Virus record (IMG/VR): IMGVR_UViG_3300018481_000009 | Location: 1-49,882 of that record | Length of the DNA: 49,882 nucleotides | Origin: a virus | Reading direction: 5' to 3' (one strand) | Part shown: piece after piece, positions 1 through 49,882 of the stretch | Layout: each line of letters starts with the position of its first letter | How positions within the stretch are numbered: the stretch's first letter is position 1 | Position numbers and translations under genes: made by a program | Notes under the pieces: model-generated | Database searches by the model: none | What the model saw: the letters and a program-made list of their open reading frames with translations, nothing else | Told to the model about the DNA's origin: nothing

Positions 1-123
1 GAGATTCGCCAGGCCGGCCATGAAATCACGTACGACTGGACAGTGGATGTCCTCAAGTTCGGGGCCGGTGACCCCAAGGAAGTGCCAGAAGACGTCATGA
101 GGAAGGCCGCAGAGAACGACAGA
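1..123. repeat. terminal direct repeat, identical to 49760-49882 (circular or terminally redundant genome, unit length 49759 bp)
   Basis: both ends compared base by base; an ORF runs across the junction. Confidence 0.9.
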
Positions 124-369
124 CGAGGCGTACGGGAGTGCCACCTCTTCATCCTCCTGTGGTCCCCGATGGCATACGGCGCGCTCATGGAGCTGGGGAT
201 GGCCATGGAGCGGAGGAAGCGTATCTGGATCATCGGTGAGTCCGAGCCAGGTCCGGGGTCCGTTCGGTTCTCGGTGTTCTGGCTCCTGCCCGACATCCAG
301 TTCGAGATCAAGTACGGGTGGGAAGCCATCCAGGAGTTGGAACACGGGGATGCCTTCCACGCCATCTAA
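1..369 (+). CDS. 3' part of wrap-around gene: nucleoside 2-deoxyribosyltransferase-like protein
   Basis: frame 1 is open from base 1; a GALMELGMAMERRKRIW motif resembles the catalytic Glu region of NDT/DNPH1-like proteins. Confidence 0.6.
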   Translation, partial: EIRQAGHEITYDWTVDVLKFGAGDPKEVPEDVMRKAAENDRRGVRECHLFILLWSPMAYGALMELGMAMERRKRIWIIGESEPGPGSVRFSVFWLLPDIQFEIKYGWEAIQELEHGDAFHAI

Positions 370-1807
370 GCTGGTCTTCAAGACCAAGCCTCGACCGTAC
401 CAGGTCCCCGCCCTCAAGAAGATGGTCAAGAACGGGGGTGGGGGTCTGTACGTCCCCATGCGGTGGGGGAAGTCGTGGATCGCTATCAACTGGGCAGCCG
501 CGATGGCCTTGAAGAACTTCCCCAACCAAATAACGCGCATCCTAATCGTGTGTCCTAACGACGTCAAGGCGGAGTGGGAGGAACAGCTCGAGTGGCACTG
601 CCCACTGCCTTATCGTCTGCTCGCGCAGCCAACAACAGCCCTGGTGAAGAACCCCAAGCAGAAGACCGAGCTGCACTTCCACATCCGGAACTACGAGGCC
701 ATGTACGCTCGGGAGCGGGACCTGCTAGACTTCGAGGCCAGCGAGACCAACCGATCCTGGACCGCGGTGACAGATAAGGCACTCCTGGTCTGGCAACCAC
801 ACCTGATGGTCGTGGATGAAGTCCACCACATAGGCAAGCCTACCACTAAACAGTCGGCTAAGGTCTGCCAAGTGGCTCGTACTTCCCACCACAGGTTGAT
901 GTTGACAGGAGCGCCCTTCCACCGCAAACCGTTCTTCATCTTTGGTCAGTTCAAATACTACGACCCGGGCATCTTCGGGGGCAACTGGGGCACGTTCAAA
1001 AGACACATCGCCGTGTTCGGTGGCTACGGTGGTTATGAAGTGAAGAAGTACCGCAACCTCGGTTGGGTCCGCAAGAAGGTTCGACCTCATGTGTGGATCT
1101 CACGCAAGGTGCCACTAGCTCCACCAGTCAGACGACGTATCCTGTTCTCATTGGAAGAGTCCAAGTACATCTACCAGGAGATGGAGAATGAGAGTGTCGT
1201 ACAACTGCGTGATACTTTTGCCGTGGCGGATATCGTCCTTACACGGCACCTTCGTCTCCAACAGATCGCGGGGGGGTGGGTCCGTACTCAAGATGGAAAG
1301 TTGGTCAGAGTTGGTCAGGAAAAGCGAAAGGCATTTGCTCGGCGGGTCGATGAGTACCGAGAGCAAGAAATTGCTCGATTCGTCGTCGGGGCACGTTTTC
1401 TCAAGGAAATGGTCGACATCTATGAAGTGGTCAAGGCCGCGGGGTACAAGCCCCTCATTGTCCATGGTGGTGTCACTCCAAAGAGGCGCAAGGAAAAGCG
1501 GAACTACTTCGCCAAGCACGAGAACACCGTTTTCATCTCGCAATTTCGGGCCAGCCGCGAGGGGATCGACCTCTCGGTAGCAGACACGATGGTGTTCTAC
1601 TCGCTGCCCGAAGATTATCTCACCTACGATCAGTTCGCCCACAGGATCGACAGGTTTGAAGATAAGCGCACGTTACTCTACGAGCACATGATAGCGAAGG
1701 GAACGCGCGATGAGGTAACGTTCGAGGCCTTGCAACGTCAACAGGACGTGGCTGCCTTCCTCATGACTCACCCAAAGTACGTAGAAGCCATCACGAGTAA
1801 TCTGTGA
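350..1807 (+). CDS. SNF2/DEAD-like helicase
   Basis: RWGKS Walker A-like motif, DEVH box and C-terminal QFAHRIDR motif VI; ATG at 350 follows GGGGA; the ORF-track start at 236 overlaps the upstream gene. Confidence 0.8.
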   Translation: MPSTPSKLVFKTKPRPYQVPALKKMVKNGGGGLYVPMRWGKSWIAINWAAAMALKNFPNQITRILIVCPNDVKAEWEEQLEWHCPLPYRLLAQPTTALVKNPKQKTELHFHIRNYEAMYARERDLLDFEASETNRSWTAVTDKALLVWQPHLMVVDEVHHIGKPTTKQSAKVCQVARTSHHRLMLTGAPFHRKPFFIFGQFKYYDPGIFGGNWGTFKRHIAVFGGYGGYEVKKYRNLGWVRKKVRPHVWISRKVPLAPPVRRRILFSLEESKYIYQEMENESVVQLRDTFAVADIVLTRHLRLQQIAGGWVRTQDGKLVRVGQEKRKAFARRVDEYREQEIARFVVGARFLKEMVDIYEVVKAAGYKPLIVHGGVTPKRRKEKRNYFAKHENTVFISQFRASREGIDLSVADTMVFYSLPEDYLTYDQFAHRIDRFEDKRTLLYEHMIAKGTRDEVTFEALQRQQDVAAFLMTHPKYVEAITSNL

Positions 1808-1855
1808 TATACTGTAATAGAGCCGAATTGTCCCTGCAACAGGAGGTTTGTGAGA

Positions 1856-2407
1856 GTGATTATTGTCGAGGGGCCAGACGGAGCGGGCAAGACAACCCTG
1901 GTCCAAAAGCTGGTGGAGGAGCACCCGGAGCTGGAAGTCGGAGTACGCGGCACGGACAACCGGGACTACCTGTGGAAGGTCACCGTCCCAGACACCATGA
2001 AGGCGCTCGCGGACTTCGCCATGTCACGGAGCAAGGTCAAAATCTGGGACCGGCTGTTCTACTCCGAGCTGGTCTACGCACCGCTGGGGATGCCGCCCAG
2101 GGAAATCGAGTTCAACGATCACCAGTCAGAACACATCCAGGGGATCATCAACGCGGCCGACTTCCCGGTCATCCTCTGCATGCCGCCTTGGACAGCGGTG
2201 GAAGAGAACATCATGAAGGAACACCAGATGTCCGGCGTCAAGGAGAACGCCAAGGCCATCTACGACCTGTACCGAGCACTCTTCGAGGACGGAATCCTTC
2301 CCGAGCGGACGGTGCTGTACGACTACACCCGAGGGATGGACGAGTACGAGGACATCGCAGGCGAGGTCGAGGACTACATCATCCACAAGAAGGCACGGTC
2401 ATGGTGA
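1856..2407 (+). CDS. thymidylate (dNMP) kinase-like P-loop kinase
   Basis: IIVEGPDGAGKTTL P-loop and a DRLFYSELVYAP motif as in Tmk; GTG 1856 lies 9 nt after AGGAGG, whereas GTG 1850 is too close to it. Confidence 0.7.
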   Translation: MIIVEGPDGAGKTTLVQKLVEEHPELEVGVRGTDNRDYLWKVTVPDTMKALADFAMSRSKVKIWDRLFYSELVYAPLGMPPREIEFNDHQSEHIQGIINAADFPVILCMPPWTAVEENIMKEHQMSGVKENAKAIYDLYRALFEDGILPERTVLYDYTRGMDEYEDIAGEVEDYIIHKKARSW

Positions 2408-2946
2408 ATATGGAGGAGCTGGAACGCATTGCCGGCGAGACCAAGAAGTGGAGGGACATCAACTTCCCGGGCTTCCTGCCGGGGGACCAGCTGCTTGGCG
2501 TGATCGAGGAACAAGGTGAACTCTCACACGCCTATCTCAAGGCCAAGCAGGGCATCCGAGGAACTCAGGAGGAACACGACGCCGCGGGTAGGGATGCTGT
2601 TGGGGACTGCATCATCTACCTGCTGGGCTACATGGACAACATGAGGCTCACTCCAACTCAAGTCCTCGGGCGATCACTTCCCGACCGACGAGTGGACAAC
2701 GCGGACAACGCCATCTTTGACCTTGCCAACCGTGTCGGTCGGCTAGCGAGATGGGAAGTGGACTCCTCACACTCCGACAACCGCTGGCGCGAGGTGAAAG
2801 GACGAGTCTGTGGGGAGATACTTCGCTCGCTCGAGGCGTACTGCCTCCACAGAGGTTGGGACGTCGTCGAGTGCACCCAGGACGCCTGGGACGAGGTCAA
2901 AGAGCGGGACTGGCTCAAGAACCGCCACGACGGGATGGCCAAGTGA
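2401..2946 (+). CDS. MazG-like nucleoside triphosphate pyrophosphohydrolase
   Basis: EEQGELSHAY...AVGDCIIYLLGY MazG-type helix motifs; ATGGTGA overlap with the kinase stop. Confidence 0.7.
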   Translation: MVNMEELERIAGETKKWRDINFPGFLPGDQLLGVIEEQGELSHAYLKAKQGIRGTQEEHDAAGRDAVGDCIIYLLGYMDNMRLTPTQVLGRSLPDRRVDNADNAIFDLANRVGRLARWEVDSSHSDNRWREVKGRVCGEILRSLEAYCLHRGWDVVECTQDAWDEVKERDWLKNRHDGMAK

Positions 2947-3773
2947 TCCGCGAAGCGGACACCCTCACGGAACTCTGGCACTCAGCTTGCGACGGCCTGC
3001 TGTTCTGTAAGGCCGAGGACCTGGGGTACCAGTCAGGAGCTACCACCGGCGTGTTCGACTGCATGCTGTCCACCCCGTCCATGGAGTTCGACTTCGACGT
3101 GGGAGCCGACCTCTGGCTCACGAAGCACAGGTTCGCCAAGCTGCAGAAGGACTACCTCGACCACGACCTCACTCGAGCCTTTGTCCACAAGGCAGCTTCC
3201 ATGACGCAGAACCTCGCCAAGAGGGGAACCGTCACCCAGATGAACACCCGGGTACACGGGGTCCAGGTCAACCAAGGCGGACGAAAGAAGGACAACTACA
3301 AGTGGGGGAACTGCATATTTGGTTATTCCTTCCGCCCAGCGCTCAAGGAACGGGCGGTGTTCTCCATGCATTCGAGGACGAGCTACATCTCGTATATGGG
3401 CGGCATGGATTTGGCCCTGGCCTACACCTTAGCGAAATCTATCGCCCAGCTGAGGGGCGACGACGTGAGGGAGTACGGCTTTCGATGGATGGCGGACTCA
3501 CTCCAGTGGTATTCGATCAAGTCCATGGCATACATACACACCTACGACCTCGTGGACGAGATCCTCGACACAAAAAAGTGGCCGGATAAGAAGTACCCGA
3601 CCGTCAAGATCACGAGGAACAGCTACGACTTCCTCCACAGGAGGTTGGAGGCCGACAACCCACCGAAGTACGGACCAACGCTAAGGATGTGGAGCTTGAT
3701 GTTCGAGACGGGCAACACCCGACGACCGGTGTCCCTCCCTGTGGATGACCTCCGGTTGGCGGTGGAACTGTGA
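2943..3773 (+). CDS. divergent thymidylate-synthase-fold protein (paralog 1)
   Basis: GNCIFGYSF...SRTSY...MGGMDLALAY aligns by eye to ThyA PCHAFFQF...RSCD...PFNIASY; GTGA overlap with the MazG stop. Confidence 0.45.
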   Translation: MIREADTLTELWHSACDGLLFCKAEDLGYQSGATTGVFDCMLSTPSMEFDFDVGADLWLTKHRFAKLQKDYLDHDLTRAFVHKAASMTQNLAKRGTVTQMNTRVHGVQVNQGGRKKDNYKWGNCIFGYSFRPALKERAVFSMHSRTSYISYMGGMDLALAYTLAKSIAQLRGDDVREYGFRWMADSLQWYSIKSMAYIHTYDLVDEILDTKKWPDKKYPTVKITRNSYDFLHRRLEADNPPKYGPTLRMWSLMFETGNTRRPVSLPVDDLRLAVEL

Positions 3774-4594
3774 TTTCCTTCAGCACCAACGACTACGCTG
3801 GCTTCGCGGATATGTACGCGAACATGGCCAGCTACTTCCTCAACCCGGCGTATTACCAGGAGGTGGACACGGGACACTGGCAGGCTCTCAAGGGCACACC
3901 TCACTCTCACACCCGGGAGATGCGCCACGTTCACCTCCAGAGTCCCATCTTTCCCACGATCGGGTCCTTGGCGTCCTGGTTCCAGCCGAATCTCCCGTGG
4001 GCAGAGGACCACTTCCTCGAGCGAGTGGGATACGAGCCACTCAACCCGGGAGAGCAGTACAAGAACTGGCCATGGTACAGAGGCGGGGTCGAGGATCACA
4101 AAGAGACGGGCCAGTTCTCGCACACCTACATGGAACGCTTCTGGCCTCGAACAGCGGGGGAGCCTGGGTCGTTCCCTATTCAGGGCCACAGGGGAATCCG
4201 GTACCGCTACGGTGATCTCAAAGACGTGCTCGATCTGCTGGCGCGGGAACCAATGACACGACAAGCCTACCTGCCCATCTGGTTCCCCGAGGACACGGGA
4301 GCCCACCACGAACAACGAGTTCCGTGCACGCTGGGCTACCACTTCATGGTCAGGAACGACCGGATGCACTGCTTCTACCCGATGCGCTCGGTGGATTTCG
4401 TCAGGTACCTCAAGGACGACCTGTACATGGCGGCCAGACTCGTCCTCCACGTCATCGGGATGCTGCAGAACCGGAACAACGGCTATTGGGATGTGGTGGC
4501 TCCGGGAACGCTCGAGTTCTTCGCCAGCTCGTTGCACATCTTCGACGGGGACGTCAAGAAGTTGAGGAGTGAATATGGCGACAAGACCTTCTAG
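3770..4594 (+). CDS. thymidylate synthase / dNMP hydroxymethylase-family protein (paralog 2)
   Basis: RQAYLPIWFPED, VPCTLGYHF (catalytic Cys), MRSVDF (RSxD) and SSLHIF motifs are colinear with ThyA; GTGA overlap. Confidence 0.65.
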   Translation: MISFSTNDYAGFADMYANMASYFLNPAYYQEVDTGHWQALKGTPHSHTREMRHVHLQSPIFPTIGSLASWFQPNLPWAEDHFLERVGYEPLNPGEQYKNWPWYRGGVEDHKETGQFSHTYMERFWPRTAGEPGSFPIQGHRGIRYRYGDLKDVLDLLAREPMTRQAYLPIWFPEDTGAHHEQRVPCTLGYHFMVRNDRMHCFYPMRSVDFVRYLKDDLYMAARLVLHVIGMLQNRNNGYWDVVAPGTLEFFASSLHIFDGDVKKLRSEYGDKTF

Positions 4595-5045
4595 AGACCA
4601 AACATTCATGGAGGTGGCACGTGTCTTCGCAAGACGATCGACTTGTAGGAGAGGCCAGGTGGGCGCTGTCCTGGTCCGAGATCGAAGAATCATCGCGACG
4701 GGCTACAACGGTGCTCCATCAGGGGCTCGGAATTGCCTCGAACTGGGTTGCCTGGTGCCTGAGGACAATCCGGACCTTGGATGCCAACGATCCATCCACG
4801 CTGAGGCTAACGTTATCGCTTACACGGCGAGGAGCCAAGGCGGAGCTGAGGGCACGACTCTATACAGTACCGCCAGTCCCTGCCTCAAGTGCGCCCAGCT
4901 CATCGCAGCGGCCGGCATCGAGAAAGTCATCTACGAAAACCCGTACCGGATCGCAGACGGACTAGAGCTGCTGGACTCTCTGTTCATTCCGTGTATCCAG
5001 TTCGCCTGGACCCCGATGGAGTCGGATAAGAACGACCGTGCCTGA
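4575..5045 (+). CDS. dCMP deaminase
   Basis: HAE...PCLKCA zinc motifs and ATGYNGAP; ATG 4575 lies 5 nt after GAGGAG. Confidence 0.85.
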   Translation: MATRPSRDQTFMEVARVFARRSTCRRGQVGAVLVRDRRIIATGYNGAPSGARNCLELGCLVPEDNPDLGCQRSIHAEANVIAYTARSQGGAEGTTLYSTASPCLKCAQLIAAAGIEKVIYENPYRIADGLELLDSLFIPCIQFAWTPMESDKNDRA

Positions 5046-7473
5046 CTTCCGGGATAAGATTCGCAACCCCGACTGCACGTTGTGTCCTCTCAACGAGTCG
5101 GCAGAACACGTGTGTCTGATGGGTAGCGGACCCCGGAAGGCGCGGGTCATGGTGATAGGGGAGGCGCCCGGGGCCAGGGAGGACGATTCTCATAAGGCGT
5201 TTGTGGGACGTTCTGGCAAGCTCCTGGACTCCGTGTTGTCGCAGGTAGGACTTCCCCGGGATGAGGTCTACGTGACCAACGTGGCTAAATGCCGGCCTCC
5301 AGAGAACCGGACTCCCAAACGCGGTGAAATCAAGACCTGTGTGGAGGAGTACCTCATCCCCGAGTTCGAGGCCGTCAAGCCCGAGTTCGTGCTCCTCCTC
5401 GGCAATGCTCCACTGATCGGAGTCATCGGCAAGAGTGGCATCACCAAACACAACGGGACGGTCTGGAAAGTCGAGGTGGCTGATGGGCATTGGGCCAGGG
5501 TCTTTGCAACGGTTCACCCTGCAGCTGTACTTCGCAACCCGCGCTTTACGCAGGTTTTCGCAGCTGATATCACGCGTTTCGGAAACCTGGTCAACAATCG
5601 GGACGTCACCCCCAAGACCGACGTGCGACTCGTTACGAAAAAGCGGCATATGCTATGGCTATATGACCAACTCATGGAAGCCACCGAGATTAGCTGGGAC
5701 GTTGAAACGGATACCGAACAGAAGCCGGGGTTTGTACGGACCGCAGGTCAGGATTGGCACGGTGATGAATCATGGATCTGTTCCATCGCCTTCTCATGGG
5801 ATGAAGGTGCATCCGCCGCGGTACCGCTCATGCACCCCGAAACTCCGTGGGCCAACCCGAAGGCGGTCCTAGAAGCACTCAGAAGGCCACTGACCCGAGG
5901 ACGAGAGGTCAAGTACATCGCGCACAACGGGAAGTTCGACGCGAAGTGGCTCCACTCCAAAGGCATCCCAATCCGTCAAGACTTCGACACAATGCTCGCG
6001 GCTCACATGGTCGATGAGAACCAGTTCAAGGGGCTCAAGCCGCTGAGCAAGGTCGAGCTAGGAGCAGCTGCTTACGGAGTGGGTGAGGACATCAAGCATC
6101 CCTCCAAGGCTCCGATACGCAAGCTCTGTATCTACAACGGCAAGGACACCGACTACACGCTCCGATTGTATCACGTGTTCCGCGAGCATTTGAAGCAGGA
6201 CCCGCGCAGCGCGATGGTATTCCTCAAGCTCATGATGCCAGCCTCTAATGCCCTTGTGGATATCGAGCGCACCGGGGTCTGGGTGGACCCAGAACGGTGG
6301 GAAGAACGGTACATCCAAGCACAGGAGAATCGCGACAAGGTCCACGACTACATCGATCAGTTCTGGACCGAGGACGCCAAGATCAATCTGAACAGTCCTC
6401 CACAGGTTGGGAGGCTCTTGTTCCGCGATCTGGAGCTACCGATTCTCATGAAGACCAAGACCGGGGCGGCTAGTACGGCTGAAGCGGTCCTCCTGAGGCT
6501 CGAGGATCAGCATAAGGTGGCCAGAGCCATCATGATCTACAGAAAGTGGGCGAAGTATGTCAACACGTATCTTGGTCCTTGGAAGTACGAATGGATGGAT
6601 AGTCGAGGCAGAATCCACTCCCAGTACAAGCTCTTTGGAACGGTTACTGGACGGCTATCTGGTGAGGGAGGAATTCAGCAGGTGCCTCGAGATCCTTTCA
6701 TCCGATCCGTTATTGGAGCGCCTCCTGGATGGAGCTTCGTTCAAGGTGACTTTTCACAGGTCGAGCTACGGGTCGCATTCTGGCAAGCCGACGAGAGGAA
6801 CGGACTCCGGCACTACATGAAGGGTGAGGACGTGCACATGATCCGTGCACTCCGTATGACAGGCAAGGTCGACCCGAAGAAGGTCACCAAGGAAGAACGC
6901 AAGCGGGCTAAGCCAGTCTCATTCGGTTACGTCTACGGGATGGGAGCGGCCAAGTTCGTCAGCTACGCCTTCGACAACTACGGGCTCAAAGTCACGGAGG
7001 ATGAGGCGCAACGTGATCGTAATCAATTCTTCAGTGATTACCCGGCTCTTCGTCCATGGCACGATCGTCAGCGTAAACTTGCCCGCCGATATGGACGGGT
7101 TGTATCGCCTATTGGTCGTGTACGACACCTACCTGATATCACGTCTGATGATGAGAAGGTACGTCAGGAGGCGGAGCGCCAGGCGATCAACTCGCCAATC
7201 CAATCTTTCGCCTCTGACGCCATGCTCATCGCTCTCATCCGACTGCAACGAATGCTTCCCCCTTCAGAAGCCAAGATCGTGGCAACTGTACACGACGCCA
7301 TCCTCTTCGAGGTCAGGGACGACAAGCTCGACAAGTGGCTTCCCGTGATCAAGGAAGTGATGGAAGATATGGACTACATCAAGCGACTGTTCGGAACGGA
7401 GGTCGGAGTGCCTATCGTAGCAGACATCGAGGTAGGGCGACATTGGGGTGAGGGCAAGCCATGGGCGGCGTGA
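5038..7473 (+). CDS. family-4 uracil-DNA glycosylase domain fused to a family A DNA polymerase (3'-5' exo + pol)
   Basis: N-terminal CTLC, GEAPG..E, FVGRSG and HPAAVLRN (UDG4 motifs); then DVETD (ExoI), DFSQVELRV (motif A), RKRAKPVSFGYVYG (motif B) and VHDAILFE (motif C). Confidence 0.85.
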   Translation: MPDFRDKIRNPDCTLCPLNESAEHVCLMGSGPRKARVMVIGEAPGAREDDSHKAFVGRSGKLLDSVLSQVGLPRDEVYVTNVAKCRPPENRTPKRGEIKTCVEEYLIPEFEAVKPEFVLLLGNAPLIGVIGKSGITKHNGTVWKVEVADGHWARVFATVHPAAVLRNPRFTQVFAADITRFGNLVNNRDVTPKTDVRLVTKKRHMLWLYDQLMEATEISWDVETDTEQKPGFVRTAGQDWHGDESWICSIAFSWDEGASAAVPLMHPETPWANPKAVLEALRRPLTRGREVKYIAHNGKFDAKWLHSKGIPIRQDFDTMLAAHMVDENQFKGLKPLSKVELGAAAYGVGEDIKHPSKAPIRKLCIYNGKDTDYTLRLYHVFREHLKQDPRSAMVFLKLMMPASNALVDIERTGVWVDPERWEERYIQAQENRDKVHDYIDQFWTEDAKINLNSPPQVGRLLFRDLELPILMKTKTGAASTAEAVLLRLEDQHKVARAIMIYRKWAKYVNTYLGPWKYEWMDSRGRIHSQYKLFGTVTGRLSGEGGIQQVPRDPFIRSVIGAPPGWSFVQGDFSQVELRVAFWQADERNGLRHYMKGEDVHMIRALRMTGKVDPKKVTKEERKRAKPVSFGYVYGMGAAKFVSYAFDNYGLKVTEDEAQRDRNQFFSDYPALRPWHDRQRKLARRYGRVVSPIGRVRHLPDITSDDEKVRQEAERQAINSPIQSFASDAMLIALIRLQRMLPPSEAKIVATVHDAILFEVRDDKLDKWLPVIKEVMEDMDYIKRLFGTEVGVPIVADIEVGRHWGEGKPWAA

Positions 7474-7688
7474 AGATCAACCGAGCCAAGCGGAAGCTGG
7501 TCCACGAGTTATGGCGAGCCTGCCTCCTGAACCCTGTGGTCCTGGCTCGGAGCGAGCTGGACTGGATCATGCGGGCACACAAGGAGGGCTTCACTCCGGG
7601 TGAGTTGCAGTTCCTGGAGGAACGCCATGACGAGCTGGTAAAGATGCATGAGGACCTGATCAAGGTCTACTACAGGCTCAAGAAATGA
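7461..7688 (+). CDS. hypothetical protein
   Basis: ORF overlaps the polymerase stop; GGTGAGGG lies upstream. Confidence 0.6.
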   Translation: MGGVKINRAKRKLVHELWRACLLNPVVLARSELDWIMRAHKEGFTPGELQFLEERHDELVKMHEDLIKVYYRLKK

Positions 7689-8680
7689 CCTCCACAGTAA
7701 TCGAGCGCCAGTACGGCAATTGGGAGCTGTTGTCGAACTCCCGAGTCAAGACCTGGCGGAGGTGTCCCAAGCAGTTCGAGTACAAGTACGTGCTCGGGCT
7801 CAAGCCTCGGAAGCTCTCCATCCATCTCGAGCGAGGCACGTGGCTTCACGACCTTCTGCAGCACCACTACGACGGCGAGAGCTGGTACGCCCGACACAAG
7901 CAGTTGACCAAGGAGTTCTATCTGCTGTTTGAGGAGGAACGCGAAGACCTTGGCGATCTGCCTACCGACGTGGAGCGGCTCTTCCGATCGTATCTGTACA
8001 ACTATCGCATCGAGGATCGGTCCTGGCGGGTCATCGACTCCGAGCTGGACGAGATAGTCACGCTGCCCAATGGCCTCCGATTCCGCATGATCGTCGACCT
8101 CGTGGTAGAGGAGCCAGACGGTGGCATCTGGATCGTAGATCACAAGTCGGTGGGACGGTTCCTGCCGCCAGACTTCCTGCTCTTGGACGCTCAGCTGGGG
8201 CGGTACTTCTGGGGCATGGAGTTGCTAGGCTACAAGCCGCTCCGAGGAGTCCTCTTCAACGAGATCATCACCAAGGCTCCGACCCTGCCGAAGTTCATCC
8301 ACAAGGGTACACAGCTGGAGAAGCGGAAGAACCTTCACTGTGACTTCTACACGTACTACAAGATGCTCCAAGACAACGACCTGGCCATCGGGCCTCACGT
8401 CCAGTTCCTCAGGCATCTCCGGAGGCAGAACGACCAGTGGTTCCGCCGGACTCCACTTGCCAAGGACGCCCCGCTCATGAAGCGGCTCATGAAGGAACTC
8501 GTCTGGTCGGCGAGAGAAATCAAGTCCGCTGAAGAGACGGACGCCTTCCCACGCACCGTCTCCAAGGATTGCCAGTGGGACTGCTCGTTCCTCGAGCCAT
8601 GCGCCATCCAGTTGATGGGTGGAGATGCATCCGCAAGCTTCAAGCTCCGCTACACCAACCGGGAGGACCGGGATGACTAA
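7685..8680 (+). CDS. PD-(D/E)XK Cas4/RecB-like exonuclease with C-terminal Cys cluster
   Basis: N-terminal CPKQFEYKY, IVDLVVEE...DHK nuclease core and C-terminal CQWDCSFLEPC; ATGA overlap. Confidence 0.75.
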   Translation: MTSTVIERQYGNWELLSNSRVKTWRRCPKQFEYKYVLGLKPRKLSIHLERGTWLHDLLQHHYDGESWYARHKQLTKEFYLLFEEEREDLGDLPTDVERLFRSYLYNYRIEDRSWRVIDSELDEIVTLPNGLRFRMIVDLVVEEPDGGIWIVDHKSVGRFLPPDFLLLDAQLGRYFWGMELLGYKPLRGVLFNEIITKAPTLPKFIHKGTQLEKRKNLHCDFYTYYKMLQDNDLAIGPHVQFLRHLRRQNDQWFRRTPLAKDAPLMKRLMKELVWSAREIKSAEETDAFPRTVSKDCQWDCSFLEPCAIQLMGGDASASFKLRYTNREDRDD

Positions 8681-8940
8681 TGAAACGCCGGAAGCTGTCA
8701 CCTCAGCAGAAGGCCAAGAAGAAGGCACACAACCAAAGGACCGACCGCGCGTGGAAGATATGGGCCAAGCGCCACGTCGTGGAGCAAGCATCGACCTCTC
8801 CAAGTGGTTCTCCGCCTGGAAAAGGGTCCGTCGCCCAGGGAGGAATGACACTGAAGGATGAAGACTGGACACCAACAATATACGGGGGGGTGAAACGTGG
8901 CAAGAAAGGTCAATACCAAGGCCCTGTCAACCAAGGGTGA
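8680..8940 (+). CDS. hypothetical basic protein (reading frame uncertain)
   Basis: TAATG overlap with the upstream stop; GC3 bias is good only for about the first 40 codons (see findings). Confidence 0.35.
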   Translation: MKRRKLSPQQKAKKKAHNQRTDRAWKIWAKRHVVEQASTSPSGSPPGKGSVAQGGMTLKDEDWTPTIYGGVKRGKKGQYQGPVNQG

Positions 8941-9682
8941 ACGAGTGGCCCGGAGGATCAAGTCTGTGGATGAGGCCAACAAGTTCGTCAAGATTCTGGT
9001 CTACGGCAAGAACAAGAAGGGCAAGACCAGGTTCGCAGCTACGGGGCCGGAATGTCTGATCATTGACATCGACGAGGAAGGTACGCGGTCCGCCACAGGA
9101 TCGGGAGCCGATGTCCTCGAGGTCAGTCAGTTCGACGACGTGGGCCATATCTTCTGGTGGCTCAAAGCCGGGAACCACGAGTACGAGACGGTCGTCCTGG
9201 ATACCGTTACGGCCTTGCAGGCGGCCGCGATGAGGAAGGTACTCGGGGAATCAGAGGATCGGGACCCGACAAGGGAGGTGGCTACACCTGATAGACGGAC
9301 CTACGGGAGAGCCAACCAGCTCGTCAAGCAGTTGCTGCTCGACTTCCGCAACCTCAAGATGCACGTGATCTTCCTCGCGCAGGAGAGGGACGTCAAGGAC
9401 GACGAAGACGAGGAGTCAAGCACCTTTCATACAGTCGACTTGCCGCCCGGTACCAGAGCCACTGCCCTTGGCTCGGTAGGCATCATCGGACGGATCTATC
9501 TCAGGGAGGTGAAGGTCAAGGGCCAGAAGCGACCGGAGTGGGAAGCACGAATGTTGGTGGGACCGCATGAGGACTACGACTCGGGCAACCGAGTTGACGG
9601 ACTCCCCATCATCGTACGCGATCCCACCATGTCCAAATTCATCAAAGCGTGGGCAGCAAACCCACCGGACGACGAGGAGTAA
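8897..9682 (+). CDS. Sak4-like RecA-fold AAA ATPase
   Basis: ILVYGKNKKGKT Walker A and VVLDT Walker B; sits between a nuclease and an SSB-like gene. Confidence 0.7.
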   Translation: MARKVNTKALSTKGERVARRIKSVDEANKFVKILVYGKNKKGKTRFAATGPECLIIDIDEEGTRSATGSGADVLEVSQFDDVGHIFWWLKAGNHEYETVVLDTVTALQAAAMRKVLGESEDRDPTREVATPDRRTYGRANQLVKQLLLDFRNLKMHVIFLAQERDVKDDEDEESSTFHTVDLPPGTRATALGSVGIIGRIYLREVKVKGQKRPEWEARMLVGPHEDYDSGNRVDGLPIIVRDPTMSKFIKAWAANPPDDEE

Positions 9683-9685
9683 CAG

Positions 9686-10363
9686 ATGGCTAAGAGTGGC
9701 GTAATTCGCATCGACTTCAGCAAGGAAGAGGAAGGCGGAGGCGGCGGGCGTATCCCGACGACTTGGAAGAAAGGCGACTACCACGTCAAGATCCTGGCCG
9801 CCAAGACGGGGCGCTCGCCGGAGAAGGACACCCCGTTCGTCGAGGTCAAGTTCAAGGTGCTCGAGGGCAGGCGGAAGGGCAGCACGTTCTCGGAGCGGCT
9901 CTACATCACGCCGAAGTCCCTCAAGCGCATCCGGCTCCTGCTCGAGGCCATCGGGGTCAAGGTGCCGAAGTCGGCCGTGAACCTCCCGCTGGCCAAGCTC
10001 AAGGGCAAGTCCCTGTGGGTGGAACTCGAGCTGCAGGAGAAGGAAGGCTACGACCCGAAGATGGCCATCGCCTTCGAGGGCTTCATGTCCGAGGACGACT
10101 ACGAGGAGTCGGACGAAGACGACGACGATGACGACGATGACGACGAGGACACCGACGACGACGACGAAGACGAGGATGACGACGACGAAGACGATGACGA
10201 CGAAGATGAGGACGATGACGACGAGGATGACGACGACGAAGAGGAGGAAGTGAAGCCCAAGCGTCGCGCTCGGAAGAGCCGGACCCGGACCAAGAAGGCG
10301 CCGGCCAAGAGGACGCGCAAGAAGAAGGACGACATCGAAGACCTCGACCTGGATGACCTCTAA
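9686..10363 (+). CDS. DUF669-like phage ssDNA-binding protein with long poly-Asp/Glu then Lys/Arg tail
   Basis: GAGGAG RBS; N-terminal domain resembles DUF669; residues 135-188 are almost only D/E. Confidence 0.55.
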   Translation: MAKSGVIRIDFSKEEEGGGGGRIPTTWKKGDYHVKILAAKTGRSPEKDTPFVEVKFKVLEGRRKGSTFSERLYITPKSLKRIRLLLEAIGVKVPKSAVNLPLAKLKGKSLWVELELQEKEGYDPKMAIAFEGFMSEDDYEESDEDDDDDDDDDEDTDDDDEDEDDDDEDDDDEDEDDDDEDDDDEEEEVKPKRRARKSRTRTKKAPAKRTRKKKDDIEDLDLDDL

Positions 10364-10369
10364 GCCGTC

Positions 10370-10672
10370 ATGAACTCCACAGAGGCCGGCCTCCAGTCCG
10401 CGATCGTCAAGGACTTGCGCAAGCGAGGTGCGTACGTGAACAAGAATCACGGGGGGCCGAACTCTCAGGGCCGCCCCGACCTGGAAGGGTGCTATCGCGG
10501 CATCCACTTCCTGCTCGAAGTCAAACTACCAAAGAACAAGAAGGGGGCCACAGAAAACCAGAAGCGCCACGTCATACAGGCGCGACAGGCTGGCTCTGTG
10601 GCTCACATCGTACGTTCCCGACGGGCAGCCATGAACTGCCTACACCTGATCGATCGGATGCTAGATGGCTAA
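10370..10672 (+). CDS. VRR-NUC domain nuclease
   Basis: GRPDLEG...LLEVKLP...TENQ matches the VRR-NUC PD-ExK signature. Confidence 0.7.
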   Translation: MNSTEAGLQSAIVKDLRKRGAYVNKNHGGPNSQGRPDLEGCYRGIHFLLEVKLPKNKKGATENQKRHVIQARQAGSVAHIVRSRRAAMNCLHLIDRMLDG

Positions 10673-10964
10673 ACGCAAACGTGGGTCCATCGAACACGCA
10701 AGACAAATTAGGGCCGCTCGGAGTCGCGCACTGTTTCACCTGGAGGAGGGTGAGACTTCGCTCCGCGAGGTTCTACGGGACCCGCCTGGGTGTTTCCTGG
10801 GTGTAGACCTCTGGCCTATCCTCCTCGCTACCAAGGGTGTCGGTAAGGAGACTGCCAGAGACATCTGCCAGCGGGCTGCGGTCTGGCCGCATACAGAGCT
10901 GGGTCAGTTCACGCGGCGACAGCGCTTTCGCATCATTGACGAACTACCAGAAAGGATCAAGTAA
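10665..10964 (+). CDS. actinobacterial integration host factor (mIHF)-like DNA-binding protein
   Basis: SLREVLRD...LG...LLATKGVGKETARDI...L..FTRRQRFRIIDEL is colinear with remembered M. tuberculosis mIHF. Confidence 0.7.
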   Translation: MAKRKRGSIEHARQIRAARSRALFHLEEGETSLREVLRDPPGCFLGVDLWPILLATKGVGKETARDICQRAAVWPHTELGQFTRRQRFRIIDELPERIK

Positions 10965-11338
10965 TGCCACTCTCTCTCGGTGAGCTTCTCGTCCGACGCA
11001 AGCTGGTCAAGGACAACGAAACCAGGACGTACGGCATCGGACAGGAGCACGCAGTTCACGTGGGGGACGGCTCGTGTCTGCTGTCCTGGGTCGATACCTC
11101 GGGGGCGGCCTGCATCGTGTACTGCACGTACGCCGACGAAGAGTGGTATTGCCACCCACAGATGGTACGGGCTGGCTACGACTTCATCGACCTCAGGCCG
11201 ATCCCGCGCTCTCTCGCGCAGAACGAGAAGTGGGCCAGGCTGATCGAGAGCACAAAAAAGGAGCGCCGGACCCCCGCTGGCAGCAAGAAGAAGTCCGACG
11301 CTCCTGACGGGACTGAGGAGAGCAACAGCCCCGCCTAG
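10964..11338 (+). CDS. hypothetical protein
   Basis: TAATG coupling; last gene of the rightward block. Confidence 0.6.
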   Translation: MPLSLGELLVRRKLVKDNETRTYGIGQEHAVHVGDGSCLLSWVDTSGAACIVYCTYADEEWYCHPQMVRAGYDFIDLRPIPRSLAQNEKWARLIESTKKERRTPAGSKKKSDAPDGTEESNSPA

Positions 11339-11358
11339 TCCGCGCTGGGGCGGCTAGG

Positions 11359-12156
11359 TTACAGAACCGTGAGAGCGAACCGATTGGGGTGTTCGGCTCG
11401 ACCGCCCAGCGGATTGCCGATGCAGGTGCGGAACAACTTGATCTTCGTGTTCCGCCTCCCGTTGACCCGGTAGCGAACCCGAGCCACGTAGACCGATCGC
11501 TTCTGGCCCCGTAGGTTCACGCGGACGGTACGGAGCACTCGGCCTCCGCGGGTTCGTGACCGAGTCACCCGAGCTGGGACACCTTCGACCGTCGCTCGGA
11601 AGTTCGTGATCCGGACGTTCCGCCGTTGGACGAGGCGCCAGCGAGAGATTCGCCGCGAGGTACAGGTGTCAGCCTCGAGCGTAACTCCATTCGCGCCAGC
11701 GGGCCCACTCGGTCCAGCAGGACCAGCCGGGCCAATCGGTCCGATCGGTCCAATAGGTCCAAGGGGGCCAACAGGTCCAACTGAACCTGGGGGGCCTGCC
11801 GGTCCGGGCGCACCGTCCTCGCCGTCGTCCCCGTCCTCACCGTCTTCGCCGTTGCAGACGTAGAACACGTCGTCCTCCGGGTCAGGCGGCTTGGGCGGGT
11901 GGTCACCCGTCTTCGGCTCGGCGTTGGCGTCGATTTCCCCGTGGATGACGATCAGCTGGAGGCCACCGTTCGGGCAGTTCTCGCCCGGCGGTTCCACCAC
12001 CACGATGACCCCGTCGCCGTCGTCGTCGCAGAGGTCGGTCGGGTTGCCGTTCGCACACGGCGTCTGCGGGTCTGCTTGCGTAACTGCTGGTAGTGCCATC
12101 GCGAACGCCCATGCCATCAACATGGCGATCGAGACAGCAAGCAACTTCACCTTCAT
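11359..12156 (-). CDS. secreted collagen-like repeat protein
   Basis: GAGGAG RBS; signal-peptide-like [28 protein letters not shown]; about 17 Gly-X-Y triplets; Arg-rich C-terminus. Confidence 0.75.
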
Positions 12157-12175
12157 GTAGCTCTCCTCTGGTTGG

Positions 12176-12250
12176 TTATGCGGCGAAGATCAGAACGATT
12201 GCGATCACTCCTAGGACCAGGGCAATGACCGCGATGGTTTGTGTGGACAT
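12176..12250 (-). CDS. 24-aa hydrophobic peptide ([24 protein letters not shown])
   Basis: GGGAGGAA RBS 4 nt upstream of ATG; single TM-like segment; below the ORF-track cutoff. Confidence 0.5.
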
Positions 12251-12263
12251 GGGGTTCCTCCCT

Positions 12264-12338
12264 TCATCTCAAACCTGGAAGGTGGTATGTGGCCCAGATG
12301 AGGAACATCAAAGCCATTCCCACCAAACAGATGATCAA
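12264..12338 (-). CDS. possible small hydrophobic peptide (..IICLVGMALMFLIWATYHLPGLR); start uncertain (TTG 12338, GTG 12323 or ATG 12317)
   Basis: hydrophobic reading frame directly after the upstream stop; weak RBS. Confidence 0.3.
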   Translation of the reverse strand: MIICLVGMALMFLIWATYHLPGLR

Positions 12339-12355
12339 GATCCACAGGTTGTCCT

Positions 12356-12673
12356 TCAGTGGCTGTGCGTCTCGCCACCCTCCGGCGGCTCCGAAGGCCT
12401 GGGCTCCGGATTGTCGGGGTCGGGGTCGAGAGCGTCCAGGTTGCTCTTCAGCTCCGCCAGTCCCTGGCTGATCGGGTCGAGGTCGGACGGATCGATGCCG
12501 TCGGTGACCCGCGCCTTCAGAGCCTCCACGTCCTCCTGAACGCGGTCGATCGCGGCCTGAAGCGAGTTCTTCGCGTCGGTGACCTGCTGCTTGAGTTCCT
12601 CCACTGATGCCACTAGTACCTCCAGGTGTTTGGTGACTGGTCTTGTCAGAATGTTCAGTATTTCCTCGAGCAC
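12356..12673 (-). CDS. coiled-coil hypothetical protein
   Basis: GTG start 1 nt after the upstream TGA; heptad-like sequence. Confidence 0.6.
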   Translation of the reverse strand: MLEEILNILTRPVTKHLEVLVASVEELKQQVTDAKNSLQAAIDRVQEDVEALKARVTDGIDPSDLDPISQGLAELKSNLDALDPDPDNPEPRPSEPPEGGETHSH

Positions 12674-12674
12674 T

Positions 12675-12860
12675 TCACTCTCCTGGTGTGTCGTCCTCCT
12701 TGTCGTCGATGGTGGGGTCGTCCGCTGCCTCCTGCTCCTCCATCGGCTCGTCCCGATCGACCTCGGCTTCCTCGTCGTCCGTGGGAGCCGGCAGAGGCTC
12801 CTCGGGCATGTCCTCGATCGGGGGCTTGGGCGGCAGGTCCTCTTCTGTGGTCTCGGTCAT
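12675..12860 (-). CDS. highly acidic hypothetical protein
   Basis: TGATG coupling to the endolysin gene. Confidence 0.55.
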   Translation of the reverse strand: MTETTEEDLPPKPPIEDMPEEPLPAPTDDEEAEVDRDEPMEEQEAADDPTIDDKEDDTPGE

Positions 12861-13267
12861 CAGCCTCTCCAGTCTGCCTTGTAGTCGCGGATGTCGACGT
12901 GGACGAAGCTGGGGTACAGCCCCAACCCCCCCTTGCCGTTGCGGTACTTGTTGCGGAGGTAGTTCAGTGTGCGGTGCCAGTCCCGAGGCCCGCCCTTCCG
13001 ACAGGTGATGTCCGCCGCCTGGTCGTTGCCGTCGTGGATCGTGTAGACGTGCATCGACTGGCTGGCTCCGCCGATCCTGCGGTTGTAGCTCGCGGTGCGG
13101 AACCCCGAGTTGATGTGCACCGAGCCGTACTTCTCGCGCAGTGGCTCGAGGAACGTCTTGCAGAGGTACTCCAGGCCGTCGTAGTCGCGCTTGCTGACCC
13201 GGGTACCGTCGTGACAGTCGAATTCCTCGACCGTGAAATGCTTGCTGAGGCGTTTACGTGTTGCCAT
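12860..13267 (-). CDS. peptidase M15-family endolysin
   Basis: SGFRTASYNRRIGGASQSMH...AADI...HVD zinc-peptidase M15A-like motifs; AAGGAG RBS. Confidence 0.8.
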   Translation of the reverse strand: MATRKRLSKHFTVEEFDCHDGTRVSKRDYDGLEYLCKTFLEPLREKYGSVHINSGFRTASYNRRIGGASQSMHVYTIHDGNDQAADITCRKGGPRDWHRTLNYLRNKYRNGKGGLGLYPSFVHVDIRDYKADWRG

Positions 13268-13279
13268 TTGCTCTCCTTG

Positions 13280-13474
13280 CTATTCCAGCCCGTCCGTCAC
13301 CATGGCGTAGAAGTTGGCCTCCACAGGACGGGTGTCTGGGTCGAGTACATGGTAGACCGCTTGCTCTCCTTCCTCGTTGCGTACGATGAGTGAAGATCGT
13401 GGCCAGGGATGATCCCCCCGGATGATGACGTCCTTGAAGGGACCATCAATAAGTTTGATGAGTGGAAGGTCCAT
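13280..13474 (-). CDS. hypothetical protein
   Basis: TAATG coupling. Confidence 0.55.
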   Translation of the reverse strand: MDLPLIKLIDGPFKDVIIRGDHPWPRSSLIVRNEEGEQAVYHVLDPDTRPVEANFYAMVTDGLE

Positions 13475-14118
13475 TAGACGGGTATCCTCACCGGTAGGAC
13501 TATGAGCTTGCGTTGCCTTACCGCGGTTACAGTACCTGGGCCTGTCGCGCCAGAACGCAACGACTGTTTGATGTTGAGGCTGAGTGGATTGTTGATATCG
13601 ACGCGGGTTTGGGCCGTGGCAGTTCCCAAGCCTGCCACTGCCGCAGCGGTGTTGATGGCGGCGGACTGTATGTCCGAACCGATAGTGCTGCCGAAGCCGA
13701 TAGATATGAGCGCGGCGTTGCCGGCATTAGCTGCTGTTTGCAATAACGCCTCGACGCGGATGTCGTAGCGACCCAGGTAGGGCAGGTCTATCGTCATATC
13801 ACCCTGGTTGACGTAAGTCGTCGAGGAGGTTGAAACCGGCGAATCGGAAGAAGCGATCAGCGGGGCACCACCGACGAACTCCCACCAGGACTTTGCCGTG
13901 TTGTAGACGAAGCGCCAGCGAACGCCTGCAACGGACATGACAGATTCTTGCAAGTCGAACTGTTCGCCATCCACAGGGGTTGAGGGGAACGATGACCCTA
14001 CGGGAACTGAGCCGCTAGGACCGAGCGGACCTTGAATCCCCTGTGGTCCTTGAGGGCCAACGATGTTCGCAATCGCCCGCTTCTCTTGACCATTTGCGTC
14101 GTAGAAAGTCCAGGTCAT
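13474..14118 (-). CDS. tail fibre protein with short collagen-like segment
   Basis: GPQGPQGIQGPLGPSG; ATGA coupling; position in the tail module. Confidence 0.6.
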   Translation of the reverse strand: MTWTFYDANGQEKRAIANIVGPQGPQGIQGPLGPSGSVPVGSSFPSTPVDGEQFDLQESVMSVAGVRWRFVYNTAKSWWEFVGGAPLIASSDSPVSTSSTTYVNQGDMTIDLPYLGRYDIRVEALLQTAANAGNAALISIGFGSTIGSDIQSAAINTAAAVAGLGTATAQTRVDINNPLSLNIKQSLRSGATGPGTVTAVRQRKLIVLPVRIPV

Positions 14119-14678
14119 GTCGGCAACGACCCCAGGTATTGGACGAACAGATGTCCATAACGTGCGTCGCTTCCCTGATAGTTCACGGCGCCAGATGGCG
14201 CGACGCTCCTGACCTCGATTGTTCCACCCGGAGCGAATAGCTCTGCGTAAGTGAGCGAGTGCGTCGCTCCTCCGTCAGATGTGGCCGCTTCACGAGTACT
14301 GGTCTTGGCGCTGCCATTAGCCCAAATTCCGCACTCAGCCCGAACGCCTGCGGTAATGCCGGTCTGGTAGCAATGAGCTTCGATGAGATACAGGCCACCT
14401 TTGAGAACGGTGATGACGGTTGCACTGCCGGTAGCGTCGTTGAAGTAGGCGGGGTTGTAGAAGGTCCAGTTAGCGACCTTGCCAAAGTTGAAAGCGGTAC
14501 CTAGTGCAGTACCTGCATCCGCCTGTGTCAAGCGTGAACGTAAAACGGGCGGCGCGTCCCAGGCAGGAGCACCCGAACTGTCGGAGAGCAACACCATGCC
14601 CTCACGTCCCGCAACCGGGAACGCCTGCGGATACTTCTGCTTCTCCTCACCTTGAGCGGTATAGAACTTCCAGCTCAT
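14115..14678 (-). CDS. tail fibre-like protein
   Basis: N-terminus (MSWKFYTAQGEEK) is paralogous to the 13474-14118 N-terminus (MTWTFYDANGQEK); ATGA coupling. Confidence 0.55.
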   Translation of the reverse strand: MSWKFYTAQGEEKQKYPQAFPVAGREGMVLLSDSSGAPAWDAPPVLRSRLTQADAGTALGTAFNFGKVANWTFYNPAYFNDATGSATVITVLKGGLYLIEAHCYQTGITAGVRAECGIWANGSAKTSTREAATSDGGATHSLTYAELFAPGGTIEVRSVAPSGAVNYQGSDARYGHLFVQYLGSLPT

Positions 14679-14995
14679 GGTGTGATCTCAATCCCGTACA
14701 TCGTGAACTCAAACGCCGCTGCGATGCTGGCCTGCGTGGCGATGACATCACCCGTTGCGAGACAGAGCGTACCGTCCCACTCGGCCTGCCCAAGCCCGTC
14801 GATCGGCATGTTGTAGAGCAGCCTCATCTCAACGCCACCTGAGGTATGGTAGATCGTGACCCACTGAGAGGTGAGAAGAATCCCCACGACCTTCATACCC
14901 TTGACGATCACGCTCGTAGAAGCAGGGACGGTGTAAGCCGTCACCTTGGTTGCTCCTATGGTTTGTGCGGCAAGCCGCTTGTAAACTTCAGGCAT
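14675..14995 (-). CDS. hypothetical tail-module protein
   Basis: coupled ORF in the tail module. Confidence 0.5.
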   Translation of the reverse strand: MPEVYKRLAAQTIGATKVTAYTVPASTSVIVKGMKVVGILLTSQWVTIYHTSGGVEMRLLYNMPIDGLGQAEWDGTLCLATGDVIATQASIAAAFEFTMYGIEITP

Positions 14996-15643
14996 CTAGC
15001 TCACCGCCATTGCAAAGGCACGAGAACCTGTTTCTGCGCCTCTGGATTTGAGGGAACCGGCGACCTCCAATGAGTCATCGGTCTTGAGTATATCGGCCGC
15101 CAATCTGTAGAGGTTTGTATCTGTGCCCCACAGGATACCGCAGTTGGCAGGCGTCGATCCGGCCGGTAGGCCGATCAATCCTGCGACGTCAGTGACGGTA
15201 CCGATCAGTAGCGTCCCGTCGTTGGTAATCCGTGCTCGTTCGGTCGGCGTGAAGACTGCGTCAGCGGTCGCCGCCAAGTTGTCGGCAAAGAAGCGGATGC
15301 CAGCCGAGTAGCCGAACTGGATGCCACGCGAGCCGAACGAGGCGTGCGCCGCATTCCAACGAGCCCCGGCGTCGCCGTAGAGCTTGTAGGCGTTATGGCC
15401 GATGAAGGCGTCGCCATTGCCATCCACCGTCGACTGCAGATACAGTGCCCATGAGGCGTTATAGCCGACCTTCAAGCCCATCCTCTTGGTCGGCTCGGTC
15501 TGCGACTGAGACGCTCCAAGCAGGTCGTCGGTGGCGAGGTGATCCGCGGCGTATCTAAACAGGTTGGTGTCGCCGCTAAGCAGGATCGATTGTGCAACCG
15601 ATCCGGCGTCAGGGATGAGGAGTTTGCCGAGTACCTTAGGCAT
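14996..15643 (-). CDS. minor tail protein
   Basis: TAATG coupling; position. Confidence 0.5.
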   Translation of the reverse strand: MPKVLGKLLIPDAGSVAQSILLSGDTNLFRYAADHLATDDLLGASQSQTEPTKRMGLKVGYNASWALYLQSTVDGNGDAFIGHNAYKLYGDAGARWNAAHASFGSRGIQFGYSAGIRFFADNLAATADAVFTPTERARITNDGTLLIGTVTDVAGLIGLPAGSTPANCGILWGTDTNLYRLAADILKTDDSLEVAGSLKSRGAETGSRAFAMAVS

Positions 15644-17364
15644 TAGCCGATCACCGTGGTGCGGTAGGAGTTGGCCGTGACGGAGGCGCCGAAAGTGATA
15701 GTGATATCGCCGTTGGCCGCTACCACCACGTCGGGGAGAACGACCAACCCGGTGGCTTCCTCTTGGACCTGGACGAGCAACCCTCTGGAGGCCCGAAGTA
15801 GGTGGGTCGCCTGGGTAATCGAGATGGTCGTCCCTGCCCCATGCGTAGCTGAGGAGTAGTAACCCGCTGCCGCTAGCCCAGTCTCCCTCGCTGCCTTAGC
15901 GGCTGTCTGACCGGTGCCGCCGTTGGCAACCGGAAGCGTACCGGTCACTGTGGTAGTCGCTAGGTTCACCGAGGCGGCGGCTAGCATGGCTGCCGTAACG
16001 CCGAGTGCTTTCACCCTCAGGACGTCGGCGCTGATCTCGATGGAGGAGCCGTCAACCCTGACGTCCAGGACGTTGCCGGTCTTCAGCAGGCCCGCGCCGT
16101 CTGTGATCTGGCCGGCTCCCGAGAACTGGACGAAGACGAGGCCGGTCGTGTTGAGCGTGATCGGGTTGTTCGTCTGGAGGTACCAACCCGAGTCGGCATT
16201 GAGCGTACCCTCGGAGACGAACGTGAAGAGGCCTGCCGTGACCTCAGCTGACGTATCTGCGTCTGTGGATCGGGTGAGGACCACAGAGGTGCCGACGCCG
16301 GAGACGGTGTAGATGCCGTTCTGGCTCGGAGTGGTTTGGTCCTTGAGGAGGACACGTTCGGTGTTCGCCAGAGTCACACCGTCCATGACCAGTGCCGTGC
16401 CGCCCGGAGGCAACGTGACGTTACCGGTCGAGGCAGCTCGGACGGACGCCTTGACGTCGAGGCCGGTGACGACCGAGTCCAGCTGTTGCTTGGTGACGGC
16501 GTCCTGAGCGGCTGCGCCATCGGCCAGACCGGTGATCTTCTGGTTGTTGAACGCGACCGGGCCAGCCGGAGCTGCCATCTGCGCCAACGTCGAGGTACGG
16601 ACCTGCGTATCGAAGTTGCTGATTGTTGACGCGAGCTGGGAACCGGTGTGGTTGGCTCGGGCCAGCGGGTCGGTTGCGAGCTTGGAGAGCGCGATGCTGC
16701 CGGCGAGGTCGGCGTTGGTGATCGAGTTGGACAGTGCCAGCTTCGAGTACGCGATGGCCGCGGCTGCCCCGATGTCGGCGTTGACTACCAACCCGGCCGA
16801 GTTGATCTTGCTCCATGCGATCGCTGCTGAGGCGTTGATGTCCCCGTTGACGATCGAGTTCGTCAGAGCCAGCTTGGAGTAGGCGATGGCAGCTGCGACC
16901 GCGATATCCGCGTTGACGATCGAGGTCGCGAGGCTGAGCTTGCTGTAGGGGATACCCGCGGCCGCTGCGATGTCGGCATTGGCGATCAGCCCGGTAAGTG
17001 CGAGCTTGGAGTAGGCGATCGCCGCGCCTGCTGCCACGTCGGCGTTGACGATGTTCAGGGCCGCGAGCTTCGACTTCGCGATGGCTGCTGAGGCATTGAC
17101 GTGAGCGTCTGTGATCTTGAGGAGCCCGATGGTCGGGTTCGGATAGCTGCCGGCCAGATCGCCGCCTGCTGACCCGGACGGTGCACCACTCTTGGCCGAC
17201 ACCCATTGCGTGCCATCCCAGAAGTACAGCGTCTTGTTGCCCGCTTGGTTGTCGAAGTAGAACTGGCCCTCCACAGGGGAGGACGGTGCGGGCGTCGTCG
17301 AATGCGCGACGGCGTTTTGGAGCTGGTACTTGTTGGCGTTGAGATGACCTGCGAGTGCGGGCAT
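15643..17364 (-). CDS. tail fibre protein with seven 22-aa tandem repeats
   Basis: repeats of xIVNADIAxAAAIAYSKLALTNS; position. Confidence 0.65.
   Translation of the reverse strand: MPALAGHLNANKYQLQNAVAHSTTPAPSSPVEGQFYFDNQAGNKTLYFWDGTQWVSAKSGAPSGSAGGDLAGSYPNPTIGLLKITDAHVNASAAIAKSKLAALNIVNADVAAGAAIAYSKLALTGLIANADIAAAAGIPYSKLSLATSIVNADIAVAAAIAYSKLALTNSIVNGDINASAAIAWSKINSAGLVVNADIGAAAAIAYSKLALSNSITNADLAGSIALSKLATDPLARANHTGSQLASTISNFDTQVRTSTLAQMAAPAGPVAFNNQKITGLADGAAAQDAVTKQQLDSVVTGLDVKASVRAASTGNVTLPPGGTALVMDGVTLANTERVLLKDQTTPSQNGIYTVSGVGTSVVLTRSTDADTSAEVTAGLFTFVSEGTLNADSGWYLQTNNPITLNTTGLVFVQFSGAGQITDGAGLLKTGNVLDVRVDGSSIEISADVLRVKALGVTAAMLAAASVNLATTTVTGTLPVANGGTGQTAAKAARETGLAAAGYYSSATHGAGTTISITQATHLLRASRGLLVQVQEEATGLVVLPDVVVAANGDITITFGASVTANSYRTTVIG
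16650..17120 (-). repeat. in-frame tandem repeat, about 7 x 66 nt, inside the tail fibre gene
   Basis: periodic IAYSKLAL motif in the translation (aa 83-237); approximate boundaries. Confidence 0.7.
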
Positions 17365-18693
17365 TTAGTTCACATAGACCTTTCCGGTGTCGGGCGCTCC
17401 TAGGGAGATGGTTACGTTGTTGGCGTCTACATAGTGGACATCGGGCAGGATCACATTACCTCCACTATTGACGACGTCGACTGCGGGATACTTACCGAGG
17501 TTGTGGACAACGTTCCAGGTGGTTGCTGATGTACTTTGTGTGTGAATGTAACTCTGATCCCCTCCGGTACCACCAGTACCGCCAAGATGATCCTCGCCCT
17601 CGACCATCAACGACCAAGGAGCACCAACCACAGGATCATCGGCTAGATCGGCTGTGCCTCCAAGAGTCATGTTGGCGATGGTTGGCCAGTTGTTCCATAC
17701 CTGGCCAGCGACGTAGTAGCGACCAGGAGGAAGTGTTACTGGGCCGTAGGTAGCATCATATTCTCCGCTACCAAAGAATTGACAAGTCAGCTCGATGTTA
17801 TCGGCGTCATCGATTATGCGGACGTACCAGTTGCCGTAAGAGCCATTGCCATCCTTGTGGATTCGCAATGTCACGTTACCACTACCTTCAACATCAAAGA
17901 AGTAGTAATCGACGTCGCTGCCCGTCGGCAAATTCAGTTCGGTGTTCGGGTAGTTCCAACGAGTCCAAGTCCTCGGCGTCCCTTGGAATTCATGTACTAC
18001 GGTGTTCGGCTCGGTTTCAGTGTCGGGGTACTCGTCGACACCAGGGGCACGATAACTGTTGGCGATGTAGAGGTCACCGTCGTACGTCACCATGTCGTCC
18101 TGCTCGTAAGCCTCAGAGTCAGACCACTGATCCCGATAAGACGCTCCTCCACCTTCTCCAGCCGGACCCTCAGGACCTTCAGGACCAGTAGCGCCAGTGG
18201 CGCCAGTAGGACCAGTCGGACCTGTAGGTCCAGTCGGTCCTGGAGCACCATGCGGAACCATGAGCTGCCAAGGACCAGTAACAACTGGAACATCACCAAT
18301 GGTGGAGATGGGAGTCATCCAGACTGATCCATCATAAGTGACAACGTCATACGCGACGTACTGTGTTCCAGCGCTCCAATCCCCACGGTAGCGGAAGCCA
18401 GTTCCGTCCTCACCAGCTGGTCCCTGTGGACCGACGGGACCCGGCGCGCCAGCAGGACCGGTAGGACCGGGTTCACCCTCTGTGGTCTGCTCTACGTCCT
18501 CGACCTGACCCGGGGGAACATAGACGCCTTCATACACTCCACCGCCAAGATGCGAAATCTTGTACTTCGAGGTGCTACCGGGACCCAAATCATCATCAAC
18601 GTGGATGTGGCCGTAGCGAGGCCATGGGTCCTCGACATACTCAACCGTTCCGGAGCGGGGTCCACCGATTAGTGATACGGCGTGAGAGGACAT
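17365..18693 (-). CDS. minor tail protein with two collagen-like segments
   Basis: GEPGPTGPAGAPGPVGPQGPAGEDG and GAPGPTGPTGPTGPTGATGATGPEGPEGPAGEGG. Confidence 0.6.
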   Translation of the reverse strand: MSSHAVSLIGGPRSGTVEYVEDPWPRYGHIHVDDDLGPGSTSKYKISHLGGGVYEGVYVPPGQVEDVEQTTEGEPGPTGPAGAPGPVGPQGPAGEDGTGFRYRGDWSAGTQYVAYDVVTYDGSVWMTPISTIGDVPVVTGPWQLMVPHGAPGPTGPTGPTGPTGATGATGPEGPEGPAGEGGGASYRDQWSDSEAYEQDDMVTYDGDLYIANSYRAPGVDEYPDTETEPNTVVHEFQGTPRTWTRWNYPNTELNLPTGSDVDYYFFDVEGSGNVTLRIHKDGNGSYGNWYVRIIDDADNIELTCQFFGSGEYDATYGPVTLPPGRYYVAGQVWNNWPTIANMTLGGTADLADDPVVGAPWSLMVEGEDHLGGTGGTGGDQSYIHTQSTSATTWNVVHNLGKYPAVDVVNSGGNVILPDVHYVDANNVTISLGAPDTGKVYVN

Positions 18694-20147
18694 CAGGCAA
18701 TCCTCAAGTCGTCGAATGGACCTTCATAAATGCCGAACGTACAGCCATCCATGACAATCTCAAAACCTTCAGGATCGCCAGACGGTTCAAGTCCAACTCG
18801 GTTGTCGGGCTTGTACATCTGGAGGACTGAACCCTCACCTCTCAAATAATCATCCGTGCTCTCCGTACGGAAGGCGTGTGACAAATTGACGAGGAGAGGT
18901 TGGCCATTCATGAGATGAGCAGACATGACGGTTCCTCGGCTGGAACGTTGTCCGATGGGAAGATGATTCGGATAGGCGGCAAAGATGTCGCTCACCGGAT
19001 TAGCTGTCCCGCAGCGCGCTCGGCCACGGAAGGTCACGAAGCGGTTGGTGAACTTGACCTCGACCCGTCCCCACCAGCCGGGATACAGAGGAAGTGTCTG
19101 CCAACCGTGATGCGCATCATGTACCGTTGCCTGAGCCACAGGGATGATGTCCTCATACCAGCGGGCGATGCTGGCATACATCGGATCGGCCATCGCAATC
19201 GCCATGCGATTACGGAGAGTTCCGGCGTCAATCGTCCGATGACCCATGGACCCGCCGCCCGGCAGTTCAGATGCCTGCTCAGCGGTCAGTACATCCATCG
19301 GGACCGCCATGAGGGCGGGATGTGGCGAAATTTGCGTAATCGGATTTGTGTAGTAGAACCCTTCAAACTGACCAGAGGAACCTGTCGGATGAAGTGGATT
19401 GTTGAAACAACCCGCGTTCTGAACCGGAATCGTCATCGGCATGGCTACGCCCTCTAGAGGCATATCGAGCGGAGGGTTATCATCACAGAGAGCCGGTTCA
19501 CCGCTAAGCGCCCAAAGCCGGGCATCCTTGACTCTCTGGTTCCCTACATACCAACCCCCATCGGGAACTGCAGGACCAGACCCATCAATCAGAGGATACC
19601 CGGGGTGAGCAATCATATCCCCCAACTCAGTGTCCGAGATTGCACCGCCCGGGACATCGTGATCATGACCGGAGTAGACGACCGCTTCTGTCATGTTCGA
19701 GTCCATGTTGAGCGACGGACCGAACACCATCCAATAACGCTCAAACTGATCCCTATCGCCTGTCGTGAAGACGTAAGTTGGAACGTTCGCGCCTGTACCT
19801 GCTGCACGAGCAAGATTGGCAATCCAGTACATCGGGCCGACCCCGAGTTGCATCCAGAGTTGCCAGAGCAGATCGGTGTCTAAGCCGGATTGACCTGTCC
19901 ACTGCTGATGGTAGACGTAATCGGCCTCGGGGATCATCCGCGGCTCAAGCGGGCTGAAGCTGCTCACACTATGAAGGCCACAAGCGCGGATAGCATGCGC
20001 GACGGCAATCTCCAAGACCGGGTTGTCGGGCTTCCAAGGTTTGGGGATCAGAACTCGACCGACGTTCATGACCTCCAGTTTACGCACCCGTTCTTGTACG
20101 GCGATGGCGTCGGCGATGTCATCCGCCATTCTTGCGATGAAGCCCAT
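18693..20147 (-). CDS. minor tail protein
   Basis: ATG 20147 forms a TAATG overlap with the upstream stop (ORF-track start 20162 is less likely). Confidence 0.55.
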   Translation of the reverse strand: MGFIARMADDIADAIAVQERVRKLEVMNVGRVLIPKPWKPDNPVLEIAVAHAIRACGLHSVSSFSPLEPRMIPEADYVYHQQWTGQSGLDTDLLWQLWMQLGVGPMYWIANLARAAGTGANVPTYVFTTGDRDQFERYWMVFGPSLNMDSNMTEAVVYSGHDHDVPGGAISDTELGDMIAHPGYPLIDGSGPAVPDGGWYVGNQRVKDARLWALSGEPALCDDNPPLDMPLEGVAMPMTIPVQNAGCFNNPLHPTGSSGQFEGFYYTNPITQISPHPALMAVPMDVLTAEQASELPGGGSMGHRTIDAGTLRNRMAIAMADPMYASIARWYEDIIPVAQATVHDAHHGWQTLPLYPGWWGRVEVKFTNRFVTFRGRARCGTANPVSDIFAAYPNHLPIGQRSSRGTVMSAHLMNGQPLLVNLSHAFRTESTDDYLRGEGSVLQMYKPDNRVGLEPSGDPEGFEIVMDGCTFGIYEGPFDDLRIA

Positions 20148-20620
20148 TAGTTCACCGCCCATACGGCACCGTCGAAGTAAACCTGGATGTCTGCCGTGCT
20201 TCCTGTAAAACTGGCGCCATACAGAGTCAGGTTACCATTCGGCTCCACTAGGATGAAAGTGCGGAACGGCGATCTATCAGCACCAACCTGAATCCGTCCG
20301 GTTTGCAGTGGTCTTGCCTCTGGAGGTAGCACAGCGATTATTTGGAACTCAGGGACCGACTTGCCGGCCTCGAGGTACACTCCTCCGGAGAGCATGATCA
20401 AACCCGTGCGCCGCTGCCAACGTGCAGGGTAGAAGTTGTTGAAAGCATTGATCGAATGCCAATCCGAGTCACCGATGATCTCGATCTCGGTCGGTGGGAT
20501 CGTATCGTAGTAGCGAAGCTCGCTGCCAAGGAAGTGCACGCCCGTCTCCAGGTTACGCACTCGATCCCGAACGTCCAAGTGGCGCTTGAGGTAGTCTGGG
20601 TTGCGAACCATCTCCGCCAT
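20147..20620 (-). CDS. minor tail protein
   Basis: TGATG coupling. Confidence 0.5.
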   Translation of the reverse strand: MAEMVRNPDYLKRHLDVRDRVRNLETGVHFLGSELRYYDTIPPTEIEIIGDSDWHSINAFNNFYPARWQRRTGLIMLSGGVYLEAGKSVPEFQIIAVLPPEARPLQTGRIQVGADRSPFRTFILVEPNGNLTLYGASFTGSTADIQVYFDGAVWAVN

Positions 20621-21807
20621 CAGACGTCACCTTCTCCAAGCTCTCCGCCAACTACCGGGACACAGCTGAGCTCGATCTTGGTGTTGCTGGAGGCGTCCAC
20701 TTGACGAAGGGTTGTCTGGATGACTCGTCCTGTGGCCTCGAAGGAGCACTCACCTTTCTTCGATCGCACGGTCACCGAGTCACCTGTCTCGAAGTCTCTC
20801 ATGTACACCGGAACCTGAGGTCCGTCAATCTCAGGGTGGACGGTGAAGAAGTCCGGCGGCCACTTGTAAGCCTGGACCCATGCTTGAGCCTTGGCCGCCA
20901 AGACCTCCTGCTTGTCCGGTTGGCCGGAGGACTCCCAGCCCTGCATGATGCCGTACTTCTGCCAGGACGCCTCACTATGGTATAGCGCCCGGCGAGCCTT
21001 GTCGTTCGGACCCCGCTCTCCACCAGGATACACCTGCACCCAGTAGTTGCGGACTGAGAACCCGTCAGGTTCATGAACGATATTCGCCGCGTTCCGACGA
21101 CCCATGTTATAATCGTAGACGATTCGGTACGCGGTGTCGTCCCCGATACGATCGGACGTGTCGAACTCACAGAAGAACCCGGCTGGAACCTCACCGTATA
21201 CTCCTGGATGCTCGTTATCCACAGGACGGAAGCGGAAGTCTGGTGCACCCATGACCTGAGCCGCGTTGATCAACGACTCCCAGACGTTGGCTCCTCGTTC
21301 GCAGCGACGCCAGAGGCCATCCCCAGAAGCTGGAGGATCGGTCGTCGGCCTGGGTCCCTGTGGAGTTGCATCGTTGGTGCCCCAGAGAATGCCGTTCCCG
21401 GGGATACCACGGTCCACCTGAGGTTCGATAGGGATGGAGGACTCGAGGAGCTGTCGATAGCCCTTGCCGTCCAGGGGGTATCCCACGTCCACCACGATGT
21501 CTCCCCAACGATGGTGGTGGTTCTTCAGCTTGGCCGTTGGGTCATGGGCGGCTACCTGGATGGTGCCAGCCTTGTAGTCGAATACCGGGCGACCAATGTA
21601 TCCGATGAACACCAGGAAGTCACCGTACGTCACGCTGATGAGGTGCTCCAGCGGCTTGATCCGTGCCGCATTCTTGTCATACATGGACAACGTGACCTTG
21701 CCGGACCGGCCGTCGTTCAGGGGGTCGATGACCTCCAGGTTCTGGAACTGGGAAACATAGCCAATCGGCTCGCCCCAGATGTCGATGATCTTGATCTTGA
21801 GTTGCAT
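20620..21807 (-). CDS. minor tail protein (tail-tip/hub position)
   Basis: second gene after the tape measure; ATG 21807 forms a TAATG overlap. Confidence 0.5.
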   Translation of the reverse strand: MQLKIKIIDIWGEPIGYVSQFQNLEVIDPLNDGRSGKVTLSMYDKNAARIKPLEHLISVTYGDFLVFIGYIGRPVFDYKAGTIQVAAHDPTAKLKNHHHRWGDIVVDVGYPLDGKGYRQLLESSIPIEPQVDRGIPGNGILWGTNDATPQGPRPTTDPPASGDGLWRRCERGANVWESLINAAQVMGAPDFRFRPVDNEHPGVYGEVPAGFFCEFDTSDRIGDDTAYRIVYDYNMGRRNAANIVHEPDGFSVRNYWVQVYPGGERGPNDKARRALYHSEASWQKYGIMQGWESSGQPDKQEVLAAKAQAWVQAYKWPPDFFTVHPEIDGPQVPVYMRDFETGDSVTVRSKKGECSFEATGRVIQTTLRQVDASSNTKIELSCVPVVGGELGEGDV

Positions 21808-22685
21808 TACCAGACCGCATGCCGCCACTGGACCTGGAACGAACCGACGCCACTAGCCACGATCGAGTTGTTACCGACGTTCAGACCTGGCACTCCGTCA
21901 TTCCACCAGTTGGAACCCATCGTCACGAGCGGAGTGAAGTCGGACCCCGGAATTTGTGGACAGTAAGCGAATGGCTGGGCTCCCCAACCAAGCACTAGCT
22001 GCTTCCCGCTGTCGACGGCAGCCATGGCAAGCGATGGACCGAAGGTCAAGAAGAACGCCTGCGGCGAAGTCATTTGTACTGTGAACGAAGAGGCCAGTGG
22101 GCCGTTCAGGATCATGATGTGATCCACAGGGGCATTGCCCGCGTTGTTGCAGACGACGGTGGAGGTGTTCCCGATGTTCCCTGTGTTCACCTCGTCCCCG
22201 AAGTACCGCGGGTTATGCTGCCGAAGTGAGATGGTGAAGTCTCGCTTGTGCAAGATCACGTCTTGCATAGTGGCCGAAATCTCGTCGTCGATGTCGCAGG
22301 AGAGCACGCGAGCACCATAGATGAGCGCCTGACCACCTCTACCGGCTGGCGGAGCGATTGTCACCCAATCCTCGACGCCGTCCTGGCTGAAGGCTGCCTT
22401 GAGTGTGGAGATGGCCACTCTCATGGACGGAAGCGACAGCGCCTCGATCTTTCCGATGTACACGATCGTCTTGCCCCGCTTGTGTCCCGGCCGAGGAAGC
22501 TCGCCCATGTACCCTTGAGCTGGATCGCTCAGGTTATCCGCCTCGGCCTTGCTGTGGAGGCCAGTAATTCTCTTCAGACGGTATCGCGGGAACGCCCCGT
22601 TATTGTTCAGGGTGACGCCACGGTAGGAGTGCAGAGCCTCCAGGCCGAGCGGACCTTCTGCGAGTGTGGCAGGCGGGAGTGCCAT
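21807..22685 (-). CDS. distal tail protein-position gene
   Basis: immediately downstream of the tape measure; TAATG coupling. Confidence 0.5.
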   Translation of the reverse strand: MALPPATLAEGPLGLEALHSYRGVTLNNNGAFPRYRLKRITGLHSKAEADNLSDPAQGYMGELPRPGHKRGKTIVYIGKIEALSLPSMRVAISTLKAAFSQDGVEDWVTIAPPAGRGGQALIYGARVLSCDIDDEISATMQDVILHKRDFTISLRQHNPRYFGDEVNTGNIGNTSTVVCNNAGNAPVDHIMILNGPLASSFTVQMTSPQAFFLTFGPSLAMAAVDSGKQLVLGWGAQPFAYCPQIPGSDFTPLVTMGSNWWNDGVPGLNVGNNSIVASGVGSFQVQWRHAVW

Positions 22686-25303
22686 TACATGACCCCCTGG
22701 CCGCGACGGGCCATCTCACGAGCGAATATCTCGGCTTGGACTCTTGGGTCCCCGAGCTGATCATGGCCGGGCGCGGGCGGAAGCTGGATGGTCTGCCTCT
22801 GAATGGTTGTACCGCTGCCACTCGGACCCATGACGACTGGTGTCGAAATCATCCGCGCTGTAGCCTTGGCCACTCGGTTGGCTCCACCCTGGATGCCCAG
22901 CTCGAATCCCCGGTTGACGTACTGGCCCATCTTGAAGAACTCCTTGGATGGTGAACCAATACCTAGGACATCGCCCGCTGATCCGATGGCACCCTTCGCG
23001 AGACCCTTCACGGCGTCCTTGACACCGCCTGGAATGGACTTGATCCCATTGATCATCCCCTTGACGATGTCCTTACCGAGGTCACGAGCAGCATTCCAGA
23101 CTGCAACACTCGCATCCCCGATCCACCCAGGAATCCCGGCGAAGAAGTCAACGATGTCCTGAGCCGCGCCGTTGATCCAGTCCTCGACCTTGGTCTGAAG
23201 TGCATCGAGCTTCTGGAGGAAGTCGTCAACCGCATTCCAAGCGTTTCGGAGTCGCTCGATCAGGTGGTTGATCTTCGTGGTCATGGTGGCCACGGCGCTG
23301 ACGATGTTCCTCAGGTCTTCAGCAAACTGAATGGCCGCGGGCACGACCGACTCGAAGAACTCCTTCAGTTGCTTGCGGCCTTCCTCTGAGGCTAGCCACT
23401 TGCTGAGCCACTTGGCAGCCTTCTCGATGGCGTCCGCCAGCTGGATGCCATATGGCGCAATGGCCATGATGAGGTCGAAGAATGCCGGTGCCAACGCCAA
23501 AGCCACGTTCAGCCAGGTGACGAGATGCGGCATGATCTTCTCGAGGAACCCGGCGATGTCCTCCACAGAGGTGTTCTCGGAGAGTCGGGTCAGCCAGTCG
23601 GCCAGTAGCCGGAATCCCTCCACCACGTAGGGCATGGCCGCTACGGCGATCTTGGTCAGCAGGTCGAAGAGGGGCGTAAAGATCGCGGCGATGAGAGGCG
23701 CGAGCTGAGTCGCTCCCTCGATCAACGTGGTGAATAGCTCGCCGAACTCTGGGGTGGCTAGGATACCAAGGGCACCACCAACCGCTGCTCCCATCGCTGT
23801 GCCAAGCTCGGTGAGTGGATCCTTGAACTTCTTCATCGCCGGCCCGAGTCCCTTCAGGCCATCGACGATACCCTTGATGAATGCTTGGATACCTGGACCG
23901 AATGCCTCCTTGAAGGCCGCGATCAGTTCCTTGGTGGTCTCCAGCAGGTTCTTCTCGGTATCGTTGAGCGCATCGATCTGGGAGACAGACTCGGTGATAC
24001 TCTGCTGCTTCAGCTGGTCCGCTCGGGTCTGTTCCAGGCGAGCCAGGTTCCTCGTAGCGTCGGCGACCCTCTCCTGGGCCGCACGGTACTGATCGGAGGC
24101 TGCAATCCCGTCCTTCTGGAACTTGAGGGCGTCCTGGCGGGCTCGGGTAAGGTTGCGCTCGGCGTCGCTTACACCGTCTGTGGCTTCCTTCTCCGATTGC
24201 TTGGCTTCCTTGTACGCGAGAATCTTGTCCTGGAGGTCGAAGGCACCTCCCGTCCCCAGATCAACGCCGGCGCCAGTAAGAGCACCGACGATATCTGAAG
24301 TCTCGCCAGCGAAGTCGACGTCAGTGAACTTCTTGAAGAGTCCATCGAAGTCGGTACCGAGAGCACCTACTTCTCGGCGGAAGTTCTTGAGGTCGGCCGC
24401 TGCCTTCTTGGTATTGAGCTTGGCTCGTTCCTCGGAGAGCTTGGCACTCTCGAGCGACCGGTACGAGTCGGAGACTGCCTCAATGGCGTCTTCCATCTCC
24501 CGCATGGCGTTGACGACAGCGGTCCTCTCCGCTTGGATCGCCTGCGCCAGCGCCCTCGACGCGTCAGCATGCTGCCTGGAGTAGACGACCGCTTCTTGGT
24601 CGGCTCTCGCCTTGTCCCGAGCGGCGTTGCCTGCCTCGGTTTCCTCTTGCTTGAGTACCTTGAGGATTTTCGCGAAGGACAGGAGCGCGGGGATGCCTAT
24701 GAGGGCGATCGGCGCCATTGCGGCAGCTAGAGCCACAGCCAGGGCTCCAAGGGCAACCACGGCAAGGGCCGCAGAGGCCGCCAGGGCCGCGAGAGCAGAC
24801 ACGACGGTTACGGCGATCGTGCCGGCCAGGAGGATCAGGGCGGCTGTGACCGGATTCAGTGCCACAGCCAGCGGCCCGATGGAGACACCAACTTGGCTAA
24901 GTGACGAGAAGAGGCCACTCATCGCCTTCTGAGCGAGACCACCAACCTTGCTCAGTTGGCCGAGGTTTGCAGCGGCGCCCCCGGAGCGATCCACCTCCAC
25001 GTCTACGCTGACGTTGTTGGGCAGTGCCTCCAGCGAAGCTGCCAGGACGGCAATCTCGGCGATGCCCTGTGGAACCCCCTTGACTTCCACAGAGGGGTCG
25101 GCCTCGGCTGCACTGAGCGTCTGGATTTCTGCCCAGAGCTTGCCGAGACCGCTTAGTGCTTCCTCTTCACCCTTGAGCTGGACCTCGGGCTCGGCATCAA
25201 GCTTGTCGACCGCCTCCATGGCGGCCATGAGACCTTCCAGGACTCGCTTGGCGTCGTCGTCGTCGCCGGTGATGCGAAGGAGGATCTCGTTGATGTCGGC
25301 CAT
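22685..25303 (-). CDS. tape measure protein
   Basis: 872 aa, Ala/Leu-rich coiled coil with hydrophobic segments, directly after the chaperone frameshift pair. Confidence 0.85.
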   Translation of the reverse strand: MADINEILLRITGDDDDAKRVLEGLMAAMEAVDKLDAEPEVQLKGEEEALSGLGKLWAEIQTLSAAEADPSVEVKGVPQGIAEIAVLAASLEALPNNVSVDVEVDRSGGAAANLGQLSKVGGLAQKAMSGLFSSLSQVGVSIGPLAVALNPVTAALILLAGTIAVTVVSALAALAASAALAVVALGALAVALAAAMAPIALIGIPALLSFAKILKVLKQEETEAGNAARDKARADQEAVVYSRQHADASRALAQAIQAERTAVVNAMREMEDAIEAVSDSYRSLESAKLSEERAKLNTKKAAADLKNFRREVGALGTDFDGLFKKFTDVDFAGETSDIVGALTGAGVDLGTGGAFDLQDKILAYKEAKQSEKEATDGVSDAERNLTRARQDALKFQKDGIAASDQYRAAQERVADATRNLARLEQTRADQLKQQSITESVSQIDALNDTEKNLLETTKELIAAFKEAFGPGIQAFIKGIVDGLKGLGPAMKKFKDPLTELGTAMGAAVGGALGILATPEFGELFTTLIEGATQLAPLIAAIFTPLFDLLTKIAVAAMPYVVEGFRLLADWLTRLSENTSVEDIAGFLEKIMPHLVTWLNVALALAPAFFDLIMAIAPYGIQLADAIEKAAKWLSKWLASEEGRKQLKEFFESVVPAAIQFAEDLRNIVSAVATMTTKINHLIERLRNAWNAVDDFLQKLDALQTKVEDWINGAAQDIVDFFAGIPGWIGDASVAVWNAARDLGKDIVKGMINGIKSIPGGVKDAVKGLAKGAIGSAGDVLGIGSPSKEFFKMGQYVNRGFELGIQGGANRVAKATARMISTPVVMGPSGSGTTIQRQTIQLPPAPGHDQLGDPRVQAEIFAREMARRGQGVM

Positions 25304-25995
25304 TTATTTCACGGGGCGGAGCATGGGGTGGATGGATTCCATATCGACTGGATCGCTGTAGCCGGGACGGAACTTCACCAGGTCCTTGGGTTGGTGGTAG
25401 GCGTAGCTCATGACAGCGCCCTGGTTGAAGAGGTCCATGCTACTTTGCCACTCGTATAGCTCGACCAGGTCCAGGAGTCGTGGGATCGTTAGGCCGCGCT
25501 CGGTGTCGTAGTTGGGGGAGTCGTCCCAGAACTCGTCGAGTCCGATTCCCCAGTAGGTCCAGGCGACACGGATGAGAGGGGCGTCGGGCGAACCCCGGAA
25601 GCTTCCGCCACGTTCCCCGCCGCCGTGATCAACTTGACGAGTTTTCCCAACCGCCCGGCTCCCGACACGTTCAGGGACGTCTCGAACGCGGCGATGATCT
25701 CGTCCGTGGTGGGAGACGGGTCGTTGTCCTCTTGGTACTGGTCGCGGTCACCTGCCTGGTAGGCGTCCCACGCTTCCTGCGTGCGGAACCCCTCCCACTC
25801 GTACTCGGGCATGTCCTTGAGTGCCGGAATGAGGACGCAGAGGATGCGGTACGACTGGTGACCGTAATCCCCGCCCATGATCTTGCCGAAGTCGTCGGCA
25901 TTGAGGTGGTGGCGAAGGCGAGCGTGCTTCTGCGGGACAACCGGAAAAACACGCTCCCCCAGCCTGACCGATGCGGTGCTGCCGTTGTTGGCCAT
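25304..25995 (-). CDS. tail assembly chaperone G-T fusion made by -1 frameshift at 25642-25648
   Basis: the -1 frame is open from the slip site to a TAA at 25304-25306 that abuts the tape measure ATG; it encodes WTYWGIGLDEFWDDSPNYDTERG... Confidence 0.7.
25489..25995 (-). CDS. tail assembly chaperone (G-like, zero-frame product)
   Basis: AGGAGAG RBS before ATG 25995; lies between the major tail and tape measure genes. Confidence 0.7.
   Translation of the reverse strand: MANNGSTASVRLGERVFPVVPQKHARLRHHLNADDFGKIMGGDYGHQSYRILCVLIPALKDMPEYEWEGFRTQEAWDAYQAGDRDQYQEDNDPSPTTDEIIAAFETSLNVSGAGRLGKLVKLITAAGNVAEASGVRPTPLSSVSPGPTGESDSTSSGTTPPTTTPSAA
25642..25648 (-). other. -1 programmed frameshift slippery heptamer G_GGA_AAA
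   Basis: zero-frame TTG GGA AAA CTC; X XXY YYZ pattern as in lambda G/GT. Confidence 0.7.
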
Positions 25996-26017
25996 GATGG
26001 TTGCTCTCCTGTTACTT

Positions 26018-26713
26018 CTACGCGATGACGCCGGCCTGCTCGACGATCCAGAATCCGTGCTCTCCCCCGGCCGGAGCCGTTGGTTCGGACTGGGCCGTGA
26101 ACGTGACCTCGGCATTGGTTGGTGTTCCCCGCTCGAAGGACATCTCCGTCTCGTCGGCGGTGATGGTCGCCCGCGGGATGATGCGAGCCACTGCTCCCGG
26201 CCTGGTATCCACAGGGGAGGCAGCCGGTTCGGTGACGATGTTGGCCCCGGAGGGTCGGAACGCGACCAGAGCGATCCGCCAGACGGGCACGTCGGAGTAG
26301 AGGCCGGCCAGCGTCTTCTTCTGGGCGGACTCCCCCGTCGATGCCGCGATGGTCGTCGCTGCGATCGAGTTCTCGATGATCTGCAGGGTGATCTCGTCGA
26401 TGTGGGCCACCTGCACCGTGAGCGAACGCTCGATGGAGCTGATGACCGTGAACAGGTCGCCTGAGGGCTGCTGGTACTCGAGCCCCTCGGACTCCCTGCT
26501 GTGGGTGTAGGTCGGAGCGTCGGCCGCGAGGCCGAAGTCGAACCAGCCGGTCTCGGCCGGGTACTCCCCGTTGGCATCCGCAGAGGCGGGGACGATGTCC
26601 CACAGATCCACAGGGACCGGGGTCGCGACCGGGGCGTACAGAACCCTCGCGGGACCTGTTAGCGCTCCTGCCTCGTCGTACGGAGTGCGACCTCCGTGCA
26701 TGTTGGTTGCCAT
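26018..26713 (-). CDS. major tail protein
   Basis: AAGGAGGTG RBS; immediately upstream of the chaperones. Confidence 0.65.
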   Translation of the reverse strand: MATNMHGGRTPYDEAGALTGPARVLYAPVATPVPVDLWDIVPASADANGEYPAETGWFDFGLAADAPTYTHSRESEGLEYQQPSGDLFTVISSIERSLTVQVAHIDEITLQIIENSIAATTIAASTGESAQKKTLAGLYSDVPVWRIALVAFRPSGANIVTEPAASPVDTRPGAVARIIPRATITADETEMSFERGTPTNAEVTFTAQSEPTAPAGGEHGFWIVEQAGVIA

Positions 26714-26923
26714 TTACTGCTCACCTCCTTCATCCTCTGTGGGTTCCCCGAAGTTGACTCCGGCTGCCTTGAGACGGGACTGCTGATCCTCGGTCAGCTC
26801 CGCCTCATCGCCGACACGAACGGTGATCCCGTCCACCTCGACGCTTTGCTTGACGTGCGGAGTTGCCTTCGTCCCAGACACGCTGGTGACGCGGACCTTT
26901 CCGCCACTGCCGCCCTTCGCCAT
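26714..26923 (-). CDS. hypothetical protein
   Basis: ATG 26923 overlaps the upstream TGA; ACGGAGGTG RBS. Confidence 0.55.
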   Translation of the reverse strand: MAKGGSGGKVRVTSVSGTKATPHVKQSVEVDGITVRVGDEAELTEDQQSRLKAAGVNFGEPTEDEGGEQ

Positions 26924-27375
26924 CAATTCACCTCCGTGAACTCGCCGATTGTTACTGTGAACGTGGCTGCTCGAGCCGTCGTCCCGTCTGCGTACTGCAC
27001 TTCTGGGGGATCGTAGCTGGCCTCGTAATACGGCGAGGCTGTTGGTACCCGACCCCCCAACGTCGGTTCTAGCAGCGCTTTACCCAGAGCATCCACGTAG
27101 TCATAGAGTGCCTGAGTAGCAGCCCACGAGTCCTCGGGGCTCACCATCAGCAGCAGCTCTGCCCGGCGAGCACGGACGTATGTCTGCTGGTAGGTAGCTA
27201 CACCTGGAAGTTGGTCATCGCTGTCAGCTCGTCTGTCTCCTTTCACTTCACAGATTACCAGCGGAAGCACGTCTTGCAAGCGTGTAGGAGCGTGCTCCAC
27301 AGTATTGATTCCTAGGGTGGCGGACGCCCATTCCTCCAGCTTCGTAGCCAGCTCGATGGTTGTTAGCGTGCTCAC
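26923..27375 (-). CDS. head-tail joining / tail terminator-position protein
   Basis: GTGA coupling; synteny. Confidence 0.5.
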   Translation of the reverse strand: MSTLTTIELATKLEEWASATLGINTVEHAPTRLQDVLPLVICEVKGDRRADSDDQLPGVATYQQTYVRARRAELLLMVSPEDSWAATQALYDYVDALGKALLEPTLGGRVPTASPYYEASYDPPEVQYADGTTARAATFTVTIGEFTEVN

Positions 27376-27854
27376 TGTACCAACCTAAGCTTGAGGCGGG
27401 TGGACAAAGCTTTTGCGTGGTGTTCAGCCACGGCTTGAGCGGTGAAGAATGCTTCCTCCACCCAGTCGAACTCGGGGTCGTAGCCCTTGACTTGCGGGGC
27501 GAACGTCCAGAAGCCGTGACCCAGGTCAAGCTTCAGTACCAAGTTGTTCTTGGGTTGAATCGTGGCCGCCCGATGTCCGAATCTCGTGACGGCCACGTAG
27601 TTGAACCCCGACTCGGAAGTGACCCCTGTCACTACCATGTCGATTTGGGCTTTGCCGCTCTTGAATGCTCGGATGCCCTTCTGCAGCTTCCCCGATCGCT
27701 TCGGAGCCCAGAATCGATACACCCTCTTGAGTGCCTCGGCCGTCTCAGAGATGCTCTGCTCCATCTCCTGGTCGAGCTTGCCTCGCATTCGACCGAACTG
27801 GGCACCTACCGCGGTGGCCCGTTCAATCTCGGCATGAATTTTGACTTTAGCCAC
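27372..27854 (-). CDS. HK97 gp10-like neck protein
   Basis: weak family resemblance plus position. Confidence 0.5.
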   Translation of the reverse strand: MAKVKIHAEIERATAVGAQFGRMRGKLDQEMEQSISETAEALKRVYRFWAPKRSGKLQKGIRAFKSGKAQIDMVVTGVTSESGFNYVAVTRFGHRAATIQPKNNLVLKLDLGHGFWTFAPQVKGYDPEFDWVEEAFFTAQAVAEHHAKALSTRLKLRLVQ

Positions 27855-28455
27855 CGGATCGCCTCAGGTCCATGCGAATGTAGCGGCCGATCGGATTGAG
27901 CTCAACTTGCACGATCCGATACACCCAGGAGGCATGAGCTATCTGGCGGTTCATCAGGAGTACCGCCTGCCACTCTATCGGAGCCTCGGAGGCGAAATCC
28001 TCGTAGGTACCCTGATCCTGGTGACTTTCATCGCCTCGGTAGGCAGAAAATCTCACGTTGCTGAACAGCGGAGTGCCGTCCATTTCTTGCAGCTCGCCGA
28101 CCACAGGATACAGCTCCTCGATCAGCTGGCACCTCACCTCGTATGTCTCGATGCCGGGACGCCCCTCGTCCACGATACGAGCCGGTGAGGTGATCTCGTA
28201 GAGCACCGTCCTGTGGATGAATCTGTCCCCTGGACCTGGGATCGCATTGGCGGGAGCCTGGAAGCCGCCTCGCCAGCGAAGTCGCCACGGTCCAACCTCA
28301 CGTGGGGAAGTCGTGTCGAGAGCCGGTTCGTCGTTGTTGGGGACCACCAGCTGCGAAGGGAACTTCGGCTCGTCCGCCTCGACCACCACGTAGACACCAC
28401 CCGTCTCGGTTACCCGACGGGTCATGTACGACATGGATGTGTATCGGAAGATCAT
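27847..28455 (-). CDS. head-tail adaptor-position protein
   Basis: ATGA coupling; synteny. Confidence 0.45.
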   Translation of the reverse strand: MIFRYTSMSYMTRRVTETGGVYVVVEADEPKFPSQLVVPNNDEPALDTTSPREVGPWRLRWRGGFQAPANAIPGPGDRFIHRTVLYEITSPARIVDEGRPGIETYEVRCQLIEELYPVVGELQEMDGTPLFSNVRFSAYRGDESHQDQGTYEDFASEAPIEWQAVLLMNRQIAHASWVYRIVQVELNPIGRYIRMDLRRSGG

Positions 28456-28595
28456 GACTTCTTCAGTCGCGCCCGCTCGATGGCCGTGAGCTGACGGGTG
28501 CCCCGTCGAGGCACTTGCTCTTGATCTTGCTTGGCCTTCTTCAGGCCGGTCACCTGTTGGCCAGAGGCGCGGAGGATGGGCTTCTTCTCGGTCAT
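28452..28595 (-). CDS. 47-aa basic hypothetical protein
   Basis: ATGA overlaps at both ends; below the ORF-track cutoff when counted from its own ATG. Confidence 0.5.
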   Translation of the reverse strand: MTEKKPILRASGQQVTGLKKAKQDQEQVPRRGTRQLTAIERARLKKS

Positions 28596-29014
28596 GAGCC
28601 CGTGTTCTGGTTGGGAAGGGCGTACAGGTCCTTGCTGCCCTTGCCGCTTGTGAGACGGTAGAATCCCGCTCGTGTCAGTTCCGCGCTGGCCCGCGGGGAG
28701 ATGAAGTGCTCCTGACCCTCGATGGCGCCTTCCCTGCTGCTCTGCTTCATCGGGCGAAGCGTGGCGAAGAACTCCTCGCCCTTGAACAGGTGGTATTGAG
28801 CTTGTGCACATACCGCCCATGCCAGAGCCGTCGCTCGCCAGGCGATCAACATGTCCACGTTGATCTTGTCCCCTGTCTCGGTGTCCCGGCCGTACAGCCC
28901 GAGTGCCCAGTCGATGTCCTTCTGAGCCGTGGCCAGGAGCGGTTCCAGCTCGGTGTCTTCCATCGTGCTGGACGGGTCGAACGCGGCGTAATCTTCTGGG
29001 GTGGCGTATGGCAT
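28592..29014 (-). CDS. head-tail connector (gp6-like) protein
   Basis: first gene after the capsid block; GAAAGG RBS. Confidence 0.5.
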   Translation of the reverse strand: MPYATPEDYAAFDPSSTMEDTELEPLLATAQKDIDWALGLYGRDTETGDKINVDMLIAWRATALAWAVCAQAQYHLFKGEEFFATLRPMKQSSREGAIEGQEHFISPRASAELTRAGFYRLTSGKGSKDLYALPNQNTGS

Positions 29015-29033
29015 GATTTACCTTTCTGTGAAT

Positions 29034-29068
29034 GGGGGGCGAGACGGAGGACGGGACGCCCGCCCCCC
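29034..29068 (-). terminator. GC-rich hairpin (8-bp stem GGGGGGCG/CGCCCCCC) after the capsid gene block
   Basis: stem pairs 29034-29041 with 29061-29068; in a 71-nt gap in an otherwise coupled operon; no U-tract. Confidence 0.45.
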
Positions 29069-29085
29069 ACCACAGGGGGAGGAGG

Positions 29086-29448
29086 CTAGATCGGCTCCGG
29101 GCCGTCGATCTTGCGCACGTTCCGAGCCTCGACGCGCAGCTCCTCGTCCGTCTCCGGTGTCGGCTGGCCGGCGGTCACGCCTGCGACCGTGTAGGCCTCG
29201 TTCGGCGTCGGGTCCACCTTGATCCCGCGCATGCCGAACTCCTCCTCGGCGTCGACGCGCTCCTGCAGCTCCTCCTGGCCGACGTCGTCACCTTCCTCGG
29301 TCGGGCCGAGCGTATTGACGTCCTTGGCCTCGACGACCGGTGGGCCGGATGCGGCCTGACGCTTCTGCTCCAGCTTCTCCTCGACAGCCGTCTCGTCAGG
29401 TGCCTCGCGTTGCTTGGTCGCGAACTCGTTGTCGTCCTTCTTCGCCAT
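29086..29448 (-). CDS. hypothetical acidic protein (decoration-protein position)
   Basis: GGAGGGG RBS; directly after the major capsid gene. Confidence 0.5.
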   Translation of the reverse strand: MAKKDDNEFATKQREAPDETAVEEKLEQKRQAASGPPVVEAKDVNTLGPTEEGDDVGQEELQERVDAEEEFGMRGIKVDPTPNEAYTVAGVTAGQPTPETDEELRVEARNVRKIDGPEPI

Positions 29449-29463
29449 GTGATCCCCTCCTTA

Positions 29464-30408
29464 TCAGGTGGCCGGCGAGAGCAGGAGGCCCCACGGGGAG
29501 CGAGCTGCCTCTGACGGCTGGTCGTAGTTGATGGCGTTGGAGACCTGGAACGCGGCGCGGAAGACGACGCGCATGGCCACCATGTCCTGCTGGGCGAGGT
29601 TGTAGATGATCGCCCCGGTGTTGTCCTGGATGACCGCCTGGTCGAGGATCTTCCAGGTGATGTCCTGCCGGATGGCGATGATCCCCTGGGTGAAGTCGCC
29701 CATGATCATCTCGGCCGCGGAGACGCCGGTCGGCCAGAGGCCCCTCATCGGGTACTCGACGGTCTCGCCGTACACCTCGGACGCGCTGACCTCGGTGTTG
29801 GAGTCGCCCTGGGCGTTGCGGGCACCGCGAAGGCGGCCCCTCATCGTCCGGTTGGCGATGACCCCGTTGACGTCGAACCCGTCCGTCTCGACGAGCGCCA
29901 TGACCTGGTTGATGTCCTCGGCGACGCCACCCGCCGCGGCGTTGTTCGTGCCACGGGCGTAGCTGTTCCCTGCCGCCGAAGCGATCGAGACGATCGAAGC
30001 CGGCCACGTCGACGGCTTGTTGACACCGAAGAAGATGGCCGCGTCGAGCGTGCGACCGATCGCCTCCACGATCAGGGGCTTGGACTCTCCCCAGATGTCG
30101 TAGTCCGCGTCGTCCAGGACCGCGTCCGGGACCGGCACGATGGTGGCGATTTCCTCGGCCTCGAGGAACTTGTTCGCCCAGTTGACCTCGGTCGTCTGCT
30201 TCAGACCGGTGTCACCATTGACGAAGTACGCGATCGGAAGCGCTGAGAGGACCGGCATCCTCTGCTGCTTGCTGGACATGTTCGGCGCCCGGCGGAACAG
30301 CGTCAGCGCTCCCGATTGCTGAGGGACATTCTTGAGAATGTCGCGCGTCACATCTTCCGGGATCAACGCGGCTGCGTCGGTCCTTGAGATGACGTTATTG
30401 TAAGCCAC
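29464..30408 (-). CDS. major capsid protein (HK97 fold)
   Basis: 314 aa; GTG start after AGGAG; follows the scaffold and portal genes. Confidence 0.75.
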   Translation of the reverse strand: MAYNNVISRTDAAALIPEDVTRDILKNVPQQSGALTLFRRAPNMSSKQQRMPVLSALPIAYFVNGDTGLKQTTEVNWANKFLEAEEIATIVPVPDAVLDDADYDIWGESKPLIVEAIGRTLDAAIFFGVNKPSTWPASIVSIASAAGNSYARGTNNAAAGGVAEDINQVMALVETDGFDVNGVIANRTMRGRLRGARNAQGDSNTEVSASEVYGETVEYPMRGLWPTGVSAAEMIMGDFTQGIIAIRQDITWKILDQAVIQDNTGAIIYNLAQQDMVAMRVVFRAAFQVSNAINYDQPSEAARSPWGLLLSPAT

Positions 30409-30469
30409 AGGAACTCCTGTTCACTTTGAGTTGGCAGTCGATCCCGTGCTTACTAGCGGGACCCGACCT

Positions 30470-31039
30470 TTACCGGCCCGCGGCCGCCCGAATCGCTCGG
30501 TTCACGGCTGCGTTTCCGCCGACCGGCTCGCCCGCGTTGAGCACGGGGCCACCGGAAGGTGGGACCTGTCCGACGAGGTGTCCCTCTGCTGTGGCGAGGT
30601 CACGAAGAGCCTTCTCGACCTTCGTTTCGTCTGTCAGCGTGAGGGGGTCCACGTCGGTGTATGCCCGAAGCGCCTGCATGGCACGATCCGGACGGTTGAA
30701 GTTCAGCTCTCGCGCCTTGGACGTGATGACCGTGGACGCGTCGTTCTCCGCCTGCGCCTTCTTCAGCGTGGCGTTCTCCGACTTGAGCTGGTCGTTCTCC
30801 TGCTGAAGGGTCGGCACCTTGGCCGCGTCCTTCTTGACCTCCTTCAGCTCGTTCTCCGTCGTCCGCAGCTTCTCGTACGCCTTGGCGACCTCGGACGTCG
30901 CGTCTTTGGTCTCCACAGGGGCAGGAGGTGTCGCTACGGGTGCCGGAGCACCGGGGTTGGCAGGGTCGGGCTTCGGATGACCTGGGCCGCTCCCCTCACC
31001 TTCCTTCTCATACACTCGATGGAACTTGCCTACGAGCAT
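30470..31039 (-). CDS. scaffolding protein
   Basis: AAGGAG RBS; coiled-coil, Ala/Glu/Lys-rich; lies between portal and capsid. Confidence 0.65.
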   Translation of the reverse strand: MLVGKFHRVYEKEGEGSGPGHPKPDPANPGAPAPVATPPAPVETKDATSEVAKAYEKLRTTENELKEVKKDAAKVPTLQQENDQLKSENATLKKAQAENDASTVITSKARELNFNRPDRAMQALRAYTDVDPLTLTDETKVEKALRDLATAEGHLVGQVPPSGGPVLNAGEPVGGNAAVNRAIRAAAGR

Positions 31040-31069
31040 CTCGCTCGCTCCTTTCGCGCCAGCATCTCG

Positions 31070-32650
31070 CTAGCTCTTGACTACCCGTTCCGCGTTCGGA
31101 CGGGCTGTGCTACGTCTTTTGCCGGGCTGCAGAGGCAGTCGGCCGGGGTCCTGGACGCCCTTGTCTGCGGCATCGTCCTTCTGTCGGTCGAGTTGGGACT
31201 GATCGATGTTGCTCTTGAATTGGAACTGCTGTTGCATACGCTCCAGCGCCTGCTGCTCCTCTTCCTCGATCCTGTCCATCTCGTCTTGGACTCGGTCCGG
31301 ACCCCAAGTTGGGTTGTTCTCTTCCATCGCCGATCTGCGCGAGAGAATCTTGGCGTTGACCTCTGTGACGATCCGACGGCTGCGGCTTTCCTCGTCCTCC
31401 GGCAGGTTGCCGTTCCGCTTGAACACTGGGAACTTGTCGCCGTCGAGTCCCTTCCATGCGACTCCGCATCCCCCAGCCCCGATTGGCAGTGCTTCCAGTT
31501 GCCACGCGAGCTTGAGAATCTCGGGAACCTTGTCGTCCCACTTCTTGGCTTTGCCTTGCGCGGCTAGCACGGAGTCGATCAGGCGCGCTTTGTATCCCGG
31601 CCCGGTCTCGGCTGACTCCGTGTGCCTCCCGATCAGCTGCGGAGCCATCCGCGCTCGTGTCAGGATTGTGTCCGTCAGGTCGCCCTTGTAGGCGATCAGT
31701 GCCTCGGCGTCGAACTCCCACTCGACCTGCGCGAGGTCGTTCTTGATCTTGGTCGGGTCTTGGTCTACCTCGGTCGCGATGATGATTTCCGCGCCTCGCG
31801 GTAGCTGCCCTCGCGATGTCAGGAATCGCTCGGGGATGATGACTCGCTGCTTGGCTGTGAGCCTGGCGTTCTCCTGGCCGATGTTCGCTATCTCGTTCAG
31901 CGCCAGCAAGAGGCTCGCGATGCCCTTGTAGTCGCTCCCACCGATCCTGACGTCTTTGCCGCGCTTGTTGATCAGCCGGCCACCGAGCATTGGCAGGGGA
32001 TGCAGCCACTGGGGCCTCAGTTGAGCTGTCTCCTCCCTATCCCCAAGCGGTACCTCGTTGCCCTTGAGAGCCCCACCGATGCCCGTGAAGTAGAGTCGGT
32101 TGAGCACGACCCCTTCTGAGTGCACCTCGAGGTAGACCCAAATCTTGTTGCTGTCACCATCGATTTCCAGCCACGACACGAACGCGACCGCTGTCAACCG
32201 CTGGCCGATGAAGTATGGCACCACGTTCATCCGCGAGTGCCACTCGATGAAGACCCTTCCCAGCATTGGCACCGAGAGCAGTCGGTACCAGACCTCACCT
32301 TCGGAGCTTGACAGTTGCTCGGCCCAGTGCAGCTCGCTGGGAAGATTGTTGTCGTCGACGAACTTCTCCAGCTCGTCCACGTTGCTCTTTTGGATCGGCT
32401 CGAACTCGGGCTCCTCGCCAAAGAGCAGGTCAGCCCACGTCTCCGGGATGCGTGCACCGAGCGAGTCGATGATGAAGTCCCGCGAAGTCTCGTATTCCTC
32501 GTCCCACCAGTTGGGCTTGAGCTTCTTGGTGTCGCTCTCGCGGATTGCCTGGTACAGCGCCAGGCTGTCCCTCTGTGCATAATCCACAGGAGGGAACTCG
32601 CGGGCGTTCTCGATCTTCCTGAGCAACTCCTCGGCGAGTAGAAGGCTCAT
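31070..32650 (-). CDS. portal protein
   Basis: 526 aa directly after the large terminase (ATGA overlap). Confidence 0.8.
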   Translation of the reverse strand: MSLLLAEELLRKIENAREFPPVDYAQRDSLALYQAIRESDTKKLKPNWWDEEYETSRDFIIDSLGARIPETWADLLFGEEPEFEPIQKSNVDELEKFVDDNNLPSELHWAEQLSSSEGEVWYRLLSVPMLGRVFIEWHSRMNVVPYFIGQRLTAVAFVSWLEIDGDSNKIWVYLEVHSEGVVLNRLYFTGIGGALKGNEVPLGDREETAQLRPQWLHPLPMLGGRLINKRGKDVRIGGSDYKGIASLLLALNEIANIGQENARLTAKQRVIIPERFLTSRGQLPRGAEIIIATEVDQDPTKIKNDLAQVEWEFDAEALIAYKGDLTDTILTRARMAPQLIGRHTESAETGPGYKARLIDSVLAAQGKAKKWDDKVPEILKLAWQLEALPIGAGGCGVAWKGLDGDKFPVFKRNGNLPEDEESRSRRIVTEVNAKILSRRSAMEENNPTWGPDRVQDEMDRIEEEEQQALERMQQQFQFKSNIDQSQLDRQKDDAADKGVQDPGRLPLQPGKRRSTARPNAERVVKS

Positions 32651-34059
32651 GCCACCTGCTCCTTTGTCGGTCGGAGGCGCTCCTCAGCAGCCTTCTTCTT
32701 GGCCTCTTCATCCAGCTGCTCGATCAGCATCCTGTGGGCGATGGCGAGCCTGAATGCCCCCGCGATGAGTGCATCCACCGCGTCGTCGTTGCCCTTCTCG
32801 ATGAGGTCGGGGTTGGTTTCCTTCTGCTGCACGGTTTGCAGTTGGTCAACCAGCAGCTCGTTGGTCGGGTCGATGCTGAGCACCCGTGTCGTCTCGCCCA
32901 GCCATGATCGCTTCATCAGCAGCCGGAGGTACTTGATGCAGAGCTGTTTGTAGTCCTTGAAGCTGACCGGCGTCAGGGACGGTCGTCCGACCCTCTGGAC
33001 GGCGTTGTGCTTGCCCATCTTGTTCTCGAGCATTCGAGCGGTCGTTCGGGCGCTCTGGGCGAAGCTGCTGTCGTATCGCTCCTCCTGCCACCATCCCAGT
33101 CGCATATATGACTTCTGGGAGTCGAAGATGTCGTCAGCGATGTCTTCCAGGTCCATGCGAGATGAAACAACCATTCCTGGCGGGACGTGAATGCCGCCTC
33201 GCTCGCTGTGAAAGATTGGCACGTGGACTGTCTGCCAGTCTCCAAAGTCGATGCCTCCGTAGAACTTGCTGTCGATCGCCACGAGCGGGAACTTGCGCAT
33301 GGTCTTGCCCAGCTCCGCTGCCGCCTGGACGTGGTTGTGGTCGAACGTCCAGAGGCCGGGCGGGCGGATGGTCCAGTCCCCGTGGCGGTACTGCGCGTAC
33401 GTTATCGGGTCGAGCAGCGACAGCGATTGCTCGTACGTCTCCTGATCGAGGTGTGGGTTGTCCTCGAGACGTGACGGGATGAATACTCGCTCGGGTGAAC
33501 GACCATCGACGAATCGCTTTTTGACCCAAACATGCCCAGACCCACCAGGATTTGCTGCGGCTCTCGCTCGAATCGGAACGCTACTGAGCGGCCCCGAATC
33601 CGGACGACGAAGCCTGCTGTTGAGGTAAAGATAGTCATCCTCCTCGAACTGCGTCAGCTCGTCAAAACCCACGAACTGGAACTCCGCCGACTGATAGCGG
33701 AATTTGTCCTTGGGTCGCTGCAGGAACCCGAACGTCAGCTTGGCCCCGCTCGGGAACGTGAACTCCTTGTCGTTGTCGTTCCACTTCGCGTCGGTGCCTG
33801 CCAACCACTCCTCGGCCCGGCTCATGATCGCTCCGGGGAGCGACAAGTCGGTGTATGTCTTACGGAAGAGGATTGCGGCGTAGCCCGGAATGTCGACGTA
33901 TTGCAGCGCGGCCATAATGAGCGCGTCTGACTTGCCCCCGCCTGCGGCGCCACCGAAGAATGCCTCGCGGCACGAGAGCCACAGGAAGGCGTGCTGTCGC
34001 GGCGTCGGTACGTGCGGAATGTACTGTGACCACGGAATGTCGATTGCTGTCGCGGTCAC
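32647..34059 (-). CDS. terminase large subunit
   Basis: GGAAGGGKS Walker A; size and position. Confidence 0.85.
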   Translation of the reverse strand: MTATAIDIPWSQYIPHVPTPRQHAFLWLSCREAFFGGAAGGGKSDALIMAALQYVDIPGYAAILFRKTYTDLSLPGAIMSRAEEWLAGTDAKWNDNDKEFTFPSGAKLTFGFLQRPKDKFRYQSAEFQFVGFDELTQFEEDDYLYLNSRLRRPDSGPLSSVPIRARAAANPGGSGHVWVKKRFVDGRSPERVFIPSRLEDNPHLDQETYEQSLSLLDPITYAQYRHGDWTIRPPGLWTFDHNHVQAAAELGKTMRKFPLVAIDSKFYGGIDFGDWQTVHVPIFHSERGGIHVPPGMVVSSRMDLEDIADDIFDSQKSYMRLGWWQEERYDSSFAQSARTTARMLENKMGKHNAVQRVGRPSLTPVSFKDYKQLCIKYLRLLMKRSWLGETTRVLSIDPTNELLVDQLQTVQQKETNPDLIEKGNDDAVDALIAGAFRLAIAHRMLIEQLDEEAKKKAAEERLRPTKEQVA

Positions 34060-34301
34060 GACGACTTCTTCTCATCCCGTTTGGCGAAGTCCAACCGCTC
34101 CTTGGCGTACACGCCGCCCCCGGTGATGGCAGCAACGATGATGGCCCCGAAGTATTCCTGCCACTGGTCAGGGTTGAAGATGTCGAAGATGCCGATCGCC
34201 AACAGGCTGCCAAAGAACGCGACGAGGCTCGCCCAGAGGGCCACTTCATGGCTCGGCTTGCGCGGAGGAGGCTCCGGCCTGGGCTTGTGTAGCGTTGTCA
34301 T
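34056..34301 (-). CDS. two-TM membrane protein
   Basis: hydrophobic segments LWASLVAFFGSLLAIGIF and FGAIIVAAITGGGVY; GTGA coupling to the terminase gene. Confidence 0.6.
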   Translation of the reverse strand: MTTLHKPRPEPPPRKPSHEVALWASLVAFFGSLLAIGIFDIFNPDQWQEYFGAIIVAAITGGGVYAKERLDFAKRDEKKSS

Positions 34302-34311
34302 CCCCGACAGG

Positions 34312-35040
34312 TCAGTTCTGGTTGAGCGGGTTTTGGCTCTGGGCCATGAGCGCCGCTGTTTGCAGTGCTCCTGACTCCGCCAGGATTTCAGCCACTTCCA
34401 TGGCCCGCTCGTCGTCGGTCGGGACGACCACGTCGGCGTTGAGGTTGATCATGCCGCTGACCTCGGAAGTCTGCTTGGGCTTGCCATAGACCCGATCGAG
34501 AGCGCTGTCCACAGCCTGGAGTCGGGTTCGGTGGTCTGGGCTCCACTCGATGCGAGCGCTTCGTCCGTTGCCCACCACAGTAGGTTTTGTGGCTAACAGG
34601 GCCTCGCGGATGGGAGCCAACCATTCCGCCATCTCGTTCTCGATCAGTTCTCGGAGTACCTCGTTTGGACGAGGCTTCCTGGGGCGCCCGGGATGATTGA
34701 CGTCTCCGCCGAACTCACCGACCCCCCACCGCTTGCGGAACTCGGACGGGATGTGAGCGAAGCACCACTTGGCGCGGTAGATTTTCTCGACGTCATCTAC
34801 CGTCTTGTACACGAGGTACTGGCCGTTGGGGCACTGGGTCCCGTCGAGCAGGATTTCGTTGCACCGGCCGCGACCGTACTTGCGACGAATCCGCTCTCGA
34901 TGTTTGGCTTTACGTTTGGCCTCAGGTGTGCCACGACGCTGCTTTTGCCGTTCCGACCGTCCCGCAGAGTCATTTGGAAGGCCTTGGGCCTTACGATCTA
35001 GCCGTCGCTGTTGTCGGGGAGTGATCTCCTTCATCTGCAT
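34312..35040 (-). CDS. basic, Cys-cluster DNA-binding-like protein (small terminase candidate)
   Basis: first gene of the late operon; Arg/Lys-rich N-terminus; C..C..C..H pattern; assigned by position only. Confidence 0.4.
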   Translation of the reverse strand: MQMKEITPRQQRRLDRKAQGLPNDSAGRSERQKQRRGTPEAKRKAKHRERIRRKYGRGRCNEILLDGTQCPNGQYLVYKTVDDVEKIYRAKWCFAHIPSEFRKRWGVGEFGGDVNHPGRPRKPRPNEVLRELIENEMAEWLAPIREALLATKPTVVGNGRSARIEWSPDHRTRLQAVDSALDRVYGKPKQTSEVSGMINLNADVVVPTDDERAMEVAEILAESGALQTAALMAQSQNPLNQN

Positions 35041-35412
35041 CCATCATAAGGGTGCCAGAGGGGTCCCAGGTGCCCTAGAGACGCTCCTAGTAAGGGTACG
35101 ACGCCCGAATATCTTCAGATGGAGGCTCTGTGGTTATTTTTTGCTTATTTTGTGGGTTTTTGCCAATTGTTTACTGTGTATGAGGCCGTTTTTGGCGTTT
35201 TTTCGACACATAGGGTCATATGCTTGTGAAAATCCCATGTGAGCTGGCTGCACCTGGGTTTGGCTCTAGAGGGGGCCTGCGGGGGGTCTTCCTGAATAAA
35301 ACCCTTAGGAAGCCCTAAGCTAGTCTTTACTAAGCGGGTCTATCCTTTAGGAACCAGGTAGGGAAACCGCCCCGCCTAAGATAGCCCCCTCCGAGGGGCG
35401 AAGGAGAAGCAC
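35041..35412. promoter_or_regulatory. divergent intergenic control region (late operon leftward, early operon rightward)
   Basis: 372 nt non-coding, locally AT-rich, with phased T-tracts and overlapping hairpins; individual promoters could not be fixed. Confidence 0.6.
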
Positions 35413-35736
35413 ATGCCCGACCAGAAGACTACCGCTCCGAAGGCCTACTCCGGCCAGGACCTCGCCAACCTGCTCGACATCGAGGGGATCAAGCTCCGCC
35501 GGTACATCCGGGAGGACGGCACCCGGGTCGGCCGAGGCCGCACCTACGCCTTCTCGCAGGAGGAGGCCCGCACCATCCTCGAGGGCTTCGTCTCCCGCAC
35601 CGAGAAGACCCCGCTCGACCCCGAGGCGGAGGGCTACGACGAGGAGAAGGCCACCCACCTCAAGGACCAGGTCGAGCAGCTCCTCAACCCGCCCGCCGAG
35701 GAGACCACCGAGGAGGAGGCCACCGAGGAGGCCTAA
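35413..35736 (+). CDS. hypothetical protein with LR..(I/L)RE.G..VGRG..Y.F domain (paralog A)
   Basis: AAGGAGAAG RBS; domain shared with 39162-39356 and the C-terminus of 45145-46110. Confidence 0.7.
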   Translation: MPDQKTTAPKAYSGQDLANLLDIEGIKLRRYIREDGTRVGRGRTYAFSQEEARTILEGFVSRTEKTPLDPEAEGYDEEKATHLKDQVEQLLNPPAEETTEEEATEEA

Positions 35737-35749
35737 CCGCCGCCGGGAG

Positions 35750-35767
35750 GGGGGGCTTCGGCCCCCC
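35750..35767 (+). terminator. hairpin GGGGGGC-TTCG-GCCCCCC after the first early gene
   Basis: perfect 7-bp GC stem with a TTCG tetraloop, 14 nt after the stop; weak T-tract. Confidence 0.5.
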
Positions 35768-35894
35768 GCTTCCGACCGATTCCAGGCGATTCTACCTCCG
35801 CTCGGGGTCGGTCGAAAGCTCACCCACCGCATAGGGAAACATATCACCGTCCCCGTCACCGGCGCAACTCAAATCCGACACAGGAGGCCCCACC

Positions 35895-35975
35895 ATGGCC
35901 ACAATTACCACCATCAAGAAGCCCACCATCATCGAGGACTTCGGCAACGGCCACATCATCATCTGGTTGATCTAA
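35895..35975 (+). CDS. 26-aa ORF (MATITTIKKPTIIEDFGNGHIIIWLI)
   Basis: CAGGAGG RBS 7 nt upstream; 22 of 25 third positions are G/C. Confidence 0.6.
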   Translation: MATITTIKKPTIIEDFGNGHIIIWLI

Positions 35976-35981
35976 CCGCCA

Positions 35982-36023
35982 GGCTCGCAGGCGAAGTCGC
36001 CGGTTCGAATCCGGCCGAGCCAC
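35982..36023 (+). ncRNA. tRNA-like minihelix 1 (acceptor-like stem + T-arm; no D or anticodon arm)
   Basis: GGCTCG / 11-nt linker / GCCGG-TTCGAAT-CCGGC / CGAGCC. Confidence 0.6.
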
Positions 36024-36053
36024 TCCATCCAACAACCCACAGGAAGGGTCAAC

Positions 36054-36314
36054 ATCACCGATAAGATCATCAGCATCCGCACCGAGGACGGCGTCATCGT
36101 CCATCCCGGTGAACGGGTCTACAACTACTACGACATGAAGCCCGGCATCATCGTCGAGGACCGGGCACCGACCGTCTACAACGACGGGGCGGACCTCAAC
36201 CAGGACATCTGGTTCGACTTCAAGCACGACAACGGGTCGACATCGATCCTCAACGGCCAGCGGATCTGCACCATCGAGTTCGCCAAGAGCCGAGGGTTCA
36301 AGGACGCCGAGTAG
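36054..36314 (+). CDS. hypothetical protein; start unresolved (ATC 36054 after AGGAAGGG, or continuation from the upstream ORF; first ATG is 36135)
   Basis: strong GC3 bias from 36054 onward; no ATG/GTG/TTG in frame between 35976 and 36134. Confidence 0.5.
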   Translation: MTDKIISIRTEDGVIVHPGERVYNYYDMKPGIIVEDRAPTVYNDGADLNQDIWFDFKHDNGSTSILNGQRICTIEFAKSRGFKDAE

Positions 36315-36517
36315 TGGAAGTCCAATCATCCGGAATCTGTCCGGGTTGTGGGGAACGGAGGTTGGTCACTCGCAAGGGGGCCAACCACGTTCTTCACCTC
36401 ATCCTCACCGTCCTGACCTTCGGGTTGTGGGCCGTCATCTGGTTCATCGTCGCAGCCGCAGCCGAATACGGTAAGTGGCGGTGCCAGGTTTGTGGCATAC
36501 AGGTCAAACCATCATGA
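36314..36517 (+). CDS. zinc-ribbon membrane protein
   Basis: CPGC...CQVC flanking the TM segment LHLILTVLTFGLWAVIWFIVAAAA. Confidence 0.6.
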   Translation: MEVQSSGICPGCGERRLVTRKGANHVLHLILTVLTFGLWAVIWFIVAAAAEYGKWRCQVCGIQVKPS

Positions 36518-36672
36518 TTTACCTGGTCATCAGCCACAGTCCGATGGGATCGGTGTTGGGAGTCAAGTCTTTCACATCGACCGAGTTCGACGACTACGAG
36601 CAGCAGAAAGGGGACACAGTTGTTGTCCTCGATGGCAGCCGAGTTGTCCAACACTGGACCACATACGCATGA
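36514..36672 (+). CDS. 52-aa hypothetical protein
   Basis: ATGA overlaps at both ends. Confidence 0.5.
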   Translation: MIYLVISHSPMGSVLGVKSFTSTEFDDYEQQKGDTVVVLDGSRVVQHWTTYA

Positions 36673-36875
36673 CACCGATGTTCGATTTCCTCGAGTCGAG
36701 GGAATCCATCGTGATCGAATCCAAGATCACCAATCGTCCGATCAGGGACGCCATGACGATGATGACACTTCGGTTCCGCACCGAGCATCTCGCCCACCGG
36801 TACCTGGACGATCACGGGATGAACCAACACTGCTACATCGTTCGCAAAGAAACCGACGACGACAGAAGGAGGTGA
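36669..36875 (+). CDS. hypothetical protein
   Basis: ATGA coupling. Confidence 0.55.
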   Translation: MTPMFDFLESRESIVIESKITNRPIRDAMTMMTLRFRTEHLAHRYLDDHGMNQHCYIVRKETDDDRRR

Positions 36876-36880
36876 TCAGT

Positions 36881-37216
36881 TTGTCATACACCAAGGGAGA
36901 CATCATCCCGGCGAAGGAGTTCTTCGTCAGCAAGTACCTCGTCACCCGACACTTTGGAGGACGCGAAGAGGGCGGTTGGTGGTACGACCGGAGTCAGTTC
37001 GACGAGGTCATCAGTCGCTTTACCACAGAGGAGGCGGCGTACGCAACGGCCAGAAGGCTCAACCAACACGCCAAGGACGAGAAACGTCAGGCCAACGGCA
37101 GTCGCTACCAAGGCCGGTTCTCAGTCGCCAACCACACCGACCAAGTGTACTACGTGGACTTCAAGCAAGTCGGAGAAGGCGACGACACCGACCAACCTCG
37201 ACCGCACTACGAGTAA
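36881..37216 (+). CDS. hypothetical protein
   Basis: TTG start 7 nt after GAAGGAGG. Confidence 0.55.
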   Translation: MSYTKGDIIPAKEFFVSKYLVTRHFGGREEGGWWYDRSQFDEVISRFTTEEAAYATARRLNQHAKDEKRQANGSRYQGRFSVANHTDQVYYVDFKQVGEGDDTDQPRPHYE

Positions 37217-37227
37217 CCCACAGGGCC

Positions 37228-37270
37228 GGGCTGACAGGCAGATCATCGGGTTCGAGTCCCGACAGTCCAC
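37228..37270 (+). ncRNA. tRNA-like minihelix 2
   Basis: GGGCTG / 12-nt linker / TCGGG-TTCGAGT-CCCGA / CAGTCC (one G.U pair). Confidence 0.55.
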
Positions 37271-37378
37271 TTACATCGCAAACCAAATAACCATTCAGGT
37301 GTTGGTCATATCCTTATCGCAGTGTAAGGGTGCGATAGTAGACTTCCAGTAGGAAGATTCAGGAACCACGCGAAGGAG

Positions 37379-37762
37379 GTGATTACCATCAATCAATACG
37401 AATTCCTAGTCGAAATGGACGGCATGATCGAGTCCACAGAAGAGTTCATTCGAGACGACGAGCTCACCAAGGACAACGATCCGGAAGGCCGACTCAAGGA
37501 TCTCGCAGCACTCAACCACGTCCGGAATCTCTGGACAGAGGTCTTCAAGACCGAACCCACAGATACTCCAGCCGAGTTGCTCGTCCAAGGTCTGGGCGAT
37601 GCCTTCAGCTACACAGGAGACAACAACCGAGACCTCATCTCGGATTCCAGTTTCCCAATCGCCAGCACCGTCGAGGAACTCCAGGTCGAGTTCGCTTACC
37701 AGTTCCTCATCACGTACATCACACACAACGAAGAGCTAATCAACAACAACCTCAAGGACTAA
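37379..37762 (+). CDS. acidic hypothetical protein
   Basis: GTG just after GAAGGAGG. Confidence 0.6.
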   Translation: MITINQYEFLVEMDGMIESTEEFIRDDELTKDNDPEGRLKDLAALNHVRNLWTEVFKTEPTDTPAELLVQGLGDAFSYTGDNNRDLISDSSFPIASTVEELQVEFAYQFLITYITHNEELINNNLKD

Positions 37763-37840
37763 CACATTCCGCTAAACACACAGATCATTCGGAACGGGGA
37801 GCCACTCAAGCTTCACTGGTCCGATTTCCACGTAGCCGCT

Positions 37841-38107
37841 ATGGTATGCGCAGCGGCCTACGACAGTGGAGAGGGGCCGTTCGTCGGAGAACAGAAGGCG
37901 GAGGCCGAGGGATACCCAGAACAGCCACAGGGAATCTCACCAAGGAACTCCTTCGAGCTGGCAGCCTACCACGTCATCGCGGCTACGCCCCTCAATTCCG
38001 GAAGCTACACTTTGAAGGGAGAGCACAAGTTCGTCGACATCACCGACGGCGAGATACTCCACCTTCTCCCGGGCGACATTCTCGACATGTCCCGGAGTTA
38101 CAAATAG
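37841..38107 (+). CDS. hypothetical protein (start uncertain)
   Basis: no RBS before ATG 37841; the frame is open back to the previous stop. Confidence 0.5.
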   Translation: MVCAAAYDSGEGPFVGEQKAEAEGYPEQPQGISPRNSFELAAYHVIAATPLNSGSYTLKGEHKFVDITDGEILHLLPGDILDMSRSYK

Positions 38108-38108
38108 G

Positions 38109-38351
38109 ATGGCACAGAATCTCAGTCACACAGAGGTGAAGGAGTTGGCGGAGAAGCTCACCCAGCACGTCGCCAACGAGATCGCCTCAGCCATCGACGC
38201 CGGGTCCGAGCGGGACGCGGTGGAAGAAGACCTCGCCGAGTTCTTTTACCACTACGTCCTGGGGTGGAGTAACAACCCGGAGATAGTAACCACGTACGAC
38301 AAGGAGCGGATGAACCTTCTCGACAGAACGTTGAGGAAGCTCGCCGAGTAG
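38109..38351 (+). CDS. hypothetical protein
   Basis: ATG 1 nt after the upstream TAG. Confidence 0.6.
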   Translation: MAQNLSHTEVKELAEKLTQHVANEIASAIDAGSERDAVEEDLAEFFYHYVLGWSNNPEIVTTYDKERMNLLDRTLRKLAE

Positions 38352-38359
38352 TCAAGGTC

Positions 38360-38403
38360 GCCGGGGGTTGGTGAAGTGGAGGGTTCGACTCCCTCGCCCG
38401 GCA
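38360..38403 (+). ncRNA. tRNA-like minihelix 3
   Basis: GCCGGG / 13-nt linker / GAGGG-TTCGACT-CCCTC / (G)CCCGGC + A. Confidence 0.6.
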
Positions 38404-38435
38404 TAGTTCCCGTCAACCACAGGAAGGAATCAGCC

Positions 38436-38759
38436 ATCATCCACATCGAGTTGTCAATCGAGCCTCATTACAGCGAGGTCCGGTACAAGCCGTGGGATCG
38501 CGAGAACGAGCCACATCCGTCGTTCGAGCTACAGCCCGGCAGTCCTCCACCTCACGTGATTCTCAAACGAGAGTACGAAACGTGGGACGAGGCTCAGCAC
38601 TTCGTCATGGACATCCTGGACCTCCGGCCCACCAAGGACTTCGAGTCCGTCTTCGACAACCCGGAGAACGAGTACGTCCAGGTCGAGATCGAGTTGATGG
38701 ACCAGACCGAGACGCTATACACCAAAGCCTGTCTTTCAATCGAAGGGAACGAGCAGTGA
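38436..38759 (+). CDS. hypothetical protein; start unresolved (ATC 38436 after AGGAAGGA; alternative GTG 38376 inside the minihelix)
   Basis: ORF open from 38352; the SD-like sequence lies 7 nt upstream of ATC. Confidence 0.5.
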   Translation: MIHIELSIEPHYSEVRYKPWDRENEPHPSFELQPGSPPPHVILKREYETWDEAQHFVMDILDLRPTKDFESVFDNPENEYVQVEIELMDQTETLYTKACLSIEGNEQ

Positions 38760-39064
38760 GTTCACTCGCAGAAGTACGGCAGAAGATCGCCGAGCAAGGA
38801 GGTCCGAAACTCGTCAACACCGAGTTCACCGAGGCTCTCCTCATCCACAGGGAGACCGGCTACTACCAAGAGCTGATCGGACCATTCAACCTGGACGACA
38901 CCCAGGACATCCGAGTCTTCATCAGCCACAGGATGCTGGAGGGCAAGGAGACGGCGATCCTCCTCTTCCAAGACGCAACCGACGACGTCTTCCTCAACCA
39001 CAACGCGGAGGGATTGGAGCCGTACACCGGCGACAACCCGGGAGGTATCTACTACATCAATTAG
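38756..39064 (+). CDS. hypothetical protein
   Basis: GTGA coupling. Confidence 0.6.
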   Translation: MSSLAEVRQKIAEQGGPKLVNTEFTEALLIHRETGYYQELIGPFNLDDTQDIRVFISHRMLEGKETAILLFQDATDDVFLNHNAEGLEPYTGDNPGGIYYIN

Positions 39065-39161
39065 CAACTGGTGTAAGAACATTTTATCCAGTCTTTAGAC
39101 TGCGTTAGTATCCTTACAGGGTAAGGCAAAAGAGTAGTTCAACTCAACCAGGAGGCCCAAA

Positions 39162-39356
39162 GTGGCAACCACCAAGAAGCACACCGAGACCCCCCGCAAG
39201 ATCGCAGAGGAGCTGGGAGTCACCCCCGTCCAGTTCCGCATCTTCCTCCGAGAGCAGGGCGTCGGGGTCGGGAGGGGCAAGCGATACCGCTTCACCAAGA
39301 AGCAGGCCGAGAAGCTGGTCAAGAAGTACAACAGGCAGTACCCGCCGGTCGAGTAG
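39162..39356 (+). CDS. hypothetical protein with VGRG..Y.F domain (paralog B)
   Basis: CAGGAGG RBS before GTG; sequence similarity to 35413-35736. Confidence 0.7.
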   Translation: MATTKKHTETPRKIAEELGVTPVQFRIFLREQGVGVGRGKRYRFTKKQAEKLVKKYNRQYPPVE

Positions 39357-39358
39357 CA

Positions 39359-39589
39359 GTGAAGACCAAGATGATGGTCGGCCCTCTCCGAATTATGTTC
39401 GGGGGGGCCGGCCAGGGTGAAGTGTACCCAAAAAGTGCGATCCAAAGTGGAGGAGGGTACAGACTCACCCACAGGGTCAAGAGGGATCGCCACCGTATCA
39501 CAATCCGAGATCCGCATGGTAAACTCATGGCCAGGGTCAACCTAACACATCAGGAATGGAAGGAGTTCGTGAATGCCACCACAGGTTAG
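39359..39589 (+). CDS. hypothetical protein
   Basis: ORF only; weak RBS. Confidence 0.45.
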   Translation: MKTKMMVGPLRIMFGGAGQGEVYPKSAIQSGGGYRLTHRVKRDRHRITIRDPHGKLMARVNLTHQEWKEFVNATTG

Positions 39590-39770
39590 CAAGACAAGAG
39601 TTCTCGAGCTCATCGAGGACGGAAGGTTCGACGACATGTTGGAGCCGATGGGGAACGCAATCCTCAGACGGCTGAAGATCGTCAAGGCCCGGAAGGAACG
39701 GGCGGAGAAGCTCAAGAGGCGTCGGGAAAAGGCCAACGAGGCCCGCAAGGGCACAGGGGTGAGAAAGTGA
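39573..39770 (+). CDS. basic hypothetical protein
   Basis: GGAAGGAG RBS 7 nt upstream. Confidence 0.6.
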   Translation: MPPQVSKTRVLELIEDGRFDDMLEPMGNAILRRLKIVKARKERAEKLKRRREKANEARKGTGVRK

Positions 39771-39774
39771 GAAA

Positions 39775-40071
39775 GTGGTGAACGACATCGAGAAGGCGTA
39801 CTACGGAGGCTTCGTCGAGGCGTTACTGTTCGCCCAAGCTTCCAACGACGTGGAGGGAGGCAGTCAAACACTCAAGACACACCTGCCATCCCCCACGGAT
39901 ACCGACTGGCGAGGATTCCTCTTCGACCCCATCAAGATGATAGAGGCCATCAAAGAGCTGGATGAGGAGGCCGGCATCGTCATGTGGAGGATGGGCAGAG
40001 ACGAGTACAACAGCGTCACCGTCGAGTTGGCCGGGTCGGAAGGATACCACGGATTGCCCGACTGGACATGA
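39775..40071 (+). CDS. hypothetical protein
   Basis: GTG start; ORF. Confidence 0.5.
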   Translation: MVNDIEKAYYGGFVEALLFAQASNDVEGGSQTLKTHLPSPTDTDWRGFLFDPIKMIEAIKELDEEAGIVMWRMGRDEYNSVTVELAGSEGYHGLPDWT

Positions 40072-40277
40072 GTCTCACCGACGAGACGATCCTCTACCAG
40101 CTCGAGAAGGTTGACCAGGGCGGTGCCATCTCGGACATCTTCGAGGAGTACACCGCGTACGTCGCCAAGGAACTCGGGCTGACAGTCAACGAAGAACCAG
40201 AACACCCATGCTACGGCATGATCGAGTTACCAGACGGACGCCACGCCTACCTACAACACGGAGCGGTCATCGAATGA
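40068..40277 (+). CDS. hypothetical protein
   Basis: ATGA coupling. Confidence 0.55.
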   Translation: MSLTDETILYQLEKVDQGGAISDIFEEYTAYVAKELGLTVNEEPEHPCYGMIELPDGRHAYLQHGAVIE

Positions 40278-40405
40278 CAGAGGAACAGATCGAAGAGCTG
40301 GCGGACACCCTGATCAAGGTGTTGCCAGAAGCATTCAAGGCCACAGTGGAGGAGTGGGACCTACTCCGTGTACGGTTCATCATGGTCATTCGGGACCGGA
40401 CATGA
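40274..40405 (+). CDS. 43-aa hypothetical protein
   Basis: ATGA overlaps at both ends. Confidence 0.5.
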   Translation: MTEEQIEELADTLIKVLPEAFKATVEEWDLLRVRFIMVIRDRT

Positions 40406-40602
40406 TCAGCCACACCGAGTTCGAGCAGATCAAACACGCCATCGAAACAGTGGCCAACCGTGAGCTGGACATCATGGAGTGGCCGTGGGGTCAGGTGGAC
40501 AGAGACGAGAACGACGGGATCACCGTCATCTTGTTCCCCGACGGATTCGACCTGGAACCGGACGAGGAGGACATCCCCGATCCACAGGAGTTACAGAACT
40601 AA
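40402..40602 (+). CDS. acidic hypothetical protein
   Basis: ATGA coupling; last gene of the block. Confidence 0.55.
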   Translation: MISHTEFEQIKHAIETVANRELDIMEWPWGQVDRDENDGITVILFPDGFDLEPDEEDIPDPQELQN

Positions 40603-40677
40603 CACAAGGATGAGGACCACGACAGTCCAGAACACCAGGGCAACTCCAAAGATGCGTCGTAGGGAGCTGCGTTCCAT
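40591..40677 (-). CDS. possible 28-aa TM peptide (MERSSLRRIFGVALVFWTVVVLILVLVL)
   Basis: hydrophobic ORF 25 nt after the HTH gene stop; no clear RBS. Confidence 0.3.
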   Translation of the reverse strand: MERSSLRRIFGVALVFWTVVVLILVLVL

Positions 40678-40702
40678 GCCCAGCTTGACGGGAGGCTTTT
40701 CA

Positions 40703-41050
40703 TCATTCATCAACGATCTCCGCCTTGTTGTGGTAGTAGCGCTGCAGCTTGCCATCGAGTCCATCCAGCGCGGCCTCTGCCATCATTGCTCGTTCACGCC
40801 AGTACACGACATCATGACTCGATGCGGAATCCTTGAGGAGCCAATGCATCAGGAGAGCGGTAGACGATGCTATCCGTCCGTTCTCCCACCTATAGAACGC
40901 CGACCTTGAGATGCCCGCCTCTGATGCTGCCTGTGTTGTACTCAGGTCACGTGCTACTCGTGACTCCTTGATCAATCGCCCTACAAATTGCTTCTGTTCG
41001 GGGGTCGCCTCAATCCACCCATACACTGCAGTCAATTTTACTCCGTCCAT
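40703..41050 (-). CDS. XRE-family helix-turn-helix transcriptional regulator
   Basis: LSTTQAASEAGISRSAFYRWENG HTH; ATG 41050 chosen because the 41083 start would abut the terminator hairpin. Confidence 0.7.
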   Translation of the reverse strand: MDGVKLTAVYGWIEATPEQKQFVGRLIKESRVARDLSTTQAASEAGISRSAFYRWENGRIASSTALLMHWLLKDSASSHDVVYWRERAMMAEAALDGLDGKLQRYYHNKAEIVDE

Positions 41051-41066
41051 TTTTTGGTCACCGCAC

Positions 41067-41079
41067 TTGCGAATCGCAA
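41067..41079. promoter_or_regulatory. inverted repeat TTGCGA-A-TCGCAA (candidate operator)
   Basis: perfect 6-1-6 palindrome 17 nt upstream of the HTH gene start. Confidence 0.4.
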
Positions 41080-41081
41080 AC

Positions 41082-41102
41082 AAGGCCCCTTTAGGGGGCC
41101 TT
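41082..41102 (-). terminator. intrinsic terminator-like hairpin AAGGCCCC-TTTAG-GGGGCCTT
   Basis: 8-bp stem; followed by TTTG on the minus strand; 28 nt after the primase-helicase stop. Confidence 0.6.
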
Positions 41103-41129
41103 TGGCGATCGACACTCTTTCATGCAAAA

Positions 41130-43142
41130 CTACTGTGACGATTTGACGATGAACAGTTTGTGTGAGCCGTTGGTGCGGGTATCTTTGACTGCGTATCCTG
41201 CCTTCTCCGCACGGCGTCTGGCGGCCCTGATACTGATGTCCAGCGCGTCTGCCACGGTGCGTATTGCCACTCGGCCGTCGTTGTCCTCCACCAGGTCCTC
41301 CAGCGTGTTGTACTCCTCCGCGGCCTTGGCCCTGGGACTGCCAACCTGTACGGTGTACGCTGGGTCGTCGTCAGTGCCAAGGTCGAACTGGACGTCCAGG
41401 CGGCCTCTGGAGGCATGTCCCCTGTGGAGGGGCACCATGTGCACGAACGATTCGGCCTCATTCGGTCGGTCCAGTAGCAACGCGGACTCGTACCACCTGC
41501 CGAAAACTCCCGTGCCGCTGATCCTCTCGGTCATGCTCTTGACAGGGTTCTCGGCGTTGGCCTTTTTGAAGTGGTGAATGATGAGAGTACCACAGCCATA
41601 CCGTTGTTTGATCTTCAACAGCCGTTGTAACACCGGCGTCATCTGGTGGGCGGAGTTCTCGTCGACTCCCTCGGCCATCAAGTACAACGGGTCGAGGATG
41701 AGCAGCTGAGGGTTGATCCTGCGAATCTGCTTGCGCAGCCACCGGACATCGGACTCCTCCGTCAAGTCAAAGTCGATCAGCCCGGACGGCATGAACAGCG
41801 GGTACTCCGACCCCTTGATCTTGAGTGCTCGCGCGCCGTTGGTCGTGTACGACTCCCCCAACCCTCGCGACTGCTCGATCCTCTCGATCATGTCCTGCAC
41901 GTCCCCGAGCTGGTTCTCCTTCTGAATCATGATCACGGGCCCTTGCTTCGGCACCGGAAACTGATTGAGGAAGTTGCTACCCGACGCGACCGAGATAGCC
42001 ATGTCGAGTGCGACCAGACTCTTGAAACTCTTGGGTGGCCCAGCGATTACCCCGTGAGCGTGTCCACTCCAGATTCCCTCAACCGTCCACCTTGTCCTCG
42101 GAATCTTCTTGCGTCGGAACTCGTCGACTCTGACCAGTTGCCTCCTGGTCCCTTCGCTTCGCTTCCTCGCGGATGCGGTTGATCCGTTCTGCTTGGAGGT
42201 GCTCTTTCCGTTCTTGCGGGGTGCCTCCTTTCGCGAGTTCTTCGATGAGTTCGTTGATACTGTGTCGGCCGCCTTGTTTACTTCGGACCATAGTTGTTGG
42301 TCCTCTCGTTGTTGGCCCCTGTACTTGTTGCACGGTGCTGCTTTCACCATGACAAATGACTGTGCGGGTGGCACCCCTACCTCCGCCAGTAACATCTCCA
42401 ACTTGTACAACGCCTCACTACGGCTTCCCACCGGTACTGCTTCCTTCAGCAACCGCTTTGCCTCGATCGTGAGCTTAGGTCCCCAGCGCTTCCGCAGCCT
42501 CTGGGGCGTGCTCTTGCTGACCTTGAAGTCCGCCAGCTCACCTGCTACTTGGATACCCACAGGTGTAGATTTCACCGCGTCGTATATCGCGGCAGCCTCG
42601 TACACGGTCTTGGGTGAGTACCACAAGAGGTTCACCTTCCTGTGGTCCCCACGCTTGTTGTTGAAGCTGCCGGGTACCCTCAGTACCTTGGTGCAACTCC
42701 AACCGCCCTTGTCAGCCCCAATGTGGTACGTGAGAAGCTGGTTCACCCGCTCGAACTGATCTGGGCGTAGCGGTCTCTCTAAGAGCCACATGGCCTGAAA
42801 CCGACCTTCCGAGGTCTCCCAGGCTATTGTCGGCCTCAGGTGGGCCGCTATGCTATCCGGTACGACCTCATCTAGATCAGCGTAGAGCCACTTGCCCGGG
42901 AGAGCGAATTGTTTCTGCCGCCGCGGCTCCGAGAAGAGCGTCGGGGCGAAGTAGAGGTCATCGAGCGTCGGAAGCTTCTTGAGGTCCAACGCTGGGATGT
43001 CCTGCCAACTGCCTGTGGTCCAATCCTTGGCAGCGAGGATGGCGTGGTAGTCGCCTGTACCTCGATACTGCAACTTCCACATGGCAGTAACAAACTTGGA
43101 TGCGAAATCTAAGGGCACATCATCAGCTCCAGTCGAGAACAA
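41130..43142 (-). CDS. bifunctional primase-polymerase / RepA-DnaB-like helicase
   Basis: N-terminal YADLDEV and TIAWETSEGRFQAMW (prim-pol-like); central GPPKSFKS Walker A and LLILDPL Walker B; TTG start uncertain. Confidence 0.75.
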   Translation of the reverse strand: MFSTGADDVPLDFASKFVTAMWKLQYRGTGDYHAILAAKDWTTGSWQDIPALDLKKLPTLDDLYFAPTLFSEPRRQKQFALPGKWLYADLDEVVPDSIAAHLRPTIAWETSEGRFQAMWLLERPLRPDQFERVNQLLTYHIGADKGGWSCTKVLRVPGSFNNKRGDHRKVNLLWYSPKTVYEAAAIYDAVKSTPVGIQVAGELADFKVSKSTPQRLRKRWGPKLTIEAKRLLKEAVPVGSRSEALYKLEMLLAEVGVPPAQSFVMVKAAPCNKYRGQQREDQQLWSEVNKAADTVSTNSSKNSRKEAPRKNGKSTSKQNGSTASARKRSEGTRRQLVRVDEFRRKKIPRTRWTVEGIWSGHAHGVIAGPPKSFKSLVALDMAISVASGSNFLNQFPVPKQGPVIMIQKENQLGDVQDMIERIEQSRGLGESYTTNGARALKIKGSEYPLFMPSGLIDFDLTEESDVRWLRKQIRRINPQLLILDPLYLMAEGVDENSAHQMTPVLQRLLKIKQRYGCGTLIIHHFKKANAENPVKSMTERISGTGVFGRWYESALLLDRPNEAESFVHMVPLHRGHASRGRLDVQFDLGTDDDPAYTVQVGSPRAKAAEEYNTLEDLVEDNDGRVAIRTVADALDISIRAARRRAEKAGYAVKDTRTNGSHKLFIVKSSQ

Positions 43143-43188
43143 CAGAACCTATCCAGTATAGGGCACCGGGGCACCCTCTAGGAGTGGT

Positions 43189-43416
43189 CTAAGCCGACTT
43201 CAGCTGCGGCTTCGGGCGATGCTCCTTCCGCTCTTTGGCCAGTGCTCCGGCCTTGATGAGAGCCGCGCCCATGGCGATGGCTTCGTCAGGGTCGATGAAG
43301 GTGCCGTAGCGGTACATGATGATGTTGCCGTTGTCGGTCACCTTCAGGTTGTACGGCCTCCACCCACCGAACGAGCCGTCGTAGATGGTGGTCTGCTCTC
43401 TGTGGCTACTGGCCAT
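43189..43416 (-). CDS. hypothetical protein
   Basis: ORF; overlaps the upstream gene end. Confidence 0.5.
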   Translation of the reverse strand: MASSHREQTTIYDGSFGGWRPYNLKVTDNGNIIMYRYGTFIDPDEAIAMGAALIKAGALAKERKEHRPKPQLKSA

Positions 43417-43639
43417 GTGGTACCTCCTGTTTGATGGTCTTGAGCTCGGCCTGCAACTCCTTGACTCGTGCTAGACGGGCCTGTGCAAGTATCATGAACG
43501 AGCCGTCGGCATCCTCGCCCAGCATCTCCTCTGTCTCGGCCAACTCAGCCGCTTGCTGGGTGTGTAACGTGATCAACTGCTCAAGCTCGTATCGACGCCA
43601 GTCCGTCTGTGTCTCCGTCCCGTCGGGTGTTGTCGCCAT
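43406..43639 (-). CDS. coiled-coil hypothetical protein
   Basis: ATG 43639 is preceded by CGGAGGT; the longer ORF-track start has no RBS. Confidence 0.55.
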   Translation of the reverse strand: MATTPDGTETQTDWRRYELEQLITLHTQQAAELAETEEMLGEDADGSFMILAQARLARVKELQAELKTIKQEVPHGQ

Positions 43640-43765
43640 GCGATACCTCCGGTTGTAGTTAGCAGGGTGGCGGGGCTCCGTCCCTCCCCCGGTCGGCCGC
43701 CCCAACCACCCCTAGCCGGTTCCTATCCGGCCATCGTCCCGGGCGTCCTTGCCTCGGGCGATATC

Positions 43766-44047
43766 TTAGATGCCCTTGAGGGCATCGAGCGCTTGCGCGA
43801 GGACGGCTGCTTCGACTACCGCTGGTTCGATCTCCTGCCGGCGATACTTGATGTCGGCCAGGATGGTCTTGGCGGTGACTGGCGGTCGCTTGCGCGGTAA
43901 CGGTGCGTGCACCCGCGCTGACTGCTCCTCCGCCTTGCCTAAGACCAACCTCGCCGGATCGCCTGGGGCGAAGTCCAACTCTTGCTGCATCTGCCTCTCC
44001 CGTCGTAGAATGGCCTGGATGGCTGCTGCATGGGCGTAGCTACTCAC
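43766..44047 (-). CDS. hypothetical protein
   Basis: ORF overlapping the upstream stop by 8 nt. Confidence 0.5.
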   Translation of the reverse strand: MSSYAHAAAIQAILRRERQMQQELDFAPGDPARLVLGKAEEQSARVHAPLPRKRPPVTAKTILADIKYRRQEIEPAVVEAAVLAQALDALKGI

Positions 44048-44366
44048 TCAGATCGACTGGCGGCTTCCTACCGCTCTCCGAGTCCTTGGCGTGTGCTCGT
44101 AGGAGGTCCATGACCTTCTCAGTGATGAGCGGCCTGATGTCCTCCGGTACGTGGTCTCGGAAGATTCCGAGCGGGATGCCCTTGATGTACCCATCGAAGC
44201 GGAGGACTTCCTCCCAGTTCTCGTTGACCTCCCAGGCGGGCTTCCCCGTCTGTGGGTCGGTCTCCTGGTTGAACTCCTGCCAGAAGGCTCCTCCACAGGG
44301 GTGGTCCCAACCTACGACCACTCGCTCGGTGCCCTCTGGCCAGCGGGTGAGGATGATCCTGCTCAT
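44040..44366 (-). CDS. hypothetical protein
   Basis: ATG 44366 forms an ATGA overlap with the upstream stop. Confidence 0.55.
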   Translation of the reverse strand: MSRIILTRWPEGTERVVVGWDHPCGGAFWQEFNQETDPQTGKPAWEVNENWEEVLRFDGYIKGIPLGIFRDHVPEDIRPLITEKVMDLLRAHAKDSESGRKPPVDLSE

Positions 44367-44593
44367 GCGGCTGCGAACCCGTGCGGTCCCTGGTGCTCGA
44401 AGCCGGCCTTGTCGACCCAAACCCCCGACCCTTCCTGACCGAGGCTCTGGCTGTTCTCGACGAAGATCCACCCGTCGGAGTCCCAGTCGGTGACGGCCAA
44501 GAATGCTCTCGGCTGTTGTTCTGTCAACGACTTGGCCATGTACTCGGCCTGTCTCCTCGTGAATCGGGGTTCTGCCGGTTTGCTGCTCTCCAC
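44363..44593 (-). CDS. hypothetical protein
   Basis: GTG start after TAGGAG. Confidence 0.55.
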   Translation of the reverse strand: MESSKPAEPRFTRRQAEYMAKSLTEQQPRAFLAVTDWDSDGWIFVENSQSLGQEGSGVWVDKAGFEHQGPHGFAAA

Positions 44594-44640
44594 TTGCTAC
44601 TCCTATCGGTCATGGGGCGGTCCATCCCTCCCCTCCCTCC

Positions 44641-44646
44641 ATTATA
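44641..44646 (-). promoter_or_regulatory. candidate -10 hexamer TATAAT (minus strand)
   Basis: perfect TATAAT in a 73-nt gap, about 45 nt upstream of GTG 44593; no good -35. Confidence 0.35.
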
Positions 44647-44666
44647 CTAACAAAGGGGTCACCGCT

Positions 44667-44846
44667 CTACTGTGACGGGTACTGCGGCTTGCCCGCCCAC
44701 TGTTCTGCGGCGGCTAGGAGTGCGTCCTGTGGAGTCTGGCCGAGCCCGGATGCGAGTGTCCCTGCCTGTGTGGATACCACCTCCGCCTGATAGCGGCCCA
44801 TGCTAGCGGGCTTGAAGATGACACCGAGATTGGTGACGTCCATCAT
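44667..44846 (-). CDS. 59-aa hypothetical protein
   Basis: AAGGAGGA RBS; ATGA overlap; just below the ORF-track cutoff. Confidence 0.6.
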   Translation of the reverse strand: MMDVTNLGVIFKPASMGRYQAEVVSTQAGTLASGLGQTPQDALLAAAEQWAGKPQYPSQ

Positions 44847-45061
44847 TCCTCCTTGTTCATGGCGTACAGGTAAACGGCGGTGACGACCAGGATGAGTTCC
44901 TTGTCGTTGTAGCTGACCTTCATGCCCTTGGCCTCCACAGGGTTGGCCTGGGTGCCTTCCACGAATTGGAGGAACGGCAGGAACTCGGGGGCACGTTCCT
45001 CGATCGCGGTCTGTACTTCATCCATTGCACTTGCCATCGTCTTGACTACCTTTCGTCGCAT
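44843..45061 (-). CDS. hypothetical protein
   Basis: ATG 45061 is preceded by GAAGGAA; the longer start has no RBS. Confidence 0.55.
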   Translation of the reverse strand: MRRKVVKTMASAMDEVQTAIEERAPEFLPFLQFVEGTQANPVEAKGMKVSYNDKELILVVTAVYLYAMNKEE

Positions 45062-45144
45062 GGTTCCTTCGTTTGTTGCATAGGCACACAAGAGAGGCCG
45101 GCCGAAGCCGACCCCTCTCGTGCTCTCCGGTTCTCGGACGGAGT

Positions 45145-46110
45145 TTACTCGTCGCCGTACTCCTTGGCGATCAGCTTGGCGAGCTTCTTGAACTGGGGCG
45201 AGCCGGTGGACTTCCAGTAGTACCGGCCGTGCTCCTCGTTCTTCTCGACCTCGTTCTTGCGGAGGTAGACCCGGACGTCCCGTCCGTCGATGTCCATGTC
45301 CGCGATCTCGGAAGCTGCCTCGGCGAGTTCGGCGGTGCCGACCCCTCCGGTGAGTTCCTTCGTGGAGCGGCCGGCGGCGGAGGCGCCCTTCTTCGTGCCC
45401 TTGCCGTTGCTCTTGGCCGACTTCACCGAGGACTTCGAGCGGGTCCGACGCTTCTTGGGCGCGGGCTCCTCCTCTTCGTCCTCATCGTCCTCGTCCTCCT
45501 CCTCGTCGTCCTCCTCCTCGACGACCGCCTTCTTGCGGGTGCGCTTCCTGGTCGTCGTCTTGGCGGCCGACTTCTTGCGTCGGCGAGGCTTCTCCTCGAC
45601 CTCGTCTTCGTCCTCCTCGACGTCCGGCTCCTCTTCGTCAAGCTCCTCGAGGCCTTCCAGCTCGTCGATCTCGTCCTCGGGCTCCTTGACGGCTGCCTTC
45701 TTGCGTGCCATAAAGTCAGCACTCTCCTTGCTGTTCATTGGTAGTTTGTAGACTCGTTGGAGGGTGAACTTCTTCCTCCCGCGTCCAGCGACGCGTAGTG
45801 TCTTCTTCTTTGGCGGTTTGAGTGTGGTTTGGGTAAAAACCTCCGTCGTGCCGTTCAGGTAGATGGCGAACCACTTGTATCTTATCACCTGTGGAGAGCT
45901 GCTCGCCCCTAGCCTCCTCATCACCCTCAACTCGTTGTGCGTAAGGGGGACGGTGATATGTTGGTGAACTCCTCTAAGTTGCCAGGCCTTGAACACCTTG
46001 TCGTGCAGACCTCTGAGGAGCGGGCCCTCGTGTCGGCGAAGTCTCTCCAGTGTGTGGTGAGCTTCGTACTTGTCGAGAGTGACCGACGCGGCTAATCTTC
46101 CATATGGCAT
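45145..46110 (-). CDS. highly charged protein with alternating acidic/basic tracts and a C-terminal paralog-C domain
   Basis: first gene of the leftward block; the C-terminus resembles the domain at 35413 and 39162. Confidence 0.65.
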   Translation of the reverse strand: MPYGRLAASVTLDKYEAHHTLERLRRHEGPLLRGLHDKVFKAWQLRGVHQHITVPLTHNELRVMRRLGASSSPQVIRYKWFAIYLNGTTEVFTQTTLKPPKKKTLRVAGRGRKKFTLQRVYKLPMNSKESADFMARKKAAVKEPEDEIDELEGLEELDEEEPDVEEDEDEVEEKPRRRKKSAAKTTTRKRTRKKAVVEEEDDEEEDEDDEDEEEEPAPKKRRTRSKSSVKSAKSNGKGTKKGASAAGRSTKELTGGVGTAELAEAASEIADMDIDGRDVRVYLRKNEVEKNEEHGRYYWKSTGSPQFKKLAKLIAKEYGDE

Positions 46111-46299
46111 GAGCTCCTTGGTGGCTGAGAACCGGATTAGACCTACCTACCCAACTATACTCTACACAGGGCTAATTGTCCAGTGCTGGAGAAAACACCT
46201 GTAAAAGGATACAAATAGCCCTACGACAGGAGAGTGGTGAAGACCAATGAAGTATACTCAAGGGAGAGGCTAAGGCTATACGCCAAATGAAAGGAACAA
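46111..46299. promoter_or_regulatory. divergent intergenic control region
   Basis: 189 nt non-coding; TATACT hexamers at 46156-46161 and 46253-46258 (+); the same hexamer occurs on the minus strand at 43155-43160 upstream of the primase gene. Confidence 0.45.
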
Positions 46300-46542
46300 A
46301 TGCCAGAAGCACAAGAGCCGGGGTCGGACCCGGGTGGCATGGACAACGTCGGTGGAGTGGAAGGAGTGATGTTGGAGATTGACGCAGCATCGTCAGACCT
46401 CGGCGATTTCATCCGGTGGATCGCCCGAGCAGCGGACGAGGACCCGAAGGTGGCGGAAGACTTCACAACGACTGTAGCACACGTCTACAGTTACTGCCGC
46501 GCGAAGAACGAGCAAGGAATAGAGGACGGTGCGGATGGCTAG
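46300..46542 (+). CDS. acidic hypothetical protein
   Basis: GAAAGGA before the ATG. Confidence 0.55.
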   Translation: MPEAQEPGSDPGGMDNVGGVEGVMLEIDAASSDLGDFIRWIARAADEDPKVAEDFTTTVAHVYSYCRAKNEQGIEDGADG

Positions 46543-46726
46543 AGTGGTACAAGAGCACATGGCTACAGACCCGAGGAACAACGAGGAGCGCGAGCAGCTC
46601 ATGCGAGCACTACTCCCTTGGGCGAGAACCTCTGTGGAAAAACAGGCCGACGCGAAGGTGGCCAGCGCGAAGCGGAGAAAGAAGTCGCCTGGTAGTCACA
46701 CCAGGAAGGGGATGCCCGTCGGATGA
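46529..46726 (+). CDS. hypothetical protein (start uncertain; ATG 46559 possible)
   Basis: ORF only. Confidence 0.45.
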   Translation: MRMARVVQEHMATDPRNNEEREQLMRALLPWARTSVEKQADAKVASAKRRKKSPGSHTRKGMPVG

Positions 46727-47346
46727 TGGGGACTGCCAACGCGGCAGAGCGGGCAAGGTGGGAGGTCTTGTGGATCAAGGATCGAAAGATCCACCGCAAG
46801 GACTGTGGCACCGACTTGACTGAGGGCATCCGCCTCTACATGATGCTGAAAGGCAAGAGGTCGGGAGTCACGCTCCGCTGCAAGAACTTCGGGAGTCCGC
46901 CCCCGCTGAAGCTCCAGTCTCGAGTCATCCACTACAAGGTGCTGGAGAGGCTGGACAAGCCGAAGATCGTCAGGCGCAAGGGGAAGCGCTATCGGAAGAC
47001 GCACGAGGTCGTCATCAAACGTGGCCTCTACGTCCCGATGAAGAAGAAGAACAGGGACGGCATCTGGTGGTGTCCATACTGCCGGGAGTTACGGCGGTTC
47101 GTGAAGAAGAAGTACATCGAGGTGGAACTCACACCAGGAGGACGGACCACCCAAATCCACGAGCCCGGCATGTACTGCCCTATGTGCGGCGTTAGCCACA
47201 GGGACCACTCGGTCAGGAAGTGGAATCCGATCGCCGTCAAGGTGTTCTACGAGATGGAAGCCACCCGCGAACGAGCCCCAGCTCGGACGGCCCAGTCCCG
47301 ACGGACTGCCAGGCGGCGGCGGAAGAGGCGAGAGAATGGCCGGTGA
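46723..47346 (+). CDS. zinc-ribbon protein with Arg-rich tail
   Basis: CPYC...CPMC; ATGA coupling. Confidence 0.6.
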   Translation: MMGTANAAERARWEVLWIKDRKIHRKDCGTDLTEGIRLYMMLKGKRSGVTLRCKNFGSPPPLKLQSRVIHYKVLERLDKPKIVRRKGKRYRKTHEVVIKRGLYVPMKKKNRDGIWWCPYCRELRRFVKKKYIEVELTPGGRTTQIHEPGMYCPMCGVSHRDHSVRKWNPIAVKVFYEMEATRERAPARTAQSRRTARRRRKRRENGR

Positions 47347-47443
47347 CTACTGTCGAAAGTGCAAGCGAATCCTCCTGTGGGTATCAGGCAACAAAGTCTG
47401 TGTCATCAAGACCTGCACCGAGTACGGGAAGGTGGTGAAATGA
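47336..47443 (+). CDS. 35-aa zinc-ribbon peptide (MAGDYCRKCKRILLWVSGNKVCVIKTCTEYGKVVK)
   Basis: CxxC...CxxxxC; its TGA overlaps the next ATG. Confidence 0.45.
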   Translation: MAGDYCRKCKRILLWVSGNKVCVIKTCTEYGKVVK

Positions 47444-47805
47444 CAGAGTCCCACCCCTACGTGATCCACGTACGTCGTGGGGAAGGACGCCTGAACTATC
47501 GCATGACAACGTGGGAGTTGATCGCCAACCGGGTGTCAGAGATGGCTTGGAAATCGGCGACCGACTTCATCTACCTACAACACACGCGACCGGACGCAGC
47601 TCCGTTGATTGACACGCGGAGTATCCGTCCGATGATGCTCAAGCTACCACACCGCGACTTCCCTCTGTTGGGTACGCTCAGTTTACTCCGAGCATTCCAA
47701 GAGGAGTGGAAAGAGATGGACGCAGTGGAGATTGGGGGTGAGGGGGCATTGTCCCCCGACATGAGCAGGGCCAGAGTAGTTATCGTTGATCTAGTTGATG
47801 GATAG
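47440..47805 (+). CDS. hypothetical protein
   Basis: GGGAAGGTGG RBS before ATG 47440. Confidence 0.6.
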   Translation: MTESHPYVIHVRRGEGRLNYRMTTWELIANRVSEMAWKSATDFIYLQHTRPDAAPLIDTRSIRPMMLKLPHRDFPLLGTLSLLRAFQEEWKEMDAVEIGGEGALSPDMSRARVVIVDLVDG

Positions 47806-47813
47806 GAGACCGA

Positions 47814-48011
47814 ATGGCCACGAAGACAAGCACCAAGAAGGTCGTCGTCATGATGGACCGGGAGCGCGCCACCAAGAACAAGCAGCGCTTCGAGGAGAGG
47901 GACCGAGACAGCAAGGAGTGCATCGGCATCCTCTACGCCGACAAGAAGAACATCGACGAGGTGCTCGGCGAGCCGGACAGCCTCAAGATCACCATCGAGG
48001 CCGGAGACTAG
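47814..48011 (+). CDS. hypothetical protein
   Basis: TAGGAG RBS. Confidence 0.6.
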   Translation: MATKTSTKKVVVMMDRERATKNKQRFEERDRDSKECIGILYADKKNIDEVLGEPDSLKITIEAGD

Positions 48012-48122
48012 GTGGAAGCGAGTACCGTCGTCGACATGATCCAGCTAGCGACCAACATCGCCTGGTTCCTCGTCATCGTCCTGTTCCTCTACATCATCTA
48101 CACCGCGAGGAGAGTGAAGTGA
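48012..48122 (+). CDS. small TM peptide (..IQLATNIAWFLVIVLFLYIIYTARRVK)
   Basis: GTG after the upstream TAG (or ATG 48036); its stop overlaps the next GTG. Confidence 0.4.
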   Translation: MEASTVVDMIQLATNIAWFLVIVLFLYIIYTARRVK

Positions 48123-48535
48123 CCGTCATCCTAGCAATGCTGGCGCTGGCAACAGCCCCGGAGGAGTACAAGCCGCACTACCGCTTCTGCAACACCAGGG
48201 CCTGCGACCAGCGGGTCCACGCCATCCGCAACCGCAGGAAGGTCCAGGCGAGACACAAGGCCCAGGTCAGAGCCGAGAGGCACGACGCCAAGAGGCGCAA
48301 GGTCGTCAGGCCGTACCGAGCCTGGTTGGCATCCACCAGACGCTGCGAATCCGGCGGCCGCTACCACATAGCCACAGGTAACGGGTTCTACGGCGCCTAC
48401 CAGTTCACCGTGAGCAGCTGGTACGCAGCAGGAGGACGGGGGATGCCACACCTCAACCCGCCGTTGGAGCAGGACTACAGGGCCGTCCGACTCCTACACA
48501 TCCAAGGCCGCGGAGCCTGGCCCAACTGTGGGTAA
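48119..48535 (+). CDS. resuscitation-promoting-factor (Rpf)-like transglycosylase with N-terminal hydrophobic anchor
   Basis: CESGGRYHIATGNGFYGAYQFTVSSWYAAGGRGMPH...EQ...GRGAWPNCG closely matches the remembered Rpf domain. Confidence 0.8.
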   Translation: MTVILAMLALATAPEEYKPHYRFCNTRACDQRVHAIRNRRKVQARHKAQVRAERHDAKRRKVVRPYRAWLASTRRCESGGRYHIATGNGFYGAYQFTVSSWYAAGGRGMPHLNPPLEQDYRAVRLLHIQGRGAWPNCG

Positions 48536-48550
48536 TCTACCGGGAGAACA

Positions 48551-49156
48551 ATGAGCGACGCCCAAGACAGTCTCCACGCCAGCAGGATCACTGACCACCC
48601 CTTCATGCCACCGAGCAGAGAGGAGTGGTATCGACCGTGCAAGGTCTGCAGGATGGCAGAGGCAGCCCACAGGGAGTCCACCTTGTACGACCCAGCCCGA
48701 CAGGTCAAAACGCTCTTGCACATGACCTACCTGGACCAGCACTTGGAGAAACGCGACTTCGCCCTAGGAGGCTCAGCCGTGCTCGCCCTACGGGGCATGC
48801 GGCCTATCCGGGACCTCGACATATACGTCACTCCGTTCTTCTACAGGCACGTCTTCAAGTCGGACAAGGGGTGGGTGGAGTGGGACCCCGACCCTAACGA
48901 CCCCATTGGCCACTCGAAGATGCCACAGCTCGTGAAGGTAGTCAACCACATCACCTGCACGATGGCAAGGGAGTGGAAGCACGGAGGCTACCCCAAGCGC
49001 ATCGACGTACAGGACTCCATCGGGGACCCGGAGTTCGTACAGGGCATCCCGTGCATCCCATTGCACATCGTCTACGAGTGGAAGAAGTCTGTCGGCCGAC
49101 CAAAGGACATCCAAGACGTGGAAATGATCGACAAGTGGAGGGAGACGCATGGCTAG
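48551..49156 (+). CDS. nucleotidyltransferase-fold protein
   Basis: GGSAVLALRGMRPIRDLDIYV (GS...DxD) and C-terminal GRPKDIQDVEMI. Confidence 0.55.
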   Translation: MSDAQDSLHASRITDHPFMPPSREEWYRPCKVCRMAEAAHRESTLYDPARQVKTLLHMTYLDQHLEKRDFALGGSAVLALRGMRPIRDLDIYVTPFFYRHVFKSDKGWVEWDPDPNDPIGHSKMPQLVKVVNHITCTMAREWKHGGYPKRIDVQDSIGDPEFVQGIPCIPLHIVYEWKKSVGRPKDIQDVEMIDKWRETHG

Positions 49157-49703
49157 GTTCGTTTCGATAGACATCGAGACCGGGGGATTAGACCCACAGA
49201 GGCATCCGATCACTGAGGTGGGGATGGTGATCGAGGACATGAACCACGGTATCAGTAAGGTCGAGTTCTCGTTGCCATTCGACCCCGCGGACTGTGACCC
49301 CGTGGCCCTCGAGGTTCAGGGGTGGGGCAAGCGCGACCTACCCAAGCGGTGGGAACCACCGAGAGCGGCCGGCTTCATCCACGAGTCCACGAGGGACGCT
49401 CACATCGTTGGGAAGAACCCGTGGTTCGACGCCAGCTTCCTCGAGGTGTTCCTGAAGATGTACGACCTCACCCCGCCATGGCACCACCGCCTAGTGGATG
49501 TGGGGTCGCTGGCCTGGGGGTGGTACAACGGAGTCGAGGACTGCATGACATCAACAATCACGGGGAGTCACCAAGTGGACCCGCCGAACTCGGTCAGAGT
49601 CGGGGAGCTGGTAGGCATCTTCATGAACCCCGACGCGAGGCACGCAGCCATGTACGACGCGGAGTGGGCCTACGACGTCTTCAGCAAGATCGTGCCCCGA
49701 TGA
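49149..49703 (+). CDS. DEDDh (DnaQ-like) 3'-5' exonuclease
   Basis: SIDIETGG (ExoI), NPWFDASFL (ExoII), HAAMYDAE (ExoIII). Confidence 0.8.
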   Translation: MARFVSIDIETGGLDPQRHPITEVGMVIEDMNHGISKVEFSLPFDPADCDPVALEVQGWGKRDLPKRWEPPRAAGFIHESTRDAHIVGKNPWFDASFLEVFLKMYDLTPPWHHRLVDVGSLAWGWYNGVEDCMTSTITGSHQVDPPNSVRVGELVGIFMNPDARHAAMYDAEWAYDVFSKIVPR

Positions 49704-49882
49704 AGGTCTACGTCGCAGCCTCCAGCCAGCACGCCACCCAGGCCGCCCGGTTCATGCGAGAGATTCGCCAGGCCGGCCATGAAATCACGTACGACTGGAC
49801 AGTGGATGTCCTCAAGTTCGGGGCCGGTGACCCCAAGGAAGTGCCAGAAGACGTCATGAGGAAGGCCGCAGAGAACGACAGA
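49700..49882 (+). CDS. 5' part of wrap-around gene: nucleoside 2-deoxyribosyltransferase-like protein (continues at 124-369)
   Basis: ATGA overlap with the stop of the upstream exonuclease gene; MKVYVAASSQ N-terminus typical of the NDT/Rcl fold. Confidence 0.65.
   Translation, partial: MKVYVAASSQHATQAARFMREIRQAGHEITYDWTVDVLKFGAGDPKEVPEDVMRKAAENDR
49760..49882. repeat. second copy of the 123-bp terminal repeat
   Basis: identical to 1-123. Confidence 0.9.

Follow-up and report, generated by a model that had tools for sequence, protein, structure and literature searches.

Characterised primases usually read words of 3-5 nt. RepB′ of RSF1010 uses two 40-nt hairpin sites rather than a short repeated word. 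It initiates with dATP placed opposite T32 within a GTG of the template (PMC8567376). The pRN1 AEP primase has a strict requirement for GTG in the template, immediately 5′ of which it starts (PMC2965215).

We analyzed a viral DNA of 49,882 nucleotides from IMG/VR (positions 1..49882, a complete circular assembly; here called the window). It encodes a protein related to RepB′, together with a polymerase that might act after it:

41130..43142, minus strand: primase-helicase gene, 670 aa, the proposed reader of the motif (Pfam matches)
42243..43142, minus strand: RepB′-like AEP primase domain plus a probable helix-bundle region, about aa 1-300 (alignment)
41556..42140, minus strand: RepA/DnaB-like (AAA_25) helicase domain, aa 335-529
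5038..7473, plus strand: DNA polymerase I with an N-terminal family-4 UDG-like domain, the proposed primer extender

The primase-helicase matches Pfam RepB_primase PF16793 (E 4e-9) and AAA_25 (E 8e-32). RSF1010 RepB′ is the best PDB match to a profile of its N-terminal domain (3h20/3h25, E 6e-5), and the helicase part resembles RSF1010 RepA (1g8y). Residues D89, D91, S111, D144, and R155 are invariant in primase-domain alignment A2, and the DxD and R positions of the window protein align with RepB′ D77/D78 and R145. The window is also rich in a word, CCACAGG, that is longer (6-7 nt) than the words usual for characterised primases. We think that these copies probably serve as lagging-strand priming sites for the phage's own RepB′-type primase-helicase (41130-43142).

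Enrichment of the CCACAGG word

An exact search found 56 copies of CCACAGG, split 38:18 between the top and bottom strands, the same numbers that the original prediction had obtained by eye. All but two of its coordinates were correct; 6410 should be 6400, and 12352 should be 12342. The copies are as follows (exact search; on the minus strand the top strand reads CCTGTGG):

889..895, 1639..1645, 3635..3641, 4186..4192, 6400..6406, 9093..9099, 12342..12348, 13321..13327, 13971..13977, 15128..15134, plus strand: CCACAGG
17271..17277, 17628..17634, 19136..19142, 21219..21225, 22124..22130, 26209..26215, 26608..26614, 28101..28107, 29070..29076, 30405..30411, plus strand: CCACAGG
30913..30919, 32584..32590, 33979..33985, 36037..36043, 37218..37224, 37925..37931, 38417..38423, 38845..38851, 38926..38932, 39469..39475, plus strand: CCACAGG
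39579..39585, 40582..40588, 42557..42563, 44293..44299, 44935..44941, 47196..47202, 48372..48378, 48667..48673, plus strand: CCACAGG
156..162, 1969..1975, 3738..3744, 7533..7539, 10012..10018, 14040..14046, 18423..18429, 20729..20735, 21357..21363, minus strand: CCACAGG
25066..25072, 28210..28216, 32731..32737, 41421..41427, 42639..42645, 43012..43018, 44726..44732, 45888..45894, 47374..47380, minus strand: CCACAGG

No 7-mer of the window deviates further from expectation than CCACAGG (z ~15). The earlier estimate of about 5 chance copies per strand agrees with base composition (4.8 per strand) and with an order-2 Markov model (5.2 / 4.5), and dinucleotide shuffles gave 9.2 ± 3.0 copies over both strands, with a maximum of 18. 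As had been noticed, neighbouring variants are rarer (CCACAGA 12+12, CCACAGC 5+3, and CCACAGT 5+3 on the two strands). The base 3′ of top-strand copies is never C (A15 G17 T6), and C follows once among all 56 copies.

The earlier choice of the 7-mer as the unit captured the top outlier, but the unit under selection is really the hexamer CCACAG rather than the heptamer. CCACAG/CTGTGG occurs 96 times (60 top + 36 bottom) versus 30 expected. Position 7 prefers G over A, and T is preferred immediately 5′ of the motif. Beyond the 56 heptamers there are 40 further hexamer copies, 22 top and 18 bottom (start positions):

2847, 7692, 10377, 10548, 11156, 16281, 23563, 24733, 24862, 25087, 26600, plus strand: CCACAG without G at position 7
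27297, 34509, 34575, 36534, 37023, 37434, 37557, 40341, 41590, 48923, 49194, plus strand: CCACAG without G at position 7
2808, 8964, 10596, 12845, 15948, 16263, 18480, 22552, 24178, minus strand: CTGTGG, bottom-strand CCACAG without G at position 7
26499, 26737, 30589, 35128, 43400, 44250, 46632, 46803, 48526, minus strand: CTGTGG, bottom-strand CCACAG without G at position 7

Base composition, codon usage, or amino-acid content could give rise to such an excess incidentally. Synonymous-codon shuffles gave 21.7 ± 3.2 copies, more than the 15.6 ± 3.0 from codon-order shuffles, so protein sequence contributes a little (both totals include 8 intergenic copies, which shuffling does not move). The 56 observed copies nonetheless exceed all 500 synonymous shuffles, whose maximum was 34. 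Copies are found in every frame, on either strand, and in intergenic DNA, at positions that are not conserved. The codon readings that had been pointed out are also present, with 12 copies read CAC-AGG and 18 read CCT-GTG-G, the latter using the rarest Pro codon (CCT, 17%). The placement of copies without regard to frame, strand, or gene boundary, together with survival of the excess under synonymous shuffling, supports the claim that the word is selected as a DNA word and not via protein. Unrelated phages of similar composition did not show the excess, and nothing similar appeared in 60 control contigs. The finding withstood both refutation tests set out in the original prediction, the codon-preserving shuffles and the comparison with unrelated phages. 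The codon shuffles and the control contigs refute a compositional by-product, to which we give virtually no chance.

Site turnover is fast: 10 of 30 sites were kept in relatives at ~76% identity, with a background of 22%. Individual positions are replaced quickly between relatives, and density is maintained.

Occurrence of the word in other phages

We ranked [C/G]CACAN words among all 2080 hexamers in individual phage genomes. The best such hexamer ranks 1-2 in the window, L071m, MW202455, Triscuit, Shrew, Peep, Almagne, P21, Jojan60, and Ichor. This panel (n=10) consists of phages of Actinobacteria, Pseudomonas (Almagne), Stenotrophomonas (Jojan60), and Clostridium (P21) that carry a RepB′-like (AEP) primase domain. 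The best rank is 4 in Pons and 16 in Cleo. In Jojan60 and Ichor the primase domain sits on a different helicase (DUF3987), and the word is still GCACAG / GCACAC. No [C/G]CACAN signal was found in Araxxi, which has the same host strain as Triscuit and Peep, or in Bridgette and Gadjet, which have other primase types. The signal thus follows the phage rather than the host. The word was not enriched in Pan2, which has a distant RepB-like domain, or in L070, a partial contig of a relative (PolA 58% identity). In some CCACAC-type actinophages CCACAG is depleted 4-7-fold, an observation for which the priming reading does not account.

These distributions bear on the suggestion that the word is a Chi-like signal. 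Such a signal would attenuate a helicase-nuclease (host RecBCD, AddAB, or AdnAB, or a phage nuclease) and thereby shield phage DNA in linear or rolling-circle form. Several traits of the word would suit this role: it is oriented, over-represented, short, and rich in G and T, its strand excess is conserved relative to genome layout, and a protective signal would also be compatible with even spacing. Nevertheless, the CCACA core is enriched in phages whose hosts span three phyla with differing helicase-nucleases (Actinobacteria, Proteobacteria, and Firmicutes), which fits poorly with a host-dependent meaning. Within one host strain, two phages have different extended words (tCCACACC versus GGCCACAC) and a third has none, and the Arthrobacter phage Bridgette lacks the word. 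The orientations are also interspersed genome-wide rather than arranged by DNA ends. We regard a Chi-like role as decidedly unlikely.

The tCCACA core is identical to the last two-thirds (3′ side) of the DnaA box consensus. Sites that recruit or titrate host DnaA (TCCACA being part of TTATCCACA / TTGTCCACA) would have a conserved host reader, which would explain one core across phyla, and the window mildly favours T at -1, A at -2, and T at -4. In most genomes, however, enrichment does not extend to the 5′ TTA/TTG portion of the box, whereas specification is strong and lineage-dependent at positions 6-7, outside it. Jojan60 and Ichor use GCACA, and phages without the signal exist on the same hosts as phages with it. 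DnaA boxes therefore receive very little credence from us.

A nucleotide-metabolism module (dCMP deaminase, a divergent ThyA-like enzyme, and a dNMP kinase) is present in the window and in many positive phages. Together with the two T residues on the G-rich strand of the word, it raises the idea of a sequence-specific DNA modification tied to unusual thymidine metabolism. Against this idea, Peep is enriched for the word, yet homologues of the ThyA-like enzyme and the deaminase were not detected in it; in Zuko the module is present but the hexamer signal is not; and the metabolism genes differ in Jojan60 and Ichor. No DNA methyltransferase was found among the scanned window proteins, and neither the enrichment nor the even spacing on each strand is readily explained by modification. 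We hold this reading to be very improbable. The earlier proposal of a modification site or of binding by an mIHF- or HTH-type protein gained no support, and the feature tracks the RepB′-type primase domain instead.

Association with the primase domain

We surveyed 80 IMG/VR contigs fetched with a primase-domain profile and 60 control contigs. A [C/G]CACAN word was the single top hexamer in 38/80 primase contigs and among the top three in 45/80; it was in the top ten in 0/60 control contigs (Fisher P = 6e-15). Position 6 of the word (…G, …C, …T) varies in line with the primase-domain tree: even below 50% identity, nearest neighbours share the variant in 40/57 cases, with 23 expected by chance. 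All variants have 5′-TGTG-3′ on the G-rich strand, and this core contains GTG, matching the start triplet of RepB′ and the pRN1 primase. This association is correlative, and general relatedness among the phages confounds it in part. Pan2, L070, and Zuko are exceptions to it.

Another protein co-inherited with the primase might instead bind or process the word, with a role in DNA compaction, recombination, or replisome loading. Candidates are a helicase loader, an SSB-like protein, the Sak4 or Cas4 recombination proteins, and a small unannotated DNA-binding protein. The correlative primase association leaves room for such a reader, and Sak4-like ATPase and Cas4-type exonuclease genes travel with the primase in most positive genomes. 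Zuko, in which a RepB_primase domain is not detectable, still has some excess of CCACACC (76 vs 25 expected). However, Zuko, which is without the hexamer signal, carries all of the SNF2, kinase, PolA, Cas4, Sak4, ThyA-like, and deaminase genes; in a small tblastn panel, the primase-helicase was the only module gene missing from it. Several of these genes are missing from Peep, Jojan60, or Ichor, all of which have the signal. The primase class, moreover, is documented to recognise short GTG-containing single-stranded words (PMC8567376, PMC2965215). We consider a different co-inherited reader unlikely.

Spacing and polarity of the sites

Sites on each strand lie ~0.8-1.4 kb apart, more evenly than chance. 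For top-strand CCACAG in the window, the CV of spacing is 0.67 versus 0.98 for random placement (P=0.001), and the largest gap is 2261 versus 3900. Across 28 genomes, 50/56 strand sets fall under the random CV (Stouffer Z -9.7), and the median gap of ~1.07 kb is on the scale of Okazaki fragments.

The original prediction held that the 38:18 bias follows the DNA strand and not transcription. The top strand is indeed favoured in plus-coded (13:4) and minus-coded genes (19:12), but the bias is modest (binomial P = 0.010) and peaks in a single run. Coding constraints account for part of it. Two features describe this polarity:

33979..40588, plus strand: top-strand CCACAG run, with 15/16 hexamer copies on the top strand and 9/9 heptamers in 36037-40588
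40589..41421, no strand: site-polarity switch, the peak of the cumulative top-minus-bottom count

The run, whose nine top-only copies (36037-40582) had been remarked on before, adjoins the 3′ end of the primase-helicase gene on its downstream side. In the 2 kb past the primase gene in 46 related contigs, the G-rich word lies on the primase-coding strand 88:43, and in the window the count past the gene is 13:0. In 11/11 genomes oriented so that their structural genes point forward, the forward strand carries more of the G-rich word. The polarity switch offers a weak lead to a possible replication origin; a search for iterons and an AT-rich tract at 40589..41421 found none.

The close pairs that had been described are real, with 7 convergent and 0 divergent CCACAGG pairs within 200 bp (P ~0.002 in a post hoc test), but neither hexamers nor other genomes reproduced the excess. 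The priming reading does not account for these seven pairs.

A model for lagging-strand priming

Of the three meanings first offered, replication polarity, proposed there as a packaging or replication polarity signal, comes closest to the priming reading that we favour. In this model, the AEP primase would be carried by its fused RepA-like helicase 5′→3′ along the lagging-strand template and would recognise the word in single-stranded DNA. The template would be the strand reading 5′-(Y)CCTGTGG(A)-3′, with the invariant core TGTG. The primer would begin with A opposite T at or beside GTG, giving roughly 5′-ACAGG... or 5′-AGG..., and phage PolA would then extend it. The length of the word and its repetition, which differ from the site usage of characterised primases and of RepB′, count against this model. 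A recognition word of 6-7 nt would occur by chance only ~1 time per 3 kb per strand; selection would therefore have raised site density, to 1 per 0.8-1.4 kb per strand, evenly and via synonymous, even rare, codons. The one-strand excess would reflect forks running mostly in the direction of the structural genes, and the one-sided run beside the primase gene may mark a replication start.

Across many hosts, related words mark most of the phages with this primase; the specificity of the enzyme may therefore be readable from genome sequence alone.

CCACAGG is over-represented as a DNA word

An exact search for the heptamer CCACAGG and its complement CCTGTGG returned 38 top-strand and 18 bottom-strand copies, the counts that the original prediction had reached by eye. 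The coordinates it gave were also correct, except for two that were off by ten (true positions 6400 and 12342). Base composition predicts about 4.8 copies per strand and an order-2 Markov model predicts 5.2 / 4.5. Dinucleotide shuffles gave 9.2 ± 3.0 copies over both strands, with a maximum of 18. According to the prediction, the excess would lose its meaning if codon-preserving shuffles yielded similar counts. We shuffled synonymous codons within each of the 72 called genes, preserving all proteins and per-gene codon usage, and obtained 21.7 ± 3.2 copies (maximum 34 in 500 shuffles) against the 56 observed; the shuffled total takes in eight intergenic copies that the procedure cannot move. 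Shuffling codon order gave 15.6 copies. Because the shuffles fall far below the observed count, the excess is genuine and concerns the DNA word itself, and an artefact of codon use or composition is excluded as its source.

CCACAGG is the strongest 7-mer outlier in the window (z about 15), and the word is enriched 3-6 fold. Copies are found in three frames per coding orientation and in intergenic DNA. They draw on infrequent codons such as AGG and on CCT, the rarest proline codon, 18 of whose 143 uses lie inside the motif. The core hexamer CCACAG occurs 60 times on the top strand and 36 times on the bottom strand, compared with 30 expected, and this hexamer is the unit selected. Position 7 favors G over A, the base after it is usually a purine, and T is favored immediately 5' of the motif. 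The flanks of the 56 heptamer copies carry almost no information outside positions -2/-1 and +1. Biased repair or depletion of one-step neighbors was considered as a source of the excess and rejected, as the neighbors of the hexamer show no consistent depletion.

The strand bias is modest for both the heptamer (38:18, P = 0.010) and the hexamer (60:36, P = 0.018). The top strand is in excess whichever way the genes are coded (13:4 for plus-coded, 19:12 for minus-coded). The bias peaks between 33979 and 40582, a run with 15 of its 16 hexamer copies on the top strand. Seven convergent CCACAGG…CCTGTGG pairs lie 69-178 bp apart, and no divergent pair falls within 200 bp (P about 0.002, post hoc). 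This pattern was absent when tested with hexamers or in related genomes.

Convergent heptamer pairs in the window (forward/reverse positions)
3635/3738
13971/14040
21219/21357
28101/28210
32584/32731
42557/42639
47196/47374

Genome context of the motif

The same 123 bases form an exact direct repeat at the two ends of the window (1-123 and 49760-49882), which is therefore a complete circular assembly with 49,759 bp of unique sequence. No motif copies lie inside the repeat. We found no close relative among deposited GenBank phages; the sole match was a 199-nt patch of the capsid gene with 82% identity to Arthrobacter phages. The capsid resemblance to phage Bridgette is the only clue to the host, and it points to Arthrobacter or another member of the Micrococcales. 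The gene layout is like that of Gordonia phage Cleo and its kin. Structural genes occupy the minus strand from 11.4 to 35 kb, and a block for replication and nucleotide metabolism is on the opposite strand. This block encodes an SNF2 helicase, a dNMP kinase, a divergent ThyA-like enzyme, a dCMP deaminase, PolA, a Cas4-type exonuclease, and Sak4.

Features of the window
1850-7473, plus strand: nucleotide-metabolism block (dNMP kinase, phrog_13667, ThyA-like enzyme, dCMP deaminase, PolA)
2751-3773: unknown protein phrog_13667
3770-4594: ThyA-like enzyme, scoring far below ThyA cut-offs
4569-5045: dCMP deaminase
Within 1850-7473: PolA with an N-terminal family-4 UDG-like domain
11359-12156, minus strand: collagen-like Gly-X-Y repeat gene (Pfam Collagen), matching phage tail-fibre families
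29464-30408, minus strand: major capsid gene, 55% protein identity to Arthrobacter phage Bridgette, containing the 199-nt stretch with 82% identity
41130-43142, minus strand: primase-helicase, 670 aa

The metabolism block is suggestive of a non-canonical thymidine, for example 5-hydroxymethyl-dU or one of its derivatives, and the same block is present in Cleo, Pons, Triscuit, Shrew, Zuko, Almagne, and the phage record MW202455. We rejected this thymidine-modification module as the determinant of the word: Peep lacks it and is still enriched, and Zuko carries it but shows no hexamer signal. The palindromes GGATCC, GAGCTC, and TTCGAA are nearly missing from the window (7-mers containing them occur 0-2 times, with 12-18 expected). 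Their loss is typical restriction avoidance; in Cleo, many more words are depleted. CCACAGG itself is not a plausible restriction or modification target. It is enriched rather than avoided, and we found no methyltransferase among the scanned proteins, which covered small ORFs only in part.

Related words occur in phages of different hosts

Metagenomic contigs with PolA 68-99% identical to that of the window were all enriched for CCACAG (2.5-6.9 fold). One such lineage, with a GC content of only 52%, had TCCACAG as its top 7-mer. Sixty contigs with distant PolA genes showed no enrichment. MW202455 is a myovirus whose structural genes are unrelated to those of the window and whose PolA is only 41% identical. 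Its top 7-mer is CCTGTGG and its top hexamer is CCACAC.

Words in cultured phages
Triscuit (Microbacterium): tCCACACC, z 17-21
Shrew (Curtobacterium): tCCACACC, z 17-21
Peep (Microbacterium): GGCCACAC
Pons (Gordonia): ACCACACC
Cleo (Gordonia): weak CCACAC
Araxxi (same host strain as Triscuit and Peep): no signal
Bridgette (Arthrobacter): no signal

The original prediction had offered a Chi-like signal as one meaning of the word. The specificity of Chi depends on the helicase-nuclease of the host, whose chromosome carries an excess of the word, as with GCTGGTGG in E. coli. The form of the window word fits this reading: it is short, G/T-rich, oriented, over-represented, and selected at the DNA level. 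Its distribution across hosts does not. Three phages of M. foliorum carry tCCACACC (Triscuit), GGCCACAC (Peep), and no such word (Araxxi), and finding two different words and an absence in one host strain argues against a host-defined signal. The core is common to phages of three phyla, with hosts among Actinobacteria, Pseudomonas, Stenotrophomonas, and Clostridium; other phages of these hosts lack it. We therefore rejected host Chi, along with mimicry of host k-mers, and consider a Chi-like signal highly improbable. A search of genome contigs with PolA for host DNA returned no match.

CCACAG is depleted 4-7 fold (observed/expected 0.15-0.24) in the CCACAC-type phages Triscuit, Shrew, Peep, and Cleo, and CCACAA and CCACAT are neutral. 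The depletion was not seen in Araxxi, which shares a host with Triscuit and Peep, nor in 25 CCACAC-type metagenomic contigs.

The word co-varies with a primase-helicase

A first comparison of gene content found no gene limited to the enriched genomes, and a wider, later one singled out the primase-helicase. In tblastn searches with the module genes, only the primase-helicase both occurred in all enriched genomes and was missing from Zuko, Araxxi, and Bridgette. Zuko has every other module gene, and Peep is enriched despite lacking the ThyA-like and deaminase genes. Full-length homologs of the primase-helicase are also encoded by Pseudomonas phage Almagne, whose top pentamer is CCACA and top hexamer CCACAC (74 vs 16 expected), and by Clostridium phage P21 (34% GC), whose top pentamer is again CCACA and in which TCCACA[T/A] words are up threefold. 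In the phages Jojan60 (Stenotrophomonas) and Ichor (Arthrobacter), a RepB-like primase domain is joined to another type of helicase (DUF3987), and the top-ranked hexamers are GCACAG and GCACAC, respectively. Araxxi, Bridgette, and Gadjet, which have Prim-Pol-type primases, showed no signal, and neither did Pan2, with a distant RepB-like domain, nor L070, a partial contig of a relative with 58% PolA identity. Some excess of CCACACC is present in Zuko, which has no recognizable domain. A plasmid search with the primase found no actinobacterial plasmids.

We fetched 80 IMG/VR viral contigs using a primase-domain profile built from ten phages, keeping up to 10 kb of flank on each side (GC 35 to 66%). 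As controls we used 60 contigs fetched earlier around distant PolA genes. In each contig, the best hexamer of the form [C/G]CACAN was ranked among all 2080 hexamers.

Rank of the best [C/G]CACAN hexamer (primase contigs; controls)
Ranked first: 38/80; 0/60
In top three: 45/80; 0/60
In top ten: 59/80; 0/60
Median rank: 2; 204

The top-three counts differ with P = 6e-15 by Fisher's test. The variant at position 6 (C, G, or T) tracks the primase-domain tree, and nearest neighbors with <50% identity share their variant in 40 of 57 cases, compared with 23 by chance. Thus, the presence of the word and its variant co-vary with the primase across genomes, with Pan2 and, in part, Zuko as exceptions. 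A different, co-inherited protein could in principle read the word, though we think this improbable.

Different outlier words mark phages with other primases: ACAATAC(C) in Gadjet (z about 16), GCCGGCA in Zuko (z 15.6), CTACACC in Bridgette (15:2), CAACTAC in Araxxi (13:4), and TCGGCAA in Pan2 (11:27). Some of these could be recognition words for other replication proteins.

Sites are evenly spaced and turn over

Gaps between top-strand sites in the window have a coefficient of variation (CV) of 0.67 vs 0.98 for random placement (P = 0.001). The largest top-strand gap is 2.3 kb vs 3.9 kb expected, and sites lie on average 0.8 kb (top strand) or 1.4 kb (bottom strand) apart. Regular spacing within a strand is a general property: the CV was below random in 50 of 56 strand sets (combined Z = -9.7), with a median gap of about 1.07 kb. 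The sites thus lie on both strands, independently of genes, at the spacing of Okazaki fragments, as expected of primase initiation sites.

Individual positions are poorly conserved. Only one site in the PolA gene is roughly common to six relatives. Relatives at about 76% nucleotide identity keep 10 of 30 sites, against a background of 22%, and every such relative adds sites of its own. Density is therefore kept while positions change, as expected of many redundant sites.

Site polarity hints at an origin near the primase-helicase gene

When genomes were oriented with structural genes forward, the G-rich, TGTG-containing word was in excess on the forward strand in 11 of 11. In the window, MW202455, Triscuit, Shrew, and Peep, forward copies outnumber reverse copies by about 1.7-1.9 to 1; Pons has 30:8. 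The excess is greater in forward-transcribed arms and falls to near 1:1 to 1.4:1 in reverse-transcribed arms, indicating a DNA-strand effect mixed with a smaller coding effect. Under a priming model, the forward strand would be the lagging template for forks moving along the direction of late transcription.

The cumulative top-minus-bottom count in the window is highest at about 40.6 kb and changes direction over 41.4-46.8 kb, beside the primase gene.

Polarity feature of the window
40589-41421: polarity switch, adjoining the 3' end of the primase-helicase gene

In the 2 kb just past the primase-helicase gene, 46 related contigs (among loci L089-L168) carry the G-rich word 88:43 in favor of the primase-coding strand. 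These data hint at a replication origin near this gene. We found no iterons or AT-rich tract near the switch. Triscuit has a direct terminal repeat of about 3.6 kb (L078 1-3600 and L076, Triscuit record 64-67.5 kb), in which genes 1-8 recur as genes 106-113. Its physical ends are therefore defined, making it a good culturable model for site polarity.

A RepB'-like primase probably initiates at the word

The primase-helicase gene lies apart from the metabolism block and fuses a RepB_primase domain (PF16793, E 4e-9) to an AAA_25 helicase. The best solved-structure match to the N-terminal domain profile is RepB', the AEP primase of plasmid RSF1010 (3h20, E 6e-5), and a DxD motif and an arginine match the positions of RepB' catalytic residues. 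The C-terminal half is like the RSF1010 helicase RepA; RepB'-type plasmid primases likewise have a RepA-like helicase, fused or as a partner. The DNA primer made by RepB' begins with dATP opposite T32 within a template GTG (PMC8567376). The pRN1 primase ORF904, which shares the homologous catalytic domain and also places A first, strictly requires GTG in the template and initiates opposite the base immediately 5' of this triplet (PMC2965215). All variants of the phage word share 5'-TGTG-3' on the G-rich strand, which is GTG with a preceding T. From the shared TGTG and the published GTG starts, CCACAGG can be read as the complement of a template 5'-CCTGTGG-3', and the motif is probably a priming site for the phage enzyme.

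We infer a mechanism in which the primase recognizes 5'-CCTGTGG-3' in single-stranded DNA while its helicase travels 5'->3' on the lagging-strand template. The first primer base would be A. A requirement for six to seven bases leaves about one chance site per 3 kb per strand; such sites being too few, selection would favor more sites that are more evenly spaced. We put forward with considerable doubt the broader idea that RepB'-type phage primases use a "priming code" of 6-8 nt, which on the non-template strand would be [C/G]CACA[N][N], that co-evolves with them and is dense and even on both strands. A still more speculative extension is that the motif propagates itself, rather than being kept by selection alone: primers of the RepB' type consist of DNA and might stay in the genome, so that the primase could write the word it prefers into near-cognate sites.

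The window differs from the plasmid systems in how sites are arranged. RSF1010 RepB' uses only two 40-nt hairpin sites (ssiA/ssiB) at one origin, in a leading-strand mode. The window has roughly 100 short linear sites, without conserved flanks or a hairpin, and their spread over both strands would serve repeated lagging-strand priming. An RSF1010-type ssi site, which would span about 40 nt and combine a hairpin with a conserved 5' hexanucleotide, was rejected, as the 56 flanks are nearly uninformative and no hairpin arrangement is repeated. The phage word is also 6-8 nt long with lineage-specific flanks, in contrast to the bare triplet of the characterized enzymes.

T7 gp4, which initiates at 5'-(G/T)(G/T)GTC-3', resembles the proposed reader in joining a primase to a hexameric helicase of 5'->3' polarity and in using a short lagging-template word, an A start, and sites scattered genome-wide. 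Unlike the window primase, it is a Toprim and zinc-finger enzyme of unrelated fold rather than an AEP, and its word is 5 nt. We know of no report that T7 sites are the top over-represented, evenly spaced word of that genome.

Other dispersed words offer partial parallels. The stoperators of Cluster A mycobacteriophages and KOPS/SRS words are also single asymmetric words with many dispersed copies, some intragenic. Stoperators are transcription-oriented repressor sites of 13-14 bp and KOPS are chromosomal translocase guides, and neither has a primase tie or two-strand kilobase spacing. The DnaA box is a 9-mer, TT(A/G)TCCACA. Despite the likeness to TTATCCACA, we rejected it for the phage word: upstream TTA/TTG is not enriched, GCACA variants exist, and bases 3' of CCACA, beyond the box, are specified.

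Implications

Primase recognition sites are already known as a kind of element. In the open literature we found no earlier description of a CCACAG, CTGTGG, TCCACACC, or GGTGTGGA motif, nor of primase-site enrichment as a genomic hallmark. What appears to be new is the length of the word, its rank as top outlier, its even spacing on two strands, its spread across phyla with a primase family, and its co-variation with the primase.

Recognition words have so far been found enzyme by enzyme through biochemistry. Here, a long word is the top genomic outlier in most sampled phages that share one primase family, across several host phyla. If our reading is correct, primase specificity would be readable from sequence alone, and the predominant fork direction, and perhaps origins, could be inferred for uncultured phages in a widespread group that spans several bacterial phyla. 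These phages would also be a natural setting in which to learn how DNA is read by an AEP primase. Skewed, Chi-like words in phage genomes would need to be interpreted with caution, as they can stem from the phage's own replisome. Finally, the sites would provide a rule for engineering or recoding such phages, because synonymous recoding that removes them could cripple replication.

Follow-up and report, generated by a model that had tools for sequence, protein, structure and literature searches.

A conserved phage cassette with two proteins of the thymidylate synthase fold and a possible role in cytosine modification

A cassette of five genes at positions 1856-5045 of a phage genome encodes two proteins of the thymidylate synthase (TS) superfamily. 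One of them, the product of the third gene (gene 3), is a second ThyA fold beside gene 4 that was missed by sequence methods, and the cassette as a whole is widely conserved. Gene 4 has the active-site signature of cytosine-modifying rather than thymine-making enzymes and is always paired with gene 3, so that the phage DNA probably receives a C5-modified cytosine. The fuller proposal, on which we stand about halfway between doubt and acceptance, is that the cassette makes a C5-substituted dCTP before replication and that the phage DNA carries modified cytosine. The base would more likely be 5hmC than 5mC.

Layout and conservation of the cassette

The window, i.e. the whole stretch of 49,882 nt that was analyzed, closes on itself through a terminal overlap of 123 bp and represents a complete phage genome of 49.8 kb. 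The five genes listed in a preliminary description of this DNA were all recovered on the + strand at the coordinates given there (Table 1). Start and stop codons overlap at every junction (in order ATGGTGA, GTGA, GTGA, approximately 20 nt, and 8 nt into polA). The cassette runs directly into the UDG-PolA gene, the start of which overlaps the deaminase stop codon. The UDG-polymerase fusion named in the same description was confirmed by the domains PF03167 (6.5e-30, residues 29-169), PF01612 and PF00476 (1.8e-80), and the motifs GEAPG, KCRPP and HPAAVLR are present in the sequence.

Table 1. Features of the cassette and its surroundings in the window
Feature	Position	Strand	Basis or remark
Deoxyribosyltransferase-like gene, 3' part	1..369	+	PF05014, terminal overlap
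SNF2-family helicase	236..1807	+	PF00176, PF00271, PF04851; conserved upstream neighbour of the cassette
Tmk-like dNMP kinase	1856..2407	+	GTG at 1850 is a second possible start; the public call uses 1856
MazG-like all-alpha NTP pyrophosphohydrolase	2401..2946	+	PHROG 1992/715
Gene 3, orphan ThyA-fold protein	2943..3773	+	AF2 model and Foldseek; PHROG 13667, function unknown
Gene 4, divergent TS-superfamily enzyme, cytosine-type active site	3770..4594	+	PF00303, PHROG 160, Foldseek
dCMP/cytidine-deaminase-family zinc deaminase	4575..5045	+	Alternative GTG start at 4569; public call starts at 4608
DNA polymerase I with N-terminal family-4 UDG and 3'-5' exonuclease domains	5038..7473	+	Pfam
PD-(D/E)XK nuclease	7685-8680	+	PF12705 at 3.3e-19; conserved downstream neighbour
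AAA_24 ATPase	8897-9682	+	PF13479 at 3.7e-23; conserved downstream neighbour
Nucleoside 2-deoxyribosyltransferase/DNPH1-like gene, 5' part	49700..49882	+	PF05014

Synteny in related loci places the nuclease and the AAA_24 ATPase in the same replication module as the cassette, and the SNF2 helicase is syntenic as well. A deoxyribosyltransferase/DNPH1-like gene had been described as the upstream flank. This gene exists (PF05014, 29.7 bits at a cut-off of 28.8) and continues at 124-369, because positions 1-123 repeat 49760-49882. It is, however, an accessory gene outside the conserved core and not a component of the module: the helicase gene lies between it and the cassette, and of 39 related loci only 4 contain it.

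The kinase matched PHROG 761 ("thymidylate kinase") at 1.3e-19 and contains a P-loop (GPDGAGKTT) and a DRL motif; matches to Pfam and NCBIfam were below threshold and covered the P-loop only. Orthologs occupy the same slot in cultured phages (Muddy gp49, GTE2 orf42, Serbin gp53). Modified dCMP and/or dTMP are proposed as its substrates. The MazG-like protein matched PHROG 1992/715 ("MazG-like pyrophosphatase", 7e-10 and 3e-8) and contains the acidic motifs EEQGE...DAVGD (EExxE, DxxxD); Pfam and NCBIfam gave no match, and the best PDB sequence match, DCTPP1, was weak (E=0.35). It is proposed to act as dCTPase and/or dUTPase, removing the canonical triphosphate and supplying the monophosphate. 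The deaminase is assigned by its sequence to the dCMP/cytidine deaminase family (PF00383 at 1.2e-24, 86.6 bits at a cut-off of 25; PHROG 174 at 2e-53), with the zinc motifs HAE (HAEANV) and PCxxC (PCLKC). It shares 40-44% identity with its counterparts in Serbin, GTE2 and Muddy and 33-35% with the deaminases of PaMx74 and Xp12, which are 5mC phages, and the homology reaches upstream of the public start at 4608.

Kinase, NTP-PPase, gene 3, gene 4, deaminase and PolA follow one another in this order in 36 IMG/VR loci and in the cultured phages Muddy (Mycobacterium; gp45-49), GTE2 (Gordonia; orf36-42), Serbin (Serratia; gp49-53), P744 (Yersinia; ORF025-030) and PMBT14. The cassettes of Muddy, GTE2, Serbin and P744 have the same active-site signature as the window at 23-44% protein identity. 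In relatives, the NTP-PPase slot is filled by non-orthologous replacements annotated as dUTPase or dCTP pyrophosphatase. GTE2 carries a cutinase insertion in the cassette and some metagenomic relatives carry homing endonucleases; the interval between gene 3 and gene 4 also contains inserted ORFs in relatives, ten of which were sampled. For none of the cassette-bearing phages did the literature searched contain a chemical or restriction analysis of virion DNA, which counts against the modified-cytosine reading.

In the databases, the gene 4 homologs of Muddy, GTE2, Serbin, PMBT14 and P744 are labelled "thymidylate synthase". The cassettes of Muddy, GTE2, Serbin and P744 are all annotated as ordinary thymidylate metabolism, and P744 alone labels its gene 3 homolog "pyrimidine hmase synthase". 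In a rival reading, the phage DNA would be canonical and the cassette would only boost dTTP supply, via a very divergent dTMP synthase (gene 3 and/or gene 4) or via a bypass; the kinase would then serve as thymidylate kinase and the MazG-like protein as dUTPase. We regard this as rather unlikely. It agrees with GenBank, which names thymidylate synthase, thymidylate kinase, dUTPase and deaminase in all cultured relatives examined, and with the PHROG names, and a phage that has to keep uracil out of its DNA would have use for the intact family-4 UDG of its polymerase. The parts list also fits plain dTTP supply, which is a point against modified cytosine. Furthermore, the literature searched reports no modification for Muddy or GTE2, and Muddy and many SEA-PHAGES isolates have been heavily studied.

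The two proteins of the thymidylate synthase fold

Both ThyA-fold assignments of the preliminary description, and the structure predictions it had suggested for 2943-3773 and 3770-4594, led to the TS superfamily. Gene 4 belongs to it by its fold and by the Cys plus the Arg166/Ser167/Asp169 motif. The PF00303 score of 24.0 bits was just below the cut-off of 24.3, PHROG 160 was matched at 2e-27, and the best NCBIfam match, TIGR03283 (35 bits, cut-off 174), was far from its threshold, as was TIGR03284 (14 bits, cut-off 108). In a profile search of the PDB, MilA and AfhB ranked ahead of ThyA, and Foldseek returned MilA, AfhB and ThyA at E of about 1e-9 and TM of about 0.6, the cytosine-specific members first.

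Active-site residues were mapped by alignments (MAFFT, HMMER) with E. coli ThyA, T4 gp42, Xp12 and PaMx74. Gene 4 keeps Cys146, Arg166, Ser167 and Asp169 of E. coli ThyA (Cys186, Arg206, Ser207 and Asp209 in gene 4) and differs by N177D, H147T, L143R and Y209F. Among 42 homologs, Asp216/Asp217 (Asp217 being N177D), Cys186, Arg206 and Asp209 are invariant; the Thr at His147 is invariant or nearly so, and Arg183, at the Leu143 position, is invariant in the family. Gene 4 ends approximately 13 residues past the HxF strand and thus lacks the folate-sealing C-terminal tail; the proteins of E. coli (ThyA), Xp12 and PaMx74 are longer there by about 45-55 residues. The equivalent of the folate-activating Glu58 is not placeable because the N-terminal half aligns poorly with ThyA.

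In published work, the N177D exchange changes the substrate from dUMP to dCMP, and modified metavirome contigs are best told from unmodified ones by positions 177 and 147 (PMC8670742). D169N marks 5-hydroxy-dCMP synthases (PMC13326640). The C-terminal tail of ThyA closes over the folate for hydride transfer; T4 dCMP hydroxymethylase is missing this tail, regenerates THF and does not need DHFR (PMC6400193). A deaminase lies within 3 kb of the TS homolog in 70% of modified vs 6% of unmodified contigs, and the commonest co-located domains are TS, PRA-PH (MazG-like) and DNA_pol_A (bioRxiv 10.1101/2024.12.05.627091), which is the layout of the window.

Given the Asp at Asn177 and the Thr at His147, the substrate of gene 4 should be dCMP, and the enzyme is proposed to be a dCMP C5 one-carbon transferase. 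An ordinary ThyA (EC 2.1.1.45) was rejected on the scores below the Pfam and NCBIfam cut-offs, the Asp for Asn177 and the missing tail. Gene 4 does not match an Xp12-type dCMP methyltransferase, since it has N177D but no tail and the scans found no DHFR, nor a 5-hydroxy-dCMP synthase of the RB69 gp48/AfhB type, which requires D169N, whereas Asp209 is kept and invariant. The Asp at N177, the catalytic Cys and the missing tail fit a T4-type dCMP hydroxymethylase, but the acidic residue of that type at the L143 position is replaced by Arg183. In BLAST, the characterized sequence nearest to gene 4 was that of the Xp12 dCMP methylase (22% identity, 1.7e-9), which keeps methyl transfer as an alternative to hydroxymethyl transfer.

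The same features count against a canonical role: N177D and H147T are invariant or nearly so in the gene 4 family, the scores are far below the ThyA equivalog cut-offs, and reductive methylation would need both the tail and a DHFR. Neither a DHFR nor a second canonical TS was found by tblastn and by family scans of 31 ORFs (module, flanks and replication arm). Ordinary dTMP synthesis and salvage, which the preliminary description had kept as a trivial reading, is weakened by this; one form it may take is a route from dCMP via 5mdCMP to dTMP.

Gene 3 gave no sequence match against Pfam, NCBIfam and PDB (phmmer, hmmsearch) and none against the gene 4 profile (hhalign). Its AF2 model (pLDDT 93.7, pTM 0.91) matched, among PDB entries with E<=1e-3, exclusively members of the TS superfamily, with AfhB (9iqu, 1.3e-5), MilA, T4 dCH and ThyA as top folds at modest TM scores of 0.35-0.54. 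Foldseek against BFVD returned uncharacterized phage proteins including that of PMBT14, followed by annotated TS and dCMP hydroxymethylases. On the model, gene 3 is thus a previously unrecognized TS-superfamily fold. The family comprises 308 representatives at 50% identity. Across 53 sequences with identities as low as 17%, Cys124 and Arg145 never vary and Asp156 is kept in 52. Their spacing (+21, +11) resembles that of Cys146/Arg166/Asn177 in ThyA (+20, +11), and their places in the secondary-structure elements also match those of these residues, as putative catalytic Cys, phosphate-binding Arg and base-reading residue. The folate-binding Asp169 position is occupied by Tyr or Phe.

Gene 3 always adjoins gene 4 and is translationally coupled to it. 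It may serve gene 4 as an obligate partner subunit, or be a second enzyme that acts on a cytosine nucleotide with a different cofactor. Alternatively, gene 3 could have no chemistry of its own, as a duplicate in decay or a partner with a structural role only, in a plain T4- or Xp12-like system. This would agree with the absence of sequence similarity to any TS and with the loss of Asp169; constant adjacency and coupling also fit a non-catalytic subunit. We consider this improbable: a pseudoenzyme is not expected to conserve Cys124, Arg145 and Asp156 so strictly, and the ThyA-like spacing also speaks against it.

Predicted pathway and known systems

For modified cytosine, the following route is envisaged. 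The MazG-like enzyme would hydrolyse dCTP (and dUTP) to the monophosphate, and the Cys of gene 4 would attack C6 of dCMP and transfer the one-carbon unit of methylene-tetrahydrofolate to C5. The intermediate would more likely be hydrated to hydroxymethyl than reduced to methyl, since gene 4 lacks the sealing tail and no DHFR was found in the scans. The Tmk-like kinase would then move the modified dCMP towards the triphosphate, which would be incorporated by the fused UDG-PolA. The deaminase would divert dCMP to dUMP, or turn some of the modified dC nucleotides into the corresponding dU or dT nucleotide; by analogy to T4 cd and to the Xp12-type 5mdCTP deaminases, this may balance the T supply. 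Gene 3 would retain the nucleophilic Cys, the phosphate-binding Arg and the cytosine-reading Asp, with Tyr at Asp169. Known hydroxymethylases have Asp or Glu at the Leu143 position, and Asp145 of T4 activates the substrate water. The Arg at this position of gene 4 is a point against hydroxymethylation.

In T4, gp56 dCTPase, gp42 dCMP hydroxymethylase, gp1 dNMP kinase and cd deaminase form the same functional triad plus deaminase as the cassette. Both gp42 and gene 4 have a Cys-Thr pair, an [N/D]-Asp at Asn177 and a retained Asp169, and both are missing the C-terminal tail. In contrast, the two show no direct BLAST similarity, gene 4 has Arg at position 143, where the water-activating residue of gp42 is Asp, and the NTP-PPase is of the MazG type in the window and of the gp56 type in T4. 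The scans showed no glucosyltransferase and no separate td/frd genes in the window, which has an additional ThyA-fold protein and is a siphovirus-like 50-kb genome with PolA.

The 5mC system of Xp12/PaMx74 consists of NTP-PPase, dCMP methyltransferase, 5mdCTP-selective deaminase and DHFR. As in the window, a dCMP-deaminase-family gene directly follows an N177D TS homolog, which also has an NTP pyrophosphohydrolase gene as a neighbour, and the Xp12 homolog was the only BLAST match to gene 4 among E. coli ThyA, T4 gp42 and Xp12. Unlike the window, these phages keep the full ThyA C-terminal domain and an adjacent DHFR, and a counterpart of gene 3 is missing at that position in the annotation. MilA and AfhB (HY126, RB69 gp48-type), the best PDB matches by profile and fold of gene 4 and gene 3, respectively, are TS-fold and cytosine-specific like gene 4. 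However, MilA, a CMP hydroxymethylase, and AfhB, a dCMP 5-hydroxylase, share only 9-18% identity, AfhB-type 5-hydroxylases carry D169N where gene 4 keeps Asp169, and the substrate of MilA, an enzyme of antibiotic biosynthesis, is a ribonucleotide.

The Xp12 comparison also bears on the canonical bypass, in which gene 4 would convert dCMP to 5-methyl-dCMP and deamination would yield dTMP. Xp12-type deaminases make dTTP from 5mdCTP, so that methylation followed by deamination can yield T. Beside a dedicated kinase and a dCTPase-like enzyme, however, such a bypass would be expected to leak 5mC, as in Xp12.

The preliminary description had left hmU and hmC equally open. Pyrimidine replacement is still best supported, whereas hmU is disfavoured by N177D/H147T of gene 4, and these cytosine-type features favour a replacement of the T4 or Xp12 type. 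In an SPO1-type pathway, the deaminase would supply dUMP, a ThyA-fold protein would hydroxymethylate it and 5-hydroxymethyluracil would replace T; in a variant, 5hm-dCMP would be deaminated to 5hm-dUMP. The parts list of the cassette matches SPO1, seven phage deaminases given 5hmdC nucleotides led to 5hmdU in DNA, and gene 4 is weakly similar (23-26% identity) to ViI-type dUMP hydroxymethylases. Both ThyA-fold proteins, though, have Asp and not Asn at the base-reading position (a putative one in gene 3), and no 5-HMUDK, aGPT-Pplase or other gene for later modification of hmU was detected in the scanned ORFs, which makes this pathway very improbable. Two further points count against modified cytosine. 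The window still avoids some 6-bp palindromes, and, in line with the preliminary description, which had recognized no glycosyl- or aminotransferase, glycosyl- and other transferases were absent from the scanned window ORFs and from the ten ORFs sampled from the gene 3/4 interval of relatives.

Genome, host and layout of the cassette

The two ends of the window (1-123 and 49760-49882) are identical over 123 bp, and the window therefore represents a complete genome that is either circularly closed or terminally redundant; it has 49,759 unique bases and a G+C content of about 59.5%. An ENA metagenome contig (ERZ27251452, k141_296179) matches it. No cultured phage close to the window in DNA was found by megablast; the sole matches were patches of 125-141 bp within 'thymidylate synthase' genes of Gordonia phages. 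Transglycosylase-like domains of the PF06737 type are typical of actinobacterial resuscitation-promoting factors. Such a domain in the window and the best phage relatives, which are phages of Gordonia and Mycobacterium, point to an actinobacterial host.

Six genes lie uninterrupted on the plus strand from about 1850 to 7473, and start and stop codons overlap at each junction, in line with the translational coupling claimed in the preliminary description. In Pfam and NCBIfam, the P-loop alone of the kinase was matched, below threshold. The MazG-like protein had no match in Pfam, and in the PDB it matched DCTPP1 weakly (E=0.35). The fusion of UDG and polymerase described earlier is present downstream. 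Its UDG domain retains the GEAPG, KCRPP and HPAAVLR motifs and the N-terminal cysteines, and for this reason looks catalytically intact from its sequence. With 811 aa, the fusion differs from the SP15-type fusions of T-hypermodified phages, which exceed 1,000 aa; because of this length and their origin in T-modified phages, these were rejected as a guide (bioRxiv 2025.03.26.645540). The deoxyribosyltransferase gene that had been placed at the upstream flank is represented by an ORF spanning the junction of the window ends and scoring barely above the Pfam threshold, but a SNF2 helicase gene separates it from the cassette.

Features of the cassette and of other parts of the window
Feature	Position	Strand	Assignment
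Kinase	1856/1850-2407	+	Tmk-like P-loop; PHROG 761 'thymidylate kinase', 1.3e-19
MazG-like	2401-2946	+	MazG-like PHROGs at 7e-10; acidic motifs present
Gene 3	2943-3773	+	orphan protein, predicted ThyA fold
Gene 4	3770-4594	+	PF00303, 24.0 bits (cut-off 24.3); PHROG 160, 2e-27
Deaminase	4569/4575-5045	+	clear dCMP/cytidine-deaminase family, 1.2e-24
UDG-PolA	5038-7473	+	family-4 UDG, 3'-5' exonuclease and PolA domains
UDG domain	5038-5550	+	N-terminus of the polymerase
Collagen-like	11359-12156	-	collagen triple-helix repeats, PF01391, 7e-9
Primase-ATPase	41130-43142	-	670 aa; N-terminal RepB-type primase domain and AAA_25 ATPase; strand opposite to replication module
Transglycosylase-like	47795-48535	+	C-terminal domain, PF06737, 7.6e-19
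Exonuclease	49149-49703	+	RNase T/DEDD type, PF00929, 7.8e-8; directly upstream of deoxyribosyltransferase-like gene

Active site of gene 4 and the predicted base

The predicted fold of the gene 4 product is that of a thymidylate synthase (TS) relative (pLDDT 81.5; Foldseek E ~1e-9, TM ~0.6). The protein was aligned with E. coli ThyA, whose numbering is used here, T4 gp42, the dCMP methylases of Xp12 and PaMx74, and a ViI-type dUMP hydroxymethylase. It retains Cys146, Arg126, Arg166, Ser167, Asp169 and His207, carries the substitutions Asn177->Asp, His147->Thr, Leu143->Arg, Tyr209->Phe and Arg127->Gln, and stops some 13 residues beyond the HxF strand. Across 42 homologs, the Cys, the Arg, Asp169 and an Asp-Asp pair are invariant, the pair being Asn-Asp in Muddy and GTE2 as in T4 gp42. 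When the family profile was compared with the PDB, MilA and AfhB ranked above all ThyAs.

The exchange N177D changes the substrate of ThyA from dUMP to dCMP, and 177 and 147 are the two positions that best separate restriction-resistant (modified) metavirome contigs from unmodified ones (PMC8670742). By these published rules, the active-site residues indicate that the substrate of gene 4 is very probably dCMP. Flavin-dependent 5-hydroxy-dCMP synthases are marked by D169N, and hydroxymethylases are typically acidic at position 143 (PMC13326640). An identity of gene 4 as 5-hydroxy-dCMP synthase was rejected because Asp169 is retained.

In ThyA, the C-terminal tail closes the site so that hydride can be transferred; T4 dCMP hydroxymethylase is without this tail and regenerates THF, so that DHFR is not needed (PMC6400193). 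Xp12 and PaMx74 retain the tail and have an adjoining DHFR gene. Gene 4 lacks the tail, and a DHFR homolog turned up neither in tblastn of the window nor when 31 ORFs, from the module and its flanks and from the replication arm, were scanned for protein families. With no tail and apparently no DHFR, hydroxymethylation is favoured. Arg143, together with the Xp12 methylase as the sole characterised relative detectable by BLAST, is compatible with methylation. The modified base would probably be 5hmC, or possibly 5mC. The preliminary reading of the cassette as a source of hmU- or hmC-type DNA is partly supported and can be narrowed to a C5-modified cytosine; the hmU route is disfavoured because both ThyA-fold proteins have Asp at the base-reading position, and is considered very improbable.

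The chance that the virion DNA contains a C5-modified cytosine is judged to be about even. In the scheme proposed for it, for which domain identities and active-site residues are observed, dCTP (and dUTP) would be converted to the monophosphate by the MazG-like enzyme. Gene 4 would transfer the one-carbon unit of methylene-THF to C5 of dCMP, with hydration to 5hm-dCMP favoured over reduction to 5m-dCMP. The kinase would carry the modified product towards the triphosphate, which UDG-PolA would incorporate, and the deaminase would balance the T branch. Gene 3 may act as an obligate partner of gene 4 or as a second cytosine-nucleotide enzyme with another cofactor.

According to a preprint of the MetaGPA authors, 70% of modified contigs and 6% of unmodified ones carry a dCMP-deaminase gene no more than 3 kb away from a TS homolog, the commonest neighbours being TS, PRA-PH (MazG-like) and DNA_pol_A; such deaminases can select 5-methyl or 5-hydroxymethyl dC nucleotides and serve dTTP supply in Xp12-type phages (bioRxiv 10.1101/2024.12.05.627091). 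The layout of the window agrees with this description. Identical parts would also suit a phage with canonical DNA in which the cassette only raises the dTTP supply, e.g. by dCMP -> 5mdCMP -> dTMP. Modification is unreported in well-studied relatives, and literature searches found no nucleoside or restriction data on virion DNA for Muddy, GTE2, Serbin, P744 or PMBT14. Canonical DNA, which the fit of the parts and the lack of a reported modification favour, is considered rather unlikely.

Further signs of modification were sought in the gene content and in the DNA itself. The preliminary description had recognised no decorating transferase, and none came up when 31 ORFs of the window, and ten that relatives carry as insertions between genes 3 and 4, were scanned with Pfam or PHROG; the scans yielded LAGLIDADG, HTH, collagen-like and unknown proteins only. 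A second TS, T4 beta-glucosyltransferase and gp56 were not detected in the window by tblastn. The palindromes AGATCT (0 observed, 8 expected), GGATCC (1 and 11) and AGTACT (1 and 12) are strongly avoided in the window, and GAGCTC is avoided as well. Palindrome avoidance was discarded as a proxy for modification since the 5mC phages Xp12 and PaMx74 score similarly. TTAA is absent from the whole window; about 15 occurrences are expected from a second-order Markov model, and far more from base composition alone.

A hidden ThyA fold in gene 3

The claim of a second ThyA-fold protein encoded by gene 3 is borne out by structure prediction and Foldseek matches. Comparisons by sequence gave no match to TS (Pfam, NCBIfam, phmmer and hmmsearch against the PDB, hhalign against the gene 4 profile), so that the link runs through the predicted structure only. 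The AF2 model, built from a 41-sequence alignment, had a pLDDT of 93.7 and a pTM of 0.91. Structures of the TS superfamily occupied the top of the PDB list throughout, among them the dCMP hydroxylase AfhB (9iqu, 1.3e-5, target-normalised TM 0.54), MilA, T4 dCMP hydroxymethylase and many ThyAs. In BFVD, the best matches were uncharacterised phage proteins (TM 0.63-0.73), one of them from Pseudomonas phage PMBT14, followed by annotated thymidylate synthases and gp42-type hydroxymethylases. The family is small, with 308 representatives at 50% identity after a search of 1.84 billion proteins.

Among 53 family members, down to 17% identity, Tyr71, Gly122, Cys124 and Arg145 are invariant, Asp156 is present in 52, and Arg63, Ser144 and Trp182 are nearly invariant. 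The spacing Cys +21 Arg +11 Asp resembles that of ThyA (Cys146 +20 Arg166 +11 Asn177), and the three residues occupy equivalent points of equivalent strands and helix in the models of genes 3 and 4, which suggests a ThyA-like register. The position of Asp169 is taken by Tyr or Phe in 44 of the 53 members, which argues against canonical folate binding. This aromatic residue (Tyr in gene 3) and the best structural match, the flavin-dependent AfhB, led to a more speculative proposal. In it, genes 3 and 4 would form a novel two-component TS-fold system, as a heterodimer or as sequential enzymes, with a non-folate cofactor in gene 3, and siphoviruses forming a large, cross-phylum group, Muddy among them, would carry in their DNA a cytosine derivative beyond plain 5mC or 5hmC. 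This proposal is regarded as distinctly unlikely.

Of the records seen, a single one assigns a function to this family, ORF027 of Yersinia phage vB_YenM_P744 (5001-5834 of its locus), which is labelled 'pyrimidine hmase synthase'; the P744 paper is silent on it.

The cassette in related phages

A search with the gene 3 profile recovered 36 IMG/VR loci. All of them, as far as the contigs reach, keep the order helicase, kinase, NTP-PPase, gene 3, gene 4, deaminase, PolA, PD-(D/E)XK nuclease and AAA_24, and so do the Gordonia phage GTE2 and the Mycobacterium phage Muddy. Wherever a locus recovered with this profile reaches far enough downstream, gene 4 is present too. The layout is shared by Serratia phage Serbin and Yersinia phage P744, with a very divergent homolog in the gene 3 slot that retains the Cys, the Arg and an Asp at +11 and has 64% identity to the PMBT14 protein structurally matching gene 3.

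Cytosine replacement ahead of replication, based on an N177D TS homolog with a deaminase linked to it, is already known as a strategy. What is new is that the TS homolog is invariably paired with an orphan protein of the TS fold, that its active site has Arg143 and no tail, and that a very widespread module is probably misannotated as ordinary thymidylate metabolism, under which name it appears in databases. Phages of Mycobacterium, Gordonia, Streptomyces, Microbacterium, Serratia, Yersinia, Pseudomonas and Brevundimonas carry this module, as do many metagenomic contigs; one carrier, Muddy, is a therapeutic mycobacteriophage in compassionate-use therapy. If the proposal of modified cytosine is true, a widespread replication module encodes cytosine replacement, with effects on restriction and CRISPR sensitivity, sequencing and engineering of the phages bearing it, and the TS superfamily gains a new sequence-orphan clade with a conserved nucleophile. 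Several of these phages are cultured, which makes the hypothesis directly testable.

The NTP-PPase slot is occupied by non-orthologous all-alpha enzymes, which suggests repeated replacement of one function. The proteins at 4477-4833 (GTE2), 4494-5120 and 5522-5980 (related loci L006 and L007) and the window protein have no detectable mutual similarity; the slot is MazG-like in the window and annotated as dCTP pyrophosphatase or dUTPase in relatives. Additional genes were also seen within the cassette. A LAGLIDADG endonuclease (7759-8199 of an IMG/VR contig, L020) and, in another related locus (L015), a collagen-like ORF lie between genes 3 and 4, and in GTE2 a putative cutinase (7007-7846) separates the TS homolog from the deaminase.

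What the first reader, a model, noticed from the sequence alone, without database searches (positions are those of the whole stretch)
35895..36314. el1 junction: stop, minihelix, SD, then ATC; the downstream ORF has no canonical start and is in frame with a 26-codon ORF
A well-signalled 26-codon ORF (CAGGAGG RBS, strong GC3 bias) ends ...TGG TTG ATC TAA at 35973-35975. Minihelix el1 begins 6 nt later. The same frame then stays open through el1 into a clearly coding stretch: from 36054, 23 of 27 third positions before the first ATG are G/C. That frame has no ATG, GTG or TTG between 35976 and 36134. A strong SD-like AGGAAGGG (36041-36048) lies 5 nt upstream of ATC 36054. The last sense codon before the stop is also ATC. 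A matched take-off and landing codon, a stop right after take-off, a structured gap and an SD before the landing site is the arrangement of T4 gene 60 translational bypassing, here with an 84-nt gap. Alternatives are AUC initiation, or TAA readthrough stimulated by a structure 6 nt downstream.
Basis: partly seen in the sequence, partly recalled or inferred. Interest (0 to 1): 0.65.

Follow-up and report, generated by a model that had tools for sequence, protein, structure and literature searches.

The report
AUC-started phage gene behind tRNA-like minihelix
The junction is not a ribosome-hopping site but an ordinary gene boundary in an uncultured soil phage. What is unusual is that the downstream gene, like two or three of its neighbours, starts at AUC or AUU instead of AUG, and that it sits just behind a tRNA-derived RNA minihelix.

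Summary
The preferred reading, T4 gene 60-style bypassing, is not supported.

- **Independent gene.** All 28 distinct relatives of the downstream protein are free-standing small proteins. Each has its own Shine-Dalgarno (SD) sequence and an ATG, GTG or TTG start 15-24 codons before the VYNYYDM motif. ATC 36054 lies 21 codons before that motif, 5 nt after the SD.
- **No readthrough.** A variant strain carries a net +1 indel between the TAA and the ATC, so readthrough would be out of frame there.
- **The ATG 36135 product is unlikely.** The 27 codons before it are conserved, under purifying selection, and form strands of a confidently predicted beta-barrel.
- **AUC initiation recurs.** ATC 38436 aligns exactly with the start codon of 4 of 4 homologs. 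ATT 37766 aligns with ATG in 3 of 3 homologs. ATC 37388 is probable.
- **The minihelix is a family.** el1 is one of three tRNA-derived minihelices in this operon (6-bp acceptor stem, linker containing a GG, canonical T arm). Related phages carry two more. They covary and are invariant between strains. They are probably RNA-processing signals, which is untested.

Best reading: an independent cistron initiated at AUC under SD direction.

The parts
35745..35772 (+). G+C-rich hairpin (GGGGGGC-TTCG-GCCCCCC) after the upstream gene 35413-35736. It is a probable terminator or operon boundary.
   Evidence: Read from the sequence. It is followed by a stretch that varies between strains: 10 substitutions in 35837-35874 in strain X4.
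35880..35887 (+). Shine-Dalgarno sequence ACAGGAGG of the 26-codon ORF, 7 nt before the ATG.
35895..35975 (+). 26-codon ORF encoding MATITTIKKPTIIEDFGNGHIIIWLI, ending in TAA. It is Ile- and Thr-rich and resembles a leader peptide. Whether it is translated is unproven.
   Evidence: GC3 24/26; 8 Ile in 25 residues, P about 4e-5. In strain X4 it carries only two changes, both ATC to GTC (I to V), against 10 changes in the 38 nt upstream.
35982..36022 (+). el1, a tRNA-derived minihelix. Acceptor stem 35982-87 pairs with 36016-21; linker 35988-98 (contains a GG); T arm 35999-36015 (GCCGG-TTCGAAT-CCGGC); unpaired A at 36022.
   Evidence: Found by the structure scanner and by folding. It has no changes in strain X4 although the flanks vary. 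Its acceptor and T arms match those of a real tRNA-Arg gene.
36023..36040 (+). Non-coding spacer between el1 and the SD.
   Evidence: Strain X4 has a 2-nt insertion, a 1-nt deletion and two substitutions here, a net +1.
36041..36048 (+). Shine-Dalgarno sequence AGGAAGGG of the downstream gene, 5 nt before ATC 36054.
   Evidence: It is unchanged in strain X4. The same CCACAGGAAGG motif precedes ATC 38436.
36054..36314 (+). Gene g3, an 86-residue conserved small beta-barrel protein. The start codon is ATC 36054; the stop is TAG 36312-14.
   Evidence: Homolog N-termini. AlphaFold2 model with pLDDT 88, in which residues 8-27 form barrel strands. Purifying selection in 36054-36134.
37228..37269 (+). 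el2, the second minihelix (GGGCTG/CAGTCC acceptor stem with G3:U70 and A73; T arm TCGGG-TTCGAGT-CCCGA).
37388..37762 (+). Gene g8, with a probable ATC start after GAAGGAGGTGAT (37372-37383). The GTG at 37379 lies inside the SD.
   Evidence: g7 has the same SD-to-start spacing (GAAGGAGGTGAT-cagt-TTG). In strain X5 the ATG at 37415 is ATC. No homolog informs the N-terminus, so this start remains ambiguous.
37766..38107 (+). Gene g9, with an ATT start 3 nt after the TAA of g8.
   Evidence: Our IPLNTQ aligns to MPLNTQ/MPLNSQ, starting with ATG, in L012, L013 and L014. The first canonical start is 25 codons further on and has no SD.
38360..38403 (+). el3, the third minihelix (GCCGGG/CCCGGC; T arm GAGGG-TTCGACT-CCCTC).
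   Evidence: It is unchanged in strain X2, while the spacer has a 1-nt deletion at 38409.
38436..38759 (+). Gene g11, with an ATC start 7 nt after the SD AGGAAGGA (38421-38428).
   Evidence: Four of four homologs (P0042 V; P0043, P0044 and P0045 M) begin at the residue aligned with this ATC. L001 has ATG ATC CAC ATC GAG where the window has ATC ATC CAC ATC GAG.

Best explanation
The region 35895-36314 is an intercistronic junction, not a recoding site. It holds three separate parts.

1. **A 26-codon ORF.** It is Ile- and Thr-rich and has a good SD. It terminates normally at TAA.

2. **A tRNA-derived minihelix, el1.** It has an acceptor stem and a T arm, joined by an 11-nt linker that contains a GG. 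It is one of three such elements that divide this early operon. The inferred role is as a processing or stability signal on the polycistronic transcript: RNase P cleavage at its 5' edge, possibly a second cut 3' of the unpaired A, and/or a protective 5' structure for the downstream mRNA. This role is not shown.

3. **An independent gene, 36054-36314.** It encodes an 86-residue small beta-barrel protein. Ribosomes bind the SD AGGAAGGG and initiate at AUC 36054. By analogy with measured AUC initiation in E. coli, initiator tRNA would supply an N-terminal Met, and output would be a few percent of an AUG start and sensitive to initiation factor IF3.

The same SD-plus-AUY design is used at ATC 38436, at ATT 37766 and probably at ATC 37388.

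**Shown:** the N-terminal 27 codons are coding and conserved; the gene is independent; canonical starts occupy the same position in relatives; the SD, the ATC and the minihelix are conserved between strains; the spacer is non-coding.

**Inferred:** actual initiation at AUC, its efficiency, and every function proposed for the minihelix and the small ORF.
For: **The gene is independent**
- 37 metagenomic homologs of 71-98 residues begin 0-10 residues before 'IRTEDG'.
- At DNA level, 28 distinct relatives all have ATG, GTG or TTG with an SD 15-24 codons before VYNYYDM. ATC 36054 lies 21 codons before it.

**The region upstream of ATG 36135 is coding**
- The frame has no canonical start, and ATG 36135 has no SD.
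- In the AlphaFold2 model (pLDDT 88.4), residues 8-27 are barrel strands.
- Changes within 36054-36161 are V to I plus synonymous substitutions in L005 and in strain X4.

**Conservation between strains**
- The ATC and the SD are invariant in six assemblies and in the roughly 95%-identical strain X4.
- The adjacent spacer in X4 carries +2 and -1 indels.

**AUY starts recur**
- ATC 38436 aligns with the start codon of 4 of 4 homologs.
- ATT 37766 aligns with ATG in 3 homologs.
- g8 shares g7's SD-to-start spacing.
- The relative L001 has a 70-codon ORF preceded by an SD and ATC, with no ATG, GTG or TTG anywhere in frame.

**The minihelix family is real**
- Five distinct elements were found, all on the gene strand and intergenic, against 0-0.05 expected in shuffles.
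- 55 of 55 stem positions form standard pairs, and 9 of 11 pair positions covary.
- All T loops read TTCRANT.

**AUC can initiate**
- In E. coli it gives about 1-2% of AUG, with an N-terminal Met (bioRxiv 10.1101/063800).
- IF3 represses non-canonical starts (PMC2268962).
Against: - There is no expression data. No RNA run holds this sequence, and the host is unknown, so initiation at AUC has not been observed.
- AUC is a poor start codon in E. coli, so the product may be very scarce.
- The start of g8 is ambiguous.
- The minihelices fall below every Rfam gathering score and are not called by ARAGORN.
- No 5' or 3' RNA ends are available to test processing.
- In relatives, a minihelix can precede an ATG gene (L021, L055), and an ATC gene can lack a minihelix (L001). 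Any link between the two features is therefore not obligatory.
Confidence: 0.78

Rival explanations
1. Termination-reinitiation. Ribosomes that finish the 26-codon ORF stay on the mRNA, pass the minihelix, are caught by the SD and restart at AUC 36054. Expression of g3 would then depend on translation of the small ORF. This is a variant of AUC initiation rather than a true alternative.
For: The small ORF has a strong SD and is conserved between strains. The ATT start of g9 lies 3 nt after the stop of g8, the classic coupling geometry. The literature treats reinitiation, and its sensitivity to IF3, as a distinct mode (PMC2268962).
Against: 78 nt and a stable 11-bp minihelix lie between the stop and the ATC. 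Each AUC gene has its own well-placed SD. Relatives have the same gene without an equivalent small ORF.
Confidence: 0.1
2. Programmed translational bypassing of the T4 gene 60 type. Peptidyl-tRNA-Ile takes off at ATC 35970, skips 81 nt and lands at ATC 36054, fusing the 26-residue peptide to the downstream protein.
For: The take-off and landing codons match, a stop follows take-off, the gap is structured, and an SD-like sequence lies 5 nt before the landing codon.
Against: - None of 28 relatives has an N-terminal extension; all start independently at the 'landing' region.
- The take-off codon is not inside the stem-loop. The minihelix begins 6 nt after the stop, and it is a tRNA mimic that also occurs at other junctions, including before ATG genes.
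- The other AUY genes have no matched take-off codon. The upstream genes end in GAG, and ATC 38436 aligns to a start codon.
- ATC is 4.5% of codons, and the small ORF is 32% Ile.
Confidence: 0.02
3. TAA readthrough stimulated by the downstream structure. This would yield a 139-residue fusion: 26 residues, one inserted at the stop, 26 encoded by the minihelix and spacer, and the 86 of g3.
For: The frame is open from 35976 to 36314. The same single in-frame stop arrangement is seen at the g8/g9 and g10/g11 junctions.
Against: - Strain X4 has a net +1 indel between the TAA and the ATC. Strain X2 has a -1 indel between TAG 38349 and ATC 38436. The in-frame relation is therefore not conserved and the spacer is non-coding.
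- In relatives the minihelix contains in-frame stops (L021).
- No homolog carries the extension.
Confidence: 0.02
4. Only the 59-residue product from ATG 36135 is made, as gene callers annotate it. The upstream in-frame stretch would be untranslated.
For: ATG 36135 is the first canonical start. Prodigal-type callers chose it in all assemblies.
Against: - No SD precedes ATG 36135.
- The M at that position is an internal invariant residue of the family, in the motif YNYYDM.
- The 27 upstream codons are conserved at protein level and have GC3 of 23/27.
- Between strains they vary only by a V to I change and a synonymous change.
- They form core strands of the predicted barrel.
Confidence: 0.04
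5. Recently inactivated genes. ATG to ATC or ATT mutations killed the starts of several dispensable early genes, which are now decaying.
For: Relatives have ATG at the same positions. These are small accessory genes of unknown function. A variant strain lacks one neighbouring gene (X5 skips 36514-36670).
Against: - The ORFs are intact in all strains, with no frameshifts or stops, and show conservative or synonymous variation.
- The SD and the ATC are conserved while the neighbouring spacer accumulates indels.
- The changes are specifically to AUY near-cognates, three to four times in one operon and again in the distinct phage L001. That argues for selection rather than decay.
Confidence: 0.04

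Closest known systems
AUU-initiated genes infC and pcnB of E. coli (SD-directed initiation at a near-cognate AUH codon, discriminated against by IF3)
   Same: A near-cognate AUH codon sits at the proper distance from an SD, with no canonical alternative. The expected output is low and IF3-sensitive, and initiator tRNA would place Met at the N-terminus.
   Different: Here the codon is mostly AUC. It occurs three to four times within 2.4 kb of one phage operon, and in two or three cases directly after a tRNA-like minihelix. There is no evidence of an autoregulatory logic such as that of infC.
T4 gene 60 translational bypassing
   Same: Identical codons flank the gap, a stop follows the first of them, the gap contains RNA structure, and an SD-like element precedes the second codon.
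   Different: Homologs are not uninterrupted fusions but independent genes. The take-off codon is not inside the hairpin. The structure is a tRNA mimic that recurs at unrelated junctions.
t-elements of plant mitochondria and mascRNA of MALAT1 (tRNA-like structures inside longer transcripts, cut by RNase P and RNase Z)
   Same: An acceptor-like stem stacks on a T arm carrying the GGTTCRANYCC motif, embedded between coding regions of a polycistronic RNA (PMC1920247). el2 gives a weak match to the mascRNA model (17.4 bits, E = 4.7).
   Different: The context is bacterial and phage. The elements are much smaller, with no D stem and no anticodon arm. Cleavage is untested, and they lie below the Rfam thresholds.
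tRNA acceptor-T-arm minihelices and the tRNA-like domain of tmRNA
   Same: An 11-12 bp coaxial acceptor and T helix with a canonical T loop, and a D-loop-like GG in the linker. el2 has G3:U70 plus A73, the alanine identity set shared with tmRNA.
   Different: There is no mRNA-like domain and no encoded CCA end. The element lies within an mRNA rather than being a free RNA. The G3:U70 pair is in only one of five elements.
Leader peptides of thr/ilv-type attenuators
   Same: The 26-residue peptide is short, well signalled and strongly enriched in Ile and Thr (TITTI...GNG...IIIWLI). It lies just upstream of a structured RNA and an operon.
   Different: No alternative terminator and antiterminator pairing was identified. 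The downstream structure is a tRNA mimic without a U tract. The peptide is conserved only within this phage lineage.

Membership tests
Programmed translational bypassing (T4 gene 60 type) | Matched take-off and landing codons, with a stop directly after take-off | tested here: met
   ATC 35970, TAA 35973 and ATC 36054. The match has low information content, because ATC is 4.5% of codons and the small ORF is 32% Ile.
Programmed translational bypassing (T4 gene 60 type) | Take-off codon lies within the stem-loop that forms at the take-off site | tested here: not met
   The minihelix starts at 35982, 6 nt after the stop. ATC 35970 is unpaired in the fold.
Programmed translational bypassing (T4 gene 60 type) | The two coding segments form one protein: relatives encode an uninterrupted version | tested here: not met
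   28 distinct relatives start independently with an SD and ATG, GTG or TTG at the 'landing' region. None has the 26-residue segment.
Programmed translational bypassing (T4 gene 60 type) | Nascent-peptide signal in the upstream segment | not testable with these tools
   No comparative or experimental handle is available.
SD-directed initiation at a near-cognate AUH codon (infC/pcnB type) | AUH codon 4-9 nt downstream of an SD, with no canonical start available for the conserved N-terminus | tested here: met
   AGGAAGGG, 5 nt, then ATC. There is no ATG, GTG or TTG in 35976-36134.
SD-directed initiation at a near-cognate AUH codon (infC/pcnB type) | The codon occupies the position of canonical start codons in orthologs | tested here: met
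   For g3 the position is within the range of 28 relatives. It is exact for ATC 38436 (4 of 4 homologs) and for ATT 37766 (3 of 3 homologs).
SD-directed initiation at a near-cognate AUH codon (infC/pcnB type) | Conservation of the AUH codon and SD among strains while the flanks vary | tested here: met
SD-directed initiation at a near-cognate AUH codon (infC/pcnB type) | Protein demonstrably begins there, with fMet | not testable with these tools
   There are no RNA or proteome data.
tRNA-like processing elements (t-element / mascRNA type) | Acceptor-like stem stacked on a T arm with the GTTCRANYC loop | tested here: met
   Five distinct elements, 55 of 55 standard pairs, 9 of 11 positions covarying, T loops TTCRANT.
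tRNA-like processing elements (t-element / mascRNA type) | RNA ends produced by RNase P or RNase Z at the borders of the element | not testable with these tools
   No transcript data.
tRNA-like processing elements (t-element / mascRNA type) | Match to a curated model (Rfam tRNA or mascRNA) | tested here: not met
   No hit at gathering score. The best hit is mascRNA at 17.4 bits against a threshold of 42.5.
Canonical tRNA gene | Cloverleaf with D arm and anticodon arm | tested here: not met
   ARAGORN finds 0 genes in the window. Only 11-15 nt lie between the acceptor stem and the T arm.
Stop-codon readthrough extension | The downstream frame relation and the extension are conserved | tested here: not met
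   Net +1 indel in strain X4 and -1 indel in strain X2 in the spacers. In L021 the minihelix contains an in-frame stop.

The most novel reading that the evidence does not exclude
The tRNA-like minihelix and the AUC start may be functionally coupled. In this phage all three minihelices are followed by the first cistron of a block, and that cistron starts, or probably starts, with AUC. Given 4 AUY starts among about 12 genes, this has a chance of about 0.02.

A cis tRNA elbow placed about 31 nt upstream could do one of three things:
- license initiation at AUC, for example by engaging IF3 or a ribosomal tRNA site;
- make translation of these cistrons depend on RNase P processing;
- be released, receive a CCA end and be aminoacylated (el2 carries the Ala identity set), giving a small phage RNA with a role of its own.
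Probability: 0.1. Interest if true: 0.85.

Novelty: new variant of a known kind. Interest (0 to 1): 0.5.

Why it matters
**Annotation.** Gene callers truncated or missed several genes because only ATG, GTG and TTG are allowed as starts. In this phage g3 is called as 59 residues instead of 86, and g9 and g11 are shortened or wrongly extended. In a relative, a whole 70-codon ORF is missed.

**Biology.** Confirmed AUC and AUU starts are very rare in bacteria. Only infC and pcnB are cited for E. coli. A cluster of three to four such starts in one early operon, supported by position-exact alignment to ATG in relatives, suggests deliberate low-level or IF3-dependent expression of early phage genes.

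**RNA.** Minimal tRNA-derived minihelices that divide a phage operon would extend tRNA-like mRNA processing signals, known from organelles and from MALAT1, to bacteriophages. They would also provide compact natural RNase P or tRNA-enzyme substrates for testing.

Tried and rejected
- **Cultured relatives.** Megablast and tblastn of the region and of the protein against INPHARED phages gave no match. The terminase is only about 44% identical to that of Gordonia phages, so no cultured relative or host is available.
- **Protein families.** Pfam and PHROGs gave nothing significant for g3, g8, g11 or the 26-residue peptide.
- **RNA families.** Rfam at gathering score and ARAGORN gave nothing in the window.
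- **Transcript data.** No RNA-seq runs hold the sequence, so transcript ends could not be examined.
- **Covariance model.** None was built for the minihelix, because MAFFT mis-registered the 5' acceptor strands. A structure scanner written for the purpose, with shuffle controls, was used instead. Relaxing it mostly added noise: 12 hits against 4.5 expected.
- **g8 homologs.** The search returned only one relative, covering the C-terminus, so that start stays ambiguous.
- **Fold search.** The g3 model gave only weak Tudor, SH3 and KOW-like resemblances (E above 0.1). No function is assigned.
- **Genome scan.** It is informative about tRNA ancestry, not about the host.
- **Promoters and terminators.** The consensus scan found nothing above the shuffle level.
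- **In-frame stops.** The pattern of a single in-frame stop at three junctions was considered as evidence for readthrough. It was rejected because of non-triplet indels in variant strains.
Full report
**The observation.**
- A 26-codon ORF (35895-35975, MATITTIKKPTIIEDFGNGHIIIWLI) follows ACAGGAGG plus 7 nt. Its GC3 is 24/26, and it ends ATC TAA.
- Six nt later, a minihelix starts at 35982.
- The same frame is open to 36314, with no ATG, GTG or TTG before ATG 36135.
- AGGAAGGG (36041-48) lies 5 nt before ATC 36054.
- 23 of the next 27 third positions are G or C.
- The '84 nt' is the start-to-start distance between the two ATC codons. The stretch that would be skipped is 81 nt.

Six independent assemblies from three data sources are identical here, apart from two coding-compatible substitutions in one of them. 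The missing start codon is therefore not a sequencing artefact.

**The downstream ORF.** A search with the 86-residue translation from ATC 36054 found 37 metagenomic relatives of 71-98 residues, covering 87-99% of the query. In the alignment they begin 0-10 residues before the conserved 'IRTEDG'. The Met encoded by ATG 36135 is an invariant internal residue of the motif YNYYDM.

I checked this at DNA level in loci from IMG/VR and JGI metagenomes. All 28 distinct relatives have an ATG, GTG or TTG with a recognisable SD 15-24 codons before VYNYYDM. ATC 36054 lies 21 codons before it. Only the window's own lineage lacks a canonical start.

An AlphaFold2 model built on the alignment is confident (mean pLDDT 88.4, pTM 0.79). 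It shows a small beta-barrel with a C-terminal helix. Residues 8-27, encoded upstream of ATG 36135, contribute core strands. Fold search against the PDB gave only weak Tudor, SH3 and KOW-like resemblances, so the function remains unknown.

Between strains, the stretch 36054-36161 varies by one V to I change and by synonymous changes. It is a live coding sequence.

**Bypassing and readthrough.**
- No relative carries an N-terminal segment resembling the 26-residue peptide.
- The closest distinct relative (L001, 65% identity) starts with a GTG that overlaps the TGA of an unrelated upstream ORF.
- The take-off codon is not within the structure.

Readthrough is excluded as a conserved mechanism by strain variation.
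- Contigs of a roughly 95%-identical strain (run X4) have a 2-nt insertion after 36023 and a 1-nt deletion at 36034. This gives a net +1 between the TAA and the ATC.
- Another strain (X2) has a 1-nt deletion at 38409, between TAG 38349 and ATC 38436.

The spacers are thus non-coding. The single in-frame stop arrangement, seen in the window at three junctions (26-codon ORF/g3, g8/g9, g10/g11), is not conserved.

**AUC initiation is supported and recurrent.** In strain X4 the SD and ATC 36054 are unchanged. Meanwhile the 12-nt stretch just upstream (36023-36034) takes two substitutions and two indels. The same design appears elsewhere in the operon.
- *g11.* CCACAGGAAGGA plus 7 nt plus ATC 38436 precedes an ORF whose first canonical codon (TTG 38451) is too far from the SD. 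All four homologs start (M, M, M, V) at the residue aligned with that ATC. In L001 the DNA reads ATG ATC CAC ATC GAG where the window reads ATC ATC CAC ATC GAG.
- *g9.* Our 'IPLNTQ', with ATT at 37766 three nt after the TAA of g8, aligns with 'MPLNTQ/MPLNSQ' (ATG) in three relatives. The first canonical start is 25 codons downstream and has no SD.
- *g8.* GAAGGAGGTGAT-tacc-ATC (37388) has the same geometry as g7's GAAGGAGGTGAT-cagt-TTG. The annotated GTG 37379 lies inside the SD. The next ATG (37415) is ATC in strain X5. No homolog informs the N-terminus, so this case is only probable.
- *L001.* This distinct phage contains an uncalled 70-codon ORF (5801-6003 or 5804-6003, starting at one of two adjacent ATC codons). 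It follows CCCACAGGAGGG, starts ATC ATC, has no ATG, GTG or TTG anywhere in frame, and is stop/start-overlapped (GTGA) with the next gene.

The structural genes on the minus strand use ordinary SD plus ATG or GTG. The AUY starts are therefore specific to the early operon.

From the literature, AUC, AUU, AUA and CUG initiate at about 1-2% of AUG in E. coli with Met at the N-terminus, and only infC and pcnB are cited there as confirmed non-canonical starts (bioRxiv 10.1101/063800). IF3 represses initiation at such codons (PMC2268962). The likely consequence is low, IF3-sensitive expression. That is inferred, not shown.

**The minihelix.** el1 (35982-36022) consists of:
- a 6-bp acceptor-like stem (GGCTCG/CGAGCC);
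- an 11-nt linker;
- a T arm (GCCGG-TTCGAAT-CCGGC);
- an unpaired A.

Two more such elements lie in the same operon on the same strand: el2 at 37228-37269 and el3 at 38360-38403. A structure scanner found exactly these three in the window, plus two further elements in related phages (L001 7883-7927; L019/L021 3330-3375). All are intergenic and on the gene strand, against 0-0.05 hits in shuffled sequence.

Across the five elements:
- all 55 stem positions are standard pairs;
- 9 of 11 pair positions carry at least two pair types;
- every T loop is TTCRANT, closed by a G-C pair;
- every linker contains a GG, as a D loop would.

el1 and el3 are invariant in variant strains whose flanks vary. ARAGORN and Rfam do not call any of them. 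The best sub-threshold match on the sense strand is mascRNA, for el2.

The T arm and acceptor strands of el1 are identical to those of genuine tRNA genes, for example a tRNA-Arg(CCT) in an Actinomycetota MAG. The element therefore looks like a tRNA that has lost its D and anticodon arms. A relative (L055 8111-8181) has a fuller but aberrant tRNA-like element in the same kind of position.

The elements begin 6-11 nt after a stop codon in four of five cases. They are followed after 14-18 nt by an SD in el1, el3 and L021.

By analogy with plant mitochondrial t-elements (PMC1920247), with mascRNA and with RNase P minihelix substrates, the best guess is a processing or stability signal that splits the polycistronic early transcript. 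My confidence for that specific role is about 0.4-0.5. Nothing here tests it.

**Coupling between minihelix and AUC.** Within this genome, each minihelix is followed by a cistron that starts, or probably starts, with AUC. However, L021 and L055 have a tRNA-like element followed by SD plus ATG, and the ATC ORF in L001 follows a plain hairpin. A functional link is possible but not required by the data. It is stated as the novel case (probability about 0.1).

**The 26-codon ORF.**
- It is well signalled.
- It is conserved between strains: two I to V changes, against 10 changes in the 38 nt upstream.
- It is strongly Ile-rich (8 of 25 residues, P about 4e-5) and also Thr-rich, which recalls thr/ilv leader peptides.
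- I found no alternative pairing that would make an attenuator, and no relatives outside this lineage. Its role is open.

**Verdict.** The junction is a normal cistron boundary, with one uncommon feature and one probably new one. The uncommon feature is SD-directed AUC initiation. It is the best-supported explanation (0.78, or about 0.88 if the reinitiation variant is included), and it recurs three to four times in the operon. The probably new feature is a family of minimal tRNA-derived minihelices between phage genes. Bypassing and readthrough are each at about 0.02.

Noticed in passing
window 37228-37269 and 38360-38403: Two further tRNA-like minihelices (el2, el3) lie on the same strand in the same operon, 11 and 8 nt after stop codons. 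el2 has G3:U70 plus A73, the alanine and tmRNA identity set.
   Followed up: yes
window 37766-38107: Gene g9 appears to start at ATT 37766, 3 nt after the TAA of g8. The ATT aligns with the ATG of three homologs. Gene callers shorten the gene by 25 codons.
   Followed up: yes
window 38436-38759 and 37388-37762: Two more ATC starts. ATC 38436 is position-homologous to the start codon in 4 of 4 homologs. ATC 37388 is probable, on the basis of SD geometry.
   Followed up: yes
L001 5801-6003: In a related phage contig there is an uncalled ORF of about 70 codons. It follows CCCACAGGAGGG, starts ATC ATC, has no ATG, GTG or TTG in frame, and its stop overlaps the GTG of the next gene.
   Followed up: partly
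window 35895-35975: The 26-residue peptide is extremely Ile- and Thr-rich (TITTI...GNG...IIIWLI) and resembles thr/ilv attenuator leader peptides. No alternative RNA pairing was found.
   Followed up: partly
window 25304-26004 (minus strand): Two overlapping coding frames (about 26004-25489 and 25747-25304) lie directly upstream of the 872-residue tape-measure gene (25303-22685). This looks like the usual programmed frameshift of tail assembly chaperones.
   Followed up: no
window 36514-36670: A variant strain (run X5) has a contig that skips 155 nt here, precisely removing the 52-codon gene 36514-36672. That gene is therefore dispensable or mobile between strains.
   Followed up: no
L055 8111-8181: ARAGORN calls a 'tRNA-???' with a 4-nt anticodon. 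It is an aberrant but fuller tRNA-like element in a related phage, followed after about 10 nt by an SD and then ATG. It may be an evolutionary intermediate toward the minihelices.
   Followed up: partly
window junctions 35973, 37760 and 38349: At three junctions the upstream ORF and the AUY-started gene are in the same frame, separated by a single stop (chance about 0.04). Indels in variant strains break this relation at two of the junctions, so it is probably coincidence.
   Followed up: yes
window and L001 ribosome-binding sites (for example 35876-35887, 36034-36048, 38414-38428): Ribosome-binding sites in this phage group share an extended context, CC(C)ACAGGA(A)GG, longer than a plain SD. 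el1 and the L021 element also share the 3' tail ACTCCA.
   Followed up: no
L076 4320-7550: An Actinomycetota MAG contig carries 15 tRNA genes within 3.3 kb. One of them, tRNA-Arg(CCT), has acceptor and T arms identical to those of el1.
   Followed up: no

Follow-up and report, generated by a model that had tools for sequence, protein, structure and literature searches.

Early polycistronic transcripts of actinophages contain modules of about 43 nt that fold as a miniature tRNA top half, in which a short 5′ linker stands in for the D arm and a GG dinucleotide together with two covarying contacts rebuilds a tRNA-like elbow. Three such elements (el1, el2 and el3) are found in a viral DNA of 49,882 nucleotides (IMGVR_UViG_3300018481_000009; this whole stretch is called the window below). 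They belong to a large, multi-copy, unannotated family of structured RNAs, for which we found neither an Rfam family nor a description in the literature. The carriers are actinobacterial phages and apparently also some phages of Bacteroidota and other phyla. Host RNase P and RNase Z may recognize these elbow mimics, so that the early polycistronic mRNA is punctuated; we give this reading slightly less than an even chance.

Table 1. Positions of the three elements, their parts and the adjacent gene signals in the window.
Feature	Position	Strand	Sequence and remarks
el1	35982-36021 (with flanks 35981..36023)	+	GGCTCG-caggcgaagtc-GCCGG-TTCGAAT-CCGGC-CGAGCC
el1, 5′ half			lead A35981; 5′ strand GGCTCG 35982-35987; linker CAGGCGAAGTC 35988-35998, GG at 35990-35991
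el1, T-arm			T-stem GCCGG 35999-36003; T-loop TTCGAAT 36004-36010; CCGGC 36011-36015
el1, 3′ end			3′ strand CGAGCC 36016-36021; tail AC 36022-36023
el2	37228-37268 (with flanks 37227..37270)	+	GGGCTG-acaggcagatca-TCGGG-TTCGAGT-CCCGA-CAGTCC; canonical subtype
el2, 5′ half			lead C37227; GGGCTG 37228-37233; linker ACAGGCAGATCA 37234-37245
el2, T-arm			T-stem TCGGG 37246-37250; T-loop TTCGAGT 37251-37257; CCCGA 37258-37262
el2, 3′ end			CAGTCC 37263-37268; tail AC 37269-37270
el3	38360-38402 (with A38403)	+	GCCGGG-ggttggtgaagtg-GAGGG-TTCGACT-CCCTC-G-CCCGGC; variant subtype B
el3, 5′ half			GCCGGG 38360-38365; linker GGTTGGTGAAGTG 38366-38378
el3, T-arm			T-stem GAGGG 38379-38383; T-loop TTCGACT 38384-38390; CCCTC 38391-38395
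el3, 3′ end			bulged G38396; CCCGGC 38397-38402; A38403
g_a stop codon TAA	35973..35975	+	26-codon ORF; 6 nt upstream of el1
Stop codon before el2	37214-37216	+	11 nt upstream of el2
g_i stop codon TAG	38349..38351	+	8 nt upstream of el3
Shine-Dalgarno GGAAGG and in-frame ATC	36042..36056, ATC at 36054	+	apparent start of the gene after el1; outside the element
Shine-Dalgarno GGAAGG and ATC	38421..38438, ATC at 38436	+	apparent start of g_j after el3

Re-reading of the sequence reproduced the coordinates and sequences of the preliminary description exactly (Table 1), and its view of the three elements as tRNA-like acceptor/T-arm minihelices without D or anticodon arm was supported and strengthened. 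All three have the tRNA T-arm consensus (G53, T54, T55, C56, R57, A58...C61), and in each a 5-bp stem directly adjoins the 3′ acceptor strand. Both el1 and el2 form 6 + 5 bp, with A/A and C/A at positions −1/+1, respectively, and el3 stacks 6 bp, a G·G layer and 5 bp to a total of 12 layers. A descriptor consisting of a 6-bp stem, a linker of 4–25 nt, a 5-bp T-stem with a TTCRANN loop and, directly adjoining, the 3′ strand finds three sites in the window versus a mean of 0.17 in dinucleotide shuffles, and none of 300 shuffles reached three. The site count is therefore beyond chance, and the elements are real. Taken alone, the fold energies of el1, el2 and el3 are unexceptional (z = −0.69, +0.10 and −0.45), and the minimum-free-energy fold of el3 differs from the T-arm fold.

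Several known identities could be eliminated. ARAGORN detected no tRNA or tmRNA anywhere in the window and Rfam returned nothing at gathering scores, confirming that no ordinary full-length tRNA is located at el1–el3. Below threshold, the Rfam tRNA model (RF00005) scored 16.7 bits (cut-off: 29) with 33 model positions deleted, and el2 matched mascRNA with 17.4 bits (gathering cut-off: 42.5). A canonical tRNA is rejected because only 11–13 nt connect the 5′ strand to the T-stem, with no D or anticodon arm. A tmRNA is rejected on the basis of the ARAGORN result and because the Rfam tmRNA model gave no hit even at E ≤ 10 within 35900–38500. Intrinsic (Rho-independent) termination was also dismissed, since a terminator scan of 35000–39200 is silent at the elements and the sequences directly 3′ of el1, el2 and el3 (ACTCCATCC, ACTTACATC and ATAGTTCCC) contain no U-tract. 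Finally, both helix strands are present in three different copies, which excludes an attP site or the 3′ fragment of a tRNA gene; a scan of window ORFs revealed no integrase.

Known actinophages contain 6–15 similar intergenic elements per genome. Carriers include the Streptomyces phages Lika (at least 7 copies), Zemlya and phiJoe and the Mycobacterium phages Rope (at least 15 copies), Send513 and Konstantine. With one 44-nt consensus as query, blastn matched 926 places in 185 INPHARED records, and in 139 of these the match extends over at least 80% of the query. The phages concerned infect Streptomyces (113), Mycobacterium (31) and, in some cases, Gordonia. These genomes contain 6–9 places each, none of them annotated. 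A pattern scan of IMG/VR gave, among the matches listed, at least 306 copies in at least 91 of 119 loci, and all copies lie on one strand in 46 of the 47 multi-copy loci. The hosts are mostly actinobacteria, and copies also occur in prophage-like regions of bacterial genomes. Within the phage genomes, the copies cluster where small accessory genes are expressed earliest. If these assignments are true, an unannotated structured RNA occupies most early intergenic gaps in hundreds of sequenced and widely used actinophages, including phiJoe, the R4-like Streptomyces phages and the mycobacteriophage clusters of Rope, Send513 and Konstantine.

The family follows a fixed design comprising an 11-bp split helix, a non-pairing 12th layer, the T-loop, a GG in the linker and two pairs, tertiary or local, that covary. 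In 206 copies the helix is divided into 5 + 6 or 6 + 5 bp, always adding up to 11 bp; the 5 + 6 form accounts for 255 of 306 copies among the matches listed. In the same 206 copies the bases at −1/+1 are never Watson–Crick partners (A/A in 150), the −1 base is A in 83% and never U, +1 is always a purine, +2 is always C, +3 is U in 71%, and CCA is not encoded. The flanks of el1 (A...AC) and el2 (C...AC) fit this tail rule; those of el3 (C...AT) do not. The stems vary freely, with compensating changes, and their covariation scores 0.82 compared to 0.17 in shuffles and 0.07–0.16 in slid controls, as calculated from alignments that were fitted to, or selected for, the structure.

The two additional contacts are not required by the search pattern, and their rules were derived from 165 unique and 47 diverse copies. 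Linker positions 2:8 are occupied by CG in 110, GC in 38, AU in 13, UA in 2 and other combinations in 2 of the 165 unique copies. Linker position 9 and T-loop position 7 combine as AU (127), GC (22), CG (9), UA (3) or otherwise (4). The linker GG, which is the counterpart of G18–G19 in the D-loop of tRNA, is present in 165 of 165 copies and also in el1, el2 and el3. Read from the sequence, el2 has C:G at linker 2:8 and A:T between linker 9 and T-loop 7. Counted from the GG, in a register that is uncertain for both elements, the corresponding positions are U:A and A:U in el3, and an unpaired C/A and A:U in el1. The resemblance among the three linkers that had been pointed out initially is thus meaningful, given the invariant GG and the covarying contacts across the family. 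The outer stems differ between copies, while the elbow and the RC tail at the 3′ side do not vary. With its one-base-pair "D arm" and its linker-to-T-loop pair, this compact covarying design is an attractive minimal model of the tRNA elbow.

A covariance model trained on 47 IMG/VR copies only (R2) identified el2 (31.5 bits, E = 1.5e-5) and el1 (25.9 bits, E = 3.9e-4) as its top two hits in the window, and scored el3 at 13.1 bits. A second model for subtype B (R3), built without window sequences, returned el3 as its best window hit with a borderline score (19.0 bits, E = 0.02); the positive control Superchunk, which is not part of R3, scored 38.8 bits. Membership of el3 in the family is only moderately supported.

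The copies are placed strictly with respect to genes. Of 229 copies, 93% lie on the coding strand at a median distance of 8 nt after a stop codon, a second hairpin follows within 0–3 nt in 75%, and a Shine-Dalgarno sequence with a start codon is located about 42 nt downstream. In 84% of copies, the downstream Shine-Dalgarno sequence precedes a canonical ATG, GTG or TTG within 160 nt. This position and the geometry of the modules fit a tRNA-style punctuation of the early mRNA, one of three roles considered in the preliminary description and the most plausible reading of the data. Since this part of tRNA is measured and bound by RNase P, RNase Z and the CCA-adding enzyme, the tRNA-maturation machinery of the host likely recognizes the modules. 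Cuts at their 5′ and/or 3′ edges would split the early operon into defined mRNAs, which in many phages would have a protective hairpin at the start and perhaps a minihelix at the end. The same cleavage would free small tRNA-like RNAs, either as by-products or as effectors. The consistent avoidance of U at −1, the base favored there by bacterial RNase P, speaks against recognition by this enzyme. The weak score of el3 in the family models and the lack of elements at homologous junctions of distant relatives (see below) also count against punctuation. Cleavage by bacterial RNase P is known for several RNAs other than tRNA, phage RNAs and operon mRNAs among them (PMC11143913).

The proposed scheme parallels the t-elements of plant mitochondria, which are acceptor/T-like structures that direct cleavage of mRNAs by RNase P and RNase Z; the released piece is CCA-tailed and not aminoacylated (PMC1920247; bioRxiv 10.1101/2024.09.09.612099). 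Like the phage elements, t-elements contain the T-arm motif GGTTCRANYCC within a tRNA-like structure that resides in mRNA precursors beside coding regions, have no decoding function and do not encode CCA. Cleavage that defines mRNA ends has been shown for t-elements, whereas it is proposed for the phage elements. The two also differ in design: t-elements are organellar, few per genome and derived from particular tRNA genes, of which they form degenerate relics with a full-length cloverleaf (Hanic-Joyce 1990; Forner et al. 2007, PMC1920247), whereas the phage elements have a uniform 43-nt architecture with a purpose-built 11-nt linker, up to 15 copies per genome and covariation rules of their own. 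In contrast to t-elements, the phage elements show no recognizable derivation from one full-length tRNA gene whose cloverleaf persists: D and anticodon arms are lacking, and the conserved family linker does not occur in tRNAs. If true, punctuation by these modules would give mitochondrial "tRNA punctuation" its first counterpart in a bacterial virus and would account for the conversion of long early operons with tiny genes into individual messages. It would also provide a simple annotation marker for gene boundaries and transcript direction.

The same placement could be understood without any tRNA enzyme if the GC-rich minihelix, with or without the next hairpin, acted as a terminator lacking a U-tract, an attenuator, a pause site or an exonuclease barrier that insulates early genes. 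The copies are located just past the footprint of a terminating ribosome, often with the second hairpin following at once, and both el2 and the element of the related phage L003 close a gene block ahead of a promoter-like region. For actinophage phiC31, early-region terminators that lack a poly-U tail are reported (Ingham et al. 1995, as cited in PMC3993855). On the other hand, a plain barrier needs no invariant T-loop, GG, pair of tertiary covariations, 11-bp length or C at +2, and none of the window elements is followed by a U-tract, which mycobacterial RNA polymerase is stated to require at intrinsic terminators (PMC3993855). Furthermore, the minihelix is missing from phiBT1, a relative of phiC31, in which the only site resembling it is a genuine tRNA-Thr. 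We therefore consider a role in termination or stability quite unlikely.

The gene context in the window raises the possibility of translation control. All three elements are intergenic on the + strand, 6, 11 and 8 nt past a stop codon, and each precedes a gene with a strong Shine-Dalgarno sequence and an in-frame ATC instead of a canonical start. The homologs of g_j carry ATG or GTG at the codon aligned with ATC 38436. Through contact with the ribosome or with an initiation factor, the tRNA-like elbow could favor (re-)initiation on the next cistron, here including the unusual ATC codons, and the family-wide fixed spacing of about 42 nt to the next start would agree with such a function. However, most family copies precede canonical start codons, el2 is separated from its ATC by 120 nt that include an AT-richer, promoter-like stretch, and in L003 the element stands about 290 nt ahead of an ATG gene, while a separate gene with Shine-Dalgarno sequence and ATC has no element. 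Read-through or fusion is excluded by frame-breaking indels (see below). Translation control is for these reasons very unlikely. The second hairpin that follows most family copies is absent after el1 and el3. The 3′ tail that had been described as common to el1 and el3 (CCACAGGAAGG) is indeed shared, but it lies outside the element and represents the extended Shine-Dalgarno motif of the phage. With at most one mismatch it occurs 13 times in the window (1.25 expected), showing that it is a ribosome-binding motif common to many genes of this phage.

Comparison with relatives of this phage confirmed that the elements are conserved and that their stems change in a compensatory manner. In L027 all 124 element bases are identical, compared to 88% identity over the surrounding 3.9 kb, and flanks at 1–30 nt from the elements carry indels. 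Identity to L027 is 100% for el1, el2 and el3 alike, and el1 is equally unchanged in L032 and L033. Between el1 or el3 and the downstream gene, L027 has net indels of +1 and −2 nt. These indels break the frame to the downstream gene while the elements stay identical, which refutes the earlier suggestion that the elements are recoding stimulators. L003 contains an element at the position of el3 upstream of the homologous gene, with an identical T-stem, two compensatory changes in the outer stem, and a helix of 7 + 5 bp. In more distant relatives the elements are missing at homologous junctions, and thus they must be dispensable for those genes. In L027, the sequence divergence within g_i stops abruptly at el3.

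This abrupt boundary, as if conserved elements favored recombination, could suggest that the elements act as DNA, being decayed tRNA genes, attP-type tRNA fragments or recombination linkers that merely resemble RNA structures. In addition, the T-arm and a variable-loop-like segment of el1 resemble phage tRNA genes such as the tRNA-Thr of phiBT1, which makes an ultimate origin from tRNA genes plausible. As a sole explanation, relics are already largely contradicted: hundreds of copies show the same deletion architecture, covary both in their stems and in the tertiary contacts, and are strictly oriented with the genes; divergence of the flanks contrasts with perfect conservation of the elements; the scanned ORFs of the window include no integrase; and both acceptor strands are present, unlike in attP fragments. 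We rate this explanation as extremely unlikely.

A function of the released RNA itself is also conceivable. A prophage-like region of an Amycolatopsis genome contains five tandem copies uninterrupted by ORFs. Such an array goes beyond what punctuation between cistrons can account for and points to a role of the liberated RNA. Early transcripts may release tRNA-top-half mimics as decoys or sponges that titrate a host factor acting on tRNA acceptor ends or elbows, with MenT/AbiEii-like nucleotidyltransferases, CapRel-like pyrophosphokinases or a tRNA-modifying or tRNA-degrading enzyme as candidate targets. MenT-type toxins are common in actinobacteria, which constitute most of the hosts. The high copy number (up to 12–15 per genome) in the earliest-expressed small accessory genes, and the combination of variable outer stems with a constant elbow and tail, are consistent with this idea. 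Against it, no partner protein was found: the window ORF at 48551 that had been proposed as a nucleotidyltransferase has no such signature in Pfam, PHROGs or PDB sequences. Moreover, a decoy does not need the strict placement 8 nt past a stop codon followed by hairpin and Shine-Dalgarno sequence. Decoys appear unlikely overall. Their release would need the same RNase P/RNase Z processing, and therefore a decoy would be a layer added to punctuation rather than an exclusive alternative. In such a combined scheme, which we hold to be a minor possibility, the excised elbow mimics would be effectors, for example CCA-tailed decoys for host anti-phage enzymes aimed at tRNA acceptor ends, and the early operon would be cut at the same time as RNase P and RNase Z excise them. 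If true, this function would represent a new viral counter-defence principle built on tRNA mimicry.

Other tRNA-like RNAs share single traits with the family. The mascRNA and menRNA of MALAT1 and NEAT1 (RF01684) are likewise small tRNA-like structures in longer transcripts, excised by RNase P and RNase Z, but they are eukaryotic, cloverleaf-like with a reduced anticodon arm, and not homologous to the phage elements. The tRNA-like module of YrlA is a part of a bacterial and phage non-coding RNA that mimics the acceptor/T/D region of tRNA, and YrlA occurs in mycobacteria, too, as well as in a number of their phages (PMC4201824). Unlike the phage elements, which have no Rfam match, YrlA is longer than 100 nt, contains a Ro-binding stem and adjoins the rsr gene. 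The tRNA-like domain of tmRNA also stacks its acceptor stem on the T-arm and has a D arm shrunk to a single strand, from which a GG contacts the T-loop. The outer stem of el2 (GGGCUG/CAGUCC, with G·U as third pair followed by A) resembles the acceptor of tmRNA and tRNA-Ala. In contrast to tmRNA, the phage elements have neither an mRNA-like domain nor pseudoknots, the G·U pair is not conserved in the family, and the two halves are contiguous instead of about 300 nt apart. Synthetic acceptor/T-arm minihelices serve as model substrates for RNase P, the CCA-adding enzyme, EF-Tu and AlaRS, all of which use a 12-bp ruler. The phage elements consist of the same two coaxial helices and T-loop at a length near this ruler; whereas the synthetic helices are continuous and have no linker, the phage elements contain a D-loop surrogate of 11–13 nt, tertiary contacts and a mismatched 12th layer.

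The three element sequences and coordinates reported in the preliminary description match the window sequence exactly. Each of el1, el2 and el3, tRNA-like minihelices made of an acceptor-like stem and a T-arm, consists of a 6-bp outer stem, a single-stranded linker of 11-13 nt in place of a D arm, and a perfect 5-bp T-stem closed by a 7-nt loop (TTCGA[A/G/C]T) that bears the invariants of the tRNA T-arm. The 3' strand abuts the T-stem, in el3 with one bulged G. All three are + strand elements in short gaps that separate + strand ORFs, with a stop codon 6, 11 and 8 nt before them, respectively. ARAGORN called neither a tRNA nor a tmRNA in the whole window, and Rfam 15 returned no match in the window at gathering thresholds. 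Permissive Rfam settings gave sub-threshold, tRNA-related matches only: tRNA at 16.7 bits (cut-off 29), mascRNA at 17.4 bits (cut-off 42.5) and, in antisense, a plastid family evidently overlapping a tRNA. With these searches we can eliminate a full tRNA or tmRNA identity for el1-el3, as the first reading of the sequence had anticipated. A descriptor scan identified 3 sites in the window, compared with a mean of 0.17 in dinucleotide shuffles, and none of 300 shuffles reached 3. Since the folding energies of the elements are not unusual by themselves (unremarkable z-scores against shuffles), it is the motif and the comparative data that make the case for them. The outer stem of el2 (GGGCUG/CAGUCC, 37228-37233/37263-37269) contains a G.U third pair and is followed by A, the alanine identity pattern of tRNA-Ala and tmRNA; this likeness is probably coincidental because the G.U pair is not conserved across the family described below.

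Searches of the region by megablast and blastn against 50,697 GenBank phage records (INPHARED) revealed no near relatives, and the portal-like ORF 31070-32650 shares ~26% identity with portal proteins of Streptomyces phages. Relatives came from metagenomic contigs: a terminase search provided 26 loci (L001-L026), among which only L003 was informative, and homologs of the early window ORFs g_f and g_j led to loci L027-L049. A scan with the g_j protein alone found nothing, and searching the metagenomes with a terminase alignment yielded no more than 5 short loci. The window phage recurs in loci L031-L033, as copies or as 98% variants, and an apparent mosaic junction at el1 in L033 and L032 was uninformative because these contigs are collinear 98% variants. 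L027 is 88% identical to the window across 35300-39200. In this relative 124 of 124 element bases are unchanged, substitutions and indels occur 1-30 nt away on both sides, and the 3' end of g_i, the gene upstream of el3, shares only ~70% identity with the window. L003, a distant syntenic relative (terminase identity 67%), contains one element, located upstream of its homolog of g_j, the gene after el3. The T-stem of this element is that of el3 (GAGGG/CCCTC), and its outer stem, a full 7 bp, carries two double compensatory changes. Elements are absent from more distant relatives identified by homologs of g_f or g_j. A match in L004 (507-553), apparently inside coding sequence where synteny is lacking, is most likely due to chance.

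To place these elements in known phages, we used the 43-44 nt sequences as blastn queries against GenBank phages. The matches are unannotated and intergenic, span the 5' strand, linker and T-arm, and come from Mycobacterium phages (Rope, Send513, Papyrus, Konstantine, Damien, Superchunk) and Streptomyces phages (Lika, Sujidade, Godpower, Endor2, Dagobah); each sits in an intergenic gap of ~90-100 nt on the gene strand. Matches of el1 to phiBT1 and Vash were rejected as minihelices, the former being a tRNA-Thr gene and the latter a tRNA-like sequence with an insertion (Table). A covariance model built from el1-el3 and the L003 element (R1) detected only el1-el3 in the window (41-52 bits; next match 18.8), at least 15 copies in Rope (record coordinates 38-46 kb) and at least 7 in Lika, within its leftward early region; every copy in both phages is on the coding strand. 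Neither Rfam nor ARAGORN recognised the Rope and Lika copies. Rope also contains a GOLLD RNA (Rfam RF02032, 180.6 bits; L055 20830-21290, record ~50829-51289) in a 1.1-kb unannotated gap.

One family consensus used as blastn query matched 926 places in 185 GenBank phage records (113 Streptomyces, 31 Mycobacterium), 6-9 per genome and none annotated; in 139 of these records a match covers at least 80% of the query. An exact-pattern scan of IMG/VR returned at least 119 loci, and among those listed 91 of 119 hold at least 306 copies that fit our descriptor outside ARAGORN-called tRNAs, the maximum being 12 in a locus. Copies are uniformly oriented in 46 of the 47 multi-copy loci listed. A scan with a subtype B pattern (GGYGAAG...) returned mostly genuine tRNAs of large phages. 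A stricter pattern found 20 places in one-per-species bacterial genomes, mostly from Actinomycetota (Kribbella, Nocardia, Amycolatopsis, Tsukamurella, Nonomuraea). Since a few of these places, with unchanged linker, are in contigs of Bacteroidota, Gemmatimonadota and Planctomycetota, the family extends beyond actinobacterial phages. These contigs (L297, L300, L301, L306, L308, L309, L310 and L312) have the identical linker ACAGGCAGACA and T-loop. The GC content of the Bacteroidota-assigned contigs with an element is 0.35-0.44 (Hymenobacter, 0.60).

The canonical form (255 of 306 copies) comprises a lead A, 5 bp, an 11-nt linker A[C/G/A]YGGCA[G/C/U]NCA, a 6-bp T-stem, the loop UUCGAGN, the 6-bp and 5-bp return strands, R and C. 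The window elements have 6 + 5 bp whereas canonical copies have 5 + 6 bp, with a total stack of 11 bp in both; therefore, the junction pair can be assigned to either stem without changing the stack length. In an alignment fitted to the model, which holds 22 copies from five phages and is biased towards structure, 98% of the cells pair, and the covariation score is 0.82, compared with 0.17 for shuffles and 0.07-0.16 for slid registers; the IMG/VR copies were likewise selected for paired stems. Two contacts of the linker lie outside all search criteria and covary near-perfectly among 165 unique copies: linker positions 2 and 8 (CG 110, GC 38, AU 13, UA 2, other 2; mutual information 1.18 bits), and linker position 9 with the final base of the T-loop (AU 127, GC 22, CG 9, UA 3, other 4; 0.92 bits). 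Both were confirmed on 47 diverse copies, and it is this covariation that shows the contacts. Across the family the GG of the linker never varies. We infer that the 2:8 contact forms a one-base-pair "D arm" presenting the equivalent of G18-G19 to the T-loop, and that together with the linker-to-T-loop pair it would build a minimal tRNA elbow in three dimensions. Among 206 copies, 83% have A immediately 5' of the helix and none has U. The 3' flank starts with a purine in every copy, never complementary to the 5' flanking base; C follows in 206 of 206, and then U in 71%. Because the 11-bp helix is flanked by non-complementary bases, the element presents 12 stacked layers, as does the acceptor/T arm of tRNA. 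No CCA is encoded by the family elements.

A second model (R2), derived from IMG/VR copies only, ranks el2 best in the window (31.5 bits, E 1.5e-5) and el1 second (25.9 bits, E 3.9e-4). Both tertiary rules hold in el2, whose tail is the canonical A-C; in el1 the A...AC flanks are canonical but the linker (GGCGAAG) deviates. The TTCGACT loop and GGTGAAG linker of el3 resemble those of a minority subtype B, which occurs alongside canonical copies within single genomes and is present in Superchunk and Dagobah. A subtype-B model from which the window sequences were left out (R3) finds el3 as its top match in the window, and since the score is 19.0 bits (E 0.02; positive control Superchunk, 38.8 bits), the assignment of el3 to the family is only moderately supported.

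The surroundings of 229 distinct canonical copies follow a common layout. In 93%, an ORF of 60 codons or more on the same strand ends ahead of the element, at a median distance of 8 nt (interquartile range 7-13); a second, sequence-variable hairpin begins 0-3 nt past the purine-C tail in 75%, and a Shine-Dalgarno sequence with start codon follows at a median of 42 nt in 84%. el1 and el3 are directly followed by a Shine-Dalgarno sequence, with no second hairpin; el2 marks the end of a gene block, after which comes a ~100-nt promoter-like stretch conserved in L027 (Table). Similar promoter-like motifs precede three gene blocks of L003 (~8110-8020, 5075-5020 and 3350-3300, - strand). The "shared 3' tail" CCACAGGAAGG of the preliminary description does not belong to the element: it is the extended ribosome-binding motif of this phage, with 13 matches of at most one mismatch in the window against 1.25 expected, and its L003 counterpart is CCACAGGAGG. 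The elements are concentrated in blocks of small uncharacterised genes that lie, as far as genome layout shows, at the start of the early operons. In Lika a conserved motif, ctgagtgtgNaaccttcgca, stands directly 5' of the copies ending at 20029, 19277, 17512 and 16787 (- strand). It is a putative operator or promoter site, possibly a repressor "stoperator" or early promoter of R4-like phages, and in that case the minihelix would lie at the extreme 5' end of transcripts.

Features identified in the window and in related or matched phages
Feature	Location	Strand	Remarks
el1	window 35982-36021	+	minihelix
el2	window 37228-37268	+	minihelix
el3	window 38360-38402	+	minihelix
Promoter-like motif TTATC..GTG...TA......AGNAGGAA	window 37314-37355	+	after el2; 95% conserved in L027; unique in window
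GC-rich hairpin ccgggaggggggcttcggccccccgcttcc, no U-tract	window 35742-35775	+	after acidic 107-aa ORF 35413-35736; positionally conserved in L003, ~7465-7435 (-)
Extended Shine-Dalgarno-like motif CCACAGGAAGG	window 36037-36047, 38417-38427, 33979-33989, 42635-42645 (-) and 9 near-matches		before many genes
Apparent ATC starts of g_b, g_g, g_j	window 36054, 37388, 38436	+	strong Shine-Dalgarno sequence, in-frame ATC 5-8 nt later
Unannotated tRNA-Thr(CGT) gene, phiBT1	L056 7993-8067 = NC_004664 ~31992-32066		T-arm nearly identical to that of el1
Homolog of the phiBT1 tRNA-Thr, Vash	L053 ~553-640		~25-nt insertion in anticodon-arm region; no ARAGORN call

Taken together, these data show a conserved, strand-specific RNA structure resembling the top half of a tRNA, under strong selection and positioned immediately after the stretch that a terminating ribosome covers. 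That the elements are instead a relic or site acting at the DNA level is very improbable. The part of tRNA that they mimic is the part recognised by RNase P, RNase Z and the CCA-adding enzyme. Since these enzymes recognise exactly this part, the most economical explanation, to which we would give a little less than an even chance, is that host tRNA-maturation enzymes cut early transcripts at the edges of the element. Such cleavage would divide the early operon into discrete mRNAs and also release small tRNA-like RNAs, and the hairpin that follows the element in most phages would then form the 5' terminus of the downstream message and stabilise it. Precedents are the t-elements of plant mitochondria (PMC1920247; bioRxiv 10.1101/2024.09.09.612099) and non-tRNA substrates of bacterial RNase P (PMC11143913). 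A point against processing is that the lead base is never U. The same position between genes, often with a second hairpin, could suit a terminator or stabiliser that does not involve tRNA enzymes; we found no promoter or terminator consensus at el1-el3 and regard this reading as rather unlikely.

Processing alone also fits poorly with a prophage-like region of Amycolatopsis antarctica (NZ_NKYE01000003; L311 6880-7370, - strand), where five minihelices follow in tandem ~115 nt apart. Read by eye, there are apparently no genes between the copies, and the spacers are short GGCRYGGC-like repeats; the array lies upstream of a gene starting at L311 6786, and the same sequence occurs in the IMG/VR locus L059. 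This array suggests a separate function for the released RNA. That the elements serve as a decoy or sponge is unlikely, if somewhat less so than a terminator. The window has genes for a DNA polymerase, a primase/helicase and nucleases, and among the window ORFs scanned there is no integrase or recognisable tRNA-acting enzyme. The "NTase at 48551", named earlier as a possible partner of such decoys, found no support: ORF 48551-49156 (+) has no nucleotidyltransferase signature (no match in Pfam or PDB sequences, and in PHROGs only a family of unknown function). The next ORF (49149-49703, +) is a DEDDh exonuclease (RNase_T family; PHROG "DNA polymerase exonuclease subunit").

The elements match no Rfam 15 family, and none of the GenBank records inspected annotates them. 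Our full-text literature searches gave no description of them, and older papers on actinophage early regions might mention intergenic structures; Ingham et al. (1995) reportedly treated early terminators of phiC31, and Smith et al. (2013) are said to have dealt with R4-like phages. The phiJoe paper does not mention the elements. Cis-embedded tRNA mimics as a kind have known relatives; this family appears to be new in its miniature design, copy number and phage setting, and an earlier description in the older actinophage literature is possible.

The preliminary description also considered a recoding role. The ORFs upstream and downstream of el1 and el3 are in frame in the window. Read-through or fusion can be dismissed because indels of +1 and -2 nt separating el1 or el3 from the following gene destroy this relation in L027, and control of translation in general seems improbable. 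The L027 indels also exclude a GTG inside el3 (38376) as the start of g_j, and the N-termini of g_j homologs align to the ATC at 38436. No ATG, GTG or TTG is available at a usable distance for g_b, g_g or g_j, the three genes with apparent ATC starts (Table), each of which is preceded by a minihelix. Homologs of g_j have ATG or GTG exactly at the codon aligned with ATC (MIHIE, VIFIE, MIHAE). The three ATCs are kept in L027, where an internal ATG of g_g is lost. One gene of L003 (~7397, - strand) likewise has a Shine-Dalgarno sequence followed by ATC.
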